58,992 bases of DNA, taken from NCBI GenBank assembly GCA_964567595.1, contig CAZMNF010000007.1:1-58992 (forward strand). Direction: 5' to 3'. This document shows, one piece after another, positions 1-58,992 of this stretch. Position numbers and translations under genes: made by a program. The notes under the pieces are model-generated. The model was not told the origin of the DNA, searched no databases, and was given only the letters and a program-made list of their open reading frames with translations. The DNA is from an uncultured Thermotogae bacterium (GTDB lineage: Bacteria; Bipolaricaulota; Bipolaricaulia; RBG-16-55-9). How positions within the stretch are numbered: position 1 is the first letter of the stretch; each line of letters starts with the position of its first letter.

Positions 1-55
1 GTTTCCCCGGAAGGGGATGCTGATGGTACGCCAGCGCTTCCTGTTCCGTCGTCAT
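1..55 (-). CDS. maeB: NADP-dependent malic enzyme, N-terminus (truncated by window edge)
   Basis: Manual translation from ATG at 55 gives MTTEQEALAYHQHPLPGK, matching the ALxYHxxPxPGK start of MaeB-type malic enzymes; AGGGG RBS upstream. Only 18 codons visible. Confidence 0.65.
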   Translation of the reverse strand, partial: MTTEQEALAYHQHPLPGK

Positions 56-315
56 GACAATCGCCCCTGTTGTTGACAGAAGATCACCGGCCTTAACGTA
101 AGCCGCATCGTCGACCGCGGCCATGACGGCCATCAACACGCCCATGCTCGGTCGGGCGAGCCGGGCGTGTCCGGCGAACCAGATTGGGGCGGGATCTCTG
201 GCCTCTTGTCGTGGCGGCGCCAGGGGGGTCAAGCCGTTCAGGAGGAGGGCGGCGTGATCTACACGCGCACTCGCGGCGCGATCGGGGATCGGCTCGATCT
301 GATCTCGTGTCCTGG

Positions 316-564
316 TTATTTGGACGGAACTCGGCGTTGGCGAACGCTGCGAAGCAGCCAGCCGATCGCGACACCGACCGCGAGGACGACGAACAACATC
401 AGGGCCCGCGAGGTCGTGAGCGACCACACGAAGAGCTGGACGGTGGTGGCTTCGGCATTTTGCAACGTAAAGACCACGATCAGGACGGCCAGTACCAGGG
501 TGCTGACGAGCCGGACGTTGCTCGGGCCGGGTTGCGGGCGTTGCGGTTCGGTCTGTTTGGACAT
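316..564 (-). CDS. LapA/DUF1049-family small membrane protein
   Basis: 82 aa, two hydrophobic segments around the FxLQN...VxLF motif; AGGGG RBS. Confidence 0.75.
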   Translation of the reverse strand: MSKQTEPQRPQPGPSNVRLVSTLVLAVLIVVFTLQNAEATTVQLFVWSLTTSRALMLFVVLAVGVAIGWLLRSVRQRRVPSK

Positions 565-589
565 AGCCCCTTGCTAGCATACCCAGCGA

Positions 590-1009
590 TCAAGTGCCAA
601 ATGCGGCACCGCTCGGGCAATCGAGCTCCGGCACAAAGGGCTTAATGTCCACGATGGGCGTCCCGTCCAGCGCCTCGAGGCCGCGCACGGTCACGGTGTG
701 ACCGTCGACGGCGACCAGCTCGCAGACCGTCAACCCGATCGGGTTGGGTCGGGCCGGCGATCGAGACGCCAAGATGCCGCGCTCCTCGTCCCATCGGAGA
801 TGGCGATCGCTGGTGACGACGTCGCGATCGGCCCGGTCTGCCCAGAAGAGCACCCAGATGTGCGCATACGCATCGAGCCCGACGAGTGCCGCCTCGAATC
901 GTTCCTCGATCGCCAACGTAGACGTCCCCTCCGACCAGGCGCCCTGGCGGGGCGCATCCTCACGGGTCGAGTACGGGGAGCGCACGACGCCGATCGGGAC
1001 GCATTCCAT
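590..1009 (-). CDS. tsaA: tRNA m6t6A37 methyltransferase TrmO/TsaA family
   Basis: PIGVVRSPY..APRQG, SRSPARPNPIGLT and GLEALDGTPIVDIKPF motifs. Start moved to the second Met (ORF track starts at 1051, overlapping iorB). Confidence 0.9.
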   Translation of the reverse strand: MECVPIGVVRSPYSTREDAPRQGAWSEGTSTLAIEERFEAALVGLDAYAHIWVLFWADRADRDVVTSDRHLRWDEERGILASRSPARPNPIGLTVCELVAVDGHTVTVRGLEALDGTPIVDIKPFVPELDCPSGAAFGT

Positions 1010-1022
1010 GGGGCGCTTTCGG

Positions 1023-1637
1023 TCACGCGGCTCCGGCCGAATGCTCGGCATCGGCCCAAGCGATCCCGGCCTCGAAGGCGGCGACGTTCAGGTCGACGGT
1101 GTTCGGGGGGACGAGCTCGCGAAGCGCCTGGCGCCACGAGGCCAGTCCCACGTCGAGCTGGGTCGACAGCGCGCCGAGCGTCACCGTATTGGCCAGTTTC
1201 GGGTTCCCCAGTCGGTCAGCGTGATCCAAGCCCGGCACCATCCAGACGCGATCGGTGTGATAACGGAGAATCCCGGCCACGTTGTCCGGATAGGCGGCCG
1301 CTTTGAGCGATTCCAACGGCGGCGCCACCCGCTGGTCGTTGACGACGACGATCCCGCCTTCCGCCACATACGTCAGATAACGGAGGGATTCCAACCGTTC
1401 AAAAGCGAGCAGGACGTCGGCCTCGCCCTGGGGGATCATGGGCGAGAGGACCTCGCCATGGCCGTAGCGCACCGTGCTGAAGACGGATCCGCCGCGTTGC
1501 GACATCCCGTGGACTTCCGACGTGGCGACCTCGCGGCCGTCGATCTCGGCGGCTCGGGCGACGATCCGCCCAGCCAGCACCGAGCCTTGGCCGCCGACCC
1601 CGGCAAGCGCGATGTCCACCGTCTCGATGCGGCTCAT
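1023..1637 (-). CDS. iorB: Indolepyruvate:ferredoxin oxidoreductase beta subunit
   Basis: AGVGGQG and SEVHGMSQRGGSV motifs; ATGA overlap with the upstream iorA. Confidence 0.93.
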   Translation of the reverse strand: MSRIETVDIALAGVGGQGSVLAGRIVARAAEIDGREVATSEVHGMSQRGGSVFSTVRYGHGEVLSPMIPQGEADVLLAFERLESLRYLTYVAEGGIVVVNDQRVAPPLESLKAAAYPDNVAGILRYHTDRVWMVPGLDHADRLGNPKLANTVTLGALSTQLDVGLASWRQALRELVPPNTVDLNVAAFEAGIAWADAEHSAGAA

Positions 1638-4627
1638 GAGGACCTCCGTCGATTGAGGAAGCGGACGACGCTGTCGGCGACGCGGCGACCGGTGGCGATT
1701 CCCTGGGTTACGGTGCCGTGGCCGAACGCCGCGTCCCCACAGGCAAACACGTTCGGATCGACCGTCGCGCCCGTGAAGTCGATCGCAATACGACTGCCGT
1801 CCCGCGCGTGGCCGTGCGCCAGCAACGACAGATCAGGCCGCTCGCCGACGGCCAGGACCACCGAGTCGGCGTTCATGTCGGTCGTTGCGCCCTCGATCGG
1901 CTCGGGGCGTTGGCGGCCATCCTCGTCGGGCTCGCCCAATCGCATCCGTTGAAGTTGGAGCCCGGTGACTTGCCCATCGAGACTCCGCAGGCGCTGCGGG
2001 GCCACCAGGAACTCGAACGCCACGCCCTCCGCACGGGCCTCGGCGACCTCGTCAGGAATCGCGGGCATTTCGGCCTCGGTCCGTCGATAGCAGACGGTCA
2101 CCTCGGCGCCGAGCCGACGGGCCGTGCGGGCGCAGTCGATCGCCGTGTTGCCGCCGCCGATGACAACCACGCGCGGGCCGAGCTCCAGTGCCTCGCCGCC
2201 GTTGGAGCGCCGCAACAGCTCGAGGCCGTCCCAGAAGCCGCGGATGGACGGCCCCCTCCCCTCCAGTTGGATCTCGCGCGGCTGATCCAGGCCCACGCCG
2301 AGCACGACGGCGTCGAATTCGGCCTTGAGGTTGTCGAACGAGCGGTCCCGGCCGATGCGGATGCCACACTGAATCTCGACCCCGATCGCCTTGAGCCGGT
2401 CGATCTCGCCATCAAGGACGGCTTTGTCCAAGCGGAAGTCGGGGATGCCCTCGCGCATCATGCCGCCAGGTTCGCCGGATGACTCGAAGACCGTCACGCC
2501 GATGCCGGTCCGTCGGAGGTGCCAGGCGGCCGAGAGCCCGGCCGGACCGGAGCCGACGATCGCGACGTGCTCGGGACGGTCCGTCTGCGGCGCGAATTCA
2601 GCCCCCGTGTAGTCCGCCAACCCGACGTCGCCCACATGCCGTTCCACGGCCTGGACCGAAAGCCGTTGGCTGTCGGTGGTCAAAGGGAACGCGCGGACGA
2701 GCTCGGGGAACCGCTCGGCGCGCTGCGAGCCCTGCGGCCAGCCGAGCGCGTTCGTCTCGTGCTCACACGGGTGCGGGCAGACGCGGCCCGAGACGGCAGG
2801 GAACGGGTTGACGTCCAGGATCGTTTCCAACGCCCTGGCGTCCTGGCCCTCGCTGACGAGCTCAAGCACGCGCGGAATATCGGCTCCAGCGTTGCAGTCG
2901 GAACAGACTTGCTGGCAGTGCGTGCAGGCGATGCACAGCATCCCGTCGACCTGGAGGGTCCCGTTCTCGTCGATGCTGATACCGGGGCAGCCGACGGTCG
3001 TGCAGGCGTGGCAGTCGGCACACCTCGCGCGATCGATCCGGACGGGCTCGTCGAACTGCGTCCGTTCCAGCAGGACGCAGGGGGCCTCCGCGACAATCAC
3101 CGAGAGCGTGTCGCGGCTCAACGCGTCGTTCAGCGCATCCCGTGTGGCGTCGAGGTCGTAGGGATCAACGCGGGCGACGTGCTCGATGCCGAGTCCCCGA
3201 CAGAGCTCTTCCAGGTCGACGACACGAGTCGGCTCACCACGGACGTCCTTGCCCACGCCCGGATGGCCCTGATGGCCGGTCATGGCCGTTGTGTGGTTGT
3301 CCATGACGACGACGGTGCTCATGCCGCCGTTGTAGAGCACGTCGACCAGTCCCGGGATGCCGGAGTGATAGAACGTGGAGTCGCCGATGACCGCCACTAA
3401 GTTCTCGCGCTCGGCTTGGCCCATGACCTTGGCCATGCCGTGAGCCATCCCGATGGAGGCCCCCATGTTCATGCAGGTGTCCATCGCGCCCAACGGCGGC
3501 AGCGCGCCCAAGGTGTAACACCCGATGTCGCCCGTCACCGTGGCGCCGAGTTCGCTGAGCACAGTGAAGACGCCGCGATGGCCGCAGCCGGGACAGAGCG
3601 CGGGCGGGCGCGGCGGCAGCGGCGGGACGCTGGTCTGAGTCCCTTGACCATCTGCCCCATCCAGGGCCGCTCGGAGCGCGTCCACGGACAGTTCGCCCGT
3701 GCGCGGCAGGCGATCCTTGCCGATGACGTCAATGCCGAGCGCGCGGACCTGCTCCTCCAAAAACGGTTCCAGTTCCTCGGCCACCAGGATCGTTGAGCGA
3801 CCCTCGGCGAAGTCCGTGACAACTCGGCGCGGCAGCGGATGGGTCAGGCCGAGTTTCAGGACGGCCGCGTCGGGGAACGCCTCGCGGGCATAGGGGAACG
3901 CCGACCCGGCTGTGATGATGGCGAGGTCGCCGCTGCCCTCGAATATCTCGGCCCAGCGCTCGGCCTCGGCTTCCAATTGAGGCATTCGGTCCGTCTCGAT
4001 CCAGCTGTGGCGAATCCGCCCGTGGGCCGGCAGCACGACGTACTTCTGGGGCCGCTTGCGATACGGCTTGCGATCCACGCCGTGTCGCTCGTCCAGTTCG
4101 ACGGGGCCGGTACCGTGGGAAATCCGCGTCGTGGTGCGCAGCATGACGGGCGTGTCGTGGCGCTCGGACAGCTCAAAAGCCCGTCCTGCAAAGGCTTTGG
4201 CCTCCCACGGTGTGGCAGGCTCCAACAGGGGGAGCCGAGCGGCGCGGGCCAACAGCCGATTGTCCTGTTCGTTCTGCGAGGAGTGCATGCCGGGATCGTC
4301 GGCGGAAACGATGACCAGGCCGCCGTTGACGCCCATGTAGGAGGCTGAAAAAAGCGGATCGGCCGCGACGTTGACCCCGACGTGCTTCATGGCCGCCAGG
4401 GCCCGTCCGCCGGCGACGGAGGCGCCGACGGCTACCTCCAGCGCGACCTTCTCGTTGGTGGACCACTCGCAGTTGACGCCGTCGAAATGCGCCAGATTTT
4501 CCAAAATCTCCGTGCTCGGCGTCCCGGGATAGGCCGCCGCCACGTGGACGCCGCCCTCCCAGACGCCGCGCGCGACCGCGGCGTTGCCCGACATCAGCCT
4601 ATCGGCCGTCTTGGCGATTGGAGCCAT
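1634..4627 (-). CDS. iorA: IorA alpha subunit fused to a C-terminal GltD-like FAD/NADP(H) oxidoreductase
   Basis: aa 1-575: YPGTPSTEI, NEKVALE, DDPGMHSSQNEQD, CPGCGHR, GDIGCY, TPP motif GDSTF..N and a ferredoxin domain. Remainder: NPFPAVSGRVCPHPCE, GSGPAG, GGGNTA, YRR, GD..G.TV. Confidence 0.92.
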   Translation of the reverse strand: MAPIAKTADRLMSGNAAVARGVWEGGVHVAAAYPGTPSTEILENLAHFDGVNCEWSTNEKVALEVAVGASVAGGRALAAMKHVGVNVAADPLFSASYMGVNGGLVIVSADDPGMHSSQNEQDNRLLARAARLPLLEPATPWEAKAFAGRAFELSERHDTPVMLRTTTRISHGTGPVELDERHGVDRKPYRKRPQKYVVLPAHGRIRHSWIETDRMPQLEAEAERWAEIFEGSGDLAIITAGSAFPYAREAFPDAAVLKLGLTHPLPRRVVTDFAEGRSTILVAEELEPFLEEQVRALGIDVIGKDRLPRTGELSVDALRAALDGADGQGTQTSVPPLPPRPPALCPGCGHRGVFTVLSELGATVTGDIGCYTLGALPPLGAMDTCMNMGASIGMAHGMAKVMGQAERENLVAVIGDSTFYHSGIPGLVDVLYNGGMSTVVVMDNHTTAMTGHQGHPGVGKDVRGEPTRVVDLEELCRGLGIEHVARVDPYDLDATRDALNDALSRDTLSVIVAEAPCVLLERTQFDEPVRIDRARCADCHACTTVGCPGISIDENGTLQVDGMLCIACTHCQQVCSDCNAGADIPRVLELVSEGQDARALETILDVNPFPAVSGRVCPHPCEHETNALGWPQGSQRAERFPELVRAFPLTTDSQRLSVQAVERHVGDVGLADYTGAEFAPQTDRPEHVAIVGSGPAGLSAAWHLRRTGIGVTVFESSGEPGGMMREGIPDFRLDKAVLDGEIDRLKAIGVEIQCGIRIGRDRSFDNLKAEFDAVVLGVGLDQPREIQLEGRGPSIRGFWDGLELLRRSNGGEALELGPRVVVIGGGNTAIDCARTARRLGAEVTVCYRRTEAEMPAIPDEVAEARAEGVAFEFLVAPQRLRSLDGQVTGLQLQRMRLGEPDEDGRQRPEPIEGATTDMNADSVVLAVGERPDLSLLAHGHARDGSRIAIDFTGATVDPNVFACGDAAFGHGTVTQGIATGRRVADSVVRFLNRRRSS

Positions 4628-4756
4628 GATGTCCTCCTCAAGGGATAGAACCCTACCTCCATGATCGACGGGCGACCATGACGACGATCAACATGGCCTT
4701 ACCTGTTGTATCTCAGGTTTGGCGTTGATATTCATCATTCGTCCGGGGCACATTGG

Positions 4757-4765
4757 TGATAGAAT
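4757..4765 (+). promoter_or_regulatory. Extended -10 element (TGaTAGAAT) for gdh
   Basis: TGnTAGAAT about 70 nt upstream of the gdh ATG, in the divergent iorA/gdh intergenic region. An ACCTG-N8-CAGGT inverted repeat lies at 4701-4718. Confidence 0.45.
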
Positions 4766-4835
4766 GGCCCACGGGCAGAGCCGTTAGGCTCCGTCGAAGC
4801 ACAGCGGCACATCGTTCGATCTCAAGGAGGGCGGC

Positions 4836-6104
4836 ATGAAGGACCTGCAGCGACAGACGGAGATCAGCATGCTGGAGACGGCCCGCCATTTCTTTGACAG
4901 GGCGGCGGATCACATTCACCTCGAGGACGCGCTCCGCGAGCTGTTGCGGTACCCCAAGCGGAAGCTGACTGTCAACTTCCCCGTGCGCATGGACGACGGC
5001 GACACGCAACACATCGAAGCCTATCGCATCCAGCACCATCAGGTGCTCGGCCCGACGAAGGGCGGCATCCGCTATCACCCCGACGTCACCCACGAGGAGG
5101 TTGAGGCGCTGGCGGTGCTCATGGCCTGGAAGTGTGCCGTGATGCACCTGCCCTTCGGCGGCGCCAAAGGCGGCGTCCGCTGCCATCCCAAGGACATGAG
5201 CGAGGGCGAGCTGGAGCGCATGACGCGACGCTTTGCGGCCGAGATCGCCCCCATCATCGGCCCCGACGTGGACATCCCCGCACCGGACGTCTACACGGGC
5301 CAACGCGAGATGGCCTGGATCGTGGATACGCTCAGCATGCACAACAACGCCCAGTTCATGCCCGGCTCGATCACGGGCAAACCGCTCATCCTGGGCGGCT
5401 CCAAGGGCCGCAGCACCGCCACCGGGCGCGGCGGCTTCTTCGTGGCGCTGCAGCTGTTGAAGGAACTCGGCCTCGAGCCGTCCGATGCCACCGTGGCCGT
5501 CAACGGCTTCGGCAATGCCGGCACGGTCTTTGCGACCAACTTCCACGAGCTCGGCGCCAAGGTGATCGCGGTCAGTGACTCCAGCGGCGGGATCTACAAC
5601 GCGGACGGGCTCGACATGCCCCACGTCCAAAAGCACAAGGACCAAACCGGCTCGGTTCAAGATTTCCCCGGGGCCGATTCCATATCCAACGACGAGCTGC
5701 TCGAGCTGGAGTGCGACGTGCTGGCGCCCGCCGCGCTGGAGAACGTGCTCCACCGCGACAACGCGGACAACATCCAGGCAAAATCCGTCATTGAGCTGGC
5801 CAACGGCCCAACGACGCTGGAGGCCGACGAGATCCTTTACGACAACGGCGTCGCCGTCGTGCCCGACATCCTGGCCAACGCGGGCGGCGTGACGGTCAGC
5901 TACTTCGAGTGGGTCCAAGATCGGCAGTTCTACTTCTGGAGCGCCGAGGACGTGGACACCAAGTTGAAGGAGTTCATGGATCACGCGTTCCAGCAGGTCT
6001 GGCAAACCCACCAGAAGGACGGCATCAACATGCGCACGGCGGCCTACGTGGTCGCCGTCGACCGCGTAGCGGAGGCGGCACGAGCCCGCGGCCTCTACGC
6101 CTAG
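4836..6104 (+). CDS. gdhA: Glu/Leu/Phe/Val dehydrogenase (glutamate dehydrogenase)
   Basis: GPTKGGIRY, LPFGGAKGG, DIPAPD, GFGNAG, ANGP and PDILANAGGVTVSYFEW motifs; AAGGAGG RBS. Confidence 0.95.
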   Translation: MKDLQRQTEISMLETARHFFDRAADHIHLEDALRELLRYPKRKLTVNFPVRMDDGDTQHIEAYRIQHHQVLGPTKGGIRYHPDVTHEEVEALAVLMAWKCAVMHLPFGGAKGGVRCHPKDMSEGELERMTRRFAAEIAPIIGPDVDIPAPDVYTGQREMAWIVDTLSMHNNAQFMPGSITGKPLILGGSKGRSTATGRGGFFVALQLLKELGLEPSDATVAVNGFGNAGTVFATNFHELGAKVIAVSDSSGGIYNADGLDMPHVQKHKDQTGSVQDFPGADSISNDELLELECDVLAPAALENVLHRDNADNIQAKSVIELANGPTTLEADEILYDNGVAVVPDILANAGGVTVSYFEWVQDRQFYFWSAEDVDTKLKEFMDHAFQQVWQTHQKDGINMRTAAYVVAVDRVAEAARARGLYA

Positions 6105-6110
6105 CGCATC

Positions 6111-6194
6111 GATGGGCGACCCCGATCGCCCATCCGAAAACCCCTCCTTTGGATGCGGAGAGCCGGCGCCCGAGCGTCCCGGGCGCCGGCTCTC
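6111..6194. terminator. Two strong hairpins between convergent gdh and OFOR-beta genes
   Basis: GATGGGCGA/TCGCCCATC 9-bp stem (6111-6134) and a perfect 15-bp stem GAGAGCCGGCGCCCG/CGGGCGCCGGCTCTC (6158-6194). No clear U-tract. Confidence 0.6.
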
Positions 6195-6244
6195 GGCGTG
6201 TCGCCGATGGCTCGATCGGAGATTGACTCGGCTGGATCGTCGCG

Positions 6245-7165
6245 TCACTGGGGGCGGCCAGCGTCGCGGGTCAGCCGGTCCCAGCGCTTGTCGACCTCGG
6301 CCTGGATCTGTTCCAGGGCCTCGTCGCTGAGATCGCGGAAACGGCCCTGGGCACGGAAGTAAGCCCCGACCGGCAGTCCCCTCGGTTCCACGTTGATGGT
6401 CACGTGCTCGCCGTGGGTCATCTCGTAGAGCGGGAAGACCTTCGTGTCCACGGCCAATCGGGCGACGTCGATGGACGCCTCGGCGTCGATCTTCCAGCCC
6501 GGCGGACACGGCGAGAACAGATGGATGAACGTCGTCCCGCTGGTCCCCTGCGCCCTCTGGAACTTCTCGACGAGGTCATCGGGATACGCCACGCTCGCCG
6601 TGGCGATGTAGGGAACCTCGTGAGCGGCCAGAATGCGAACGATGTCCTTCTTGGGCCGAGCTTTCAGGCCGCCCTTGGGCGTCGTCGTCGTCCAGGCGCC
6701 TTCGGGCGTGGCGCCGCTGCGCTGGATGCCGGTGTTCATGTAGGCTTCGTTGTCGTAGCAGACGTAGAGGATATCTTCGTTGCGTTCCGCGGCGCCCGAG
6801 AGAGCTTGCAGGCCGATGTCGAACGTGCCGCCGTCGCCGGCCCAGGCCATGACGGTCACGTCGTCTTGGCCCTGCATCGCCAGCGAGGCGCGTAGGCCCG
6901 ACGCCGTGGCTGCGGCCGTCTCGAACGCCGTGTGGAACAGCGGGACGTCGACGGTGGATGTCGGGTACGGCCCAGCGATGATGGACCAACAGCACGCCGG
7001 CACCACGACCATCGTCCGCTCGCCGAGGGCCTTCAGCGCCAGCCGCATGGCGAGACTCGCTCCACATCCCGGACACGCCAGGTGCCCAGGGTGCATGTGC
7101 TCGCGCGCGGGAATCTGGAAGTTCGTCGTCCGTCCGTTTGTGGTCAGCTGTTTGGATGGGGTCAT
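6245..7165 (-). CDS. 2-oxoacid:ferredoxin oxidoreductase beta subunit (PorB/VorB-like)
   Basis: GHLACPGCG, TPP motif GDGG..DIG..YDNEAYMNTG, SPCPPGW. Confidence 0.92.
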   Translation of the reverse strand: MTPSKQLTTNGRTTNFQIPAREHMHPGHLACPGCGASLAMRLALKALGERTMVVVPACCWSIIAGPYPTSTVDVPLFHTAFETAAATASGLRASLAMQGQDDVTVMAWAGDGGTFDIGLQALSGAAERNEDILYVCYDNEAYMNTGIQRSGATPEGAWTTTTPKGGLKARPKKDIVRILAAHEVPYIATASVAYPDDLVEKFQRAQGTSGTTFIHLFSPCPPGWKIDAEASIDVARLAVDTKVFPLYEMTHGEHVTINVEPRGLPVGAYFRAQGRFRDLSDEALEQIQAEVDKRWDRLTRDAGRPQ

Positions 7166-8355
7166 CGCGACCTCCCGTTCGTGGCCGTGGCCACGGCTTC
7201 GGCCTGCTTGAGGCCGATCCAGTAGGGTTCCTCCGACGGGCGATCGCTCGTTTGGGCCGTGTCGACGACCTCGTGGATCGTGTCCGGCGTGATGTCGCGT
7301 CCGCCGAGTCCCGCCACAAAGCCGAAGACCGTCGGTGCGTCGGGTTGGCCGTAAAGCGCGCTCTTCAGCTCGGCGTGGAAGATCCCGTGGTGGCCGAACG
7401 ACAGGTTGCGATCGAGGACGGCCACCTTGGGGGTGCCGAGCAGCGCCTCTCGGACCGCTTCAAAGGGGAACGGCCGGAACACGCGGAGTTTCAACAGGCC
7501 GACCTTCTCGCCGTGGGCGCGGCGCTCGTCGATGACCTCGCGGGCCGTGCTGGTGATCGTCGAGGCCGTGACCACGACGACGTCGGCGTCGGCCGTGCGG
7601 TAGGCTTCAACCTGCCCGTAGAAGCGCCCGAAGCGCTCGCCGTAGTCGCGGCCGACCTCGTCGATGGCGTCCTTGGCTTCCACGAAGCCCTGCTGGATCT
7701 TGTGCCGGAACTCGAAATATCCATCGGGCGTGACGAGCGAGCCGAAGGCGTGCGGGTCCTCGACGTCCATCTTGACGGTCGGCTCGTACGGCGGCAGAAA
7801 GGCGTCGACCTCGGCTTGATCGGGGATCTCGACGGGCTCGGACGTGTGCGAGAGGAAGAACGCGTCCAGCACGATCATCGTGGGCAACTTCACCTGCTCC
7901 GCGATCTTGAACGCTTGGAGGGTCGTGTCGAGCACCTCCTGGTTGGACTCACAGTAGATTTGCAGCCACCCCGTGTCGCGCTGGGCGAGGCTGTCGGTCT
8001 GCTCGCTCCAGATCGACCAGGCCGGGGCCATCGCTCGATTGACCTCGGCCATGACGATCGGGAGCCGCGCGCCCGCTGCCCAGTGGAGCACCTCGTGCAT
8101 CAACGCCAATCCTTGGGACGAGGTGGCGGTAAACGCCCGCGATCCGCCCGCGGAGGCGCCGATGCAGCTGGCCATTGCCGAGTGCTCCGATTCGACCTTG
8201 ACGAACTCCGCATCCAGATCGCCCTTGGCGCAGAGCTCCGCCAGTTCCTCGACGATCCCCGTCTGGGGCGTGATCGGGTACGCCGCGATCACGTCGACGC
8301 GCGCCAGTTGGGCGCCGATTGAGGCGGCATGGTTGCCCATCATTACGCGCTTCAT
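7162..8355 (-). CDS. 2-oxoacid:ferredoxin oxidoreductase alpha subunit (PorA/VorA-like)
   Basis: AYPITPQT, ESEHSA, TATSSQGL, GLGGRD motifs. Start at 8355 overlaps the upstream stop (ATGA), with GAAGG RBS. Confidence 0.92.
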   Translation of the reverse strand: MKRVMMGNHAASIGAQLARVDVIAAYPITPQTGIVEELAELCAKGDLDAEFVKVESEHSAMASCIGASAGGSRAFTATSSQGLALMHEVLHWAAGARLPIVMAEVNRAMAPAWSIWSEQTDSLAQRDTGWLQIYCESNQEVLDTTLQAFKIAEQVKLPTMIVLDAFFLSHTSEPVEIPDQAEVDAFLPPYEPTVKMDVEDPHAFGSLVTPDGYFEFRHKIQQGFVEAKDAIDEVGRDYGERFGRFYGQVEAYRTADADVVVVTASTITSTAREVIDERRAHGEKVGLLKLRVFRPFPFEAVREALLGTPKVAVLDRNLSFGHHGIFHAELKSALYGQPDAPTVFGFVAGLGGRDITPDTIHEVVDTAQTSDRPSEEPYWIGLKQAEAVATATNGRSR

Positions 8356-10112
8356 GCTTGCGACACCGCCTTCTCTTCCAGTTCCAGCTCGATCGCCCCG
8401 CGCGGGCATTCGTAAGCGCAGATCCCGCAGCCCTTACAGTAGTCCGTGTCGATGCGATAGGGCTGGGCGGGATCGTCGGTCCTCAGCACGGCCAGGTCGG
8501 GGCAGAACACGAAGCAGTTGTCGCATTCGGTACACGTCCCGCAGTTGAAGCAGCGCTGGGCTTCGCGTTGGGCGAACGAGTCGATGAAGCCGAGCTCGAC
8601 CTCCTCGAAGTCGTCAACGAGGTCGTGGTGGCCGTTTCGCTTGGTGGTTGGGGTTCGCTGCTTATGGGGGAAATAGTTCGGGTTGACCTCGTCGTACTCC
8701 ACGACGCGCTCCGGATCGACACCGGCGTCGTGTCCCTGAACGTAGCGACGCATCGACAGGCCGTCCGCGCGCCCCAGACGGGCTTCCGCGCGAATGGCGC
8801 TCGGGTTGACGCCGTCGACCATCCGGTCGATGGCCATGGCGGCCCGCTTGCCGCTGGCGATCGCGTCGACGACGGTGTGCGGCTGGTCCACGATGTCGCC
8901 GCCGGCCCAGACGTTCGCGTCATGCGTTCGGCCGACGTCGTCGACCGTGATCACGGTCCCCTTCCTCTCCAATGCCTCCGGCATAAATGAGAAGTCTGGC
9001 TGTTCGCCGATGGCGGTGATGACGGTATCGACATTCCGAGTGATCGTCTCGCCCTCGATCGGGATGGGGCGTCGGCGCCCGCTCTCGTCGGGCTCGCCGA
9101 GCCGCATGCGGACGAGGCCGATCGATTCGACCCTTTCGTCCCCGTGGATCTCGACGGGGTTGAGCAGCTCGTGGATCTCGACGTCCTCCTCGAGCGCCTC
9201 CTCGATCTCGTCGGCGATGGCCGGCATCTCCTCTCGGGAGCGCCGATAGAAGACGTCGACGGCAGCCCCCAGACGTCGAGCCGATCGAGCAACGTCCATG
9301 GCCGTGTTGCCGCCGCCGATGACCGCCACGCGTTTTCCAACGTCGATCGTGCCGCCGGTGTTGAGCGTCCGCAGGAATTCAAGTCCGTCGTGGACGCCCT
9401 GAAGATCGTCACCGGGCACGTTCAACTGCCGGGTTCGCCCCAAGCCCGTCGCGACAAACGCCGCGTCATAGCTTTGTAGGTCCGCCCATTGGAGGTCCTC
9501 GCCCAGGCGCGTTCCCGTCACGAGCCGGGCGCCGAGGTCGAGCACGCGCTCGATCTCGCCCTCGAGAATGTCCTTCGGGAGGCGGTAGTTGGGAATGCCG
9601 TAGCGCAGAACACCGCCGGGTTCCGTGTCCGCCTCATAGATCGTCACGCCGTGGCCGAGCCGCGCCAGGTGATAGGCACAGGCCAATCCCGCGGGACCGG
9701 CCCCGATCACGGCAATGGAGGTGGACTGGAACTCGCGCAGCTTGGGAACGCGCTTGGCTTCCCGAAGCGCGTGGTCGCCGAGGAAGCGCTCCACGGAGTG
9801 GATCCCGAGCGCGTCGTCAAATTTGCTGCGGTTGCAGACGTCCTCGCAGGGATGATGACAGACGCGGCCCGTGATCGCGGGGAAGGGGTTCTCCCAGATG
9901 AGCGCTTCCCAAGCGCGATCCAGATCGCCGTCGGCCAAGCACTTCATGGCCGACTGGATATCGTTGACGTTGGGGCATCCCGCGCGGCAGGCCGCCGTGG
10001 CGTCGCGGTAGATCGGGCGCAAAAAGCGCCACGACCCAGTCTTATTGCCGCGCGTGTTGCCCGTTGACATGGGCATTAACGGCGTGCCGTTCGAGCGGTT
10101 CGTATCGCTCAT
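8352..10112 (-). CDS. PorD-like delta subunit with an inserted GltD-like flavoprotein (DsrL-like architecture)
   Basis: N-terminal NKTGSWRFLRP (delta-type), CxxxCP..NPFPAITGRVC..CE..C, GAGPAG, GGGNTA, YRR, then EAQRCFNC and a C-terminal 2[4Fe-4S] domain ending IDTDYCKGCGICAYECP. Confidence 0.88.
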   Translation of the reverse strand: MSDTNRSNGTPLMPMSTGNTRGNKTGSWRFLRPIYRDATAACRAGCPNVNDIQSAMKCLADGDLDRAWEALIWENPFPAITGRVCHHPCEDVCNRSKFDDALGIHSVERFLGDHALREAKRVPKLREFQSTSIAVIGAGPAGLACAYHLARLGHGVTIYEADTEPGGVLRYGIPNYRLPKDILEGEIERVLDLGARLVTGTRLGEDLQWADLQSYDAAFVATGLGRTRQLNVPGDDLQGVHDGLEFLRTLNTGGTIDVGKRVAVIGGGNTAMDVARSARRLGAAVDVFYRRSREEMPAIADEIEEALEEDVEIHELLNPVEIHGDERVESIGLVRMRLGEPDESGRRRPIPIEGETITRNVDTVITAIGEQPDFSFMPEALERKGTVITVDDVGRTHDANVWAGGDIVDQPHTVVDAIASGKRAAMAIDRMVDGVNPSAIRAEARLGRADGLSMRRYVQGHDAGVDPERVVEYDEVNPNYFPHKQRTPTTKRNGHHDLVDDFEEVELGFIDSFAQREAQRCFNCGTCTECDNCFVFCPDLAVLRTDDPAQPYRIDTDYCKGCGICAYECPRGAIELELEEKAVSQA

Positions 10113-10699
10113 GATGAACTCCCCATTTCAATCCGCTGGCTGACAAGCTCTGGCCCGCGGACGGCCTCATGGGCGTCGCGAGCGGCTGCCTGATTCGCCT
10201 CCGTTCCCGACGGAACGGCGTCGTCGATGGCCCTCAGAATGGCGTCCAATCCGACGGCTCCGCTTGCCTTGGCATAGGCGCCAAGGATAGACGTGTTGAC
10301 GATCGGCTGTTGGCGGGTTCCGAGGCCGTGTTCGACGGCGATGCGGGCGGCATCGACCGTGGCGACGTGAAAGCGGCCCAAATGGGCAAAGGCCTCGGGA
10401 GGATGCTCGCTGTTGATGAGGATCAGCCCGTTGCGCTTGAGGCCCGAGGTGACCTCGACGGTCTCGATCAGCGTGGCGTCCAACACGACGAGATGATCGG
10501 GCTGATAAATTTGCGAGCGGATCTGAATGGGCTTGTCGTCGATCCGGGCGAACGCCATGACGGGGGCGCCGCGTCGCTCCACGCCGAACGCCGGGAACGC
10601 CTGCACCGATCGACCCTCGTCGAACGCGGCCGAGGTGAGCGCCTTGGAGGCGACGACCGCGCCCTGCCCGCCGCGTCCGTGGAACCGAACTTCGATCAT
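10109..10699 (-). CDS. 2-oxoacid:ferredoxin oxidoreductase gamma subunit
   Basis: EVRFHGRGGQG and FPAFGVERRGAPV motifs; GAGGAGG RBS. Confidence 0.93.
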   Translation of the reverse strand: MIEVRFHGRGGQGAVVASKALTSAAFDEGRSVQAFPAFGVERRGAPVMAFARIDDKPIQIRSQIYQPDHLVVLDATLIETVEVTSGLKRNGLILINSEHPPEAFAHLGRFHVATVDAARIAVEHGLGTRQQPIVNTSILGAYAKASGAVGLDAILRAIDDAVPSGTEANQAAARDAHEAVRGPELVSQRIEMGSSS

Positions 10700-10759
10700 G
10701 TCGACCTCCTCACTCGCGTCGATCTCCCCCGTTGCGCCGGAGGAGCATCCGATTGGGCG

Positions 10760-11710
10760 CTACACTTCGAGGTAACGATCCTCGCACTTGGTTGCGATGC
10801 GGTCCCAATCCTCGTCAACTTGGTTCTGGAACGCCTTGATGTGGTCGCGGTTGCCCTCATCGAACAGGTGCTTGAAGCGCTTCTGCGGCTTGAGCCAAGC
10901 CTCGATCGGCTCGGGATCCTCGGGGGCATAGTTGAGCCAGTACTCGCCGTCGACGACCTCGTAGAGCGGCCAGAAGCGCGTCTCCACGGCCAGTCGGGCG
11001 ATCTCCGGCGTCTGGCTCGGGTCGAACCCCCAGCCGCGCTGGCAGGGCGCCAGGACGTTGAGGAAGCTCGGCCCGTCGACGCTCATGGCCTGCTCGACCT
11101 TTCGGAGGAGATCCTGCCAGTGCGACAGCGACGCCTGCGCCACGTAGGGGACGTGGTGCGCGATGGCGATGTCGGTGAGGTCCTTGCGGCGCTGGAGTTT
11201 GCCGAGGCTCTCGTCGCCGACGGGACTGGTGGTCGTGTTGGCGAAGGGGGGCGTGGCGCCGCTGCGCTGGTTCCCGGTGTTCATGTAGGCCTCGTTGTCG
11301 TAGCAGATGTAGGTGAAGCGATGGCCGCGCTCCAGCGCGCCCGACAGCGACTGCAGGCCAATGTCGTAAGTGCCCCCGTCGCCGCCGAAGGCCACGAAGC
11401 GCATGTCGTCGGGGAGATCCCCGCGGCCCTTGCGCTTGAGCACGCGATAGGCCGTCTCCACGCCGCTGGCGGCGGCTCCCGTGTTCTCGAACGCCACGTG
11501 CAGCCAGGGCACGTTCCAGGCACTCGTCGGGTAGCGCGTCGTGGCGACTTCCAGGCATCCCGTCGCGTTGATCACGGCCACCGGCTCGTCAATGGCGTTG
11601 AGCACGGTCCGCACGACGGGCGGAATGCCGCAACCGGCGCAGAGCGAGTGGCCACCTCGAAACCGCAGTTCCTGTTCCTCGTTCCGATTCAGCGTCTTCA
11701 GGGTTTTCAT
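10760..11710 (-). CDS. porB: Pyruvate:ferredoxin oxidoreductase-like beta subunit
   Basis: GHSLCAGCG, ATGCLEV, FEN, GGDGGTYDIG and DNEAYMNTG motifs. True start MKTLKT at 11710 with GAGG RBS; the ORF-track extension to 12910 is a shadow of porA. Confidence 0.88.
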   Translation of the reverse strand: MKTLKTLNRNEEQELRFRGGHSLCAGCGIPPVVRTVLNAIDEPVAVINATGCLEVATTRYPTSAWNVPWLHVAFENTGAAASGVETAYRVLKRKGRGDLPDDMRFVAFGGDGGTYDIGLQSLSGALERGHRFTYICYDNEAYMNTGNQRSGATPPFANTTTSPVGDESLGKLQRRKDLTDIAIAHHVPYVAQASLSHWQDLLRKVEQAMSVDGPSFLNVLAPCQRGWGFDPSQTPEIARLAVETRFWPLYEVVDGEYWLNYAPEDPEPIEAWLKPQKRFKHLFDEGNRDHIKAFQNQVDEDWDRIATKCEDRYLEV

Positions 11711-12900
11711 CGCTGCCTCACTCCCAGGTAATGCATGGTGCGCGGAAGGTCCGGATCCTGGATCGCCCGCAGCGCGGACTCCAGTTGCGCCGGCGTGACG
11801 TCGCGACCGCCCAGCCCGTAAGTGAAGTTGTGCAGGGCCGGCATCTCGCTTCCTTCGGACGCCAAGGCCGCCGCGATCTCCGCATAAAGCGGCCCGGAGC
11901 TGCCGAACGACAGCGCCCGGTCCAGCACCGCCACGGCCTTGGCGCCGCTCAGCGCGTCGACGACCGCCTTCTGCGGGAACGGGCGGAACAGCCACGGCTT
12001 CAACAGCCCGACCTTCTGGCCCCGCTCGCGGAGTCGGTCGACGACAGTCTTGGCCGTGCCGGCCGTGGAGCCGAGCGCCACCAGGACGTGGTCGGCGTCC
12101 TCCAAGCCGTAGCCCTCGTAGTAGCCGCGATACGACCGCCCGGTGGCGTCCTCGTAGGCCTCTTGGACGTCGAGGAAGATGTCGAGGCCTTGACGGAGGG
12201 CAATGTCCTGCTGGACCTTGTGCTCGTAGTAGTAGTCCGGCATGTCGAACGGGCCCTGCGACGACGGGTTTGTCGTGTCCAGCAGTGGATAGTGCGGGCG
12301 ATATTGGCCCACAAACGACCGGGCCGTCTCGTCGTCGAGGATGCTGGCGGCCTCGGCGGAGTGCGTCAGCGTGAAGCCGTCGAGGTTGACCAGGACGGGC
12401 AACAGAATGTGCTCGTTCTCGGCCAGCCGCGTGGCCATCAGCGTGTAGTCGTAGGCTTCCTGGACGTTTTCCGCAAACACTTGGAGCACGCCCGAGTCCC
12501 GAGCGAGCATGGCGTCGGAGTGATCGGCGTGGATGTTGATCGGCCCCGACAGGGCCCGATTGCCGATCGGCATGACGATGGGACAGCGCATCGAGGCCGC
12601 GAGGTAGACGACCTCGATCATCAGGGCGAGCCCCTGGGAGGCCGTCGCCGTCATGACCCGAGCGCCTGCTGTGGAGGCGCCGACCGCGGCGCTCATCGCG
12701 GAGTGCTCGGACTCCACGTTGATGATCTCGGTGTCGCTCAGGCCGTCGGCCACCATCTGGCTGAACGTCTCGATGATGGGCGTCTGGGGCGTGATGGGAT
12801 AGACGGGGACGACGTCGGGCTCGATCTGGCGCATCGCGTTGGCGACACCCTGGGCGCCCGTCAACAGTTCGGCTCGGTTGAGATCGATCGCGACGCTCAT
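11707..12900 (-). CDS. porA: Pyruvate:ferredoxin oxidoreductase-like alpha subunit
   Basis: YPITPQT, ESEHSAMS, NRALSGPINIHADHSD and YGLGGRD motifs. Confidence 0.9.
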   Translation of the reverse strand: MSVAIDLNRAELLTGAQGVANAMRQIEPDVVPVYPITPQTPIIETFSQMVADGLSDTEIINVESEHSAMSAAVGASTAGARVMTATASQGLALMIEVVYLAASMRCPIVMPIGNRALSGPINIHADHSDAMLARDSGVLQVFAENVQEAYDYTLMATRLAENEHILLPVLVNLDGFTLTHSAEAASILDDETARSFVGQYRPHYPLLDTTNPSSQGPFDMPDYYYEHKVQQDIALRQGLDIFLDVQEAYEDATGRSYRGYYEGYGLEDADHVLVALGSTAGTAKTVVDRLRERGQKVGLLKPWLFRPFPQKAVVDALSGAKAVAVLDRALSFGSSGPLYAEIAAALASEGSEMPALHNFTYGLGGRDVTPAQLESALRAIQDPDLPRTMHYLGVRQR

Positions 12901-13802
12901 GACGCTGCACTCCCTTCCGGAACCATGGAGATCGCGCCGGACGGGCAGACCGCCTCGCAGATCCCGCAGCCTTTGCAGAATTTCAGGTCAAACCCCGTCA
13001 TCAGCCGGCCTTCGGTGATGATGGCCGGCTCGGGGCAGTGGACCCAGCAGAGCAGACAGTTGACGCAGGTCGCCTCGTCGAAGACGGGCTTCTCGTTGCG
13101 CCAGCCGCCCGTCTCGCGGCGCTCGCGGTTGGCGTCGGTCACGACCGCGCCGGGCAAGAGATCCTGATACGGCGGCAACTCGTCCTCGGGGGCGCCGTTC
13201 TCCGAGGCCCCCACCGCGAGGGACCCGCTCTCGTCGGCCGCGAGCGTCTCGACTCGGTCAGCCCCTTGGCGGAGCGCGTCGAGGTTCTTGTTGATGACCT
13301 CATCGCCCAGCTTGGCTCCGAGGAACTGGCGCAGCGCGCCCTCCATGGCCTCGCCGGTCAGGATGTCGATCTGGCCCGCCACCGCACCGAGCGTCGGGAC
13401 GTTGGCGAAGCCGCAGCCCGTCTCTTCGGCTGTCGTTTCCGCGTCGAGCGTGATGATCTCGCCCGGGTATCCCGTCAGCTCGCGGACCTCGCTCGGGGGC
13501 TTCATCGTGTTCAGGATCAGTTTCCCCTCGGGCTTCAGACCGCCCGTAACGTCCTCGGCATCGAGCAATGTTTCATCGATGACGACGGCGATGTCGGGCT
13601 CGTAGACGCCGGAGTGCACCACGATTTGATCGTCATCCAGACGATTGAACGCCTTGACGGGGGCGCCGCCGCGCTCCGGCCCGTACTCGGGGAACGCCTG
13701 CGCGAACTTGCCGCAGTGGAGCGCCCCCATCGCCAGGATCTTCGACACCGTGATCGCGCCCTGACCGCCGCGTCCGTGCCAGCGAATCTCAAGCATCGTC
13801 AT
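12897..13802 (-). CDS. Fused OFOR gamma-delta subunit (PorC-PorD)
   Basis: EIRWHGRGGQG/FPEYGPERGGAP gamma domain, acidic linker, then delta domain TGGWRNEKP with CVNCLLCWVHCP and CKGCGICEAVCP; AAGGAG RBS before 13802. Confidence 0.9.
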   Translation of the reverse strand: MTMLEIRWHGRGGQGAITVSKILAMGALHCGKFAQAFPEYGPERGGAPVKAFNRLDDDQIVVHSGVYEPDIAVVIDETLLDAEDVTGGLKPEGKLILNTMKPPSEVRELTGYPGEIITLDAETTAEETGCGFANVPTLGAVAGQIDILTGEAMEGALRQFLGAKLGDEVINKNLDALRQGADRVETLAADESGSLAVGASENGAPEDELPPYQDLLPGAVVTDANRERRETGGWRNEKPVFDEATCVNCLLCWVHCPEPAIITEGRLMTGFDLKFCKGCGICEAVCPSGAISMVPEGSAAS

Positions 13803-15147
13803 CCACTCCTTCGGCGCCGGTCGGCTCAATCCGTTCGTCGATCGCCCGAGCGGCCGTCTTCCCGTGGGCGATCGCCTCCACGACCGTCGCGCCGCCGTTG
13901 GTGCAGTCGCCGCCGGCGAAGACCCGCGGGTTGCTCGTGCGGCAGTTCCCATCGACGGCCACCAGGTCGTTGGTCAGCTCCAGCCCCTTGATCCGAGCGA
14001 AAAAGTCGCACCGCTTCTGTTGGCCGAGCGCCAAGACGACCGTGTCGGCGGGAACCGTGAAGTCCGTCCCGTCCACCTTGACGGGCTTGGGCCGTCCGCC
14101 TTCTGGGCGGGACTCCAGCCGGGTGTAGACGCACTCGATCCCCTCGACGCGCATGTCCCCATAGATGCGCTCGGGCGCGACCAGCCACTGGAAGTGGACG
14201 CCCTCTTGGCGCGCGGCTTCGACTTCGTGGCCGAACGCCGGCATTTCGTTGATGGTGCGCCGATAGAGCACGGTCACGTTGCGCGCGCCCATGCGGATCG
14301 CCTCGCGGGCGACGTCGATGGCTGTGTTGCCGCCACCGAGAACGACCACGTCGTCGCCGATCTCGGGCGGCGTGCCCAGCTTCAACTCCTCGATAAACTC
14401 GAGCGAGCGCCAGACGCCCTCCATCTGCGATCCCTCAATGGGCGGCTCCACGTCGCCGGCCAGGCCGGTGCCGAGGAAGAGCGCGTCGTGGGCGTGCTCC
14501 AGCTCCGACAGCGGCACCTCCTCACCCACGCCGACGCCCCAGCGGATCGTCACCCCGAGCCGTTCGATCAGTTCGGTCTCCTGGAGCAACGGCTCGATCT
14601 GTTGCTTGTAGGGGGCGATCGCCGTTGGGACGAGCCCGCCGGGCATCTCGCGCCGTTCGTAGATTGTCGGGTCATGACCCAATTGGGCCAGTTCGGCCGC
14701 GCACGCGAGACCCGCGGGACCCGCACCCACGACGCCGATGCTGAGCGGTGTCGACGATGGGGACGTCAGCGGGTGCGCGAACGATCCGGACTCGAGCGCA
14801 TGGTCGGTTGCGTAACGCTGGAGCCGGCCGATCTCCACGGCCCGTCGGCCCTCGTCCAACAGCACGCACGCCCCTTCGCACAGCTGCTCGACGGGACAGA
14901 CGCGCGCGCAGGTGCCGCCGAGGACGTTGCGGGCGAAGATCGTCTCCGCCGCGTCCGTCGGCTGGCCGAGGCGAATCTCGCGGATGAACTTGGGCACGTC
15001 GATGTCCGTCGGGCAGGCCTCGGCGCAGGGGGCCGGACGCCCGTCGCGGCCGCACTCCAGACAGCGACTGGCCTCCAGCACGGCTCGGTCGTCGTCCAGG
15101 GGCGGATGGAGCTCCTCGAAGACTGCCGTTGCTGTTTCGGTTCCCAT
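13789..15147 (-). CDS. Stand-alone GltD/SudA/PreT-like NAD(P)-dependent Fe-S flavoprotein
   Basis: EASRCLEC..PCAEACP, CARVCP..LCEGAC, GAGPAG, GGGNTA, YRR, GGDC..G..TVV.A motifs. Start 15147 or 15156. Confidence 0.9.
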   Translation of the reverse strand: MGTETATAVFEELHPPLDDDRAVLEASRCLECGRDGRPAPCAEACPTDIDVPKFIREIRLGQPTDAAETIFARNVLGGTCARVCPVEQLCEGACVLLDEGRRAVEIGRLQRYATDHALESGSFAHPLTSPSSTPLSIGVVGAGPAGLACAAELAQLGHDPTIYERREMPGGLVPTAIAPYKQQIEPLLQETELIERLGVTIRWGVGVGEEVPLSELEHAHDALFLGTGLAGDVEPPIEGSQMEGVWRSLEFIEELKLGTPPEIGDDVVVLGGGNTAIDVAREAIRMGARNVTVLYRRTINEMPAFGHEVEAARQEGVHFQWLVAPERIYGDMRVEGIECVYTRLESRPEGGRPKPVKVDGTDFTVPADTVVLALGQQKRCDFFARIKGLELTNDLVAVDGNCRTSNPRVFAGGDCTNGGATVVEAIAHGKTAARAIDERIEPTGAEGVDDDA

Positions 15148-15478
15148 GGTCCGCATCCTTCCTTCCGTCTCTTAATTCCAGGTCTTATTATCCTGTTATG
15201 GGCCGACCGACACCATGATCCGGGTCAGGACCGCCGCCCGGCTCGCCCGGCGATCGGGCAGCCCGTGCCCGCGGTGACCGCTAGCGGTCACCGGCGTTGG
15301 CCTCCATGATAGGTAGCGCCTGTAGAGGGATCTGTGAGATCGTTTGCGTCGCACCGTTGGGTTTGTCACACAACAAGGCCGAATCGTCCCTAACAATGCG
15401 GTAAACTGCGCCATGTCATAGCGGAGCCCGCAAGTTCGGGCCATACTGGAGCCCCGAACGGCGCGAGAGGAGGACGCG

Positions 15479-16726
15479 ATGGAGACGACTTGGACCGATC
15501 GCTACGCACAGCGAACGCAGCACATGGGCGGCTCCGCCATTCGCGAACTGCTCAAACTGACGGCCCAACCGGATGTGATCTCCTTCGCCGGCGGCTTGCC
15601 GGCGCCGGAGGTGTTCCCGGTGGAGGCGTTCAACGAGGCCTCACAGCGGGTTCTGCGCGAGCACGGCTCCACGGCGCTGCAGTACAGCACCACGGAAGGC
15701 TATCCCCCGTTGCGCGAGCTGATCGCGGAGATGATGAGCGAGGACGGATTCAACGTCGATCCCGACCAAATCCTGATCACGCATGGGTCGCAGCAAGCGC
15801 TCGACCTGTTCGGCAAGATTTTCATCAACCCGGGCGACCACGTGGCGGTGGAGCGGCCGACGTTCTTGGGCGCGCTCCAAGCGTGGAAGGCCTATCAAGC
15901 CGAGTACTTGACGGTTCCGGTCGACGACGAGGGCATGAAGGTCGACCAACTCGAGGAAGTCCTGCGGCACGGCCCGAAGTTCCTCTACACCATGCCGACG
16001 TTCCACAACCCGGCCGGCGTGACGCTCTCGCCCCAGCGACGCGAGATCCTGCTGGAGCTGGCCGATCAATACGGCGTGCCGGTGGTGGAGGATGATCCCT
16101 ACAGCAAGCTCCGCTATTCGGGCGAGCCCCAGAGCCCGCTTGTGGCCCTGGACGGACGCCGCTACGCGACATCCGACGAGGGCAACGTGCTCTATCTCGG
16201 CACGTTCTCCAAGACGCTCTCGCCCGGACTGAGGCTGGGCTGGGCGCTGGCGCCCAAGGACGTCGTCCGCCGCATGGTCCAAGCCAAGCAGGGCACCGAT
16301 CTGCACACGAGCACGTTCTCCCAGATGGTGGCGTACGAGGTCGCCCGCGACGGCTTCATCGACGAGCATGCCGAGCGGATCCGCTCCGTGTACCGCGAGC
16401 GCCGCGACGCGATGCTGAGCGCCATCGCGGCGAACTTTCCCGAGGGCGTGGCGTGGACGCACCCTGAAGGGGGGCTGTTCCTCTGGGTCACGCTGCCCGA
16501 GCGGATCGACGCGGCGGAACTGCTTGAGACGGCGGTGGAGACGGAGAAGATCGCCTTCGTGCCCGGTCACACGCTCGATCCCGCGGAACAGATTCGCAAC
16601 ACGATGCGGCTCAACTTCTCCTACGCCGACGTCGAGTTGATCGAGGACGGCATGGAGCGCCTCGGTCGTGTGCTGAACCGCGCGTTGGCCGAGAAGGCAC
16701 CGAGCGCGGCCCAAGCCTCCGACTGA
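15479..16726 (+). CDS. PLP-dependent class I aminotransferase (LysN/ARO8 aromatic/2-aminoadipate type)
   Basis: SAIRELLK, ISFAGGLP, PTFHNPAG, EDDPY, TFSKTLSPGLRLGW and RLNFS motifs; GAGGAGG RBS. Confidence 0.92.
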   Translation: METTWTDRYAQRTQHMGGSAIRELLKLTAQPDVISFAGGLPAPEVFPVEAFNEASQRVLREHGSTALQYSTTEGYPPLRELIAEMMSEDGFNVDPDQILITHGSQQALDLFGKIFINPGDHVAVERPTFLGALQAWKAYQAEYLTVPVDDEGMKVDQLEEVLRHGPKFLYTMPTFHNPAGVTLSPQRREILLELADQYGVPVVEDDPYSKLRYSGEPQSPLVALDGRRYATSDEGNVLYLGTFSKTLSPGLRLGWALAPKDVVRRMVQAKQGTDLHTSTFSQMVAYEVARDGFIDEHAERIRSVYRERRDAMLSAIAANFPEGVAWTHPEGGLFLWVTLPERIDAAELLETAVETEKIAFVPGHTLDPAEQIRNTMRLNFSYADVELIEDGMERLGRVLNRALAEKAPSAAQASD

Positions 16727-16771
16727 GCACCGGCTCGGTGCGCCCAGTCTGCTGGAGAGGAGGTGCAACCC

Positions 16772-16981
16772 ATGAAGGCGCAGACGCGAATCGAACGCGC
16801 CCGAGAATGCTGCCCGTATCTGGGCGCCTATGCCGAGAGCCGCGGCATCGTCCTTGGACGCTTCTGTCGCCATCCGGAGAACCTGGATGCCAAGGGCCGA
16901 CTACGGCTCGACAGCCTGAGTTGCGGGGAGTGGGAAGCCTGCCCTCGAACCCGCGAACAGCTGCAGCGGAGTTACCGCTAG
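16772..16981 (+). CDS. Small Cys-rich hypothetical protein
   Basis: 69 aa with CCPY..FCRH..C-x5-CP; strong GAGGAGGT RBS; directly follows the aminotransferase. Confidence 0.6.
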   Translation: MKAQTRIERARECCPYLGAYAESRGIVLGRFCRHPENLDAKGRLRLDSLSCGEWEACPRTREQLQRSYR

Positions 16982-17421
16982 CCGATCCGCACGGGGTGCA
17001 ATTGAAGCGCCTCGAAGGCCCGTGTGAGCGCGCCGGCGTCCCAGCGTTGGAGTTGGAACAGATGGCTGCGGCAGCGGCAGTCGCTCGCGCCGAAGCCGTC
17101 GGCGACTCGATCCGCACGCCGCGACAGCTCGCGGGCCAGAGCGCACTCAGCGTCGGGATGCGACGTCTCGGCCATGAGGGCGTCCACCCGTCGGCTGATG
17201 CTGAGCAGGTAGTCGACGTGCCAGCGGCGCGTGGCGCGCACCCCGGAAGCAACGTCTTGATGACGAGCGACTCGACTTGTTAAGCCGCCCGAGCCTTGGG
17301 CCGAGCCGACGTAGACGTAGACGCCGTTGAACGTCTGCAGGCCGAGCCTGCCCACCGTCGCTTCTCCGCAAGCTTCCACCAACAAGCCATAGATGCCTTG
17401 CATCGCGATCGACGTTTCCAT
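16978..17421 (-). CDS. DUF123 / Uri-superfamily GIY-YIG nuclease
   Basis: GIY, YVYVGSA, RWHVDYL, ECALA and GFGASDCRCRSHL motifs. Confidence 0.87.
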   Translation of the reverse strand: METSIAMQGIYGLLVEACGEATVGRLGLQTFNGVYVYVGSAQGSGGLTSRVARHQDVASGVRATRRWHVDYLLSISRRVDALMAETSHPDAECALARELSRRADRVADGFGASDCRCRSHLFQLQRWDAGALTRAFEALQLHPVRIG

Positions 17422-17645
17422 TCTCGGTTAGCGGCCGTCGTGATAACCCACGAGCTGGCTTAAATTTGCAGCCTATCCATGCTTGGTCGTCCGCGCAGCT
17501 TGGCGCAGCCCGACGGGGCAATCCGCCTCGGACCCTAAGGGCCACAATAGCTCGGCGCACTCGTCACATGGTCCGGTGTTGGGACAGGGTGGCGCCATCA
17601 TGGTAAGTTGTGAAGCAAAAGGCGTGCGGCAAGGGGTTGGGTGCC

Positions 17646-20600
17646 ATGCACCGACTGCATCTCTTCGGCCAGCCCGAGTTGTTCGATGCGACGGGCCAGC
17701 CCGTACCGGTGCGGACGTCCACGTCGCTGCACTTGTTGGCGTATTTGTGGCGCTATCGGGGCGAAGCGCACGCCCGGATGCGCGTGGCCGCCCAGCTGTG
17801 GCCGGAGACCGAGGAATCCCGTGCTCGACAGAACCTCCGCCAAGCGCTCCATCACCTCCGGCAACTCCTCGATCTTCGGAACGACGGCGGCGCCTACCTC
17901 GACGTTGATCGGCAGACCATCCGACTTCGGGCCGACACGCCGCTCTGGGCCGACGTGGACGCCTTTGAAGGCCACCTCCGCCAAGCCGAGGACGGCGACG
18001 ACGCCGATCGCGCGCAGCACCTCGAGGCGGCGGTCGCGCTCTATCGCGGCGATTTCGTGGCGAGCTGCGATGAGGATTGGGCAATCGAGGAGCGCGAGTT
18101 CCTCAAGGCGCGCTACGTCGAGGCGCTCGATCGGCTGATCGACCTCTGCATCCGACGGGGGCGAAGAGCGGATGCCACGACCTATGCCGAGCGCATTCTC
18201 GGCCAACATCCGTTGCGCGAGGACGTCCATCGCCGCCTCATGGCGTTGTATTACGAGCGTGGCGATCGCACCTCGGCGCTGGCCCAATACCGGCGCCTCC
18301 ATCAGCTGCTTGACGCGGACCTCGGCGTCGCGCCCGACCGGGAGACCGAGCGGCTCTATCGAGCAATCGAGGCCAATGCGCCGATCGGCGGCGCCGGCCC
18401 CAAGGACGCCCCGCAGACGCCTTCCAACCTGCCCCATCTGTTGACCCGCTTCCACGGGCGGCACGAGGACGTGGAGACCCTCGCGGACTGGCTCGAGACG
18501 CAGCGGCTTGTGACGCTGACGGGCGTCGGCGGGTGCGGCAAGACCCGCTTGGCCATCGAGGTCGGGCATCGGCTGACGGCGCGCTTCGACGACGGCGTCT
18601 GGTTCGTCGACTTGGCGCCATTGACCGACCCGCATTGGATTCCCCAGGCGCTCGCCTCCACGCTCAACCTCGCCCAGACGAAGATCCAAGCCCCCACCGA
18701 CGAGCTCATCGAGCACCTCCGCGGGTCGCGGACCCTGTTGATCATGGACAACTGCGAGCACCTCATCGAGGCCAGCGCGCGCCTGGCCCAGCGTCTGTTG
18801 GAAGCTTGCCCCCATTTAGCAATCGTTGCCACCAGCCGCGAGGCGTTCCATCTGTCGGGCGAACGGGTTTGGAACGTCCGACCGTTGGCGGTTCCGGAGC
18901 TGCCGACATCGCGCGACGAGTTGACGGACTTTGCCATCGTCCAACTCCTTCTTGAGCGGGCGCGTGGCCATCGCCCCGACTTCCGGCTGACGGACGCGAA
19001 CGCCGCGGCCGTGGCGAGGATCTGTCGAGCGGCGGAGGGCATCCCGCTGGCGGTCGAACTGGCGGTCACGTGGCTCCGCGTGCTTTCGGTGGGCGAGATC
19101 GCGGAGAGATTGGGAACTGATCCGGACCTGTTGACCGCCCAGACCCGCGACGTGCCGCCCCGGCACCGGAGCATGCGGGCCGTCTTCGAGCACTCCTGGA
19201 ACCTCCTCTCCGAGCGGAGCCAGGCGTTGTTTCGGCGGCTTGCCGCGTTCCGGGGCGGCTTCACGCGCAAGGCCGCGGAGGAAGTGGCTGGGGCCTCGCT
19301 GATGCAGCTCGCCGCGCTGCTGGACCAATCGCTGTTGGAGCGCCGCGCGGACGGTCGATACGTCTGCCACGAGCTGTTGCGCCAGTTCGGCGAGGCCAAG
19401 TTGGTCGCGTCCGAGGAGGCCGAGGAGGTGCGCCAACGCCATTTGGCGTTCTTCCTCGCGTTGGCCGAGCGGGCCGAGACGGAGCTGGCCGGGGTGAACC
19501 AGGGCGAGTGGCTGCGCTGTCTCACGGATGAGCTGGACAACCTGCGCGCTGCGTTGGCGTGGGCCCTGGAGACCGCTCGGGCCGAGGAGGCCTTGCGTCT
19601 GGCGACGGCTCTGGGGCGCTTCTGGGTGCTACGCGCGTACCTGAGCGAAGGGCGCCAGTGGCTGGATCACGCGCTGCAGCGACTCGAGCAGGCTGAGCGT
19701 GCCACGCAGGCGGACGCGCTCCACCAAGCGGGCGAACTGGCTTGGCGCCAAGGTGACTACGCGACGGCGGAGACGTTTCAGCAACGGAGCCTGGAGCGCT
19801 ATCGCGAACTGGGTGACCACGTCGGGGCGTCACAGTCCCTGGTTGGTCTCGGTCGCACGGCGCAGGAGCAGGGCCACCTCGATCAAGCCCGCCAGCTGTT
19901 CGAGGAGGGCCTCAGCATCGAGCGCGAGCGCGGCGACACGTGGGGCATCGCCAAGGCGCTCGGCAACCTCGGCGAGGTGACCCTGGAACAGGGCGACCCG
20001 GAGACAGCCCACGGTTCCCTTCAGCGGAGCCTCGAGATGTTGCGCGAGGTGGGCGATCGGTCGGGCGAGTGCAACGTCTTGAACAAGCTCGGCTACGTGG
20101 CGAGCGTGCAGGGCGACATCGAGGAGGCCCGCTCGTATCTCAACGAGAGCCTCGCCCTCGCACGCCAAGTGCAGAACAAACGGGGCATTGCCATGGCGCT
20201 CGGCAATCTGGGCAACCTGGCCTTGGAGCAGGCAGACTGGGAACGTGCCCGAGCGTCGCTCGGCGAGATTGCGGAGATCTTTCGCGAAATGAACGATCGT
20301 CGCAATCTCTACGTGGCGCTCAACAAGCTCGGCCAAGTGGAGCTGGCGCGAGACGACGCTGCCCAAGCGAGGGCGTTTTTCGACGAGAGCTTGGCGATCT
20401 GCCGTCGGATCGACGATCGGCTCGGCATGGCCGAGGTTCTCTGTGGGCTGGCGGAGACGATCCGCAGGGACGGGCACGATCGGGACGCGGCCCAGCTCCA
20501 GGGGGCAATCGCGGCGCTTCTCGAGCAGATCGGTGCCTCGCTGCAAGCGCACGAGCGACGGCTCTTCGAGGGCACCCAGTCGTCGCTGATTTCGGCCCTC

Positions 20601-20678
20601 GGAGAGGCTATTTATCGGGATGAGATGGGCCAGGGACGGGCGAAGGGCTTCGCCTCGCTCGTGGACCCCACCGCTTGA
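17646..20678 (+). CDS. SARP/AfsR-type regulator: HTH-BTAD, NB-ARC ATPase, TPR array
   Basis: LYRGDF and PLREDVHRRLM (BTAD), Walker A GVGGCGKT, Walker B LIMDNCEH, GIPLAVELA, and ~40-aa TPR repeats at the C-terminus. Start 17646 or 17610. Confidence 0.9.
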   Translation: MHRLHLFGQPELFDATGQPVPVRTSTSLHLLAYLWRYRGEAHARMRVAAQLWPETEESRARQNLRQALHHLRQLLDLRNDGGAYLDVDRQTIRLRADTPLWADVDAFEGHLRQAEDGDDADRAQHLEAAVALYRGDFVASCDEDWAIEEREFLKARYVEALDRLIDLCIRRGRRADATTYAERILGQHPLREDVHRRLMALYYERGDRTSALAQYRRLHQLLDADLGVAPDRETERLYRAIEANAPIGGAGPKDAPQTPSNLPHLLTRFHGRHEDVETLADWLETQRLVTLTGVGGCGKTRLAIEVGHRLTARFDDGVWFVDLAPLTDPHWIPQALASTLNLAQTKIQAPTDELIEHLRGSRTLLIMDNCEHLIEASARLAQRLLEACPHLAIVATSREAFHLSGERVWNVRPLAVPELPTSRDELTDFAIVQLLLERARGHRPDFRLTDANAAAVARICRAAEGIPLAVELAVTWLRVLSVGEIAERLGTDPDLLTAQTRDVPPRHRSMRAVFEHSWNLLSERSQALFRRLAAFRGGFTRKAAEEVAGASLMQLAALLDQSLLERRADGRYVCHELLRQFGEAKLVASEEAEEVRQRHLAFFLALAERAETELAGVNQGEWLRCLTDELDNLRAALAWALETARAEEALRLATALGRFWVLRAYLSEGRQWLDHALQRLEQAERATQADALHQAGELAWRQGDYATAETFQQRSLERYRELGDHVGASQSLVGLGRTAQEQGHLDQARQLFEEGLSIERERGDTWGIAKALGNLGEVTLEQGDPETAHGSLQRSLEMLREVGDRSGECNVLNKLGYVASVQGDIEEARSYLNESLALARQVQNKRGIAMALGNLGNLALEQADWERARASLGEIAEIFREMNDRRNLYVALNKLGQVELARDDAAQARAFFDESLAICRRIDDRLGMAEVLCGLAETIRRDGHDRDAAQLQGAIAALLEQIGASLQAHERRLFEGTQSSLISALGEAIYRDEMGQGRAKGFASLVDPTA

Positions 20679-20752
20679 TCGTTGTTGCCGTGGCACGCGC
20701 CCCTGACTACACTTGATCCATTTCCACATGAAATTTCACGAGGAGGCGCAAC

Positions 20753-21655
20753 ATGCCCGACCGCTTGATTGTGCTCAACAAGGACGAAGACACCGTCTCA
20801 TTTGTCGACGCGGAGGGCGGTGACACGCTCGCCAAGATCGACGTTGGCCACCACCCGCACGAAGTGGAAGTCGTCCCCGAAGAGAGCATCTGCTACGTCT
20901 CCAACGCGCTCGAGGGCGACGTCTCCGTGATCGACACGGACGCCATGGCCGAGAGGGAGCGCCTGACGCATGAGGAGTTCGTCTTTCCTCACGACATCAA
21001 GGTCTCGCCCGATCGGTCCAAGCTCTACCTCGCGTCGACGCACGCGCATAAGGTCTTCATCTTCGAACGCCCATCGCACGAGGTTCGCAAGGTGCTCAAG
21101 ACGGGCCAACGCCTCTCGCACATGCTGGATCCCATGCCGGATTGGCGTCGCGTCTACGTCCCGAATATCGGCTCGAACACGCTGTCGGTGTTGAACCCCT
21201 CGACCGACGAGATCGAGATGCACGTTTCAGTCGGCAAGGGCCCGGAGGGCGTCGCTGTGCATCCCGGCGGCGAGTTCCTGTACGTCGCCAACCAGGATGA
21301 GAACAACGTCTACGTCCTCAGCACCGAACACCACGGCGTCATCGCGAAGCATCCGATCGGAACGACGCCCGTCCGCATGGTCTTCTCGCCCGACGGGACC
21401 TACGCGTTCGTGCCCAACCGCCATTCACACGACGTCTCCATCATCGACACGTCTCGTCACTGGGAGATCAAGCGGTTGCCCGTGGGACGCTGGCCGGGCG
21501 GCGTCGTGTTCAGCCCGAATGGCGAACGGGCCTACGTCGCCAACAACAAGACGAACGATGTCTCCGTCGTTGACGTGGGCACGCTGAAGGAGATCGAGCG
21601 CTTCGACGTCGGCATCCATCCCGACGGGATCGGGTATCTGGCGAGCCGAAGCTAG
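20753..21655 (+). CDS. YVTN/YncE-type beta-propeller protein, no signal peptide
   Basis: Repeated VGxxPxGVxxSPDG..YVxN..VSVID units; GAGGAGG RBS. Confidence 0.85.
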   Translation: MPDRLIVLNKDEDTVSFVDAEGGDTLAKIDVGHHPHEVEVVPEESICYVSNALEGDVSVIDTDAMAERERLTHEEFVFPHDIKVSPDRSKLYLASTHAHKVFIFERPSHEVRKVLKTGQRLSHMLDPMPDWRRVYVPNIGSNTLSVLNPSTDEIEMHVSVGKGPEGVAVHPGGEFLYVANQDENNVYVLSTEHHGVIAKHPIGTTPVRMVFSPDGTYAFVPNRHSHDVSIIDTSRHWEIKRLPVGRWPGGVVFSPNGERAYVANNKTNDVSVVDVGTLKEIERFDVGIHPDGIGYLASRS

Positions 21656-22395
21656 CCCCGGAGCAGCACCTGGAACGCGATCATCGCGAGCGTCGCTAGG
21701 GTGACCGTCACGGCGACGGCGTTGTGAGAAGCGTCCTCGATCGCCTCGGGGAGCAGTTCGGAGAAGACCATCCAGAGCATCGCGCCCGCCGCGAATCCCA
21801 ACCCCACAGGGAGGATCGGGCGGAACGTGTTGACCAGAAGAAACGCCGGCACGGCCATCAAGGGCTGAGGCACGCTGGAGAAGACGCTCCACCCGGCGGC
21901 CCTCCAGGCGGCGACGCCACGCGGGATCAACACGAGGCTGATGGCCAATCCTTCGGGGATGTTGTGCACGGCGATGGCAATGGTGACGAACAGCCCCAGC
22001 GCCTCGCCGCCGCCGAAGGAGACGCCGACGCCGATTCCTTCGGTAAACGAGTGCACGGTCATGACGCCGACAATGAGCAGTGCCTTGCGCGCGTCCACGC
22101 CCTGAAGAGCCCCCAAGGTCAACTCCTCGTCGGCATTGAGGCGGCTTTTGGTCCAGACGATAAAGCCCAAGCCGATGAGCGCGCCGAGCATCACGCGGCT
22201 CAGCCCGACGTCGAGACCCTCTTGGAGCAGGCCGAAGCTGGCGCCGAGCATCAGTCCGGAAGCAAGGGCATTGGCGAGGCCCAATATGCGCCGGCTCAGG
22301 TCGCGCGCGAAGATAAAGGGGAGCGCACCCAGACCCGTCGCTATCGCCGTTAGCGACGCGAACCAGAGCACGTCCCACGCCGATACCAGAGCCAT
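21652..22395 (-). CDS. ZIP-family divalent metal transporter (GufA/ZupT)
   Basis: TGLGALP, HSFTEGIGVG and HNIPEG motifs; multiple TM segments. Confidence 0.92.
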   Translation of the reverse strand: MALVSAWDVLWFASLTAIATGLGALPFIFARDLSRRILGLANALASGLMLGASFGLLQEGLDVGLSRVMLGALIGLGFIVWTKSRLNADEELTLGALQGVDARKALLIVGVMTVHSFTEGIGVGVSFGGGEALGLFVTIAIAVHNIPEGLAISLVLIPRGVAAWRAAGWSVFSSVPQPLMAVPAFLLVNTFRPILPVGLGFAAGAMLWMVFSELLPEAIEDASHNAVAVTVTLATLAMIAFQVLLRG

Positions 22396-22502
22396 GCGTC
22401 AAGTATAGGAGAGAGCGCCCCGCACAGCGATGACAGTCGTCGTTCGGCTGATCGAGGTCGTTGTGCGGGCGTTCGATACTCTGGCACAATGGCTCCGTCA
22501 TC

Positions 22503-23552
22503 ATGACCGAATCGACCATGCAAGCCGTCGTCAAAGCGGAGTCGAGCGCCGGGTTGACAATGCGCGAGGTTCCCGTTCCGGAGATTGGATCGCATGACGT
22601 GCTCGTCAACGTCAAAGCGTGCTCGATCTGCGGAACCGACTTGCACATCCACCGCTGGGATCCGTGGGCCCAGGAACGCCTTGATCCCCCGTTGGTCGTC
22701 GGCCACGAGGCCTGCGGCGAGATCGCGGACGTCGGTCGCGACGTGACGTCCGTCAAGGAGGGGGATCTCGTCTCGCTAGAGAGCCACGTCGTCTGCGGCA
22801 CCTGCGACATGTGCTTGACGGGCCGTGGCCACCTCTGTCGGAACACGAGCATCCTCGGCGTGGATCGCGATGGCGTGTTCGCCGACTACGTGGCCGTGCC
22901 TGCGATCAACGCCTGGCCCGACCCGCCGGGCATGCCCTTCGAAATTGCCTCGCTTCAGGAGAACTTCGGCAACGCCGTCCACACGGCGTTCGCGGTCGAC
23001 CTGCGCGCCAGAAAGGTTCTCGTCACGGGCTGTGGCCCCGTCGGGATCATGGCCATCGCCGTGGCCAAGGCGATCGGCGCCCGCTCCATTTACGCGACGG
23101 ACGTGAGCGACTATCGCCTCCAACTGGCCCGAGATATGGGCGCTGACGGCACGTTCAACGACGGGGAGGTCAACACGGTGGATGCGGTCATGGACGTAAC
23201 CGAAGGCGAGGGCGTCGACGCGCTGTTGGAGATGTCCGGCGCGCCCAGCGCCATTCGCGAGGGATTCCAGCTGATCAAGCCCGGCGGCGAGGCGGCGCTG
23301 TTGGGCCTTCCCGGCGAGGCGATGGAATTCGACGTCGACAATCTCCTGATCTTCAAGGGCATCACAGCCCACGGCGTCATCGGCCGCAAGCTCTGGGAGA
23401 CGTGGTTCCAGGCGCGCGGGCTGCTGCGCTCCAGCGCCGTCGACCTCCAACCGATCGTGACGCATCGGTTTCCCCTTTCCGACTATGAGGACGCGTTTGC
23501 GCTGATGGCATCCGGCGACTGCGGGAAAGTCGTGCTATGGCCGGAGGGATGA
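22503..23552 (+). CDS. tdh: L-threonine 3-dehydrogenase
   Basis: ICGTDLHI..WDPWA, GHE, ESHVVCxxCxxC..HLC, GNAVH, GCGPVG, LEMSG and GR.LWETW motifs. Start 22503 or 22518. Confidence 0.9.
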   Translation: MTESTMQAVVKAESSAGLTMREVPVPEIGSHDVLVNVKACSICGTDLHIHRWDPWAQERLDPPLVVGHEACGEIADVGRDVTSVKEGDLVSLESHVVCGTCDMCLTGRGHLCRNTSILGVDRDGVFADYVAVPAINAWPDPPGMPFEIASLQENFGNAVHTAFAVDLRARKVLVTGCGPVGIMAIAVAKAIGARSIYATDVSDYRLQLARDMGADGTFNDGEVNTVDAVMDVTEGEGVDALLEMSGAPSAIREGFQLIKPGGEAALLGLPGEAMEFDVDNLLIFKGITAHGVIGRKLWETWFQARGLLRSSAVDLQPIVTHRFPLSDYEDAFALMASGDCGKVVLWPEG

Positions 23553-23578
23553 GCGAGCCAGCGGGAACTCGACGCGGG

Positions 23579-24244
23579 CTACGTCTGGGGTGTCGTCTGG
23601 GAGTCGAGGATCGTGATGCCGTGGTCTTTGAGGTCCTGGACGATGCCGCGCCAGTCGAAGTGGTCGATGCGCAGCACGATGACGTCATGGTCGTCGTTGT
23701 TGCGGCATTCCTCGCAGCTGATGATGCTGACCACGTTGGCATCGTGGCCCTTCAGGATGTCCAGTGCCTCCGACAGGGAGCCGGGACGGTCTTCCAGTTC
23801 GAGCGTGAGGCGCGTGCCGTCGCGATCGATGCCGAGCGCCTCGATGAGCACGTCAAAGATGTCGGATTCGGTAATCACGCCGACCAGCTGATCCTCGTTC
23901 TGGACGACGGGCAACCCGCCGATGCGGTGCTTGCGCATCAACATCGCGGCCTTCTCGATGGTGTCCTCGGGCGAGACAGCCACGATCTCCTCGACGGGCG
24001 TCATGACCTCGTTGACGGTGATGCGCGCCAGCAGATGGTTGAGCTCCCAGATGCTGAGCGACGTCGCTCCGGAGGGACCGGCCTCCTGAATGTCGCCCTG
24101 CGAGGCGAGGCCGGCCAAGCGGCCGTCCTCGACAACGGGCAGCCGCCGAATCATGTGCTGTTTCATCATGTCGCGGGCTTCCATGATGGGCGTGTCCGGA
24201 TGGGCGGAGATGATGTCGTCGGTCATCCACATGCGCACGAACAA
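23579..24244 (-). CDS. CBS-pair + ACT domain protein (AcuB-like)
   Basis: IRRLPVV, PS.ATSLSIWELN.LL, IGGLPVV..GVITESDI and EDRPGSL motifs; TTG start with GGAGG RBS. Confidence 0.88.
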   Translation of the reverse strand: MFVRMWMTDDIISAHPDTPIMEARDMMKQHMIRRLPVVEDGRLAGLASQGDIQEAGPSGATSLSIWELNHLLARITVNEVMTPVEEIVAVSPEDTIEKAAMLMRKHRIGGLPVVQNEDQLVGVITESDIFDVLIEALGIDRDGTRLTLELEDRPGSLSEALDILKGHDANVVSIISCEECRNNDDHDVIVLRIDHFDWRGIVQDLKDHGITILDSQTTPQT

Positions 24245-24333
24245 GGCAGGTCCTCCTCTTTCAACTCAGTGGCAATGCCACAGGAGTCTAGGTAGACGTC
24301 GCCTCATCTGCCAATGATGTATGTCAGGACGCG

Positions 24334-26037
24334 TCAACCGGCCCCGGCACCGCCACCTCCGGCCCCGCCGGCGGCACCTGCACCTGCTGAGGCCGCACCC
24401 GCGGCCGCCCCGCCAGCCGCTGCCGCGCCGCCCGTGTCGCCAATGACGGCATAGCAGGCCGCGAACGAGGCGTAGGCGGGCGCAACGCCCGTCTCCGTGT
24501 CGTCCGTGACGTCCTGCAGCCACAGCGGCATCTCGAAGCGCTCTTCCGCGTCGGCCTCCTTGAGGCCGTCCTTGATCTCGTCCATGTGCTTGCTCCAGAC
24601 GCGCTCGTGCAGCGCCAGCCACGGCAGATGCTCGATGAAGAACCGCGCCGCGCCGATGGGATCATGGCGCTTGAGCGAGGTCAACTCGTCGAGCAGATGG
24701 TCCAGATACGCCTCGATCCTTGCCCGCTTCTCGGCGCCTTGGTCCGTCAGCGTGTAATACGTCACGCCGCCGAGCACCAACCCGCCGATAAACAGCCCCG
24801 TGCCGAGCCCGAGCGCGAGGAACCACCAGCCGCCGCCCCAGAAGGCGATCCCAATCCCGAGGATCAGCGCGGCGATGGAGCCGATCCAGACAAGCCCGGA
24901 GCGACGCCCGTGATGGGCCAAGTCGCCCCGCTTGAGAAGCTCCAACCGAGCGTCGCTGAGCAACGCCTGCCGGAAGCGGTTTCCCTTGCGGCCGAACTCG
25001 GTCAGCGAGTCGTGGTTGCGGAGTTCATCCAGGAGCTGACGTTCCGCCTCACTCAGGTCTTCACGGGGTTCGTGGAACTCGACCTGAATTTTAGGCCGCT
25101 CCCCCCCGAAGCGCTGCTTCTCTTTCGTCCGCTTGAGCGTGATATGGCCCCGGGCGGCCAAGTCGTAGAGCATCGCGGGAACCGCGCGCTGGCCTTCGGA
25201 CGTTGCGCCCTTGATCAGTACAGCCGCCTCGGGAAGTGGTATCTCCGGCTGCTCGGACGTGCGTGTCTCGTGGCGTGGGCCGCGCCAGCGGCGCCACAAC
25301 ACAGCGCTTGCCACAAGCCCAATAAGAAACGCCGCCCCAACGGCTCCAACGAGTGTCCAGTCGATCTCGTTAGGGGAACGACCTTCGAGGCGCTTGGGGA
25401 ACTCCACGACGACGCGGTAGCCCTCGCCCGGATCGAGTTGCGCGCGCTGGAAGCTGATCGTCAATCCTTCGGATGTCTCTCGGAGTTGCCCCTCGTCGGT
25501 CGGTTGGAACGCGAGATCCTCGGCAGCGAGATCCAGTTCGTTCGGGATCTGAACGCTAACGGAGACGTTGTTCACCGGAACCGTCGTCTCCTCACCCAGA
25601 GCCTGCCAATCGATACGGTTCAGATCCTCATCTTCGATAAGCGCGCCGTCGACCGTGTAGCGGAGCGTGAACGTGGCGGGCTCTGTGCGCTCGGGGAACG
25701 TCCAGCGGATGATCGTCTGATCGGACTCCGTGCGGGTTCTCGTTCCGAGGATCTCGGCATCCGCGCTCGTCACTTGGACGTTGCGCAGCGCGTCGAACCC
25801 ATCGTTCGGAATCGAGCGGGTGCCGAAGCTGAAGGTCCCCTGTTGGAAGTCGTAGCTCAGCTCCTCTGTGACGCGATATTGGCCGTCCGGTTGGAGGGCC
25901 AGCGTGACGTCGTAGGCCGAGAACGCATAGGTCTGCGACTGCGCGTGGCCGAGCGCTGTCGAGCCGAGCACCAACAGGGCGCTGATAGCCAGAATCTGGA
26001 GCAATTCGCCGAGGCGACGGTTGTGATGTGCACCCAT
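24334..26037 (-). CDS. DUF2207-family membrane protein
   Basis: Signal peptide, extracytoplasmic domain (VTEEL.Y.F), LYDLAARG, TM helices and a Gly/Ala-rich C-terminal tail. Confidence 0.8.
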   Translation of the reverse strand: MGAHHNRRLGELLQILAISALLVLGSTALGHAQSQTYAFSAYDVTLALQPDGQYRVTEELSYDFQQGTFSFGTRSIPNDGFDALRNVQVTSADAEILGTRTRTESDQTIIRWTFPERTEPATFTLRYTVDGALIEDEDLNRIDWQALGEETTVPVNNVSVSVQIPNELDLAAEDLAFQPTDEGQLRETSEGLTISFQRAQLDPGEGYRVVVEFPKRLEGRSPNEIDWTLVGAVGAAFLIGLVASAVLWRRWRGPRHETRTSEQPEIPLPEAAVLIKGATSEGQRAVPAMLYDLAARGHITLKRTKEKQRFGGERPKIQVEFHEPREDLSEAERQLLDELRNHDSLTEFGRKGNRFRQALLSDARLELLKRGDLAHHGRRSGLVWIGSIAALILGIGIAFWGGGWWFLALGLGTGLFIGGLVLGGVTYYTLTDQGAEKRARIEAYLDHLLDELTSLKRHDPIGAARFFIEHLPWLALHERVWSKHMDEIKDGLKEADAEERFEMPLWLQDVTDDTETGVAPAYASFAACYAVIGDTGGAAAAGGAAAGAASAGAGAAGGAGGGGAGAG

Positions 26038-26095
26038 GACGCCGCTATGGTACCAACTAGAGTGACGAAAACGACAGCTCGAGAGGAGGCCTTGG

Positions 26096-26365
26096 GTGGA
26101 TCCGCATGAGTTCGTCCGCATCTACGCGTCCGAGAACCGCACCGAGATCGGCATGATCAAGCAGTTCCTGGAGTCCGAGGGCTTCACCGTCATGGCGCGT
26201 GGCGAGTACGAGCCCGAGTATCCGCTGCTGTATCCCAACCCGATCGAGCTGTGCGTGCCGCGGCGCGAGACGGACGAGGCGATCATGCTCCTGAGCGAAT
26301 TCCAGGACGCGCCCATCCAGGATGACCATGGCCGTTCCCTTGCCGACTTTTACCCCAGGGACTAG
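26096..26365 (+). CDS. DUF2007-like small signal-transducing protein
   Basis: E..MIK.FLESEGF...LCVP......A..LL pattern; GAGGAGG RBS with GTG start. Confidence 0.7.
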   Translation: MDPHEFVRIYASENRTEIGMIKQFLESEGFTVMARGEYEPEYPLLYPNPIELCVPRRETDEAIMLLSEFQDAPIQDDHGRSLADFYPRD

Positions 26366-26377
26366 GCTGGAGGCGAC

Positions 26378-26827
26378 ATGGCCGCCCTGATCGAGCAACT
26401 GATCGATCAACTGCAGAGCGCCGGCTACCGGAACACGCCGGCCCGTCGAGCGGTCTTGGAAGCCCTCATCGACGGCCCTTCGCACATGACAGCTCCCCAC
26501 GTCGTGGCGGCCGTGGGTGAGACCTCGCCCAGTGTGGGGCGTGCGTCGATCTATCGGACGCTGGAGCTGCTCACCAGGCTCGGCCTCGTGCAGGCCTCCA
26601 CGTTGGGGGGCACCGAGACGACCTACATGCTGGCTCCGTCGGGGCATCATCATCACGCCATTTGCCTGGAGTGCCGCGAGACGATCGAGATCGACGAGTG
26701 CGTCATGGGCGAATTGGAAGGGGCGCTACGCGAACGTACCGGCTTCGAGGTCCGGGGGCACTTGCTGGAGATTTACGGGCTCTGTCCGCAGTGCGCAGCG
26801 TTGAAGCGCGATAACCACCAGAGCTGA
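26378..26827 (+). CDS. Fur-family regulator (probably Zur)
   Basis: T..RRAVL, ASIYRTLELL, HHHHAICLEC and C-terminal CPQC; adjacent to a Zn-type ABC operon. Confidence 0.92.
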   Translation: MAALIEQLIDQLQSAGYRNTPARRAVLEALIDGPSHMTAPHVVAAVGETSPSVGRASIYRTLELLTRLGLVQASTLGGTETTYMLAPSGHHHHAICLECRETIEIDECVMGELEGALRERTGFEVRGHLLEIYGLCPQCAALKRDNHQS

Positions 26828-26875
26828 CGTTACCCGTTCGAGGCCAAGATTGTCGGTCATCTTGAACAATGGAGG

Positions 26876-26936
26876 TTGACAATGGAGCGACGGTCGGATA
26901 AATATGATACGTAGTATCATCTGAGTATGAGGCTCA
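26876..26936 (+). promoter_or_regulatory. Promoter with two tandem Fur/Zur-like boxes
   Basis: TTGACA at 26876; palindrome ATGATAC-GTA-GTATCAT (26904-26920) and TGAG-N7-CTCA (26922-26936), both 15-bp TGA..TCA. Confidence 0.6.
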
Positions 26937-26961
26937 AATAACCGCTGGAGCGTGATTCGCC

Positions 26962-27903
26962 ATGCAAGTCGAATCGGCCTTCCGCTCGGCAAAAGGGCGG
27001 ATAGCGATGTTGCTCGGGGTGGTCCTCGCCATCGGCCTCATCTTGGGTAGTCCAGCGCTCGAGGAAGCTCAGGCGCAGCCGGCAAGCGACCTGAACATTG
27101 TCGTCACCACGACGATCCTGGGCGACGTGGTCGGCAACGTCGCGGGTAGCGCCTACGATCCGGAGGTTCTGTTGCAGCCAGGGCAGAACCCGCACGCGGT
27201 GTCACTGAATCCGAGCATGCTTCGCGCCATGGTCGAGGCCGACGTCGTGTTCGCCCAAGGACTCGGTTTCGAGGGGTTCCTCGGAGACGCGCTGGAGGCC
27301 TCCGGCGACGAGATCAACGTCATTCGCGCCTCGGACGGAATTCCCACGCGCCAGCTTGGCGACGTCGTCGATCAACACGCCTGGTTCAACCCGGCCAACG
27401 TGGCGATCTGGACGGACAACGTCCGCGAGGTGCTCGTCGACCTGGATCCGGCCAATGCCGAGCAGTACGCCATCAACGCCCTGCGGTACCAGGGCGAGCT
27501 GGCCGAGCTGGACGCGTTCATCGAGGAGCGGATCAGCGAGCTTGATTCCCAAGAGCGCAAGATCGTGGCCGATCATCGGGCTTGGGGCTACTTTGCCGAC
27601 CGCTACGGCTTCGAGTTTCTCGGTGCGGTCATCCCCAACCTGAGCGACAACGCCGAGCCCTCGGCCCGCGACGTGGCCCGCACCATCGACGTGATCCGCG
27701 AGGAGAACGTCCCAGCGGTCTTCGTGGGCAACACGGCCCGTCCCGACGTCGCTGAGCAAGTCGCGGCAGAGACCGGGGCGGAGATCGTTCGGCTGTATAC
27801 CGGCTCGCTCAGCAATCCCGATGGCCCGGCTCCGACGTATCTGGCGCACATGCGCTTCAACGTCAACGCCATCGTTGACGCGCTCGACCGGGGCGCGGAA
27901 TAA
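26962..27903 (+). CDS. Zn/Mn ABC transporter substrate-binding protein (cluster A-I)
   Basis: VVTTTILGD, NPH, DQHAW.NP, DH.AWGYF and EPSA motifs; N-terminal signal peptide. Confidence 0.92.
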   Translation: MQVESAFRSAKGRIAMLLGVVLAIGLILGSPALEEAQAQPASDLNIVVTTTILGDVVGNVAGSAYDPEVLLQPGQNPHAVSLNPSMLRAMVEADVVFAQGLGFEGFLGDALEASGDEINVIRASDGIPTRQLGDVVDQHAWFNPANVAIWTDNVREVLVDLDPANAEQYAINALRYQGELAELDAFIEERISELDSQERKIVADHRAWGYFADRYGFEFLGAVIPNLSDNAEPSARDVARTIDVIREENVPAVFVGNTARPDVAEQVAAETGAEIVRLYTGSLSNPDGPAPTYLAHMRFNVNAIVDALDRGAE

Positions 27904-27938
27904 TTGAAATAGCTATCTGCTGGGAGGGCCGGGATACG

Positions 27939-28718
27939 GTGAAGCCACAGGGCCGGCGCGATCGGCACGACACGGACGAGCCGATCCTCCAGGTCGAGGA
28001 CGTCACGCTGCGCTACGGCGACCAGTCCGCCCTCGACGAGCTCTCCTTCCAGCTGGAGACGGGCGAGCAGGTCGCCGTGGTCGGCCCCAACGGCGCGGGC
28101 AAGAGCACGCTGCTGAAGATCGTCGCCGGCATTCTCCAGCCCACTGCTGGCAGAATCCGCATCTACGGCCACCGCCCCGCGCGCCACGTCTGCGTCGCCT
28201 ACGTGCCACAGCGCAGCGAGATCGACTGGCGCTTCCCCGTCAACGTCTTCGACGTCGTGTTGATGGGCCGCATCAGCCAGCTGGGCCTGTTCCGTCGGCC
28301 ACGGGCGCACGATCGACAACTGGTCCGGGAGAGCCTGGAGACGCTCGACATCGACCACCTGGCTGAGCGCCAGATCGGCGAACTGTCCGGTGGTCAGCAG
28401 CAGCGGGTCTTCATCGCGCGAGCGTTGGCTCAGCAGGCTGAGCTGATGCTCTTGGACGAGCCGTTGAGGGGACTCGACGTCAACGCCGAGCGCGAGATCT
28501 GGGAGATCCTCGACGTGCTGCGCGAACAGGAGGTGACGAGCCTGGTGACCACCCACAACCTCGACCTGGCCGCCGAGCGCTTCGATCGGATTATGCTGCT
28601 CAACAAGGCGCTCTTCGGCTTCGGCCCGCCCAAGGAGACGCTCTCCGACAGCCGCGTCGCGGCGGCGTACGGCGGCCGAGCGTCGTTCCGCGAGTCGGTG
28701 ACCTCCTCCGATGCTTGA
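27939..28718 (+). CDS. Zn/Mn ABC transporter ATPase
   Basis: GPNGAGKST, YVPQ, LSGGQQQR and LLDEP motifs. Confidence 0.93.
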   Translation: MKPQGRRDRHDTDEPILQVEDVTLRYGDQSALDELSFQLETGEQVAVVGPNGAGKSTLLKIVAGILQPTAGRIRIYGHRPARHVCVAYVPQRSEIDWRFPVNVFDVVLMGRISQLGLFRRPRAHDRQLVRESLETLDIDHLAERQIGELSGGQQQRVFIARALAQQAELMLLDEPLRGLDVNAEREIWEILDVLREQEVTSLVTTHNLDLAAERFDRIMLLNKALFGFGPPKETLSDSRVAAAYGGRASFRESVTSSDA

Positions 28719-29568
28719 GACCCTCCTCGAGCCGCTGCAGTTCGGCTTCATGGTCCGTGGCCTCATCGCGGCGATCGTCGTGGGCATCGTCTGCTCGGTC
28801 GTCGGGACCTACGTCGTGTTACGCGGCATGGCGTTCTTCGGCAGCGCGCTGGCCCACTCCGTGCTGCCTGGCTTGGCTGCGGGGTATCTCGTCACGGGCG
28901 CGACGCGCGGGGTGCTGTTCTGGTGGGGATTGGCGACCGCGATCCTCGTCTCGCTCGGCATCGGCGTCGTCAGCAAGGCGGCCCGCCTCCGGGAGGACAC
29001 CGCCATCGGCATCCTCTTCGCGGCCATGTTTGCGCTCGGCATCGCGCTCATCTCCTCAACGAACAGCTACGCCGTCGACCTCACGCACTTCCTGTTCGGC
29101 AACGTGCTGGGCGTATCCACGGCCGACCTGTGGCAGATCGGGATTGCGGGCGCGGTCGTGCTCGTCGTCGTGGGGGCGCTCTACAAGGAGTTTTTGGTCC
29201 TGTCCTTCGATCCGACGCTGGCGCAGACGATGCGGCTTCCGACGCGGACGCTGGACAACCTGCTCTTGGTGCTGATCGCGGTCACGATCGTCGTATCGCT
29301 GCAGACCGTCGGCGTGGCGCTCATGGTCGCGATGCTCGTCACGCCCGCCGCGACGGGGACGCTGCTGTCGCGGCGTCTGCCCGGCGTCATGCTTGCCGCG
29401 GCGCTGGTGGGCGCGCTCTCGGGCGTGATCGGGCTCTACGCCTCGTACTTCATCGGCATTGCGTCCGGCCCGTCCATCGTGCTCGTCTGCACGGGGATCT
29501 TCCTCCTGGCGCTGATGCTGGCGCCGGGGCGGGGCAAGGTCTGGCAGTGGGCTCTGGCTTCAGAATGA
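28711..29568 (+). CDS. Zn/Mn ABC transporter permease
   Basis: ALAH..LPG, EDTAIG, LFGNVL and SFDP motifs. Confidence 0.93.
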   Translation: MLETLLEPLQFGFMVRGLIAAIVVGIVCSVVGTYVVLRGMAFFGSALAHSVLPGLAAGYLVTGATRGVLFWWGLATAILVSLGIGVVSKAARLREDTAIGILFAAMFALGIALISSTNSYAVDLTHFLFGNVLGVSTADLWQIGIAGAVVLVVVGALYKEFLVLSFDPTLAQTMRLPTRTLDNLLLVLIAVTIVVSLQTVGVALMVAMLVTPAATGTLLSRRLPGVMLAAALVGALSGVIGLYASYFIGIASGPSIVLVCTGIFLLALMLAPGRGKVWQWALASE

Positions 29569-29599
29569 CGCGCCCCGGCGTGGACGTGCCTTTGCAGAG

Positions 29600-29628
29600 T
29601 TGAAGCTCTCTTGAATCGGGTCTAAATT
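29600..29628 (+). promoter_or_regulatory. Sigma70-type promoter TTGAAG-N17-TAAATT
   Basis: Exact 17-nt spacer; ends 4 nt before ATG 29633 with no SD, so the mRNA is probably leaderless or near-leaderless. Confidence 0.55.
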
Positions 29629-29632
29629 CTCC

Positions 29633-30070
29633 ATGCTTATGAGGCTCGCGACCGGGACGCTCACGCTCGTGCTGGTGCTAGGGCTCGTCGTCAGCTCGAC
29701 GGCCTCGCTCTGTTGGTTCCACGGCTCGACAGGGAGGCTGACGGCTGACGCGCCGACTAATGGCCAACCCGCCCACGATCACGGGCACTCGCACTCCCAC
29801 GCGTCGGCTCACCCCCACCAGGATTCGGCGCATGCCTCAGAAGCGACGAGTCGCGCCGAGTCGCCCGATGACCTCATCTGCCACCACAATGGGCCCCATC
29901 CCGACGTCGCGACGACCGTGGAACTGCCCAATTCCCAGCTGATGGTCGATCCCGCCCCAGAGCGGAATCCCACGTTGGACGCCGTCTCCGCTATCCGGCA
30001 CGTCGACCAAGCGGCACGGTCGCCTCTGGACGTGTCCCCGCCCGACCGGCCTCCGGCTCGGTCTGCCTGA
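29633..30070 (+). CDS. His-rich exported leader protein with C-terminal PPDRPP (DUF2946/CutF-like uORF candidate)
   Basis: Hydrophobic N-terminus, HDHGHSHSHASAHPH, ICHH and Pro-rich C-terminus; first gene of the operon. Confidence 0.65.
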   Translation: MLMRLATGTLTLVLVLGLVVSSTASLCWFHGSTGRLTADAPTNGQPAHDHGHSHSHASAHPHQDSAHASEATSRAESPDDLICHHNGPHPDVATTVELPNSQLMVDPAPERNPTLDAVSAIRHVDQAARSPLDVSPPDRPPARSA

Positions 30071-30151
30071 CCCATCCGATTCTGCGAAGACGCAGCCAAG
30101 CTTCGCGTCCGAGACCATCCCGACGCGCAGGACCGAGAAAGGAGCCGAGCC
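30051..30151 (+). promoter_or_regulatory. RBS-sequestering mRNA structure
   Basis: CTCC(30051-54) pairs with SD GGAG(30141-44) and CTCGGTC(30057-63) with GACCGAG(30131-37), enclosing hairpins CTGCG/CGCAG and CGCGTC/GACGCG. Confidence 0.55.
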
Positions 30152-30154
30152 ATC

Positions 30155-30715
30155 ATGAAACGCCGCTTGATCGTCATGTCGGCGCTGCTCGCCGTTGGCC
30201 TGATCGCCGCTTTTGCGTTCGGTTTGAGCCCGTTCACATCCCCCGAGACCGAGGCCCAAATCGATGAGCCCCGCACCACCCAAAGGATGCAGTCGGTCGG
30301 GTCGACGACGTGGGAGGGCATGCGCATCAGCGTGGCACGTGCTGAGCCGTCCCGGTTCATGATCTTCCAGGGCCAGGACAACCGGCGCGTGGTTGAACCG
30401 CAGCCCGAGGACAGCGTCCACCTCATGGCCGTGCTGGCCGACGAGCAGACGGGCGAGCGCATCCCCTACTCGACGGTCTGGTTCACCATCAAGGACCAGG
30501 ACGGCGACGTCGTCTTCGATGACCGGACTTGGCCCATGCTCTCGCAGAACATGGGCACGCACTACGGCGTCAACGTCGGCTTCCCCGAGCCGGGCACTTA
30601 CGACGTGGAGGTCCAGATCGGGGCCCCCATCTCCGCGCGCCATCCCGAGTACATGGACCGCTGGCTCGACCAGTTCACCTTCGAGACCGAGATCGAATGG
30701 GAAGGTGAGCAGTGA
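30155..30715 (+). CDS. P19/Tp34-like exported metal-binding protein
   Basis: Signal peptide; HLMA..D, PM....G.HYG.NV, PG.Y and RH, matching the P19/Tp34 pattern. Confidence 0.75.
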   Translation: MKRRLIVMSALLAVGLIAAFAFGLSPFTSPETEAQIDEPRTTQRMQSVGSTTWEGMRISVARAEPSRFMIFQGQDNRRVVEPQPEDSVHLMAVLADEQTGERIPYSTVWFTIKDQDGDVVFDDRTWPMLSQNMGTHYGVNVGFPEPGTYDVEVQIGAPISARHPEYMDRWLDQFTFETEIEWEGEQ

Positions 30716-31932
30716 TGGAACCGATCCCCCGCCGACGCTTCCTCCGCGGGGCGGGGCTCACCGTCGGCGGCTTGCTGGTCGGTGGGCCGACGACGCTGAT
30801 CCGAGCTGAGCCGGGGCCCGAGTTGGGCCCCGCTCCGGATCGGCCGGAGCGCCAACACGCTTGGAACGATTTCCTGCGCGTCAACGCGGACGGCAACCCG
30901 GTCATGCCGAGATTCCATCGGCTCTTGATGTTCGACGTGGACGGCGACGCGACGCCAACGGCCGTTCGGCGTCTGGAAGCCCAGCTGCGCGACTGGGAGC
31001 GCCGCTACGACTGGTCGTCCGAGGGCCTGATGTTCGTGCTCGGCTGGGGCCCCAAGTACTTCGCCGAACGCCTCGGCGTGGACGCGCCCATCCCGCGCCC
31101 TCAAGCCCTGAGCAGCTTCGAGACGCCCAAATTCGACGACTACGAGGCCTGCCTCCATCTGGCCAGCGACGACGAGGTGCGGCTCAACCGATTGGAGGCG
31201 GAGCTGCGCGAGGGCGACTTCCGGGTCCGGGAGACGCTCCGTCGCCGAGAGACGCGCACGGGCTTCGTCGGCGAGGGCCTGCCGGCCGAGCGCCAGGACG
31301 TGTCCGGGATCCCGTCGGGATGCCCCGTTTCGGGTGATTCCCCGCTTTATATGGGGTTCAGCTCGGGATTCCGGAGAAACCAGGCGACCGAGGACGAGGT
31401 GGCCATTCCGGATGGCCCCTTGGCGGGAGGCACGACGATGCAAGTCAGCTGGCTACGGCTGCGACTGGAGGGCTGGTACGAGCTGCTCGACCCCGAGGAG
31501 CGCGTCGATCGCATGTTCGCGCCCTCGCTCACCAGCGACGACGTTGAGGCCCTGACGAGCGAAGCACCGACCTTCACCGATCAACTGGCCCAGACCGCGC
31601 GCGAGCAAGGCGTCATCGGCCACCTGCAGGCAGCGGCGCAGGCGCGACGCAACGGCCGCCCGCTCATCCTGCGGCGCGACTTCAACACGACCGACGAGGG
31701 AACGGCCGGGCTCCATTTCGTCTCGTTGCAGCGCTCGATCGACGACTTCGTCCAGACCCGGCGAGCCATGAACGCCTCCAACATGATTTTTGAAAATCCG
31801 TCGATCAAGCCGCGCGTCAACAACGGCATCAAGGAGTCGATCTTTGTGCTGCGCCGCGCCAACTACCTCGTGCCGTCGCGGGCACAACGGGCGTTCCCCT
31901 TGTTGCCGAACCGAGAGGATGGGATCGGATGA
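30712..31932 (+). CDS. Tat-exported DyP-peroxidase-like protein
   Basis: RRRFL twin-arginine signal; GF, MGF, GGT..VS, GH, ILRR, GLHFVSLQ and NYLVP echo the DyP/EfeB fold. Confidence 0.7.
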   Translation: MMEPIPRRRFLRGAGLTVGGLLVGGPTTLIRAEPGPELGPAPDRPERQHAWNDFLRVNADGNPVMPRFHRLLMFDVDGDATPTAVRRLEAQLRDWERRYDWSSEGLMFVLGWGPKYFAERLGVDAPIPRPQALSSFETPKFDDYEACLHLASDDEVRLNRLEAELREGDFRVRETLRRRETRTGFVGEGLPAERQDVSGIPSGCPVSGDSPLYMGFSSGFRRNQATEDEVAIPDGPLAGGTTMQVSWLRLRLEGWYELLDPEERVDRMFAPSLTSDDVEALTSEAPTFTDQLAQTAREQGVIGHLQAAAQARRNGRPLILRRDFNTTDEGTAGLHFVSLQRSIDDFVQTRRAMNASNMIFENPSIKPRVNNGIKESIFVLRRANYLVPSRAQRAFPLLPNREDGIG

Positions 31933-32486
31933 GGCGTCCGCAACGTCCGTGTTCGCGTCAACCCTTTGTCATTGGGGGCCTGGCCCTGGCCGCCGGTCTG
32001 CTCGTCACCCTCGCTGCGCCCTTGTCGTTGGCACACGGCGGGGAGGAGGTCTTCTCCGGCGAGGTCGGGCCCTACTACGTTGTCGCCAACAAGTCGGTCG
32101 AAGCGTCGCAGGGCGAGCCCCACCTCGAATACACCGTCTTCCTCCGCGATGCGGAAGACCGCCGTCCGGTTTCGGCCGACCGCGCCTCGCTCCAGGTCAG
32201 CGCGGAGACGCCAGGCGAGTCGCTTGGACCAATCGACGCCGAGGAGTTTAGCAATCAGTACTACATCTTTGAGCCGATTGGCCAGGGCGGAACGTGGACC
32301 ATGGAGGTCGGTATCGAGGGCGAGCTCGGCGAGGCCAGCTTCTCGCACGAGCTCCAGTTGCCGAGGCAGGCGTGGTACGACGTCGTCACGGACGCGTCCC
32401 TGCCCGTGCTCGCCGGGGTTGGGGTCGCCGCATTGATGCTCATCGGCGGCGTCGTCTACTGGCGCGTCGGGCGGACACGCGACTGA
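31929..32486 (+). CDS. Exported membrane-anchored protein with predicted N-terminal His
   Basis: Signal peptide ending SLA-HGG, beta-rich YtkA/FixH-like core (G.W.M.V.I.G) and C-terminal TM; ATGA coupling to the upstream gene. Confidence 0.7.
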   Translation: MRRPQRPCSRQPFVIGGLALAAGLLVTLAAPLSLAHGGEEVFSGEVGPYYVVANKSVEASQGEPHLEYTVFLRDAEDRRPVSADRASLQVSAETPGESLGPIDAEEFSNQYYIFEPIGQGGTWTMEVGIEGELGEASFSHELQLPRQAWYDVVTDASLPVLAGVGVAALMLIGGVVYWRVGRTRD

Positions 32487-32536
32487 GATGCGCGGATCTC
32501 GATACGGCCGGTCGACTTGATCCTAGTGTGGACACG

Positions 32537-33214
32537 TCAATCGGCATCAATCGTCTCCAGCCGGAAGCCGTTCCGCCCCCGACGGAGGTGCGCGCGGCGG
32601 GTAATCGCGCCGTCGCTGGTTTGGTAACAGCGCTTGAGCAACGCCTCCATCCGCGTCGTGAGATCCATGCGCTCATCCAGAAGCCATTGCCGGGTGGACG
32701 AGCCAAACTCGTCGGTCGGCTGGGCGGTCGGATAGCGCGCGACGGCCTGGGGAGTTCGGGATGGCCCTTGCAGCTCTCGCGGCCGGTAGCCCGTCGATGG
32801 TTGCCACACGCAGAGCTTGGCACGCTCCTTGCCCTGACCGGCCAGAAAGATCTGCGTCGATTCCCCGTCGTCCAGCTGCGAAACCTCGGTTAAGATCGGC
32901 ACGTGCCGATCGATGCGGCGTTTGGCCTCCCGGTACGTCAGGCCCGGCCTTCCATGGCCAGATGTCTCAATGTCGTTCAACACCCGATGGCGATCCGTGG
33001 CCTCGTCGATGCGCCACCCCACGAGCCGCGCCAGGATGGCGTTGGCATAAAAGGCATTGCCGCAAGCGCCTGCCGCCAACGCGTCGTTGATTCGGATCGA
33101 CTTCACGACGTCGGTCTGCGGCGCCAGTGCGGGATCACTCGGCCAAGCCAAACAGTCGGTGAACAGGATCGCGTCGCCCGCTTGACCGCCGACGATCCCC
33201 ACGATGAGCGTCAT
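32537..33214 (-). CDS. Hypothetical proteasome-beta-like Ntn-hydrolase fold protein
   Basis: M-TLIVGI..AILFTD..KSIRINDALAAGACG mirrors the Thr1/Asp17/Lys33/Gly47 pattern. Confidence 0.55.
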   Translation of the reverse strand: MTLIVGIVGGQAGDAILFTDCLAWPSDPALAPQTDVVKSIRINDALAAGACGNAFYANAILARLVGWRIDEATDRHRVLNDIETSGHGRPGLTYREAKRRIDRHVPILTEVSQLDDGESTQIFLAGQGKERAKLCVWQPSTGYRPRELQGPSRTPQAVARYPTAQPTDEFGSSTRQWLLDERMDLTTRMEALLKRCYQTSDGAITRRAHLRRGRNGFRLETIDAD

Positions 33215-33282
33215 CCCGTCTCAACTTAGCAGAGAATTCCCATCGGGCAAACCGGTCAAGCGCTCCGTGAAGGTCGGCACGA

Positions 33283-33328
33283 TTGATATAAGCCATTGCT
33301 AATACTAAAATTAGCCTATCCAAAAATT
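33283..33328 (+). promoter_or_regulatory. Promoter TTGATA-N17-TAAAAT with an overlapping DtxR/MntR-like box
   Basis: Exact spacing; AAATTAGCCTATCCAAAAATT overlaps -10/+1; AT-rich island upstream of a Mn transporter. Confidence 0.55.
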
Positions 33329-33373
33329 GAGATCCCCGCTGGATGACCAGCTCGTCGTAGGGAGGGAAGCGGG

Positions 33374-34582
33374 TTGAACGAGATTGTCGAGATCTTCGTC
33401 GTGTCGGTCCGGGACGGCTTCGTTCAGGTCAGCGCGTTCGTGGCGGTGACCGTGCTGCTGTTCAGCTACATCCAGTATCGCAGCCATGGGGTGCTCATGG
33501 ACAAGCTGCGAGCCCATCGCCGCCTACAGCCGCTGGTGGGCGCGCTGATGGGGCTGACCCCGGGCTGCGGCGGCGCGATCGTCATGATGCCGCTCTACGT
33601 CCGCGGAACGGTCAGCTTCGGCACGGTCGTCTCGACGCTGGCGGCAACCGCTGGAGATTCGGCGTTCGTCATTCTGGCGTTAGCGCCCCAAGCGGCGCTC
33701 TACGTCTATGCGATGGCGTTCGTCGCGGCGCTTGCCTTCGGCTACGCCATTGACGTCTTTGGCCTTGGCGTGGGCCACATGAACCATGCCATAGAGCAAT
33801 CCCACTATGGGGAGCAGTCCGCGTTCGGCTGGAGCGCCAATCCCGCGCACGACTACGAGGGCGCCGCGCCCGTGCACGCCCATCCGACGGGCCCGGATCG
33901 ACGATCGCCGATCCTGACGCCGCTCAGCCAGGCCGCTCACTGGCTCTGGTGGGGGACGGCGTTGCTCGCGCTGTATTTGGGCATCAGCTATCTCGCCCAA
34001 GGCGGTCCTGAGGTGCCGCTCGCGCTCGGCCTGTCGTTTGCCGGAGGGTTCACGATCGTCGGCGTGGCGGGCACGACCCTGTCGTTCTACCTTTACTTCG
34101 TGGGGCGCCACTTTATTGGCGAAGGGAAGATCGGCCAAGCGAGAGAGTCGTTTGCCAATTTGACCGACACGCTCCAGCACGCTGCCATGGAGACGAGCTT
34201 TGTCACCGTTTGGGTGCTGGCGGCCTATCTCGTCTACGAGTACCCGGTGGCGCTGTTCGATCTCGATATTGCGGCGATCGCGGCTAGCGCGGGCGTCTTG
34301 GCCCCCATCGCCGGCGCGGCCATCGGCCTCATTCCCGGCTGCGGCCCGCAGATCGTCCTGGCCGGGGCGTACGCGCAGGGGGCGATTCCCGTCTCGGCGC
34401 TGGCGGCCAACGCCATCAGCCAGGACGGCGACGCGCTCTTCCCGCTGCTCGCCATCGACCGGAAGGCGGCCTTGCTAGCGACCGTCTACACGGCGATTCC
34501 GGCGCTGATCGTCGGGCTGTTGCTCTACTTCCTCTGGGAACCCGTCTTGGGGCTGCCGGCGTTCGGATTCGGGGCGCTCTGA
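33374..34582 (+). CDS. Putative manganese transporter (10-TM heavy-metal family)
   Basis: Internal duplication of PGCG..GD motifs (TPGCGG..AGD; IPGCGPQ..QDGDA); TTG start with GGAGG RBS. Confidence 0.85.
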   Translation: MNEIVEIFVVSVRDGFVQVSAFVAVTVLLFSYIQYRSHGVLMDKLRAHRRLQPLVGALMGLTPGCGGAIVMMPLYVRGTVSFGTVVSTLAATAGDSAFVILALAPQAALYVYAMAFVAALAFGYAIDVFGLGVGHMNHAIEQSHYGEQSAFGWSANPAHDYEGAAPVHAHPTGPDRRSPILTPLSQAAHWLWWGTALLALYLGISYLAQGGPEVPLALGLSFAGGFTIVGVAGTTLSFYLYFVGRHFIGEGKIGQARESFANLTDTLQHAAMETSFVTVWVLAAYLVYEYPVALFDLDIAAIAASAGVLAPIAGAAIGLIPGCGPQIVLAGAYAQGAIPVSALAANAISQDGDALFPLLAIDRKAALLATVYTAIPALIVGLLLYFLWEPVLGLPAFGFGAL

Positions 34583-34667
34583 TCGCGCCCCAACGGCTGG
34601 CGTCGCCCAGCTGACGTCACGGCGGGTCCCTAGTCGACGGGAGGCCGCAATGCAAGCGCGAATGATG

Positions 34668-35579
34668 TCAGTCGCTCTCCACAGGCGGGGAGGCCGGTGC
34701 CGCGCGGTGCGTTCGCCGGTTGACCGCCCAGACCCCGGAGGCCACCAGGACGGTCCCCAAGCCGAGCCGCCAATCCAGCGGTTCATTGAGGAACGTGACC
34801 CCGAGCAGCACGCCGACGATCGGCATCACGTAGGTGACCATCACGGTCCGGGTGGGGCCGGCCCGCTGGATGAGGCCGAAGTAGATGAGATAAGCCACGC
34901 AGGAGCCCAACAGCCCAAGCCAGAGCAGCGCCAGCCACGTCAGGGGCTCCGTCGGGATGACGACGGGCGACTCCACGACGGGCACTGAGGCCCACAGCGC
35001 AACGTCAGCCACCAGAACGATCGTCAGCGCCTGGAACATCGGGGCGACGTCCCCCAGGTTGCGTCGGGCAAAGACCGAGCTGCCCGCGTAGCAGATCGCC
35101 GCGCCGAGCACGGCCAGTTGGCCGACGATGCCCTGGTCGAAGCCCGCCGGCCCCACGTCGCGGCTCATTAGCGCCACGACGCCGCCGAAGCCGGCCATCA
35201 GCCCCACGAACCGCATCCACGTCATCCGCTCGTCTTGAAGCAAGAAGTGGGCGATCAGCAGCGTGAACAGCGGGACGGTGCCGTTCAGGATCGAAGCGAC
35301 GCCGGAGTCGATGCGCGTCTCGCCCCAGGAGATGAGCACGAACGGCACCGCAGTGTTCGTGAATCCCAGCACCAGCAGCGTCAGCCAGGTTTGGCGCTCG
35401 CGCGGCATCGGGGGACGCTTGATCGCCACGATCGCCAGTAGTCCGATTGCCCCGAACAGCAAGCGGTACGCCACGAGCGTGAACGGCCCGACCTCCTGGA
35501 CGGCAATCTTGATCCAGAGGAACGACGAGCCCCAGATGAGCGCAAGCATGGCGAAGAGGAGCCAATCTTTCGGTTGCAT
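34668..35579 (-). CDS. EamA/DMT-family transporter
   Basis: LIWGSSF, SGVASILN..PLFT and LGV.FL.E motifs; about 10 TM segments. Confidence 0.92.
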   Translation of the reverse strand: MQPKDWLLFAMLALIWGSSFLWIKIAVQEVGPFTLVAYRLLFGAIGLLAIVAIKRPPMPRERQTWLTLLVLGFTNTAVPFVLISWGETRIDSGVASILNGTVPLFTLLIAHFLLQDERMTWMRFVGLMAGFGGVVALMSRDVGPAGFDQGIVGQLAVLGAAICYAGSSVFARRNLGDVAPMFQALTIVLVADVALWASVPVVESPVVIPTEPLTWLALLWLGLLGSCVAYLIYFGLIQRAGPTRTVMVTYVMPIVGVLLGVTFLNEPLDWRLGLGTVLVASGVWAVNRRTHRAAPASPPVESD

Positions 35580-35667
35580 AGCCGCCCTCTGTCAAGGCCG
35601 TCGCCATGGAAGAACGACGGTTCATCCTCGACGAAAGCCCAAGTCTAGGCGGTTTGGCTGGGCGGAT

Positions 35668-36090
35668 TCAAGTTGGCAGGTGATACAGCATCCAGTAGAC
35701 GAGCCAGCCCGTGATCGCCACGTAGAGCCAACTGGGAAACGTCCAGCGGGCGATCCGTTTGTGGCGGGCGTAGTCGCCGCGGAAGGCGCGACGGACGGTG
35801 ATGATCGCCATGGGAACGATCGCGATGGCCATAACGATGTGCGTGATCAACACGACGTAGTAGACGGCCTCGATCCAGCCCTCGCCCGTGAACGGGGCCG
35901 AGCCGAACAGCGCCCAGCGAATCACGTAGACGATGAGGAAGCCGACCGCCAGCAGGGCCGCTGTCAGCATGAAGCGTTTGTGCCAGCTGACGCGGCCGCC
36001 CTTGATGAAGCCGAAGCCGGCCAACAGACAGACGCCGCTCGTGGCGATGAGCGCCGCATCGAGGGCGGGAAGCAGGGATTCCCAATCCAT
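35668..36090 (-). CDS. DUF420/CtaM-family oxidase assembly membrane protein
   Basis: HKRFM, FL..Y, L.TH and HKRIARWT...WLYV..TG..VY motifs. Start MDWES at 36090. Confidence 0.88.
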   Translation of the reverse strand: MDWESLLPALDAALIATSGVCLLAGFGFIKGGRVSWHKRFMLTAALLAVGFLIVYVIRWALFGSAPFTGEGWIEAVYYVVLITHIVMAIAIVPMAIITVRRAFRGDYARHKRIARWTFPSWLYVAITGWLVYWMLYHLPT

Positions 36091-36094
36091 ATTT

Positions 36095-37033
36095 TCAGAG
36101 CACGAACAACGACCCCATGAGCGCGCCCATGTAGGCGATGGAATAGAAGAAGACGCGGCGGGCCTGGGCATCCACCATGTCGGTCGTCGCCGAATCCGTC
36201 CGCCAGAGGCGCAGCGCCATGGCGACAAAGCCGCTCCCGAGCAAAACCGCGACGAGGCCGTAACCCCAGTCGACGGGGCCGAACGGGATCAAGAGCAGCG
36301 AGGTCGGCAGCAGGGCCAGCGTGTAGATCAGGATCTGCCGTTGCGTGATGCGATTGCCGTGGACGACGGGGAGGACCTTGAAGCCGGCGCGTCGATACTC
36401 GGCCTGTTTGTAGAGCGCCAGCGCCCAGAAGTGCGGCGGCTGCCACAGGAACAGAATGGCGAAAAGCGCCAGGGCGCCCGCGTCCAGTTGGCCCGTCACG
36501 GCGACCCAGCCGATCACCGGCGGAATTGCGCCCGGCACGCCGCCCACGACGGTGCACAACGGCGAGGTCCGCTTGAGCCACGCCGTGTAGATGCCCACGT
36601 ACGAGATCATCCCGACCAGCGCCAGGAGCGCGCTGAGCGGGTTGACGAGCAAGCCCAGCGTCGCCAGCGCCGCGGCGGCCAGGATGCTGCCGAAGGCGCC
36701 GGCTTCCGCAGGCCGGAGTCGGCCCGTCGGCAACGGTCGCGTGGCCGTCCGTTCCATCAGCATGTCCAAGTCGCGGTCGAGGATGTTGTTGAACACCGCG
36801 GCCGAGCTCGTGGCGAGTGCGGTCCCCACGAGCGCAGACGCCAGGGTGGCGAACGCGGGCATCCCGCCGGCGGCCAGCCAGAGGCCGGCCAGCGACGTGA
36901 ACACCATCAGACCCGTGATGCCGGGCTTGGTCAACTCGACGTAGTCGGCGATGATGCGGCGCGCTGATGCCGCGGCCGGAAGGGCCTGCATCAGCGCGCC
37001 GCCTTTCTCAATGGGGGCATCGATTCTCTCCAT
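36095..37033 (-). CDS. ctaB: Heme o synthase (protoheme IX farnesyltransferase)
   Basis: LTKP.I, N...DRD.D..M.RT..RP, YT..LKR and WQPPHFWAL motifs. Alternative start 36991. Confidence 0.95.
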   Translation of the reverse strand: MERIDAPIEKGGALMQALPAAASARRIIADYVELTKPGITGLMVFTSLAGLWLAAGGMPAFATLASALVGTALATSSAAVFNNILDRDLDMLMERTATRPLPTGRLRPAEAGAFGSILAAAALATLGLLVNPLSALLALVGMISYVGIYTAWLKRTSPLCTVVGGVPGAIPPVIGWVAVTGQLDAGALALFAILFLWQPPHFWALALYKQAEYRRAGFKVLPVVHGNRITQRQILIYTLALLPTSLLLIPFGPVDWGYGLVAVLLGSGFVAMALRLWRTDSATTDMVDAQARRVFFYSIAYMGALMGSLFVL

Positions 37034-37044
37034 TGACGCGAGCG

Positions 37045-37773
37045 TCAGTTGTCGCCGTCGTCCTCGGACGTCGACTCGGACAGACTCTTGATGTAGGCGA
37101 TCAACGCCTGCAGTTGTTCTTCGCTGATCTGGGATTCGTCGTACGGCTGCATGACGTTGGCCGGATACCCTTCGTGGATCTGGTCGTTCGGGTTGCGAAT
37201 CGAGTTCCGCACGTAATCCTCGTCGTAAGCGACCGTCTCGCCGCTTTCTAGGGCAACGTCCGTGCCGTAGGCGTCCTTCCAGGTGGGCCCGACCATCTGG
37301 GAGCCGTCGGGACTGTGGCAGCCGAGGCAGCCGTTGTTCTGCGCCACCATCTGACCGCGCTCGACGAGGCTCACCTCATCCTCGGACGCCTCGTCGCCTT
37401 GCTGATCGTCAGCCTGTTCCTCCGACGCCCCTTCTGATTGGGCTTGTTCGTCCTCTTGCTCGCCCATGTCCGTTCCGTCGGCCATTTCGTCCTGTTCCTC
37501 GTCCGACGGCGCTTCCTCTTCTTGGGTGTCCGATTCTTGAGTGTCCGATGCCTCGGGCTCTTGTTGGTCGGTCGCTTGGGCCGTCTCGTCGCTCCCTTGA
37601 TCTTGGGATTGCTGGTTCTGTTCGGACGCTGTCTCCTCCTCGCCCTCCTCGACCAGGGGTTGATCGGCGTCGCCGCCGCAGCCGGCCAGGCCGACGACGA
37701 GGCCGAATGACAGGAGCAGCGTCAAGGCAAGCATGGGAACCCGGAGCTTCGGCTCGAGCGCTCGAGCGAGCAC
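37045..37773 (-). CDS. Lipoprotein cytochrome c with long acidic linker
   Basis: Lipobox LAGC, ~100-aa D/E/Q-rich linker, CLGCH heme motif and axial Met. GTG start at 37773 after AGGAGG. Confidence 0.85.
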   Translation of the reverse strand: MLARALEPKLRVPMLALTLLLSFGLVVGLAGCGGDADQPLVEEGEEETASEQNQQSQDQGSDETAQATDQQEPEASDTQESDTQEEEAPSDEEQDEMADGTDMGEQEDEQAQSEGASEEQADDQQGDEASEDEVSLVERGQMVAQNNGCLGCHSPDGSQMVGPTWKDAYGTDVALESGETVAYDEDYVRNSIRNPNDQIHEGYPANVMQPYDESQISEEQLQALIAYIKSLSESTSEDDGDN

Positions 37774-38039
37774 TAGTCCCCCTCCTTTCGGGTCGACGTG
37801 CCGTTCTGATGGGGGTCGTGCGGTTCCGATCGTTGCTGTTGGCGGTAGGCTCGGTAGATGCGATAGACGATCAAGCCGATCACCAGGTACGGGATCGGCA
37901 TGATGATGTAGAGTCCCCACGCCGTTGGGCCGAGCAAGTCGCTCAGCCCTTCGCGCAGCGTGTGGAACGCACCGGCCGATGGGCTCAGGACGACGATCGT
38001 CCAGGCCGTTAATGCAAGAATCCAACGCAAGCGTCGCAT
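37773..38039 (-). CDS. Small membrane protein in the oxidase operon
   Basis: Two hydrophobic segments; AAGGAG RBS; stop overlaps the next start. Confidence 0.65.
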   Translation of the reverse strand: MRRLRWILALTAWTIVVLSPSAGAFHTLREGLSDLLGPTAWGLYIIMPIPYLVIGLIVYRIYRAYRQQQRSEPHDPHQNGTSTRKEGD

Positions 38040-38053
38040 CGAGGCTCGTCTCC

Positions 38054-38404
38054 TTACGGGCTTTCGACAAAGATCTCCCGAAGCCCGAAGATGTATTGGC
38101 CTTCGGCGGCCAGAATACCGGCCAGTGCCAGCAGGAGCAACGGTGGCACTAAAATAGCTAGAATTAAGCTTAGCCTCTCAAATTTGACGTGCATGAAATA
38201 CGCCATAATAGTTCCAGCTTTGATCAGACTGAACGTCGTGGCTAGGAACCGTTTGAGCGCCACGTTCATCTCCGCAATGTCGCTGAAGTAAAGCACCGCG
38301 CTCAACACGAACAGCAAGCCCCAGACTTTCAGGTACGTGTTGATGGGCGGATGCTTGTGCTCGTCGTTATGTGATGCCGTTGCTGTCCCATGAGCCATCG
38401 TCAA
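38054..38404 (-). CDS. Cytochrome c oxidase subunit IV
   Basis: YL.VW..LF.LS and KA..I..YFMH.KFE motifs. Confidence 0.87.
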   Translation of the reverse strand: MTMAHGTATASHNDEHKHPPINTYLKVWGLLFVLSAVLYFSDIAEMNVALKRFLATTFSLIKAGTIMAYFMHVKFERLSLILAILVPPLLLLALAGILAAEGQYIFGLREIFVESP

Positions 38405-39115
38405 TCACCAGAGATAGAAGAAGTTGAAGATGAACACCCAGACGAGGTCGACGAAGTGCCAATACAGCCCGGCGATCTCCACGCGCTCGTAGTTGCCCGT
38501 TCGATCGTAGACGCCGCGGGCAGCCTGTGACGCAACGATCGCCAGGTAGATGACCCCGATGGTGACGTGGAGGCCGTGAAAGCCCGTCAGCATGAAGAAC
38601 GACGCCCCGAACTGATTGGCGCCCATGGGCGTCTCCCACGGCCGAATGCCCTCCACGAAAATCAGCCCCGCCCACTCGAACGCCTGCATCAGCACGAAGG
38701 TACTGCCGATAAGCACGGTGATGATGACGAACAGGGCCGATTTGGCTCGCTCGCGCCGATGGGCGTAGTTGACGGCGATCGCCATGGTGCCGCTGCTGCT
38801 GATCAGGATGAACGTCATGATGGCGATCAAGACGAGTGGCACGTTGGCGCCGAAGACGTGGAGCGCGAAGACCTCGCTCGTGTCCGGCCATTCGGCGGTC
38901 GTTGTGATTCGGGCGGCGAGGTAGCCGACCAGGAAGCAGCCGAAGACGAAGGCGTCGCTGACGAGGAAGATCCACATCATCGCCTTGCCCCAGCTCACCT
39001 GGAACATGCGCCGGTCGACGATCAGGTCGTGGAAGAGCTCGCGCAGGCGAGGTGGCAGCAAGTTCCCTTGACGCTCGCGTTGCTCCATGGCCTCGGACTG
39101 GGTCTCTCGATCCAT
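38405..39115 (-). CDS. Heme-copper oxidase subunit III (CoxP-like)
   Basis: WGK.MMWIFL.SD, TGFHGLHV and GLYWHFVD motifs. Confidence 0.92.
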   Translation of the reverse strand: MDRETQSEAMEQRERQGNLLPPRLRELFHDLIVDRRMFQVSWGKAMMWIFLVSDAFVFGCFLVGYLAARITTTAEWPDTSEVFALHVFGANVPLVLIAIMTFILISSSGTMAIAVNYAHRRERAKSALFVIITVLIGSTFVLMQAFEWAGLIFVEGIRPWETPMGANQFGASFFMLTGFHGLHVTIGVIYLAIVASQAARGVYDRTGNYERVEIAGLYWHFVDLVWVFIFNFFYLW

Positions 39116-39142
39116 CCGCTAGGGTCCCCCGTTTCGTCGGTG

Positions 39143-39820
39143 TTAGGTCGTTAACGTCATCAATGCAAACATGACGAGCCAGATGCCGAGCAGGAAGTGC
39201 CAATAGAACGCACAGAGCTCGATCCGCAGGCTGGTCTGCGCCGGGTTCGTGGTCTCCCGTCGTGCGCGTCGCTCCGTCCAGAGCCAGGCGAACAGGCCGC
39301 CCAGCAGGTGAACGCCATGGATGGCCGTGATGACGTAGAAGAACCCGGCCGACGGGTTGCCTGTCAGGCTGATGCCGAGTTGCTCGAGCCGCAGCCAGGC
39401 GGCCAGCTGGCCGACCATGAACAGCGCGCCCAGGGCGCCGGCCGTGTAGAACCACCGCCGAACCGGTGCCCACGACGCCGCGTTGCGGCGAGCATGCGAC
39501 GACGCGAGCTGGATCGCCACGCTGCTGGCGATCAGGACGCCGGTGTTGAGCCAGAGCGTCCAGGGCGTCGGGACCGAGCCCCAGTCGGGCCAGCCCATGC
39601 GGACGACGTAGGCGCTCGTCAGTGCGGAGAAGATCAGCGTTGGCGCCACCAGGAAGATCCACAGGGTGAGCTTCGCCGTCGGGATCGGCAGCGCGCCGCC
39701 GCCCGACGGGCCTCGCCCGTCGTTGTCGCCGTAGCCGATGCCGTTGCCGTTGTGCCCGTCGCCGTGGCCATTCTGGCCATTGATGTGTTGCGATCGGGGT
39801 TCCTGGAGCTTGGGGCTCAT
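39143..39820 (-). CDS. Heme-copper oxidase subunit III (CoxO-like)
   Basis: LNT..LI.SS, FY.IT..HG.H and YWHFL motifs. Confidence 0.9.
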   Translation of the reverse strand: MSPKLQEPRSQHINGQNGHGDGHNGNGIGYGDNDGRGPSGGGALPIPTAKLTLWIFLVAPTLIFSALTSAYVVRMGWPDWGSVPTPWTLWLNTGVLIASSVAIQLASSHARRNAASWAPVRRWFYTAGALGALFMVGQLAAWLRLEQLGISLTGNPSAGFFYVITAIHGVHLLGGLFAWLWTERRARRETTNPAQTSLRIELCAFYWHFLLGIWLVMFALMTLTT

Positions 39821-41649
39821 GCGGCTCTCCCTTCGTCGGGCGCTCCGTTGGCCGAGCCGTCGGCGCCGGACGCGCCGTCGTGGCCGTCCTCACCCAGCGC
39901 CTCGTGCGTCTCCACGCCTGCGGGAACGCCGACCGGCGCCACGTTCTGCGGCACGTAGTCATCGTCGGCTCCGGGCACGCTGTAGTCATAGGCCCAGCGA
40001 TGGACGACCGGGAGTCTCGGCCCCCAGTTGCCGTGCTGGGGCGGCGTCTCGGGCGTCTGCCACTCCATCGTGGTGGCCTTCCAGGGGTTTTCGCTCGCCC
40101 TCTTGCCCTTGAAGACGCTCCAGATCAGGTTGCCCAGGAAGACGAACTGGACCGCACCGACGGCCAGCGCTGCGATCGTGATGAACTCGTTGAGCCCGGC
40201 GGCCTCAGCGGGGGCGTTCTGGATCCTGTCGAACGCGAAGTAACGGCGCGGCACGCCCATAAAGCCGAGATAGTGCATGGGGAAGAAGATGGCGTAGGTG
40301 CCCACGAATGTCACCCAGAAGTGGGCCTTCCCGAGCGTCGCGTTCATGAACCGGCCGGTGATTTTGGGGAACCAGTGATAGATCCCGCCGAAGATCGCCA
40401 AGATCACCGACACGCCCATCACCAAGTGGAAGTGGGCCACGATGAAGTAGGTGTCGCTCAAGGGGATGTCGACGGTGACGTTGCCCAGCCAGAGCCCCGT
40501 CAGACCGCCGATGATGAACGTGCTGACGAACCCGATGGCGAAGTACATCGGCGTCGTCAACCGAATGTCGCCGCGCCACAGGGTCAAAATCCAGTTATAG
40601 ACCTTCAAGGCCGTCGGTATGGCGATGATCACTGTCGTGGTCGCGAAGAAGAAGCCGAAGTAGGGATTCATCCCGCTGACGAACATGTGGTGGGCCCAGA
40701 CGAGGAAGCTGATAATGCCGATGGCCAGAATGGCCCAGACCATCATGCGGAAGCCGAAGACAGGCTTGCGCGCGTGCGTGCTGATGAGGTCGGAAATGAT
40801 GCCGAAGGCCGGAATCGCCACGATGTAGACCTCCGGATGTCCGAAGTACCAGAACAGGTGCTGCCACAACAGCGGGCTGCCGCCGGAGTAGTCGAGCTGT
40901 TGGCCGAGCTGGTTCATGGTGGGCATGAAGAAGCTGGTGCCCGCGACCTTGTCCAGAAGCAGCATGACGCCGCCGACAAACAACGGCGGGAACGCGAACA
41001 GCGCCAGCGCCGCCGCGAAGAAGATCCCCCAGACCGTCAGCGGAAGCCGCATCATCGTCATGCCGCGGCTGCGCAGCTGCAGCGTCGTGACGACGTAGTT
41101 GAGACCGCCCATCGTGGCGGCAGCGATGAAGATCACGAGCGACACGAGCATCAGGATGATGCCCCAGTCGGCCCCGGGCGTTCCCCCCGTGATCGCCTGG
41201 GGCGGATAGAGCGTCCACCCCGCGCCCGTCGGCCCGCCCGGCACGAAGAAGCTGGCCAACAGCACCACGACGGACAGGAAGTACGTCCAGTAGCTGAGCA
41301 TGTTCACGAACGGATACGCCATGTCGCGGGCGCCGATCATGAGCGGAATGAGATAGTTGCCGAACCCGCCCAGGAGGATCGCCGTGAGCAGGTAGACGAT
41401 CATGATCATGCCGTGCATGGTGATCGCCTGGTAGTAGGAGCCGGGATTGATGAACTCGAACTGCCCGGGATAACCCAGCTGAAGACGAATGACGCCTGAC
41501 AACGCCAAGCCGATGAACCCGACGAAGATGGCGGTGATGCTGTACTGGATGGCGATGATCTTGTGATCCTGGCTGAAGATCCAACGGGTCCAGAAGCTCT
41601 GCGGCTCGTGGGCGTGGGCGTCGTCTACCGCGTGCTCGTGCGCGTCCAT
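39817..41649 (-). CDS. ctaD: Cytochrome c oxidase subunit I, A1 type (CoxN-like)
   Basis: DHK, TMHG, GARDM, W.FGHPEVY, WAHHM, AHFH and PRR motifs. Start 41649 (AGGGGG RBS) or 41670. Confidence 0.96.
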   Translation of the reverse strand: MDAHEHAVDDAHAHEPQSFWTRWIFSQDHKIIAIQYSITAIFVGFIGLALSGVIRLQLGYPGQFEFINPGSYYQAITMHGMIMIVYLLTAILLGGFGNYLIPLMIGARDMAYPFVNMLSYWTYFLSVVVLLASFFVPGGPTGAGWTLYPPQAITGGTPGADWGIILMLVSLVIFIAAATMGGLNYVVTTLQLRSRGMTMMRLPLTVWGIFFAAALALFAFPPLFVGGVMLLLDKVAGTSFFMPTMNQLGQQLDYSGGSPLLWQHLFWYFGHPEVYIVAIPAFGIISDLISTHARKPVFGFRMMVWAILAIGIISFLVWAHHMFVSGMNPYFGFFFATTTVIIAIPTALKVYNWILTLWRGDIRLTTPMYFAIGFVSTFIIGGLTGLWLGNVTVDIPLSDTYFIVAHFHLVMGVSVILAIFGGIYHWFPKITGRFMNATLGKAHFWVTFVGTYAIFFPMHYLGFMGVPRRYFAFDRIQNAPAEAAGLNEFITIAALAVGAVQFVFLGNLIWSVFKGKRASENPWKATTMEWQTPETPPQHGNWGPRLPVVHRWAYDYSVPGADDDYVPQNVAPVGVPAGVETHEALGEDGHDGASGADGSANGAPDEGRAA

Positions 41650-41683
41650 TCCGTTCCCCCTTGTCTCCATGCGTGAATCGGGC

Positions 41684-42856
41684 TCATTCGTCAGATGCCT
41701 CCGCTGACGCCTCGGACAGGCTCTTGATGTATTCGACGAGATCCTGGAGTTCCTCGTCGCTGATCTGGGATTCGTCGTAGGGCTGCATGATGTTGGCTTG
41801 GTAGCCTTCGTGGATCTGGGCGTTCGGATTGCGGACGGAGTTCCGGAGGTACGCCTCATCGGCCGTGACGGTCTCGCCACTGGCTAAGGGCACCTCGCTG
41901 CCGTGCAGGCCCTGCCAAGTTGGGCCCGTCATTGACGAGCCGTCGGTGCTGTGACAGCCCAAACAGCCGTTGGTCTGGGCAATCATCTGGCCGCGCTCGA
42001 TGGCCGTCTGTGGCTCGTCCTCGGCCGTCTCGCCCTCCGTGGCGGACTCCTCATCGGTCGCTTCACCCGAGGAACGCCCGGCCAGTGTCGGCTGGCCGGC
42101 CAGCCACTGCTCGAACGCCGCCCGGTCCTCGACAACGACCTCGCCCGTCATGGTGTAGTGCGCGCGGCCGCAGTACTCGGCACAGAGCAGGTCGTAAGTC
42201 CCCGCTTCGGTCGGCGTAAACCAAGTATTGGTGAGCATGCCGGGGACCGCGTCCATCTTGACGCGGAAGTTGGGCACGTAGAAGCTGTGCAGCACGTCCT
42301 TGGAGCGGATCTGCAAGTTGATCGGGACGCCGACGGGCAGATGAACCGAGGACCCGCGCACCAACACGTCGTCGTCGCCGGCCGGATCGTCCGGATCAAT
42401 TCCGTAGGGATTCTGTGGCCCAATCAGCTCGGGATTCGTCGCGCCGAGTTCGCCGTCCTCGCCGGCAAACCGGTAGTCCCAGCCCCACTGATAGCCGATG
42501 ACCTCCATGTTCATGGCGTCGGAGGGGGCGCTGATCAGGTCCTCGTAGACGAACATGCCGGGCGCCAACAGCACGATGATGCCGAGGGCGGTGATCCCGG
42601 CGAGCGTCTTTTCGAGACGGGGCTTTTCCGGCATGTACTCCGCTTCGCTCTGTTGGCGGTGGCGATAACGGACGATGACGTAAGCCAAAAAGAGGTTGAC
42701 CACGACGAAGGCGATTCCCGTCACAATAAACGTGACATTGGTGGAGAGGTCGATGGCTCCCCAGTTGGAGGCCAACGGCGTGAAGGTCCATGGGCTGAGG
42801 AAGGTGAACGCGACGGAGGCGATCACGATGAGGACGATCGTCAGGGCAATGATCAT
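41684..42856 (-). CDS. ctaC: Cytochrome c oxidase subunit II with fused cytochrome c
   Basis: QW.W, DVLHSF, CuA motif CAEYCGRAHYTM and C-terminal CLGCH; AAGGAG RBS. Confidence 0.95.
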   Translation of the reverse strand: MIIALTIVLIVIASVAFTFLSPWTFTPLASNWGAIDLSTNVTFIVTGIAFVVVNLFLAYVIVRYRHRQQSEAEYMPEKPRLEKTLAGITALGIIVLLAPGMFVYEDLISAPSDAMNMEVIGYQWGWDYRFAGEDGELGATNPELIGPQNPYGIDPDDPAGDDDVLVRGSSVHLPVGVPINLQIRSKDVLHSFYVPNFRVKMDAVPGMLTNTWFTPTEAGTYDLLCAEYCGRAHYTMTGEVVVEDRAAFEQWLAGQPTLAGRSSGEATDEESATEGETAEDEPQTAIERGQMIAQTNGCLGCHSTDGSSMTGPTWQGLHGSEVPLASGETVTADEAYLRNSVRNPNAQIHEGYQANIMQPYDESQISDEELQDLVEYIKSLSEASAEASDE

Positions 42857-42894
42857 CTAACTTCCGCTCCTTCGCAGAGGTCGGCGCATGCAAC

Positions 42895-42913
42895 GATTCT
42901 CATTACTATTATC
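42895..42913 (-). promoter_or_regulatory. Fur-box-like site upstream of the oxidase operon
   Basis: Minus-strand GATAATAGTAATGAGAATC matches GATAATGATAATCATTATC at 14/19 positions. Confidence 0.5.
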
Positions 42914-43022
42914 AAAATCGGCGCCCCCCCTCAATGACCTAAATCAATGTCGCTGGCCGGTGGCTATGGGACAGCGAATCGTTGTTCAGAGACAGCGCTC
43001 GATAACGACGAACGGGGCGGAT

Positions 43023-45497
43023 TCAATCCCCGTGCCCCGATGGGCTCTCGCTCGCTTCGTTGCTTTCGCTCTCCTCCGCTTCGCGAAGCCGTTCGGCGAT
43101 CTCGCCCAGTTCGGCGTCCACTTGCGCGTAGATCGTGCCGTCGTCGAATCGGCCCGCCTCGGCGTTCCAGGTCCCGGCCGTCTGTCCCGTGAGAATCTCA
43201 AGGGCCTCCTCGATGGTTGCCACCGACCAGACGTGGAACTGCCCCGCTTCCACGGCTTCCCGGACGTCGGCGGCGAGCATGAGATGGCCCACGTTGGCCT
43301 CGGGAACCACGACGCCCTGCTGGCCCGTGAGCCCCTGGACCTTGCAGAGTTTGTAGAACCCTTCGATCTTCTCGTTGACCCCGCCGATCGGCTGGATCTG
43401 GCCCTTCTGGTTGACCGAGCCCGTGATGGCGATCCCCTGACGGATGGGGACGCCCGCGAGCTCGGAAACGAGCGCGATGAGCTCGGCGGCCGAGGCGCTA
43501 TCCCCGTCGATCATTCCGTAGCTCTGCTCGAACGTCAGGCTGGCGGAGAGCGAGAGCGGCCGCTCCCGGGCGAACTGATCGCCGAGCCAGCTCTTGAGGA
43601 TCAGCAGGCCTTTGGTGTGGATTTTGCCGGAGAGGTCTGCCTCACGCTCGATGTCGGTCACGCCGTCCCTGCCGGTGTGGACGGTCGCCGTGATGCGCGT
43701 TGGCCGCCCGAACTGATGATCGCCCGTGCTCAACACGCTCAGCCCGTTGATCTGCCCCGTGGTGGTGCCCTCGGTGTCGACGAAGATCTCGCCGCGGGCG
43801 ATCATCTCGCGCAGCTTGTCTTCAAGCAGGTTGTGACGGAAGTCGCGGGCCTCGATGGCGGATTGGACGTGATCGCGGGTGATGATCTCGTCCTCGGCCT
43901 CGCGCGCGCGGAAGCTTGCCTCGTCGACAATCGTCATGAGGTCGCTGAAGCACGCGGAGAGCTTGCTCTGATCGTCGGCGCACTCGCTGGCGTACTCCAC
44001 CAGCCTCGACGTGCCGGTCGGATCAAAGGGCAGCAGGTACGGATCCTCGTCACAACGGGCGCGCAGGAACCGAGCAAACTGGCGCTCGGCCTCGTCGGTG
44101 CGATCCATGTCGTTGTCGAACTCGCTCTTGATCGAGAACAGCTTGCGGAAGTCCTCGTCGTAGGCTTGGAGCAAGTCGTAGATGTAGCGGTTGCCGATGA
44201 TGACGAACTTGACGTCGAGCGGCAGCGCCTCCGGCTTGAGGCCCTCGGCGGCGCCGTAGCCGAGCATGTTGGCCACATCTTCGATTTCGATCTCCTTACG
44301 GCGCAACGCGACTTTGATCGCGTGCCAACTCATGGGCGAACGGAGCAGATTCTCCGCGTTCAGGATCAGATACCCCCCGTTCGCCTCGTGGATCGATCCG
44401 GGCCGGATCATCATGAAGTCGGTCGTGACCGCGCCCATCTGCATGCGGCGCTCCACCCGGCCGAACAGATTGGGATACGTGGCGTTCTCCTGGATGACGA
44501 CCGGTGCGCCGTGGGTCTCGCTATGGTCGACGACCACGTTGACGTCGTACTTGCGGAAGGGATCGTCCTGTTGGGCAGCGCCGCCACCGCCCATCATCTG
44601 TTGGACCATTTGGGGCATGTTCCCCTGGCCTCCGCCGCTTCCTCCTTGGTTGAGGAAGATGTCGACGTTGTGGATCAGGTCTTCCAGAACCTCGTCGAGG
44701 TACGCCATCGTCCGGTCGTTGGCGCCGTAGCGCTCCTTCAGGTTCTGAATGCGCGGTGTAATCACGAACGAGGCCACCTCGCGGTTGAGCTCGTCGACGG
44801 CTTCGGCGCGCTCCTCAGCGACCTTGCTGGCCTGGCGCATGTCGCGCTGGATAATCTCCTGGAGTTCCTCCTGGCGCTCGCGCAGCTCGCGCTGGGTCTG
44901 TTCATCGAGCTCTTGGAACTGCTCGCGCGTCATCGGCTCGCTGTCCTCGTTGAGCGGGATCGTCTGGATGCCGATCTGGGTCTGCTGCAGTTGGAAGCCG
45001 CGCGACGCCGCCTCTTGTTGCCAGCGCTCGTACATCGCCTGTTCGCGCTCCTTGTACTGCTCGTCGACCTGCTCGCGCCGCTCTTGATACTCGTCGCTCT
45101 CGAACGCCTTCGGCAGGTCGTCCTTGAGGCTGTCAATCAGTCGCTCCATGTCGGCCTTCAGCTGACGGCCTTGCCCCGCGGGCAGCGGCAGATAACGCGG
45201 CCGGTAGGGATCGGCAAAGTTGTGGACGTAGCAGATGTCAGGCGGCTGCTCTTGATCGGCGCTCACGTCCTCGACGAAGCGCTGCACGGCGGATAGTTTC
45301 CCGGTGCCCGGGTCGCCGGCGACGAAGATGTTGTAGCGGTTGCGGGCGTTCTTCAGCTTCAACCCCGTCTCGAGCGCCCTGACGGCTCGCTCCTGGCCGA
45401 TGACGCCGCTGAGCGGCTCGACGTCCTGGGTCGTCTCGAACTGAAAGACGCTGGGATCGCACGGCTGATACAGCTGATCGCTCGACAGTTCAGGCAT
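43023..45497 (-). CDS. Lon-like protease (LonC/LonB-like, S16) with coiled-coil insertion
   Basis: VIGQERA, GDPGTGK, ANGGYL, GQINGL, catalytic GDSAS and GGVNEKIEG; GGAGG RBS. Confidence 0.92.
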   Translation of the reverse strand: MPELSSDQLYQPCDPSVFQFETTQDVEPLSGVIGQERAVRALETGLKLKNARNRYNIFVAGDPGTGKLSAVQRFVEDVSADQEQPPDICYVHNFADPYRPRYLPLPAGQGRQLKADMERLIDSLKDDLPKAFESDEYQERREQVDEQYKEREQAMYERWQQEAASRGFQLQQTQIGIQTIPLNEDSEPMTREQFQELDEQTQRELRERQEELQEIIQRDMRQASKVAEERAEAVDELNREVASFVITPRIQNLKERYGANDRTMAYLDEVLEDLIHNVDIFLNQGGSGGGQGNMPQMVQQMMGGGGAAQQDDPFRKYDVNVVVDHSETHGAPVVIQENATYPNLFGRVERRMQMGAVTTDFMMIRPGSIHEANGGYLILNAENLLRSPMSWHAIKVALRRKEIEIEDVANMLGYGAAEGLKPEALPLDVKFVIIGNRYIYDLLQAYDEDFRKLFSIKSEFDNDMDRTDEAERQFARFLRARCDEDPYLLPFDPTGTSRLVEYASECADDQSKLSACFSDLMTIVDEASFRAREAEDEIITRDHVQSAIEARDFRHNLLEDKLREMIARGEIFVDTEGTTTGQINGLSVLSTGDHQFGRPTRITATVHTGRDGVTDIEREADLSGKIHTKGLLILKSWLGDQFARERPLSLSASLTFEQSYGMIDGDSASAAELIALVSELAGVPIRQGIAITGSVNQKGQIQPIGGVNEKIEGFYKLCKVQGLTGQQGVVVPEANVGHLMLAADVREAVEAGQFHVWSVATIEEALEILTGQTAGTWNAEAGRFDDGTIYAQVDAELGEIAERLREAEESESNEASESPSGHGD

Positions 45498-45570
45498 GCC
45501 GACGCCTCCCTGGCTGACCCCTTGATCGAATAGACCGACGCGCGTCGGATCCCGACGCCACTCAGGGGCG

Positions 45571-45612
45571 ATAGATCAATCTATTCTAGACAAGCCGTCT
45601 CGAGCCGAGCAA
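45571..45612 (-). promoter_or_regulatory. Candidate lon promoter with palindromic operator
   Basis: Minus-strand TTGCTC-N18-TAGAAT; palindrome ATAGAT-CA-ATCTAT (45571-45584) overlaps the -10/+1 region. Confidence 0.45.
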
Positions 45613-45629
45613 GCGAGCCGGAAGTGGCG

Positions 45630-48572
45630 TCAGGGCTCCGCGCGCGTGTCGATGTGGACGACGTTGCCGCAGACGATCGCGTCGTTGCCCGAGGGCACGC
45701 GATACGTGCGCGAGTCGCCATCGATCGGGGTCAGGCGGACGCGAGCGACGTCGTCGCTCGCGTTGCGATAGGTGACGCAGGCTTCGCCGACGACGCGCCG
45801 CCAGGCTTCGGGCGGCTCGAACGTGATCCGCTCGAACTGCACCACGACCAGCTCCGTCGGGCCCTGAACGCGGACGATCACGGGCACCGTGACGGCATCG
45901 ACGGCCGAGAGATCCGGCTCGACGCGAATCGCGCCCCGATGCGTGCCCGGTTGCAGCTCCTCGGCGTCGATCGAGACCTTCAACTCGGAAGTGCCGGACC
46001 CGCTCGAGACGTTGACGTTGATCCACGGCGCTTGCGGTTCGACGCTCCAGCGCAGGGTCCCGCTGCCGGCGTTGCGGATCTGCAGCGTCTGGCTCTGGGG
46101 AGATTCGCCGAGCGAGGTCTCGAAGCGGAGCCGATCGGGCTCGACGCTGATCTCCGGCCCCTGAACGTCAAGGACGACGTCGATACGGAACGGGCTGTTG
46201 GTCGCGGCCTCCGCCTCCAGGACGATCTGCGCTTCATGGCGCCCCGGGGCGAGCCCGCGCACGGTCAGCAACACGCGGATTTCGGACGGCGTTGATCCCG
46301 AGGTGGGGTTGACCGTGAGCCACGAGCTCGTCGTCCGAGCCGTCCAGTCAAGCGAGCCGTCGCCACGGTTGGCGATCGAGATATCTCGGATGGGCGCGCC
46401 CCGATCGCCCACATTGGCCTCGTAGGTTAGTCGATCCTCCGAGACGTCAAAGCTCGGCCGCCCGGTCACCACGAGGCTTGCGCGCCCGCTCGTGGCCTCT
46501 TGGCCCTCGCCGATTACGCGGAATGAGCGCGGGCCAAGCTCAGCCGACCTCGCCACGGAGATTGTGATGGGCAACTCGTTGGCGGTGGCGCCGTCGCGGA
46601 TCGACGCCGTCACGCCATCGCCCTCGAAGGCCACCTCCGAGGCGCTCCTCAGCCCAGTGCCATGGATGGTGGCGTCGATCTCTTGGCCCACGGCAGCTCG
46701 GCCGGGGCTGATGCTTGTCACATTCAGCTCTGATGGATCCAAGGGCAGCGGCCCCATGGAGAGGCCGCCGGCTCCGTAGAGGTTGTCCGCGCCGGGCGCG
46801 CCGAGGTCCTCGGCCCGACGCTTGAGGGCGTCCATGATCTCGTTGGGGGACCCGTCAGGCATTGCCTGCTGCAGAAGCGCTGCGGCGCCGGCGGCATGTG
46901 GGCTCGCCGCGCTCGTGCCCGTAAAGCCCACATTCTGATTGTCGCCCGTCGCGACCCAAGCCCCGAACGCCGTCGTCGAGACGTGGGTCGGCGCGGCCAC
47001 GTCCGGCTTGGTGCGTCCGTCTTTGGTGGGGCCCCGACTGGAGTAGGACAGCAGCGACCCCTCCGGGCAGAGCTCGCCGCAGGCTTCGGGGTCGTGGTGC
47101 TGAGCACCAACCGTCAGGGCGGTCGGGGAGATGGAGGGTTCGAGGATGCTGACGCTGCCGTCGGGGGTGAGATAGTCGAAGTCGCCATCAACGCAGCCTT
47201 CGCAGGACTGGATCAACATGTCCAGTGGCACGTCGGGGGCCTCGGGATCCGTTTTGTTGATGACGACCTGGAACGTTTTCGTCTCGCCGACTTGATCGGC
47301 ATCGAAGCGGAAGACGTTGAAGGCGGACCGGATGGGAATGCCGGGCCGCCAAGTCCAGCTGCCGCGGACGGGGTCGGCCGCCTCGTCCTCCGGGATGATG
47401 CGGACATCGTAAGCACGATCGGCGCCGGTGCAGGGCGCATCCCAGCTCAACGTGAAGTTCAGGATAGCGGCGGCTACGTCCTGCCCGTTTGCTCGGGCTT
47501 CGACCAGTTCGGCATCCACGGTGAAGGTGTTGTCCCCGGCCGTGAAGTTATGCCGGCCGTCGTCATCGGGGTCGTTGTACGTCCCTTGCCAGTGGGCATT
47601 GCCCTCGTTGCCGGCCGAGGAAGCCCACGTGATCCCCGCATCGCGCGCCTTCTGGATGACGGGCTCGAAAATGCCGCCGCCCTTGCGGAAGCAGCCGGAC
47701 GTGAAGCCGAGCGACGTGTTAATGACGTCGACGTCCTGCTCGATCATCCAGTCGACGCTCCGTTCGAACTGGACGTCCGTCTGGAAGTTGCTCAAGGACA
47801 GCTCCGATCGCGGCGCGACGTCGTGAACGATCTCGGCCGTCCCTAAGCCGTGATACTGGCTGACCTCGGGACAATTGGAGCATGCGATGTCCTCGTTCGG
47901 GCGGAACGACCGCGTGGAGACGCTCGGCTCGGCCGGCAACTCGCTTCCCAGTCGCTCGGCGTAGCCCTTAAAGCCGGTGTCGATAACGCCCACACGGACG
48001 CCTTGGCCGTTCAGGCCGATCTCGTGCCACGGGGCAGTGCCGATGGCGTCGAGCCCCTCACTGCGGAACTCGTCCTCGGCATCATTCGCTTGAGCGGTAA
48101 GTTCGGGATCGCGGGGCACGGGCGACATGGGGAAGCGGATAAAGCGCACGTCGCGCTCCTTCGCCAGCTCGGCGATTGTCGACGACGCCAGACGGGCCTG
48201 GATGCGCGAGCGGGCAACGCCCTCGACTTGGCCTCCGCGGTCTGTGATTTGCGAGCGGATTTCGGACACGGCGTCATCGTTACGGACGTCGATCACCACA
48301 CGGAAGCCCTCCGATGTGAGAGCGTCCGTCATGGCAAACGCCCGATGCACGGACGGGTGGAGCACAAGATCGAGGCTCGGTTCAGGGCCCGCCTCGCTCA
48401 TCAGGCGTTCCAGCGAGTTCTGTATCTTGCTCGCCGAGGAGCTCCTGTCGGCTTGTTCAGCCTGCCTTGATGGTTCCGACGAAAGCCCGTCGGCTAGCAA
48501 TGGGTGGGCTCCCACCAGGGAACAGACACTGAGGGCAACGAGGCCGACCGCGATCCTGCAATGACGCCGCAT
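45630..48572 (-). CDS. Secreted S8 subtilisin-like protease with Ig-like/BACON domains
   Basis: Signal peptide; triad GVIDTG, HG and GTSAASP; SAGN; KPD..AP; two BACON-like units (I.N.G.G.L.W...WL.V..SG). Confidence 0.9.
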   Translation of the reverse strand: MRRHCRIAVGLVALSVCSLVGAHPLLADGLSSEPSRQAEQADRSSSASKIQNSLERLMSEAGPEPSLDLVLHPSVHRAFAMTDALTSEGFRVVIDVRNDDAVSEIRSQITDRGGQVEGVARSRIQARLASSTIAELAKERDVRFIRFPMSPVPRDPELTAQANDAEDEFRSEGLDAIGTAPWHEIGLNGQGVRVGVIDTGFKGYAERLGSELPAEPSVSTRSFRPNEDIACSNCPEVSQYHGLGTAEIVHDVAPRSELSLSNFQTDVQFERSVDWMIEQDVDVINTSLGFTSGCFRKGGGIFEPVIQKARDAGITWASSAGNEGNAHWQGTYNDPDDDGRHNFTAGDNTFTVDAELVEARANGQDVAAAILNFTLSWDAPCTGADRAYDVRIIPEDEAADPVRGSWTWRPGIPIRSAFNVFRFDADQVGETKTFQVVINKTDPEAPDVPLDMLIQSCEGCVDGDFDYLTPDGSVSILEPSISPTALTVGAQHHDPEACGELCPEGSLLSYSSRGPTKDGRTKPDVAAPTHVSTTAFGAWVATGDNQNVGFTGTSAASPHAAGAAALLQQAMPDGSPNEIMDALKRRAEDLGAPGADNLYGAGGLSMGPLPLDPSELNVTSISPGRAAVGQEIDATIHGTGLRSASEVAFEGDGVTASIRDGATANELPITISVARSAELGPRSFRVIGEGQEATSGRASLVVTGRPSFDVSEDRLTYEANVGDRGAPIRDISIANRGDGSLDWTARTTSSWLTVNPTSGSTPSEIRVLLTVRGLAPGRHEAQIVLEAEAATNSPFRIDVVLDVQGPEISVEPDRLRFETSLGESPQSQTLQIRNAGSGTLRWSVEPQAPWINVNVSSGSGTSELKVSIDAEELQPGTHRGAIRVEPDLSAVDAVTVPVIVRVQGPTELVVVQFERITFEPPEAWRRVVGEACVTYRNASDDVARVRLTPIDGDSRTYRVPSGNDAIVCGNVVHIDTRAEP

Positions 48573-48915
48573 CCGTCACGCCTCCTGTTGGTTGTGCGTC
48601 GATGTTGGTTTCGCCAAGCATAGCAACGACACCGGGAGGCTTGCCAGATCGCGGCTTTGGCCCGTTGGCCAGTGGGATAACGGATCGGAATCCAATGGGA
48701 CCGACAGCCCGTTCGAGGCGCGAAGAGGGGACCGACGACTCCGGTAATGGCATCGACGATGAGCCCGTCAACCGCTACCCGTGGTTTCTGCCGCAGGGCG
48801 GTGAGATGGTTCGCCAGGAGACGATCATCTACGCCAAGCGCCTTTCGCGCTATGTGGGGCCTTGACCGTGGCTGTGCCCAACACCTAACCTTAGCCGGTT
48901 GCAGGGGGGATTGTT

Positions 48916-49950
48916 ATGTCAACAGCCGAGTTGCCGATGCCTGCGCACTTCGATCCGGCCAGCGTCGAGCGCATCTGGCGCGTGCCGTACGCGCAACGCG
49001 CGGAGGAGGCCGAGGCGTGGGCCCGCGAGCACGCCATCGCGCCCGCGCACCGCGACGGGTTCAAGCTCGCGCTCCTGCTCGTCGACGTACAGAACACGTT
49101 CTGCATCCCCGACTTCGAGCTGTTCGTGGCTGGTCGCTCGGGCAACGGGGCGGTCGAGGACAACGCACGCCTCTGTCGATTCATCTATCGCAACCTCCAT
49201 CGGATTACCCACATCACGCCGACGATGGATACGCACCATGCGATGCAGATCTTCCATCCCATCTTCCTGGTTGATGAGCACGGGGACCACCCGACCCCGC
49301 TCACGCTCGTGACCAAGGCCGACGTGGAGCAGGGCCGATGGCAGTTCAATCCGGACGTTGCCCCGAACTTGGGCATCACGCCTGAAGAGGGCCAGCGCCA
49401 CCTGGAGCACTACGTCGACGAGCTGTCGGCCCGGGAGAAGTACGACTTGACGATCTGGCCCTATCACGTCATGCTCGGCGGAATCAGCCATGCGCTCGTG
49501 CCGGCGGTTGAGGAGGCCGTCTTCTTCCACACCATCGCCCGCATGAGTCAGCCCGACCACGAGATCAAGGGGCTCAACCCGCTGACGGAGCACTATTCCG
49601 TGCTCGGGCCGGAAGTGCGCACGGACCATCGCGGCGATCGGATCGCCGCGAAGAACGATCGGTTCATCCAGAAACTCCGCGATTTCGATGCCGTCGCCAT
49701 CGCGGGTCAGGCGAAAAGCCACTGCGTCGCCTGGACCATCGACGATCTGCTCACCGACCTCGCCGAGACCGACCCCTCCCTCGCCCGCAAGGTCTATCTC
49801 TTGGAGGACTGCACCTCGCCCGTGGTCGTGCCCGGCGTCGTCGACTACACCGACGAAGCCGACGCGGCGTTCGAACGGTTCGCCAATGCTGGGATGCACG
49901 TTGTCCAGTCCACGGATCCGATCGAGGACTGGCCCGGTCTCTCGCGCTGA
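48916..49950 (+). CDS. Isochorismatase/nicotinamidase-family cysteine hydrolase
   Basis: VDVQNTF, DTH, WP.H, KG and catalytic AKSHCV motifs. Confidence 0.85.
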
Positions 49951-50048
49951 CCCCTCCCCTGGGTCCGAGCCCGCCCACTGTTGACCTCGATCGTTCCCAT
50001 CAGCTACACCTGAGGTATTCATCTCGACGATCAACAAGGGGGCCATCG

Positions 50049-51116
50049 ATGGGGCATCGAGTGCTGGTGATCGGGACGGGCACGATCGGGGAACCGCTGA
50101 TCGGGCTGCTGGGGGGCCTCAAGGACGAGCTCGATTTGGACGAGGTGATCTTCCACAAGAACTCGCCGCTGTTGAACGATCGTCCCAAGATCCGGAACCT
50201 CATCCGACGAGGGGCGGCGTTGGCGGTCAACGGCAAGGCGGCCGAGGACTTCGAAGCGCTCGGCGTCAGCCCGTCGTACGAGAAGGTCGAGGCGATCGAT
50301 CGGGCCGATGTCGTCATCGACTGTACGCCCAAGGGCTGGGGCAACACCAACAAGACCGACTTTTATCAGAACTTCGAGCACAACACGCTCGGGTTCATCG
50401 CTCAGGGGAGCGAGTTCGGCTTCGGCAAGATGTTCGTCCACGGCGTCAACGACGAGGCCCTGGCTCCGGACGAGGATCGCTACATCCAAGTCGTCAGTTG
50501 CAACACGCACAACTTGTCCGTGCTCGTCGACACGATCGGGCTCGCCGACGGCCGCGCCAATCTCCGCTCGGGCCGGTTCGTCTGCATCCGGCGCGCGAAC
50601 GACATCAGCGAGTCGGCCAGCTTCATCCCCTCGCCCAGCGTCAGCGCTCACGACGACGATGCCTTCGGGACGCACCACGCCCGCGACGCCCACCATCTGT
50701 TCCAGACGCTCGGCTTAGACCTCAATCTGTTCTCCTCCGCGCTCAAGGTCAACACGCAGTACATGCACACCGTCTGGTTCGACCTCGACCTGGAGGCGCC
50801 CACCACCCGAGATGCGGTCATCGAAAGCCTGCGCGCCCACCCGCACGTGGCGGTGACGAACCGCAGCGAGCAGAACCTGATCTTCTCCTTCGGTCGCGAT
50901 TACGGGCACTACGGGCGCATCTTGGACAATACCGTCGTCGTCTTGCCGTCGCTCCACGTCGGGCAGAACGGACATCGGGTGACCGGCTTCTGCTTTACCC
51001 CGCAGGACGGCAATTCGCTCCTGTCGAGCCTGGCGGCGACGCTGTGGTTCATCGACCCGGCCACGTATCGGGACCAACTCGAGGTCGTGGCCCCGTACAT
51101 GTTCGACGAGGTCTGA
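50049..51116 (+). CDS. Archaeal-type (class II) glyceraldehyde-3-phosphate dehydrogenase homolog
   Basis: G.GTIG, DVVIDCTP.G, AQGSE, VVSCNT, RRA.D, THH..D and K..T..MH parallel class II GAPDH motifs. Confidence 0.7.
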   Translation: MGHRVLVIGTGTIGEPLIGLLGGLKDELDLDEVIFHKNSPLLNDRPKIRNLIRRGAALAVNGKAAEDFEALGVSPSYEKVEAIDRADVVIDCTPKGWGNTNKTDFYQNFEHNTLGFIAQGSEFGFGKMFVHGVNDEALAPDEDRYIQVVSCNTHNLSVLVDTIGLADGRANLRSGRFVCIRRANDISESASFIPSPSVSAHDDDAFGTHHARDAHHLFQTLGLDLNLFSSALKVNTQYMHTVWFDLDLEAPTTRDAVIESLRAHPHVAVTNRSEQNLIFSFGRDYGHYGRILDNTVVVLPSLHVGQNGHRVTGFCFTPQDGNSLLSSLAATLWFIDPATYRDQLEVVAPYMFDEV

Positions 51117-51221
51117 CGCCGCCAAACTTGCTTAGAGACCCGAAATTCCTTATCATCAAAGCATTGCGGTGGTGCCAGTCTTTCGCCCGAGTCAGGGGAT
51201 GAGTTGGGAGGAACATGATCT

Positions 51222-53642
51222 ATGAGCCGTATTGAGCGAACCGCCATCGAATCGGAGATGCGCCAGAGCTACATCAACTACGCCATGAGCGTGATCCGGG
51301 GGCGAGCCATCCCGGACGCGCGGGACGGGTTGAAGCCTGTCCAACGGCGCATCCTCTACGCCATGGATCAACTCGGCCTGACGTCGAACCGATCGCATCG
51401 CAAATGCGCCCGCATCGTCGGTGAGACGATGGGTAAGTATCACCCGCACGGCGACCAGGCGATCTACGATACGCTCGTCAACATGGCCCAGACCTTCAGC
51501 TATCGCTACCCCCTGATCGACGGCCAGGGCAACTTCGGCAGCCTCGACGGCGACGAGGCGGCCGCGATGCGCTACACCGAGGCCCGCCTCTCCGCCATCA
51601 CCGAGGAGTTCCTCGCCGAGATCAACGAGGAGACCGTCGACTTCCAGACCAACTTCGACGACGCTCTGGAGGAGCCGGTCGTCCTGCCCGCCAAAGTCCC
51701 CAACCTGCTCTTGAACGGCGCATGGGGCATCTCCGTCGGGATGACGACCCAGATCCCGCCGCACAATCTGGCCGAGCTGATCGACGCCACGGTCCACCTC
51801 ATCGAGCACCCCGACGCCGACTGGAGCGAGCTGAAGCAGTTCATCAAGGGCCCGGATCTGCCCACGGGCGGCATGATCCTCGGCGAGGAGGGCATTGACG
51901 CGGCCTACCGCACGGGCGAAGGCAAGATCCGCGTGCGCGGCAAGGCCGACGTCGAGGACGACCGCATCATCGTCACGGAGATTCCCTTCCAGGTGCGCAA
52001 GTCGACGATCGTGGAAGCGATCGCCAACAAGGTGCGCTCCGGCGACATCGACGAGGTCACGGATCTCCGCGACGAGTCCGACCAGGATGGACTTCGCATC
52101 GTCGTGGAACTGAAGCAGACGGCCAATCCGCAAGTCGCGCTCAACAAGATTTTCCGCTATACGCCGCTGGAGTGGACGTTCGGCGCCAACTTCCTCGTGA
52201 TCATCGACGGCAACCCGCGCAAACTCTCGCTCAAAGAGCTTTTGGGCGCATTCCTCGCGCACCGGCGCGACGTCGTCACGCGACGGACGCAGTATCGCTT
52301 GCGCATCGCCGAGCAGCGTGCCCACATCCTGGAAGGCCTGCGCGTTGCGTTGGCCAACCAGGAGGCGATCATCGAGCTGATTCGCAATGCCGACGACGCC
52401 CAGTCCGCCATGACGCGGCTGCAGGCCGACTACGACCTCAGCGAGGATCAAGCGAGCGCGATCCTGAGCATGCGGCTGCGCCAGCTCACCAGCCTGGAGC
52501 GCGACAAGATTGAGACCGAATACCAGGAGAAGCTCGAGCTCATCCGAGAATACCGGGAAATCCTCGCCAGCAACGACAAGCTCGACGGGCTCATCGAACA
52601 GGAGCTGCTCGACATCAAGGAGCGCTACGGCGACGAGCGCCGCACCCAGATTCTCACCGAAGACCAGGGCGACGAGTGGGACTACACGCCCGAGTCCTTC
52701 GTCCCCGATCAGGACGTGCTGGTGAGCATCTCCACCAAGGGCTACGCGAACGCTCCCCGCGAGGACGTCATCCGCCGACAGGGGCGCGGCGGCAAGGGCG
52801 TCATCGCCATGCGGCTGCGCGAGGGTGACGTTTTCAAGCACATTTTCAGTTGCAATGCCCGCGACGACCTCTGGATCTTTACGACCGCGCACAAGTGCTA
52901 CAAGCTGAAGGCCTATCGCCTGCCGTCCGCGCGGCGCGACTCCAAGGGCGAGAACTTGCGCAACCTGATCGGCATGGCGCCCGAGGAACAGGTCGTCGCG
53001 CTGGTGCCGCACCCGGCCGAGGACTCGGACCGGCAATACTGCGTTCTGGCGACGAAGGGCGGCATCGTCAACCGCAACGTGATCGAGGACTACGTCAACG
53101 CCCACACCAACGGCATCGCCGCGATCAACGCCGTTGACGGCGACCAGATCGTCGACGTCGCGCTCACGACGGGCTCGAGCGAGATGATGCTGGCCAGCGC
53201 CCAAGGGCAGGCAATTCGCTTCAGCGAGGACCAGGCCCGTCTGACGGGGCGGCCCTCCAAGGGCGTGATCGGCATGAAGTTGGAGGGCGAGGACGAGATC
53301 GTCGACCTGACGCCGCTGCCAGCGGACGCCACCGAGGACAAGCTGCTCATCGTCACGGAGAACGGCTACGGCAAGCGGACGCCCATTGAACAGTTCCCGA
53401 CGCAGAACCGCTCGGGGAAGGGCGTGCTCGGCCTCAAGACGAACGAGAAGACGGGCAACGTCGTCGCCATGGGCCGCGTTCACGACGACGACGAGGTCAT
53501 GATCACGACGCTGCAGGGCAAGATCATCCGCATCTCGGCCAGCGACGTTCGGGTTGTCAGTCGCTACGCCCGCGGCGTCAAGGTGATCAGCGTGGACGAC
53601 GACGACCGGGTCGTGTCGATCGTCCGCCACAGTCGCGAGTAG
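51222..53642 (+). CDS. gyrA: DNA gyrase subunit A
   Basis: [22 protein letters not shown], GyrA-box QGRGGKG and CTD blades. Confidence 0.96.
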
Positions 53643-53660
53643 AGTGTCGATCGGCGAGCC

Positions 53661-54869
53661 ATGAAACCCGCACACGAACAGCTGGCGATCATCAAGCAGC
53701 GGGCCGTGGAGATCATCCCCGAAGACGACCTCCACCGGAAGCTGGAACGGGCCGTCGAGACGGAGGAGCCCCTGCGCGTCAAGCTCGGCGTTGACCCGAC
53801 CGCCCCCAACATCCACGTCGGCATCGGCGTCGTCCTGGAGAAACTGCGGGACTTTCAGGATCTCGGCCACACGGCCGTGCTGATCGTCGGCGACTTCACC
53901 GCGCGCATCGGCGATCCGTCCGGCCGCGACACGACGCGTCCCATCCTGACGTTCAACGAGATCCAGCGGAACATGGAGACCTACAAGGAACAGGCCTTCG
54001 AGATTCTAGACCCGGACAGGACCGAGATCCACTACAACTCCAAGTGGCTGGAGCCGATGTCGTTTGAGGACATTATGGACCTGACGTCCAAATACACGGT
54101 GGCTCGCATGCTGGAGCGCGATGACTTCCACAAGCGCTACCAGGAGGGCCAGGCGATCACGATGTTGGAATTTTTGTATCCGTTGGCCCAGGCGTACGAC
54201 TCGGTGGCGATCGACGCCGACGTCGAGCTGGGCGGCACGGATCAGCGCTTCAATCTGCTCGTGGGGCGCGAAATCCAGGAGCGCTTCGCTCAGGATGCCC
54301 AGGTGGCGCTGCTGATGCCACTTTTGGAGGGAACCGACGGCGTCAAGAAGATGAGCAAGTCCCACGGCAACACGGTCGGCATCACTGAGGACGCGGCCGA
54401 GATCTACGGCAAGCTGATGTCGATCCCGGACGACATGCTGGAGCGCTACACGACGCTGTTGACTGAACTGGATTACGAGGCCCTCAGGAACGACCATCCC
54501 ATGGAGCAGAAGAAACGGCTCGCCCACGCCGTCGTCGCCAAGTACTATCCGAAAGCCGACGCGGACCGCGCGGCCGAGGAGTTCGAGCGCGTCTTCGGCC
54601 AGGGCGAGCGCCCGGACGACGTCCCGCAAGTGACGCTCGATGCGGCCGATCTCGGGGAGAACGGCCGGCTCTGGATCGTCGAGCTCCTGGATCGGGCGGG
54701 CTTGGTGGAGAGTCGGTCCGAAGCCCGTCGGCTCGTGCAGCAGGGAGCCGTGGAGTACGATGGCGAACGGATTGAGGGCGTCGACGCGCAGATCGAGCTG
54801 AAGCCAGGGGGCCTGTTGAAAGTTGGCAAGCGCCGCTTTGCGGAGATCCATGTGGAGGGATCGGGATAG
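53661..54869 (+). CDS. tyrS: Tyrosine--tRNA ligase
   Basis: G.DPTAP, GDFTA.IGDPSG, YPL.QAYD, GGTDQ.FN, KMSKS and a C-terminal S4 domain. Confidence 0.97.
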   Translation: MKPAHEQLAIIKQRAVEIIPEDDLHRKLERAVETEEPLRVKLGVDPTAPNIHVGIGVVLEKLRDFQDLGHTAVLIVGDFTARIGDPSGRDTTRPILTFNEIQRNMETYKEQAFEILDPDRTEIHYNSKWLEPMSFEDIMDLTSKYTVARMLERDDFHKRYQEGQAITMLEFLYPLAQAYDSVAIDADVELGGTDQRFNLLVGREIQERFAQDAQVALLMPLLEGTDGVKKMSKSHGNTVGITEDAAEIYGKLMSIPDDMLERYTTLLTELDYEALRNDHPMEQKKRLAHAVVAKYYPKADADRAAEEFERVFGQGERPDDVPQVTLDAADLGENGRLWIVELLDRAGLVESRSEARRLVQQGAVEYDGERIEGVDAQIELKPGGLLKVGKRRFAEIHVEGSG

Positions 54870-54870
54870 C

Positions 54871-55293
54871 ATGAGCGACTGCATCTTCTGCGCCATTGCC
54901 CGACACGACCAACAGGCGCACACGATCGACGAGGACGAGCACAGCGTGGCGTTTCTCGACCTGCATCCGCTGAAGGACGGCCATACGCTGGTGATCCCCA
55001 AGGCCCACTACGAGCGTCTTGAGGACGTTCCGCCCGATCAGACGGGCCCGCTGTTTGCCGCCGTTCAGCGGGCGACCCAAGCCGTGCAGTCGGCCATGGA
55101 CGCCCCCGCGACGACGGTCGGAATCCACAACGGGTCAGAGGCCGGCCAAGCCGTGCCGCATCTCCACGTGCACGTTATCCCGCGCCATCCCGGCGACGGC
55201 GGTGGCACGCTGCACAACGTCGTTCACGGCAAGGCCGAGGAGAGCCTGGATGCGGTGCGCGATCACCTCGTTCGGGCGATCGACGCCCTCTGA
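54871..55293 (+). CDS. HIT-family nucleotide hydrolase
   Basis: DCIFC, GHTLVIPK.H and AGQ.VPHLHVHVIPR motifs. Confidence 0.93.
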   Translation: MSDCIFCAIARHDQQAHTIDEDEHSVAFLDLHPLKDGHTLVIPKAHYERLEDVPPDQTGPLFAAVQRATQAVQSAMDAPATTVGIHNGSEAGQAVPHLHVHVIPRHPGDGGGTLHNVVHGKAEESLDAVRDHLVRAIDAL

Positions 55294-55444
55294 ACGCTCG
55301 CCAAGCGGGCGGAGCACAAGGGATGGCCGCCCGAGTTCCGGGCTTATCAGCAAGCGGTTCCACGAGGGGCCCAGCCACGGGGCGGGCTCGATTGCTGGGG
55401 CCTCCCACAGTTTTTAGGATGGCCTATCTTTAGGGAGGGATTCG

Positions 55445-56359
55445 ATGCTCAAATGGATTCTGATCGTCGGCCTCGCGCTCCTGGCGATTCTCAGCTTCGT
55501 GCTGATCCAGGGGCCGCTGTCGACGGGGCCGTCGCCGGCGCCATCCGACTCGCCGGCGGAGCAGACTGAGGAGAGCCAGGACTCGGAGGCGTCCGAGTCG
55601 GCTGAGTCGTCCGAGTCGTCTGATTCATCCAATGAGGGCGATCAGCAGCAGGCAGACCGACAAGAGCCGAGCCAGCAGGCTCGCGACATCATGCAGCAGG
55701 CGCGGCAGGCCCAAGGCGGCCTGAGCGCGTTGCAGGATCTGAACGGCTATCACCTTCGGGCCACCAGCACGGCCCAACAACGCGGGCAGACGTTTTCGCT
55801 GCAGACCGAAACCTGGGTCCAGCTTCCGAACCAATTCCGCCAGAGCACGCAAGTCAGCATTCAGGATCAGACGATCAACAGCCTGACGGTCTGGAACGGC
55901 CAGGACGGTTGGGTGCGCCAGCAGGGCCAAGTCCAACAGCTCCAGGGCAACCAGATCGGCTCGATCCAGCAGAATCTCTATCTCGATCCGCTCCACGTGG
56001 TGCTGTTCACGGCCCGCGACGACTTCACCTACGCCTATCAAGGCACCGAGACCGCCAACGGGACCGAGGCCCACGCCATGGAGATCCAGACGCCCCAAGA
56101 TCAGACCGTGACGTATTACTTCGACACGGAAAGCTTCCTGCCGATCCAGCGGACGCGATCGGCCCAGGGGAGCACCGTGCGGACGGTCTTCAGCGACTAC
56201 CAGCGCCAGGATGGCTACGCGTTCCCGTTCACCCAACGGACGTTCCTGAACGGTGACCTGGCCCAAGAGCAGAGCGTGGAGGACGTCGAGGTCAACCCGA
56301 GCTTCGAACCCGACCTCTTCCAGAAACCCCAGACCGACAGCCAACAGTCCGGTCAGTAG
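55445..56359 (+). CDS. Exported Gln-rich protein, LolA-like/sorting-fold candidate
   Basis: N-terminal signal/anchor, Ser/Glu linker, A.GG, YYFD.E..L, FSDY...G..FP and VN......F..P motifs. Confidence 0.65.
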   Translation: MLKWILIVGLALLAILSFVLIQGPLSTGPSPAPSDSPAEQTEESQDSEASESAESSESSDSSNEGDQQQADRQEPSQQARDIMQQARQAQGGLSALQDLNGYHLRATSTAQQRGQTFSLQTETWVQLPNQFRQSTQVSIQDQTINSLTVWNGQDGWVRQQGQVQQLQGNQIGSIQQNLYLDPLHVVLFTARDDFTYAYQGTETANGTEAHAMEIQTPQDQTVTYYFDTESFLPIQRTRSAQGSTVRTVFSDYQRQDGYAFPFTQRTFLNGDLAQEQSVEDVEVNPSFEPDLFQKPQTDSQQSGQ

Positions 56360-56484
56360 ACGGAGCGTAACGCTTCCGGCAACGCTGTTTCCGATCGAGA
56401 GTGACGGGAGCCCTCGGACCCGGTCCGAGGGCTCTGCTCATTGGGCCTGATCCGCTCGGCGTCCGTCCGCTTCCTGGGCTGATT

Positions 56485-58230
56485 TTAGCCCCGGACGGCC
56501 TGCCAGAGCTGATCCAGTTCGGCCTGAACGCGGTCGAGCAGATCGGCTTCGGCGACGATCTCGGCCTCGTTGGCATCTCGGCGTTTCAACTCCACGCCGC
56601 CCTTGTCAAGGGCCCGCTGCCCGATGGTGATTCGCAATGGAATGCCAATGAGATCGGCATCGGTGAACTTGACGCCGGGGCTCTCTTCGCGGTCGTCGTA
56701 CAACACGTCGAGGCCGGCGGCTTGGAGAGCGTCGTAGAGCCGATCGCCCGTCTGGACGACTTCCTCGCCATCTTTGGGGAGCGTCACCAGGTGGACGTCG
56801 TAGGGCGCCACGCTGATGGGCCAGACGAGGCCGTCGTCGTCGTGGTGTTCCTCGGCAACGCTGGCCAGCGTTCGCTCGAGCCCGATCCCGTAGGAGCCCA
56901 TGATGATGGGATGGCTGGCCCCCGATTCGTCGACGAAGTTGCAGTCGGTCGCCTTGCTGTAGCGGGTCCCCAGTTGAAAAATGTTGCCCACCTCGATGCC
57001 GCGCGAACTCCCCATCGTTGCCTCGCACTCGGGGCAGGCATCCCCCGTTTGGGCGGCGGCAATGTCGGCAACGAGATCCGGCTCGACGTCGCGACCGATG
57101 TTGACGTTCATCAGATGGTATTCGGCTTCGTTGGCGCCGGTGACGACGTTCGGCATCTCGGCCAGCGCGTCGTCGACCACCACGTGGACGCCGTCGAGCC
57201 CCATCGGCGAGCCGAACCCAGGCTCGGCCCCGCTCGAGCGGATCTCTGCGTCCGTGGCCGGACGCAGATCGAGCGCGCCCACGGCGTCGGCCAACTTCGT
57301 CTCGTTGACCTCCATGTCGCCGCGGACGAGCGCCAGGATCAGCGAATCGGCGCTGTCCCCGTCGTCCGAGGGCATCGTTGCTATCATGAACAGCACTTTG
57401 GCCGCCTTGGACGCGGGAATATCGAGCTGTTCGCACAGGCCCCGAATCGTCTTTGCGCCCGGCGTCTCGACCTTGACGATCTCGCCCGGTTCCTCGGTAT
57501 CGGGGGCGGGCTTGGCAAAGCGCGCGAGTTGTTGATTGGCCGCGTAGCCGCACTCGTTGCAGAACACGATCGTGTCCTCGCCCACGGGCGTGAGGTACAT
57601 GAACTCGTGGGCCTTCTTGCCGCCCATCATTCCGACGTCGGACTCGACGGCCGTGACGGGCAGCCCGCACCGGTGGAAAATCCGGAAGTAAGCGTCATAA
57701 TGCCGATCGTACTGCTCGCTCAGCCCCTCCCAGTCGGTGTCCAGGCTGTAGCTGTCCTTCATGGTGAACTCGCGCACGCGGACCAGGCCGCCCCGCGGCC
57801 GCGGATCGTCGCGCCACTTCGTCTGGATGTGATAGATCAGGCGGGGCAGCTGGCGATAGGAGTTGACTTCCCCCTTGACGAGGTCGACGACGCTTTCCTC
57901 GTGCGTCATCGCCAGGACCATGTCGCGCTCGTTCCGGTCCTTGAAGCGCGTCATCTCCGGGCCGATCTCGTCCCAACGGCCCGTCTCCAGCCAGATCCGG
58001 GATGGATGGATCACGGGCATGCGCAGCTCCTGGCCGCCGATGGCGTCGATCTCCTCGCGAATGATCCGGGCGATTTTCGCGTGCGATCGCCATCCGAACG
58101 GCAACAGCGAGTAGATGCCCGTGGACAAGGGCCGCATGAAGCCCGCACGGATCAACAGCTTGTGGCTGTCCAGTTGCGCGTCGGCGGGCACCTCGCGGCG
58201 CGTGGTTCCGAACGACTGGCTCATGCGCAT
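56485..58230 (-). CDS. proS: Proline--tRNA ligase (bacterial type with editing insertion)
   Basis: SH.LL.RAG, THEE, RD..RPR.GL.R.REF.MKD, GIEVG.IFQLG and MG.YGIG motifs; GGAGGAGG RBS. Confidence 0.97.
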   Translation of the reverse strand: MRMSQSFGTTRREVPADAQLDSHKLLIRAGFMRPLSTGIYSLLPFGWRSHAKIARIIREEIDAIGGQELRMPVIHPSRIWLETGRWDEIGPEMTRFKDRNERDMVLAMTHEESVVDLVKGEVNSYRQLPRLIYHIQTKWRDDPRPRGGLVRVREFTMKDSYSLDTDWEGLSEQYDRHYDAYFRIFHRCGLPVTAVESDVGMMGGKKAHEFMYLTPVGEDTIVFCNECGYAANQQLARFAKPAPDTEEPGEIVKVETPGAKTIRGLCEQLDIPASKAAKVLFMIATMPSDDGDSADSLILALVRGDMEVNETKLADAVGALDLRPATDAEIRSSGAEPGFGSPMGLDGVHVVVDDALAEMPNVVTGANEAEYHLMNVNIGRDVEPDLVADIAAAQTGDACPECEATMGSSRGIEVGNIFQLGTRYSKATDCNFVDESGASHPIIMGSYGIGLERTLASVAEEHHDDDGLVWPISVAPYDVHLVTLPKDGEEVVQTGDRLYDALQAAGLDVLYDDREESPGVKFTDADLIGIPLRITIGQRALDKGGVELKRRDANEAEIVAEADLLDRVQAELDQLWQAVRG

Positions 58231-58573
58231 GGGAAACCTCCTCCAATCACGACAGAACGAACATTTCAGGATCGATGTATACGGTCACAGCGGTGGAACA
58301 ATCGTCAGCTTCCCACATGGGGAGGCGGCGGGTCAAACGGCGTGGCCGGGCTCGGCCGACGCGGGTCGCTTATCGATCGGGATGCCTAATGCACGTGTCG
58401 GTCAACGCTGATGGGCCGTTCCCGAGTCGAGAACGGTGCCCTAACCACAGTCTCTCTGTCCGTGCCGTCCAGCGCAGCGGTCGGAAGCGTTTCAGGGAAG
58501 CCATTGATGCGCGCGGGCCGAACGGATAGAGTCCCCTCGCAAAGCATATCACTGCTGGCACAAAGGAGGTCCT

Positions 58574-58945
58574 ATGCCGTTCTGCCCCGAGTGCGAGGCC
58601 GAATACGTGGATGGCATTGAGGAGTGCGTGGATTGCCAGACCGCTCTCGTGGAGGAGCTCCCCTCTGAAGATCCCGGCGATCACGTCGAGCCCTCGTCGG
58701 ACGAGGACATGTTCGTCACGGTGTTCGCGGGCGGCAACGCGTTTGACATGCGCATGGCGAAGGGGCTGCTGGAATCGAGCGGATTCCACGTTGAGCTGTT
58801 GGGCGCGAATGACCCGATGAATCCGACACCCACCGGCATTCAGGTCCGCCAAGACGAGGTTGAGGAGGCCAAAGAGCTCCTCGAAAATCCTAGCGACCTC
58901 GAGGATGACGCCTCGGACGAGTTCACCAAGGACTTCAACAACTGA
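58574..58945 (+). CDS. Zn-ribbon + DUF2007-like protein
   Basis: CPEC..EY..G...C.DC...L followed by A.G.LE..G...I.V...E.A.ELL; AAGGAGG RBS. Confidence 0.8.
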   Translation: MPFCPECEAEYVDGIEECVDCQTALVEELPSEDPGDHVEPSSDEDMFVTVFAGGNAFDMRMAKGLLESSGFHVELLGANDPMNPTPTGIQVRQDEVEEAKELLENPSDLEDDASDEFTKDFNN

Positions 58946-58992
58946 CGAGCTTGCCAGGCTCCGCCGTTTTCATTCGCAACGCGACCATTTGT

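Follow-up and report, generated by a model that had tools for sequence, protein, structure and literature searches.

The OFORs are textbook enzymes that depend on ferredoxin or flavodoxin. The PFOR-flavodoxin-FqrB chain of Helicobacter and Campylobacter consists of three separate proteins and works with a diffusible carrier. In PadEFGHI, an additional flavoprotein subunit enables the OFOR to reduce pyridine nucleotide. In the pyruvate:NADP+ oxidoreductase of Euglena and Cryptosporidium, PFOR is fused to an NADPH flavoprotein, and the 2-oxoacid:NADP+ reaction is independent of ferredoxin. This enzyme was reportedly dealt with by Rotte et al. in 2001. NAD+-linked OFORs also exist by name in NCBIfam (PadEFGHI, phenylglyoxylate:NAD+ oxidoreductase). 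According to the available part of one report (PMC10482914), the GltD-like domain of Stn is a non-bifurcating NADPH site with reversible one-electron exchange with a [4Fe-4S] chain, and StnC-type domains have lost bifurcation and are now plain NADPH ports.

The window, that is, the whole stretch of DNA that was analysed, is 58,992 nucleotides long and comes from an uncultured Thermotogae bacterium of the Bipolaricaulota. Its region 1023-16726 codes for IorB, an IorA::GltD-like fusion, glutamate dehydrogenase (GDH), two further OFOR sets (set 1 and set 2) and an aminotransferase, in 12 genes. From the sequence, we propose that the three OFORs of this cluster are ferredoxin-independent 2-oxoacid:NADP+ oxidoreductases, a reading to which we give a probability of roughly 0.58.

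Gene content of the cluster and the OFORs of the genome

The genes and domains of the cluster are as follows.

1023..1637, minus strand: IorB, indolepyruvate oxidoreductase beta/gamma-type subunit, 204 aa (Pfam POR, E 4.5e-38)
1634..4627, minus strand: IorA::GltD-like fusion, 997 aa
2897..4627, minus strand: IorA catalytic part, residues 1-577 (TPP domains, proximal [4Fe-4S], 2x[4Fe-4S] ferredoxin domain)
1634..2896, minus strand: GltD-like FAD/NADP(H) module fused to IorA, residues 578-997 (Fer4_20, partial, and Pyr_redox_2)
4836..6104, plus strand: glutamate dehydrogenase, 422 aa (Pfam ELFV_dehydrog, E 7e-83), divergent from iorA
6245..7165, minus strand: set 1 beta (TPP, proximal cluster), VOR-type (NF008818, 412.6 bits, above the cut-off of 405)
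7162..8409, minus strand: set 1 alpha (Pfam POR_N, E 2e-76, and PFOR_II)
8352..10112, minus strand: GltD::delta, 586 aa (NF009410, 557 bits, above the cut-off of 516)
10005..10055, minus strand: delta N-terminal arm, GltD::delta residues 20-36, K-T-G-S-W-R-F-L-R-P (from conserved residues)
8535..10004, minus strand: permuted GltD-like NADP(H)/FAD cassette, GltD::delta residues 37-526 (from ligand conservation, HMM and AF2)
8352..8534, minus strand: delta 2x[4Fe-4S] ferredoxin domain, GltD::delta residues 527-586 (PorD_Arch and TIGR02179 on 519-580)
10109..10699, minus strand: set 1 gamma (TIGR02175, 201.2 bits, above the cut-off of 81.1)
10760..11710, minus strand: set 2 beta, POR-type (PorB NF008819, 368.2 bits, below the cut-off of 405)
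11707..12900, minus strand: set 2 alpha (PorA_Arch, 486.8 bits, below the cut-off of 550)
12897..13802, minus strand: set 2 gamma-delta fusion (TIGR02175, 169 bits, and TIGR02179, 88.5 bits, both above cut-off)
13789..15156, minus strand: free GltD-like FAD/NADP(H) Fe-S flavoprotein, 455 aa (Fer4_20, E 1e-32, and Pyr_redox_2)
15479..16726, plus strand: class I/II aminotransferase of the Thermococcales multiple-substrate / 2-aminoadipate type (Pfam Aminotran_1_2)

The initial annotation had described an IOR, a VOR/POR-like set and a POR-like set alongside GDH and an aromatic-type aminotransferase. All of these genes were confirmed at the above coordinates, and the domain and family matches bore out the gene content. 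Alpha (POR_N/PFOR_II), gamma (POR) and delta (2x[4Fe-4S]) parts of the OFOR superfamily exist for each enzyme, and the TPP-binding domain PF02775 was found in set 1 beta, set 2 beta and IorA, each with a GDG or GDS motif and with four Cys to ligate the proximal [4Fe-4S]. GDH scored 531 bits against GdhA_Arch, below the cut-off of 750. The aminotransferase gene is divergent from the free GltD-like gene. The nearest solved relatives of its product are P. horikoshii PH0207 (1x0m, 3aov) and the T. profundus multiple-substrate aminotransferase, with E 1e-117 to 1e-120; with 1wst and 2egy also listed, the PDB matches range over E 1e-105 to 1e-120. Judged by these relatives, 'aromatic-type' is a reasonable label for a predicted substrate specificity. 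No operator common to both divergent promoter regions was found, the regions having one 10-mer in common. A search with PF13549 (ADP-forming acyl-CoA synthetase) returned a lone match, a putative 379-aa ORF. The complete 12-gene cluster is conserved in a same-genus genome.

The draft genome contains exactly four POR_N matches, corresponding to four OFORs. The fourth OFOR lies on another contig and carries a GltD::Fd fusion. There are seven GltD-like genes on contigs C1, C7, C17 and C32, two of which stand alone, besides that of set 2, and have other neighbours. All four OFOR loci (4/4) are fused to a GltD-like gene or directly abut one. Therefore, the pairing of OFOR and GltD-like gene is not due to chance.

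The three modules of the cluster possess the GltD-like nucleotide-binding motifs, namely the FAD motif GxGxxG, the second Rossmann motif GGGNTA, and YRR ending its beta strand. The IorA fusion has GGGNTA at residue 824 and YRR at 847, GltD::delta has them at 266 and 289, and the free protein at 274 and 298. The presence of both motifs in all three modules, as previously noted, was borne out by these positions, and the three builds that had been distinguished (IorA fusion, delta insertion and free gene, one per OFOR set) by the gene architecture. Both motifs are invariant in 96/96 full-length IorA fusions and in 120/120 delta-inserted homologues. The use of YRR as an NADP mark also held: in the aligned columns it separates E. 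coli GltD (NADPH, YRR) from E. coli PreT (NAD+, ARE), and the NADPH-binding NfnI-L and NfnB have YRR as well, the rule being checked on the two named E. coli references and NADPH-type solved relatives only. In a phylogeny, the three flavoprotein domains fell into three separate clades (100/100, 100/99 and 100/99) across a deep split (100/96); the tree was sampled from the top hits per query, and its group clustering is therefore partly built in. Recent in-genome duplication of the three modules was rejected on these clades.

Three builds of the GltD-like module

The first build is the fusion to IorA. IorB overlaps the IorA stop by 4 nt, and among NCBIfam models it scored highest with IOR beta (195.8 bits against a cut-off of 237, which it does not reach). 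The IOR_alpha equivalog TIGR03336 matched IorA residues 10-576 with 670.3 bits, above its cut-off of 650.9. C345, C348, C370 and C517 together with G415-D416-S417 are invariant among 65 sequences, and the eight Cys of the ferredoxin domain (536-575) are invariant in 96/96 fusions. The Pyr_redox_2 and Fer4_20 matches span residues 565-975. The fused module has ligands for one GltD-type cluster only, which are C578, C617, C621 and an acidic residue at 622. The three Cys are invariant in 96/96 fusions. At position 622, 64 fusions have D, 27 have E and 3 have Q, and none has Cys at 625, where the seventh Cys would be expected. The AF2 model of the fusion is a confident single body (pTM 0.76) with an ordered junction (pLDDT 81-95 over residues 520-680). 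The module follows the ferredoxin domain and would have lost one of the two GltD clusters, for which the ferredoxin cluster of IorA presumably substitutes. An IorA fusion without one canonical cluster calls for caution in the NADP+ reading.

The second build is the cassette inserted into the delta subunit of set 1. Set 1 beta has GDG at residue 110 and Cys at 31, 34, 58/59 and 220, and set 1 alpha matched PorA_Arch (491.9 bits) and VOR alpha (458.7 bits), both below their cut-offs. The term 'inserted into delta' proved apt, since the cassette is flanked by the delta N-arm motif K-T-G-S/T-W..P (residues 24-33) and by the 2x[4Fe-4S] delta motifs C-terminal to it (residues 527-569). In the arm, T25, G26, W28 and P33 are invariant in 120/120 homologues, as are the eight Cys of the ferredoxin domain. 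The set 2 gamma-delta protein has the same arm, as TGGWR..KP, ahead of its Cys motifs. The cassette runs from five N-terminal Cys and E90 through the flavoprotein and an ordered linker to 'F.EV...EA.RC..C' with C521/C524. C42, C46, C85, C89, C93, C521 and C524 are invariant in 120/120 and E90 is conserved in 119/120. An HMM built from the first 24 residues of free GltD-like proteins matched 117/120 members at residues ~500-535 with a best i-E of 4e-6, while shuffled controls were scattered and weak (best 0.11). By these matches and ligands, the cassette is circularly permuted, and its first CxxC has moved to just ahead of the delta ferredoxin motifs, two residues N-terminal to the first delta Cys motif. 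The AF2 model of GltD::delta is confident as a single body (pLDDT 90.4, pTM 0.90). The delta domain of set 1 is present solely as the C-terminus of this protein, which makes tethering of the flavoprotein to the electron exit unavoidable. As judged from the conserved residues, in both the IorA fusion and GltD::delta the module is covalently within the electron-exit subunit, with invariant cluster ligands at the join. In set 1, this Stn/NfnABC-type permuted cassette would carry electrons from the delta clusters. Conserved synteny, which had been suggested as a check, was seen for the gamma-GltD::delta-alpha-beta operon in 11/12 loci picked by the fusion gene, in addition to the 12-gene cluster mentioned above.

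The third build is the free-standing protein beside set 2. Set 2 beta has GDG at residue 110 and Cys at 24, 27, 52 and 223. The gamma-delta protein probably starts at M51 or M53 of a long ORF, and among relatives a stop-free gamma-delta frame was found only in L038 and L039 (14 loci tested). The free GltD-like protein has the full canonical ligand set, with C32, C35, C44, C48, C87, C93 and C97 invariant. The two-cluster N-terminal set (7 Cys and Glu/Gln) is thus complete in the free form, and in the delta-inserted form it is completed only via the permuted C521/C524; the IorA-fused form has ligands for a single cluster. The nearest solved relatives of the free protein are NfnI-L and NfnB (5jca_L and 4ylf_B, E 3e-81). 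Their FAD is bifurcating, a point of caution for the NADP+ reading.

The free gene precedes set 2 and its stop overlaps the gamma-delta start. This overlap speaks against the explanation that the protein serves another partner, is not a set 2 subunit, and lies here by a lineage-specific accident. Such an explanation draws on the rarity of the arrangement, as a GltD-like gene is upstream of the operon in just 2 of the 38 set-2-type loci that had at least 1.5 kb of upstream sequence and could be judged (downstream in one more), and on the two stand-alone GltD-like genes with other neighbours. However, the adjacency recurs in L039, a second Bipolaricaulia lineage, at only ~51-54% identity. Also against an accident, the closest paralogue belongs to the fourth OFOR, as its GltD::Fd fusion (55% identity), and 25/120 of the closest homologues carry a C-terminal 2x[4Fe-4S] domain, the fused and split versions intermingling in one clade (support 100/99). 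An accidental position is therefore doubtful in our view. The start/stop overlap, the adjacency in two further loci of the 38 and the fused relatives suggest that the free protein belongs to set 2. As a canonical GltD-like protein translationally coupled to the gamma-delta gene, it presumably docks on gamma-delta.

Proposed electron route and competing readings

The architectures, ligand sets, NADP-type motif, conservation and synteny can be regarded as established at the level of sequence. From them we infer which way the electrons flow, that NADP+ is the acceptor in the cell, that ferredoxin is not needed and that the free subunit binds. In the proposed route, amino acids would be oxidised by the aminotransferase, GDH and the OFORs. 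At first, two electrons from TPP-dependent oxidative decarboxylation would enter the own [4Fe-4S] chain of each OFOR (IOR, VOR-like and POR-like). Second, the chain would terminate in the dedicated GltD-like [4Fe-4S] and FAD module, which would reduce NADP+ to NADPH. The net reaction would be 2-oxoacid + CoA + NADP+ -> acyl-CoA + CO2 + NADPH, without diffusible ferredoxin. The acyl-CoA + CO2 / 2-oxoacid couple lies near -500 mV and NADP+ at -320 mV. Therefore, the oxidative direction is favoured.

The same potentials bear on a reversed operation, in which the enzymes would be anabolic, NADPH-driven 2-oxoacid synthases feeding GDH and the aminotransferase in an organism without GOGAT. Methanogens have IOR and VOR enzymes that serve anabolism, and GDH may be assimilatory because GltB was not found. 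However, NADPH (-320 mV) could drive reductive carboxylation (~-500 mV) only with the help of a coupling site. No such site is encoded, so that this operation is highly improbable.

The initial annotation had also emphasised an O2 reductase. A caa3-type oxidase (COX2, COX1 and COX3) is indeed present at 38405-42856, but the link to it is unspecific. NF009410, the model of the delta-inserted form, was above cut-off in 28/41 relatives, that is, in 20/28 with COX1 and in 8/13 without it. A special tie to O2 respiration was rejected by these counts (cross-tabulation of COX1 and NF009410: 20, 8, 8 and 5 genomes). The fusion families are widespread, under generic names only.

The relatives without detected COX1 may be ferredoxin-based anaerobes, and the 8/13 which have the delta-inserted form would suit a different role of the module. 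Ferredoxin would stay the main acceptor, and the module, sharing the OFOR clusters, would be a built-in ferredoxin:NADP+ oxidoreductase or valve that works both ways and keeps the pools of ferredoxin and NADPH in balance. Small ferredoxin-like ORFs are encoded in the genome; therefore, ferredoxin could still be served. In the part of the literature available, the distal cluster is the ferredoxin-binding site of NfnB and NfnI-L, which are the solved proteins nearest to the free module. Likewise, the GltD-like AadN of R. palustris is proposed, in the available part of the report, as a ferredoxin reducer substituting for KorAB (PMC9973337). However, the displaced CxxC of set 1, only two residues from the delta motifs, points to a fixed internal path, and modules on all four OFORs exceed the need of a balancing valve. 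The tested sequence features fit this role and direct NADP+ reduction alike. We regard the valve as unlikely.

A further reading is that the modules make the OFORs Nfn-type flavin-based bifurcating or confurcating enzymes, in which 2-oxoacid oxidation is coupled to two acceptors of differing potential. The modules are 38-44% identical to NfnB/NfnI-L, whose FAD bifurcates, and the genome has other GltD fusions of the Stn/NfnABC kind (NuoE, NuoF::GltD and Fdh-alpha at a separate locus on contig C17). However, a second high-potential branch (NfnA- or HydBC-type) was absent in and beside all four OFOR loci, and the inserted cassette is closest to the StnC-type domains, non-bifurcating NADPH ports according to the available part of the report (PMC10482914). 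Bifurcation is therefore very unlikely.

Direct reduction of NADP+ could be part of a wider NADPH-centred respiratory chain of the lineage, running from the four OFORs to NADP+ via the GltD cassettes, then to complex I and the caa3 oxidase. In such a chain, complex I (11 subunits, without NuoEFG) would take electrons from NADPH through a further GltD-like subunit. A GltD-like gene lies directly upstream of nuoA and overlaps it, and this adjacency is conserved in 8/9 loci of several genera. The chain is a tentative and rather doubtful extension. If it is true, NADPH would replace ferredoxin and NADH as the main carrier from amino-acid oxidation to O2.

If NADP+ is reduced directly, a large and widespread set of proteins, including NF009410 and ~100 IorA-fusion clusters, would gain a function and an EC-type reaction. 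At present they are named 'NAD(P)-binding protein', 'FAD-dependent oxidoreductase' or 'glutamate synthase small subunit-like'. Wherever such OFORs are scored as ferredoxin reducers, or the modules as glutamate synthase, metabolic reconstructions would need correction. The role of the GltD cassette as a plug-in NADPH port would be a general one, extending past Stn/NfnABC, and a ferredoxin-free link of 2-oxoacid chemistry to NADPH is a possible use.

Comparison with known systems

The GltD-like proteins were compared with the known carriers of such modules. Assignment as the GOGAT small subunit (true GltD) was rejected because GltB (PF01645) was not found in the genome, the best match being 19.4 bits against a cut-off of 20.4, with 14/14 control genomes positive. 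An NfnAB pair was also rejected, as no NfnA-type gene adjoins any GltD-like gene and the single match of the NfnA/PyrK-type Fe-S domain (PF10418) lies on contig C25, away from them. In a draft genome of 88% completeness, both absences are to be read as 'not found'. Since GltB and an adjacent NfnA-type gene were not found, other roles for the modules are unlikely. The free-standing module is like NfnB/NfnI-L and GltD in its canonical ligand set, GGGNTA and YRR. It differs from NfnAB and glutamate synthase in its neighbour, which here is an OFOR gamma-delta gene.

PadEFGHI shares the OFOR core, and sets 1 and 2 score 115-314 bits with the PadE, F, G and I models. However, PadH belongs to a different flavoprotein family from the modules here. 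The PadH family was rejected for GltD::delta, which scored only 19.9 bits with NF045765 against a cut-off of 475; the best match of this model in the genome (151.7 bits) is at another locus. The module of the Euglena and Cryptosporidium enzyme is of the cytochrome-P450-reductase type (FMN/FAD), and such Pfam domains were not found here. Unlike the PFOR-flavodoxin-FqrB chain, the parts here are fused or operon-coupled. GltD::delta is a full-length member of NF009410 (PRK12771, 'NAD(P)-binding protein'; residues 19-580 against profile 27-566), a family which has a generic name and no attached function.

The initial annotation had allowed that the arrangement might already be characterised. This is so for the inserted GltD cassette as an NADPH port, which is known in Stn/NfnABC, but not for its coupling to an OFOR, as the literature searched yielded no paper that links an OFOR with a GltD-, NfnB- or SudA-like module. 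The available part of a review on PFOR diversity (Nov 2026) describes OFOR subunit composition as far from understood, and GltD-type modules are unmentioned in it under the terms searched. The component parts are known, and their combination here is apparently unstudied.

The closest likeness is to StnC (Sporomusa ovata StnABC, 8oh5) and NfnABC (9bov, 9n5u/9n5v), which have the same permuted cassette at ~37-42% identity. Over residues 24-533, the cassette aligned with chain 9n5u_A of T. sibiricus NfnABC (E 2e-114), and the VIA structural match gave Z 42.8 to 9bov_A (NfnABC) and Z 40.7 to StnC 8oh5_C. In the shared order, the N-terminal part lacks the first CxxC and is followed by the flavoprotein, then by a linker and last by 'F.EV..EA.RC..C'. 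A HydBC-type bifurcating module is part of Stn/NfnABC and not of the system here, where electron flow is expected towards NADP+; neither a HydBC/NuoEF-type module nor a NuoG-like host is present in the OFOR loci. Both systems carry the cassette as an insert in an Fe-S host protein, in which it is, or here would be, the NADPH port of a cluster chain. The host is a NuoG-like protein in Stn/NfnABC, whereas here it is the delta subunit of a 2-oxoacid oxidoreductase.

Gene content of the cluster

Twelve genes occupy positions 1023–16726. The cluster and its surroundings contain the following features.

1634–4627, IorA of 997 aa with a GltD-like flavoprotein at its C-terminus, following IorB
4836–6104, + strand, GDH, divergent
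6245–10699, set 1 (VOR/POR-like), including GltD::delta at 8352–10112 (586 aa)
10760–13802, set 2 (POR-like), including the gamma–delta fusion at 12897–13802
13789–15156, free-standing GltD-like protein
15479–16726, + strand, aminotransferase, divergent
16978–17421, − strand, DUF123 gene, flanking the cluster on the aminotransferase side
17610–20678, + strand, BTAD-AAA-TPR regulator of 1022 aa, on the same flank
38405–42856, caa3-type oxidase

A convergent run of co-directional genes, counted as nine (eight named), reads free GltD-like, gamma–delta fusion, alpha2, beta2, gamma1, GltD::delta, alpha1 and beta1, and most of its junctions overlap by at least 4 nt. The initial annotation had described three 2-oxoacid:ferredoxin oxidoreductases (OFORs) with GDH, an aminotransferase and GltD-like modules. 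Gene content and family scores bore this out, because IorA exceeded its equivalog cut-off (670.3 versus 650.9), beta1 exceeded the VOR-beta subfamily cut-off (412.6 versus 405), set 2 was nearest to POR models with scores under their cut-offs, and the aminotransferase had its closest relatives among the Pyrococcus/Thermococcus multiple-substrate and aromatic aminotransferases (E ~1e-120). GGGNTA and YRR were also present in all three modules. The DNA has a G+C content of 62–69% and carries bacterial genes elsewhere in the window (gyrA, bacterial-type TyrRS and ProRS, and the BTAD-AAA-TPR regulator). The nearest protein relatives bear the source name 'Candidatus Bipolaricaulia bacterium'.

Two intergenic regions were noted. 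A perfect 22-bp palindrome, CGGTGACCGCTAGCGGTCACCG, lies at 15272–15293 between the divergent free GltD-like and aminotransferase genes and is a candidate operator. Where GDH and beta1 converge (6105–6244), the intergenic DNA contains two G+C-rich hairpins, at 6111–6134 and 6163–6189, which look like terminators.

Arrangement of the GltD-like modules

In GltD::delta, the order of parts was kept in 120/120 homologues: the delta N-arm (T25, G26, W28, P33), five N-terminal Cys with E90 (119/120), the flavoprotein, an ordered linker followed by E517, R520, C521 and C524, and the eight delta Cys, which start two residues after the C524 element. A 24-residue N-terminal profile of free-standing GltD-like proteins, 'F.E....A..EA.RC..C', matched 117 of the 120 members at residues ~500–535 (best i-E 4e-6), and shuffled sequences gave 24 scattered matches (best 0.11). 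The cassette is therefore circularly permuted, and its first CxxC has been fused onto the ferredoxin part of delta. For GltD::delta, AF2 gives a single, confidently modelled body (pLDDT 90.4, pTM 0.90). In T. sibiricus NfnABC, the chain that contains the GltD domain aligns to residues 24–533 (E 2e-114), and this alignment takes in 'EAQRC..CG-C' behind the flavoprotein. The trailing element is likewise found in 9bov_A and StnC.

Structural matches of the GltD-like cassette
9bov_A: Z 42.8, rmsd 1.8 Å, 467 residues aligned
9n5v_A: Z 40.9
8oh5_C (StnC): Z 40.7
NfnI-L: Z 34.5
GltD: Z 33.1
DPD: Z ~30

According to PMC10482914, StnC residues 102–565 are a GltD-like NADPH site inserted in a NuoG-like Fe-S protein; bifurcation is lost in this domain, electrons pass one by one via [4Fe-4S] clusters, and the overall reaction is reversible. 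GltD::delta has the same cassette as StnC and NfnABC, whereas its host is an OFOR delta subunit. Another fusion architecture was seen in relatives' genomes (G012–G034, e.g. G029:C11:15591-17063), where the middle part of many ORFs of ~1130–1150 aa matches the GltD cassette (NF009410 positions 43–531, ~510–520 bits).

The IorA fusion was analysed with 96 full-length fusions among the 120 matches listed. The eight ferredoxin-domain Cys and C578, C617 and C621 were invariant in 96/96, and residue 622 was mostly acidic (D in 64, E in 27, Q in 3). Because these fusions never have Cys at the site of the seventh GltD Cys and lack the initial CxxC of the GltD N-domain, the module retains the ligands of a single GltD cluster, of the Cys3 + Glu/Asp type. 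The second IorA ferredoxin cluster would take the place of the missing one. In the AF2 model, order extends across the junction (pLDDT 81–95 at residues 520–680; pTM 0.76).

The free form keeps every canonical ligand invariant in 75 sequences, and its stop overlaps the gamma–delta start. Among paralogues, a fourth OFOR's fused module comes nearest (55% identity). A C-terminal 2x[4Fe-4S] domain occurs in 25/120 of its closest homologues, and fused and free forms interleave in one clade of the tree (support 100/99). In set 2, gamma and delta form one reading frame (12897–13802); the stop between them is missing in only 2/14 relatives' loci tested (L038 and L039, both Bipolaricaulia).

GltD-like genes in the rest of the genome

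The draft genome (2.13 Mb, 103 contigs, 88% complete) contains seven GltD-like genes and exactly four POR_N matches. Three further loci are as follows.

Contig C1, 94028–98463 (L001:6028-10463), fourth OFOR: 629-aa GltD-like::2x[4Fe-4S] fusion, alpha, Kor-like beta, gamma
Contig C1, 98580–100205 (L001:10580-12205; L085), 541-aa GltD-like gene, ending 4 nt inside nuoA
Contig C17, 19857–26121 (L002), NuoE-like, NuoF::GltD-like fusion and formate dehydrogenase alpha

The fourth OFOR is of the 2-oxoacid:acceptor/Kor-like type (alpha NF006412, 511 bits versus 411). It starts with a GltD-like fusion, a canonical module with a C-terminal 2x[4Fe-4S] domain; thus all OFORs found in the genome come with a GltD-like partner. 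About 70 aa extend this fusion at its N-terminus, a region where the Pfam domain HTH_11 is present in some homologues.

Despite the seven GltD-like genes, the glutamate synthase large subunit was not found: no GltB match reached the cut-off in the draft genome, and all 14 control genomes do match. The single NfnA/PyrK-type Fe-S domain in the draft genome is on a different contig. For these two reasons, the partners are unlikely to be subunits of glutamate synthase or NfnAB. The automatic homologue names 'glutamate synthase small chain' and 'PreT' are probably misleading.

The nuo operon on C1 is of the 11-gene type (A, B, C, D, H, I ...) without nuoEFG. In the 541-aa protein, the Fe-S ligands are complete, YRR is present and the NADPH domain contains a large insert; the adjacency of its gene to nuoA is conserved in 8/9 loci of several genera. 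This protein could serve complex I as an NADPH input module, a role for which a full-text search found no literature. No NuoE or NuoF genes were found in the draft genome outside the C17 locus. In that locus, the 1032-aa NuoF::GltD-like fusion ends in 'EALRCLNC' and the formate dehydrogenase alpha scores 871.7 bits against TIGR01591; the locus looks like a Stn/NfnABC-like NAD(P)-linked formate dehydrogenase.

Proposed electron route, conservation and known systems

In the same alignment columns, E. coli GltD, an NADPH enzyme, has YRR and E. coli PreT, annotated as 'dihydropyrimidine dehydrogenase (NAD(+))', has ARE. YRR is also present in NfnI-L, NfnB and 7/7 GltD-like proteins of the genome, and with these few references it favours NADP(H) specificity. 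Given the observed architecture, ligands, motif and synteny, the best-supported reading, with a probability of roughly 0.6, is a set of 2-oxoacid:NADP+ oxidoreductases. Electrons from TPP-based decarboxylation would pass through the enzyme clusters to the GltD cluster(s) and FAD, where NADP+ would be reduced. The direction, NADP+ as acceptor and independence from ferredoxin are suggested by the established potentials (~−500 mV versus −320 mV) and the catabolic gene company. Because small ferredoxin-like ORFs exist in the genome, the modules may instead have a mixed or valve role in which ferredoxin is served too; this is considered rather unlikely. Electron-bifurcating OFORs would need a second branch, which none of the four OFOR loci encodes, and anabolic operation in reverse has no driving force.

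The OFOR–GltD arrangement is not confined to this contig. Conserved synteny, proposed as a check in the initial annotation, was found for set 1, where gamma–GltD::delta–alpha–beta is present in 11/12 loci picked by the fusion gene, and for the whole 12-gene cluster, which recurs in a same-genus genome with 82–97% identity. For set 2 the association is narrow: the gamma–delta protein finds 44 loci, and in the 38 with at least 1.5 kb upstream, a GltD-like gene is upstream in only two (downstream in one more). In three genomes of another family, gamma–GltD::delta–alpha–beta runs straight on into IorA::GltD–IorB. Source names include KSB1 and Acidobacteriota for homologues, Longimicrobiales and Gemmatimonadota for IorA fusions, and Rhodothermus for the free form. 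NF009410 exceeded its cut-off in 28/41 relatives and 0/14 control genomes. No specific link to O2 respiration is seen: the fusion is over cut-off in 20/28 relatives with COX1 versus 8/13 without, the relatives being non-independent samples.

Eukaryotic PNO and the Helicobacter PFOR–flavodoxin–FqrB chain are pyridine-nucleotide-linked OFOR cases. PadEFGHI, named in NCBIfam, is another; its PadH flavoprotein is from a different family than the GltD-like modules. An Acetothermia genome paper took por and kor as ferredoxin reducers, with 0 occurrences of 'NADPH'. A review of GltD-like modules covers GltS, DPD, Nfn and AegA with 0 occurrences of 'oxoacid' (PMC8097209). A November 2026 PFOR review describes the additional subunit of five-subunit PFORs as unexplained and has 0 occurrences of 'glutamate synthase' (PMC13768988). 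No OFOR–GltD report was found in full-text searches of the main text of open-access papers. The arrangement is genuine and conserved, and its wiring is readable from sequence. The GltD-type NADPH port is known from Stn/NfnABC; what appears new is its placement on OFORs, in three or four ways, with a predicted function.

Follow-up and report, generated by a model that had tools for sequence, protein, structure and literature searches.

A candidate CutF/CruR-like leader ORF with a conserved Arg-Pro-Pro end upstream of an FtrA/P19-like operon in a Bipolaricaulota genome

The worked examples of metal-sensing nascent-chain leaders are so far CutF (Rhodobacter capsulatus) and CruR (Bp2923, Bordetella pertussis), both of which are DUF2946 proteins that sense copper and both of which come from Proteobacteria. 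According to the available sections of PMC9426467, DUF2946 proteins keep a fixed distance between a metal motif and a proline motif, CruR is poorly structured, and its Rho-dependent mechanism has been demonstrated. The operational description of CutF-like leaders in the accessible text of PMC9973294 comprises a length of <150 aa, a Pro-Pro pair no more than 15 residues from the C terminus, a signal at the N terminus, and a close neighbor on the same strand. A further group, the RAPP-like peptides of the RQH family (SecM, ending in RAGP; ApdA and ApdP, RAPP; ApcA, RAPG and RAP-x), monitors protein export and governs sec and yidC genes. The arrest consensus tested for these peptides is (R/Q/H)-(A/G/D)-(P/G/S)-(P/G), and most of the natural RAPP-like sequences assayed gave no stall in the part of PMC10987492 at hand.

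We analyzed a window of 58,992 nt from the genome of an uncultured Bipolaricaulota bacterium (contig CAZMNF010000007.1), in which a small ORF, ORF145, stands between the genes of a Zn/Mn-type ABC importer and an Fe2+ uptake gene (Table 1). The product of ORF145 has 145 residues, of which 13 are His and 2 are Cys, and ends in SPPDRPPARSA before a stop codon at 30068-30070; the codons of R139-P140-P141 lie at 30047-30055. Translation probably begins at the second ATG (29639), the codon that aligns with the start of the copy in a sister species (G001); the protein would then have 143 aa. The GC content of the three codon positions is 0.70/0.55/0.79, and a dN/dS of 0.41 against the sister-species copy, the highest value within its gene cluster, indicates purifying selection. 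Because of this dN/dS and of homologs at 33-76% identity, we conclude that ORF145 is a real gene, and the reading of it as a spurious ORF is ruled out. Two shadow ORFs on the minus strand (29809-30462 and 29837-30643) were rejected, as their codon-position GC is not gene-like. ORF145 has no Pfam match at E <= 0.01, and an NCBIfam scan returned sub-threshold noise only, on His tracts or signal-like segments; these matches, far under their cut-offs, are to Ni/Co efflux, UreE, AgrD, and toxin-subunit models.

Table 1. Positions of the features at the ORF145 locus within the window
Feature	Positions	Strand	Basis or remarks
Fur-family regulator	26378-26827	+	Pfam
ZnuA	26962-27903	+	Pfam
ABC ATPase	27939-28718	+	Pfam
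ABC-3 permease	28711-29568	+	Pfam
Conserved block with promoter-like TTGAAG (29600-05), 17 nt, TAAATT (29623-28)	29591-29632	+	Identity with G001
ORF145, CutF-like small His/Cys-rich protein, export predicted	29633-30070	+	ORF list, codon GC, dN/dS, homologs
Hydrophobic export segment T9-A24 (TLTLVLVLGLVVSSTA), then S25-L26-C27	29657-29704	+	Kyte-Doolittle 15-residue maximum 2.31
His-rich tract H48-H62 (HDHGHSHSHASAHPH)	29774-29818	+	Tract present in homologs; register shifts among them
Cys83-His84-His85 (CHH)	29879-29887	+	Invariant in family
D138-R139-P140-P141-A142, candidate arrest motif, four residues before stop	30044-30058	+	Invariance
Intergenic region (84 nt), ORF145 to FtrA-like gene	30071-30154	+	With CCCATCCGAT, two hairpins, Shine-Dalgarno sequence, CCGAGCC
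FtrA/P19/FetP-like periplasmic Fe2+ transport protein, signal peptide	30155-30715	+	PF10634, E 6.5e-9
DUF7405 protein, twin-arginine signal (RRRFLRGAGL)	30712-31932	+	PF24152, E 2.6e-104
ORF185, exported protein, C-terminal membrane helix; start overlaps stop of preceding gene	31929-32486	+	ORF list

The preliminary description had reported an exported, His-rich ORF of 145 aa with an own promoter and an end of PPDRPPARSA, and the ORF, its richness in His, and its C-terminal end are present as it says. Export of the product is predicted from hydrophobicity alone, namely from the segment T9-A24, directly after which comes S-T-A|S. As for the promoter, the TTGAAG-17-TAAATT pair agrees with the consensus at 8 of 12 positions, and because the match is no better than this the promoter scanner found no promoter-like site before ORF145. 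The claim draws its support from conservation and layout: 41 of the 42 nt of the upstream block match the sister species, whereas the intergenic DNA immediately before it has diverged, and the arrangement of the -35 element, 17-nt spacer, and -10 element is the same as in the site upstream of znuA (TTGACA-17-TAAATA). ORF145 is preceded by no Shine-Dalgarno (SD) sequence, and the palindrome found before znuA (26904-26920), looked for here as a Zur/Fur box, is absent from the upstream block.

Downstream, the FtrA-like protein has PDB relatives in FtrA (8vv5, E 1.1e-4), 3nrp, and Tp34. The DUF7405 protein gave no relative in a PDB search and has a weak match to the C-terminal domain of Dyp-type peroxidases (PF20628, E 0.0064, under its cut-off). 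No family or PDB relative was found for ORF185, which is conserved in the sister species with a dN/dS of 0.25. As the FtrA-like/DUF7405 pair also occurs without ORF145 in another genus (G003), ORF145 is seen as an add-on to the operon.

Homologs of ORF145 are few (P0002, P0003, P0005, and P0006, with P0009 and P0010 as further distant members), and its own subfamily is known from two DNA loci only, those of the source genome and of the sister species. The CHH motif is invariant in the six family members and in all three members of a paralogous subfamily. Arg-Pro-Pro, preceded in the family by Asp or Glu to give (D/E)-R-P-P, is found in each of 13 sequences from subfamilies A5, A6, and A7 apart from a single case of Lys-Pro-Pro. 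The spacing is also fixed: CHH lies 54-55 residues before the Arg in all nine members of A5 and A6, the distance from a CxxC to the same Arg is 34 residues in all five members that have a CxxC, and the tail after Pro-Pro is 4 residues long in 8 of 9. ORF145 itself lacks CxxC, as the preliminary description had said, and has N-S-Q-L-M in that place; since P0005, P0006, and the paralogous subfamily (A6) retain C-D-L/R-C there, this copy has lost the Cys pair.

In a six-sequence alignment with 26 invariant columns, residues 131-142 hold 7 invariant positions of 12 where 2.15 are expected (P = 0.0012), the export segment at positions 14-27 holds 7 of 14 where 2.5 are expected (P = 0.004), and all three columns of CHH are invariant. 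The stretches between these conserved parts are depleted, with 5 invariant positions of 52 and 4 of 45. Searches for additional members gave little: a metagenome scan with the A3 query found no relative, a tblastn search of plasmids with P0005 gave no match, and contigs of the sequencing runs X5 and X1 yielded only the ORF145 locus itself and a relative like that of the sister species that does not cover 29946-30184, hence no third sequence. Two candidates were set aside, P0004 (3471 aa, 11 matching stretches) as a presumed His-rich low-complexity match and L066, the sole locus from the A7 metagenome scan, because its frame, which lies opposite a long gene, does not look coding.

The same 2.1-Mb genome contains at least five other small ORFs of the ORF145 design beside copper genes. 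One paralog, ORF151 on contig C27, is homologous to ORF145 (hhalign 97.2%, E 4e-11; a profile built without ORF145 recovers it at E 1.5e-5) and lies directly upstream of two genes with CopC domains (Pfam). More CutF-like ORFs are found on contig C34 beside DUF411, cupredoxin-like, and P-type ATPase genes. Of 8980 small ORFs in the genome, nine end in [DE]RPP.{0,8}, and three of these nine have an N-terminal hydrophobic segment, compared with 227 of 8980 in the background (P = 0.0012, in a post-hoc test); all three adjoin metal genes. Genes for Rho and EF-P are encoded in the genome as well.

Based on these comparisons, we lean toward reading ORF145 as a leader ORF that acts in cis, after the manner of CutF and CruR, and that would sense metal by ribosome stalling. 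This architecture, which had been proposed from the start, is supported by the signal, the ligands, the invariant Arg-Pro-Pro at a fixed distance, the operon position, and the four features of CutF-like leaders given above, all of which ORF145 shows (145 aa, an end of SPPDRPPARSA, a hydrophobic segment, and a gap of 84 nt); the specific RNA switch proposed along with it fared badly against shuffled sequences and the sister species, as described below. The leader reading is also favored because conservation falls where a nascent-chain sensor needs it, in the export segment, in CHH, and in residues 131-142, and because the predominantly polar composition of the mature part recalls the poor structure reported for CruR.

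We infer export, the stall, metal sensing, and both the direction and the mode of control as follows. The conserved promoter-like block would drive transcription of ORF145, perhaps into an mRNA with almost no 5' leader, and the hydrophobic segment of the product would target the nascent chain to the Sec translocon. By the time a ribosome reached D-R-P-P, about the last 35 residues would occupy the exit tunnel, and CHH, about 56 residues back, would already be outside the ribosome and across the membrane together with the His tract. Metal bound to this exported part may then alter the dwell time of the ribosome at R-P-P. A ribosome parked there would cover the mRNA to about the stop codon and could thereby determine how strongly the FtrA/P19-like-DUF7405-ORF185 operon, which begins 84 nt further on, is expressed, either by melting weak local structure at the SD sequence, as in CutF, or by shielding the RNA from Rho, as in CruR.

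The form of this coupling put forward in the preliminary description, that 30051-30063 sequesters the SD sequence of the next gene until a ribosome stalled at R-P-P frees it, seems to us very improbable. Its complementary words are all present (CTCC 30051-54 with GGAG, the SD sequence, at 30141-44; CTCGGTC 30057-63 with GACCGAG 30131-37; and GGCTCGG 30055-61 with CCGAGCC 30145-51), as are the two enclosed hairpins (30082-30095 and 30105-30126), and the 7-bp GGCUCGG/CCGAGCC helix occurs in both the minimum-free-energy (MFE) and the centroid fold. CutF operates in this way, and masking the end of ORF145 raises the unpaired probability of GGAG from 0.10 to 0.36 here and from 0.15 to 0.48 in the sister species. 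However, among 119 control genes of the genome led by GGAG, 23% show occlusion of this degree and 12% a gain of this size on masking, and the fold of 30030-30175 is no more stable than shuffled sequence (MFE -43.4 versus -45.0 +/- 3.7, z +0.45, with 136 of 200 shuffles at least as stable). The counterpart in the sister species also has a z of +0.45, and the paralogous loci do no better (z -0.86 to +0.08). The duplex between the R-P-P zone and the SD sequence, at -20.6 kcal/mol versus -16.4 +/- 3.6 for shuffles, is equaled by 14% of 300 shuffles, and in the sister species it is weaker (-8.4) than its shuffle mean (-10.6). Of the seven pairs in each long helix, 3 and 4 survive there, none of the losses is compensated, and the first hairpin keeps 2 of 5; CTCC/GGAG is invariant (4 of 4 pairs) and therefore uninformative. 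At L016, L022, L063, and L065, of which only L016 is a demonstrated ORF145 homolog, the predicted fold likewise pairs the SD sequence with a CUCC-containing stretch at or just after the stop of the small ORF, one case being a 9-nt anti-SD directly after the stop that is conserved between contig C17 of the source genome and contig C98 of the sister species. At ORF145 itself, the proposed pairing is thus at chance level, ordinary for the genome, and broken without compensation in the sole other species that has the locus. No Rfam match at E <= 1 was found in 29300-30400, and no conserved SD-occluding stem-loop of the CutF type precedes the next gene. In a GC-rich region rich in Pro codons, a neat anti-SD pairing is expected by chance, which is a caution for loci of this kind. 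An attenuator of the CruR type, in which the ribosome paused at R-P-P shields C-rich intergenic RNA from Rho and its metal-controlled release lets Rho terminate before the FtrA-like gene, appears unlikely. Such a mechanism has been shown for CruR in the accessible portion of PMC9426467, and a source of Rho exists in the genome; the intergenic RNA is C-rich and poorer in G in both species (37% C, 27% G, and 11% T here; 34% C and 26% G in the sister species), the 10 nt straight after the ORF145 stop, CCCATCCGAT at 30071-80, are identical in both, and no intrinsic terminator was predicted in 29400-30400. Against it, 84 nt leaves little room for a rut site (the region in cruR-bfrG has 162 nt), the bias in base composition is only modest, and the region contains hairpins.

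Alternatively, ORF145 may be an ordinary small metal-binding protein, secreted or anchored in the membrane, that serves as a metallochaperone or buffer for the FtrA/P19-like protein or for ZnuABC, with D-R-P-P as a protein contact or processing motif and the nascent chain playing no part, a possibility that we take seriously while giving it limited weight. The purifying selection along the length of ORF145, its many His residues and invariant CHH, its place between the Zn/Mn-type importer and the Fe2+ uptake protein, and the lack of a conserved RNA element coupling it to the next gene are all as this alternative would have them, and the fixed spacing is also what a short region with a structure or a bound partner might show. 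Less easily accommodated are the confinement of invariant positions to three places (the signal segment, CHH, and the final 12 residues), with the rest depleted, and a mature part that is 83% polar or disorder-promoting and 17% hydrophobic. The signal segment belongs to the most strongly conserved parts, unusually for a signal that is cleaved, ORF145 has its own conserved upstream block without an SD sequence, and the same design heads other metal operons in the genome, as published for CutF-like leaders.

Several observations count against the leader reading itself. ORF145 has no match to the DUF2946 family PF11162 (gathering threshold 23.7 bits), where at E <= 10 one of five family members matched, with E 9.9, and no protein in 184 genomes of the phylum exceeds the cut-off, the best reaching 22.4 bits (G024). 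Its R-P-P-A also departs from the RAPP-like arrest consensus, with Pro in position 2 and neither Pro nor Gly in position 4. Neither a conserved SD-occluding structure nor a terminator links ORF145 to the next gene, and the fixed spacing and conserved C terminus would equally fit a small folded or partner-binding protein. ORF145 could also be a decaying copy, since it has lost CxxC and has the highest dN/dS in its cluster.

The locus presents the CutF/CruR design in a barely cultured phylum with another arrest word, another ligand set, and another ruler, before an iron-uptake operon, and if the stall is real, the family would supply natural variants of metal specificity and of the distance from the sensing site to the peptidyl-transferase center. 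A more specific proposal, which we advance tentatively, is that ORF145 and its CopC-linked paralogs are a family of Sec-coupled arrest leaders with their own word, D/E-R-P-P, and their own ruler (54-55 residues from CHH, 34 from CxxC), within which the ORF145 copy, having lost its Cys pair, may now respond to a metal bound by His, whether Fe(II), Zn, Ni, or Cu(II), and may gate the FtrA/P19-type operon. Were this proposal true, no stalling leader that senses metal would have been described before for the acquisition of iron or zinc, as opposed to the handling of copper, nor any in Bipolaricaulota. Our literature searches returned no histidine-rich metal arrest peptide, nothing relevant on FtrA with ribosome stalling, and, for Bipolaricaulota and copper, nothing on leaders to judge by the titles listed.

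Of the known systems, CutF (cutFOG operon, 118 aa) resembles ORF145 in being small, in having a Sec signal, in keeping a constant spacing between a Cys-type metal motif and a C-terminal Pro motif, with 2-4 residues left before the stop, and in being followed, after a short intergenic gap, by the gene of an exported metal-homeostasis protein. It differs in its Pro motif (G-P-P-P-R-L versus D-R-P-P-A), in its ligands (CxxxC versus CHH with a His tract and no CxxxC), in the ligand-to-Pro spacing (45 versus 54-55 residues, or 34 from the CxxC of the relatives), in its next gene (a multicopper oxidase versus an FtrA/P19-like protein), and in the stem-loop over the SD sequence of that gene, of which the ORF145 locus has no conserved equivalent. 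CruR and ORF145 each have 145 aa and an arrest-like motif at residues 139-142, and they share an export signal, a fixed ligand-to-motif spacing, and the first position in a metal-uptake operon. CruR has R-A-P-P and CXXC with a spacing of 45, whereas ORF145 has R-P-P-A and no CXXC, and the cruR-bfrG intergenic region, with its demonstrated Rho termination, measures 162 nt as against 84 nt here. Set beside DUF2946 proteins in general, ORF145 has the N-terminal export signal (by hydrophobicity), lacks their CXXC/CxxxC, departs from their spacing of about 45 residues (+/- 1-2), and places R-P-P at residues 139-141, four residues before the stop, where the norm is RAPP or poly-Pro about 3 residues before it.

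The RAPP-like peptides, for their part, are like ORF145 in that they begin with a localization signal, have an Arg-x-Pro motif within a few residues of the end, and are encoded ahead of a gene under control (putatively so for ORF145), and the variants of the ApcA cluster that end in RAPA, RAPT, and RAPQ, as given in the part of the source available, resemble the RPPA, RPPT, and RPPQ of the ORF145 family; what they monitor is export, whereas ORF145 is a candidate metal sensor. Closest in ligand type are clusters 14 and 17 of the 29 in a sequence similarity network (SSN) of CutF-like leaders (Ozturk et al. 2023, PMC9973294), whose putative ligands, in the sections of that paper available, are His without a Cys pair and which adjoin HupE/UreJ (Ni/Co) genes, whereas ORF145 retains one invariant Cys, that of CHH, and is followed by an FtrA/P19-like gene; this separation follows the description of the clusters rather than their sequence logos, and ORF145 may be the same as either. 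To call ORF145 an undescribed variant, as had been suggested, was thus an overstatement: because His-only CutF-like clusters are in print, as the accessible text of that paper has it, ORF145 adds to a known class rather than founding a wholly new one.

ORF145, the 145-codon candidate leader ORF, is a real gene. Its codon-position GC is 0.70/0.55/0.79 in a window of 65% G+C, the sister species G001 has the same locus and gene order, and dN/dS between the two species is 0.41 for ORF145 and 0.12-0.25 for six neighboring genes. A gap of 84 nt separates ORF145 from the FtrA-like gene. ORF185, which is translationally coupled to the DUF7405 gene and is followed farther downstream by an ArsP_2 permease gene on the same strand, has no Pfam or PDB relative; its signal-like N terminus ends ...SLAH-GGEE, it carries a C-terminal membrane helix, and the mature protein may have His as its first residue. 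In G003, which belongs to another genus, the FtrA-like and DUF7405 genes are found without any ORF145-like leader, directly (7 nt) after an unrelated gene resembling pseudouridine synthase. Because this pair occurs there without such an ORF, we consider ORF145 to be accessory to the operon.

Features of the ORF145 locus and of related or similar loci
Feature	Location	Strand	Remarks
Fur-family regulator	26378-26827	+	upstream of ORF145
ZnuA	26962-27903	+	upstream of ORF145
ABC ATPase	27939-28718	+	upstream of ORF145
ABC-3 permease	28711-29568	+	upstream of ORF145
ORF145	29633-30070	+	C terminus ...SPPDRPPARSA
FtrA/P19/FetP-like Fe2+ transport protein	30155-30715	+	PF10634 E 6.5e-9; PDB FtrA 8vv5 E 1.1e-4
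DUF7405 protein, twin-arginine	30712-31932	+	after FtrA-like gene
ORF185, unknown exported protein	31929-32486	+	after DUF7405 gene
151-aa ORF145 paralog	L016:1486-1941 = G000:C27:23436-23891	-	ends ...SRIERPPTSLT
114-/115-aa ORFs	L022:1492-1836 = G000:C17:14402-14746; L063:1495-1842 in G001	-	H-C-x-S-C, ...SRLDRPPQA/V; both upstream of a DUF1573 gene
FtrA/P19-like gene, then DUF7405 gene	L069:1495-2004	-	G003; 58% identical
Three small CutF-like ORFs	L065 (G000:C34:12736-16035) and L070:1926-2183 (-) (G000:C34)
137-aa ORF	C34		CxxC, C terminus ...GLDHPPTHDCSPRC; precedes DUF411 gene
124-aa ORF	C34		H-C-M-G-C, ...HPPQTSILPPA; precedes Crp-family gene
85-aa ORF	C34		L-C-H-H, ...ELPPPRR; precedes cupredoxin-like gene and P-type ATPase

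ORF145 belongs to a very rare family. When 5.8 billion proteins were searched with the single sequence, only ORF145 itself and the database protein P0002 matched; HMMER, run exhaustively against 1.84 billion representatives (E <= 0.001), returned four matches (P0002, P0003, P0005, and a 3471-aa His-rich protein), and a profile search added P0006. Within the phylum, the family was found in 2 of 184 genomes, the window's own and that of G001. The paralog on contig C27 of the window's genome has a hydrophobic N terminus, a His tract, and CHH in common with ORF145, and it also contains C-D-R-C; 109 nt downstream of it is a gene for a CopC-domain protein, after which a second CopC-domain protein is encoded. 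This paralog and its two database relatives constitute subfamily A6, which in a profile-profile comparison matched A5, the subfamily of ORF145, with a probability of 97.2% (E 4e-11, 116 columns), and a profile made of nothing but A6 sequences recovered the window ORF at E 1.5e-5. Across both subfamilies, the CHH Cys precedes the Arg by 54-55 residues (9/9), the second Cys of CxxC precedes it by 34 residues in all five members having CxxC, and the tail after the second Pro is four residues long in eight of nine. At the CxxC site (window 29930-29944, codons 100-104), distant relatives read C-D-L-C, the window reads N-S-Q-L-M, and G001 and P0002 read T/I-C-Q-L-M with one Cys kept. By these differences, the window lineage has lost the Cys pair, and in a stepwise manner.

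A third set, A7, comprises ORFs on C17 of the window's genome and C98 of G001, one from G024 (another genome of the phylum), and the protein-only records P0011 and P0012. Its members contain H-C-x-S-C and end ...SRLDRPPQA or ...TKPPTFHS, and the three of five with DNA context all lie upstream of DUF1573 genes, the C17 ORF being downstream of CsoR and P-type ATPase genes. A7 had no significant profile similarity to A5 and matched A6 at an E of only 0.013; one member scored 22.4 bits on PF11162 (DUF2946), just below the 23.7 cut-off. When 8980 six-frame ORFs of 60-220 aa from the window's genome were scanned, nine ended in [DE]RPP plus <= 8 residues. An N-terminal hydrophobic segment was present in three of these nine, compared with 227 of all 8980 (hypergeometric P = 0.0012 in a post hoc test), and these three are the ones adjoining metal genes. 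A looser scan (60-160 aa, hydrophobic N terminus, GC3 >= 0.65) yielded 129 ORFs, ten of which have PP within the last 15 residues; among the ten are three further ORFs rich in Cys/His, located on C34 near DUF411, cupredoxin-like, and P-type ATPase genes. Taken together, the three resemble a copper island holding multiple leader ORFs.

The DNA immediately upstream of ORF145 (29591-29632) is identical to that of G001 at 41 of 42 positions, and the remaining spacer has diverged. This block reads TTGAAG-17 nt-TAAATT, 4 nt, ATG and contains no SD ahead of ORF145; the start in G001 aligns with a second ATG (29639). The mRNA may be leaderless or nearly so. Upstream of the C27 paralog, the DNA reads TTGATG-17 nt-TAGGGT-6 nt-ATG and likewise lacks an SD, a layout suggestive of a leaderless mRNA. 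In the conserved block upstream of ORF145, TTGAA occurs twice with an 11-bp period (TTGAAgctctcTTGAA, 29597-29616), overlapping the -35-like hexamer, an arrangement characteristic of sites bound by response regulators. In the gap that separates the Fur-family gene from znuA (26876-26920), promoter-like TTGACA-17 nt-TAAATA overlaps a perfect 7-3-7 palindrome, ATGATAC-GTA-GTATCAT (26904-26920), at which G001 has TGATA-CGAAA-TATCA; this is probably a Zur-type operator, and it is absent upstream of ORF145. Downstream, the ten bases right after the ORF145 stop (CCCATCCGAT, 30071-30080) are identical in G001 amid diverged intergenic DNA; during termination at 30068-70, the ribosome would have them in its mRNA channel.

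On sequence grounds, we lean modestly toward ORF145 being a CutF/CruR-type, cis-acting, exported metal-sensing leader ORF, in which ribosome dwell at D-R-P-P would set the output of the FtrA-like operon. The main rival, that ORF145 is a plain small metal-binding protein, strikes us as unlikely, if still to be taken seriously. A conservation count over six sequences (33-76% identity to ORF145) gave 26 invariant columns, which include all three of C83-H84-H85, seven in residues 14-27 (P = 0.004), which cover the export segment plus the Cys that follows, and seven of the twelve in residues 131-142 (P-L-x-x-x-P-x-x-R-P-P-A; expected 2.15, P = 0.0012). The two long stretches between the conserved zones are depleted of invariant columns (5/52 and 4/45), and beyond the export segment 83% of ORF145 residues are polar or disorder-promoting and 17% are hydrophobic. 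If the leader reading holds, Rho shielding would be one mode of coupling, a sub-case that we rate as rather improbable. The window's genome encodes Rho and EF-P, and the intergenic region contains 37% C and 27% G.

Another sub-case of the leader reading is SD occlusion, which the preliminary description had drawn as an RNA switch pairing the RPP codons and adjoining bases with the downstream SD region. The complementary words it named all occur at the coordinates it gave, and its two small hairpins are present too (30082-95 and 30105-26). Five results count against the switch as drawn, and SD occlusion in that form is now very doubtful. Shuffled versions of 30030-30175 fold at -45.0 +/- 3.7 kcal/mol and the native region at -43.4 (z +0.45), a value reached by 136 of the 200 shuffles; the equivalent G001 region behaves alike (z +0.45, 131/200). 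The best duplex between the ribosome-covered RPP zone and the SD region (-20.6 kcal/mol versus -16.4 +/- 3.6) was matched by 14% of 300 shuffles, and its G001 counterpart (-8.4) is weaker than the shuffle mean (-10.6). In free RNA, the GGAG of the SD is largely base-paired, with a probability of 0.10 of being unpaired (0.36 with the ORF end masked); a comparison set of 119 further GGAG-led genes from this genome contains 23% with that degree of occlusion and 12% with an equal gain. When aligned with G001, GGCUCGG/CCGAGCC keeps 3/7 pairs, CUCGGUC/GACCGAG 4/7, and the hairpins 2/5 and 4/5, respectively, with zero two-sided changes in any of these pairs; CUCC/GGAG is invariant and hence uninformative. 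Lastly, neither an Rfam family nor a terminator-like site was found at the locus. Every change touching the proposed helices breaks them and the peptide motif is intact, in what is a thin basis of two sequences. In favor of SD occlusion as a family habit, the predicted folds of four other small-ORF loci, of which only that of the C27 paralog (L016) is a demonstrated ORF145 homolog, place the SD of the next gene in a pairing with a stretch that contains CUCC and is located at the stop of the small ORF or shortly past it; these folds likewise did not outperform shuffles (z -0.86 to +0.08). In the C17/C98 pair, the 9 nt directly 3' of the stop (CTCCCCTTT) show perfect complementarity to the downstream SD (AAAGGGGAG) in both species, and the MFE and centroid structures both contain this pairing. 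As a candidate CutF-type SD switch, this locus ranks above that of the window.

CutF is reported to be a Sec/SRP-exported protein of 118 aa with CxxxC and a C-terminal ...GPPPRL; a stall prolonged by Cu opens the stem-loop that covers the cutO SD (PMC9973294; bioRxiv 10.1101/2025.02.05.636593). The operational definition of CutF-like proteins asks for a length of <150 aa, PP among the final 15 residues, an N-terminal signal, and a neighbor on the same strand, and such proteins form 29 clusters, among which clusters 14 and 17 have His-rich motifs only and adjoin HupE/UreJ (PMC9973294); ORF145 has all four of these features. CruR is described as a DUF2946 protein of 145 aa that carries an export signal, CXXC at 90-93, RAPP at 139-142, and a conserved motif spacing of 45 residues, the stall blocking Rho termination in a 162-nt intergenic region (PMC9426467). 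A study of RAPP-like arrest peptides gives the tested consensus (R/Q/H)-(A/G/D)-(P/G/S)-(P/G) and the ApcA-cluster variants RAPA, RAPT, and RAPQ, and it reports that the majority of natural RAPP-like sequences tested did not stall (PMC10987492). ORF145 does not match PF11162; its motif is R-P-P-A, and the spacing of its ruler is not the 45 residues published for the known systems. The interest of this putative leader lies in its differences from the known systems in arrest word, ruler, ligands, target operon, and phylum, and in the cluster of such candidate leaders in one small genome.
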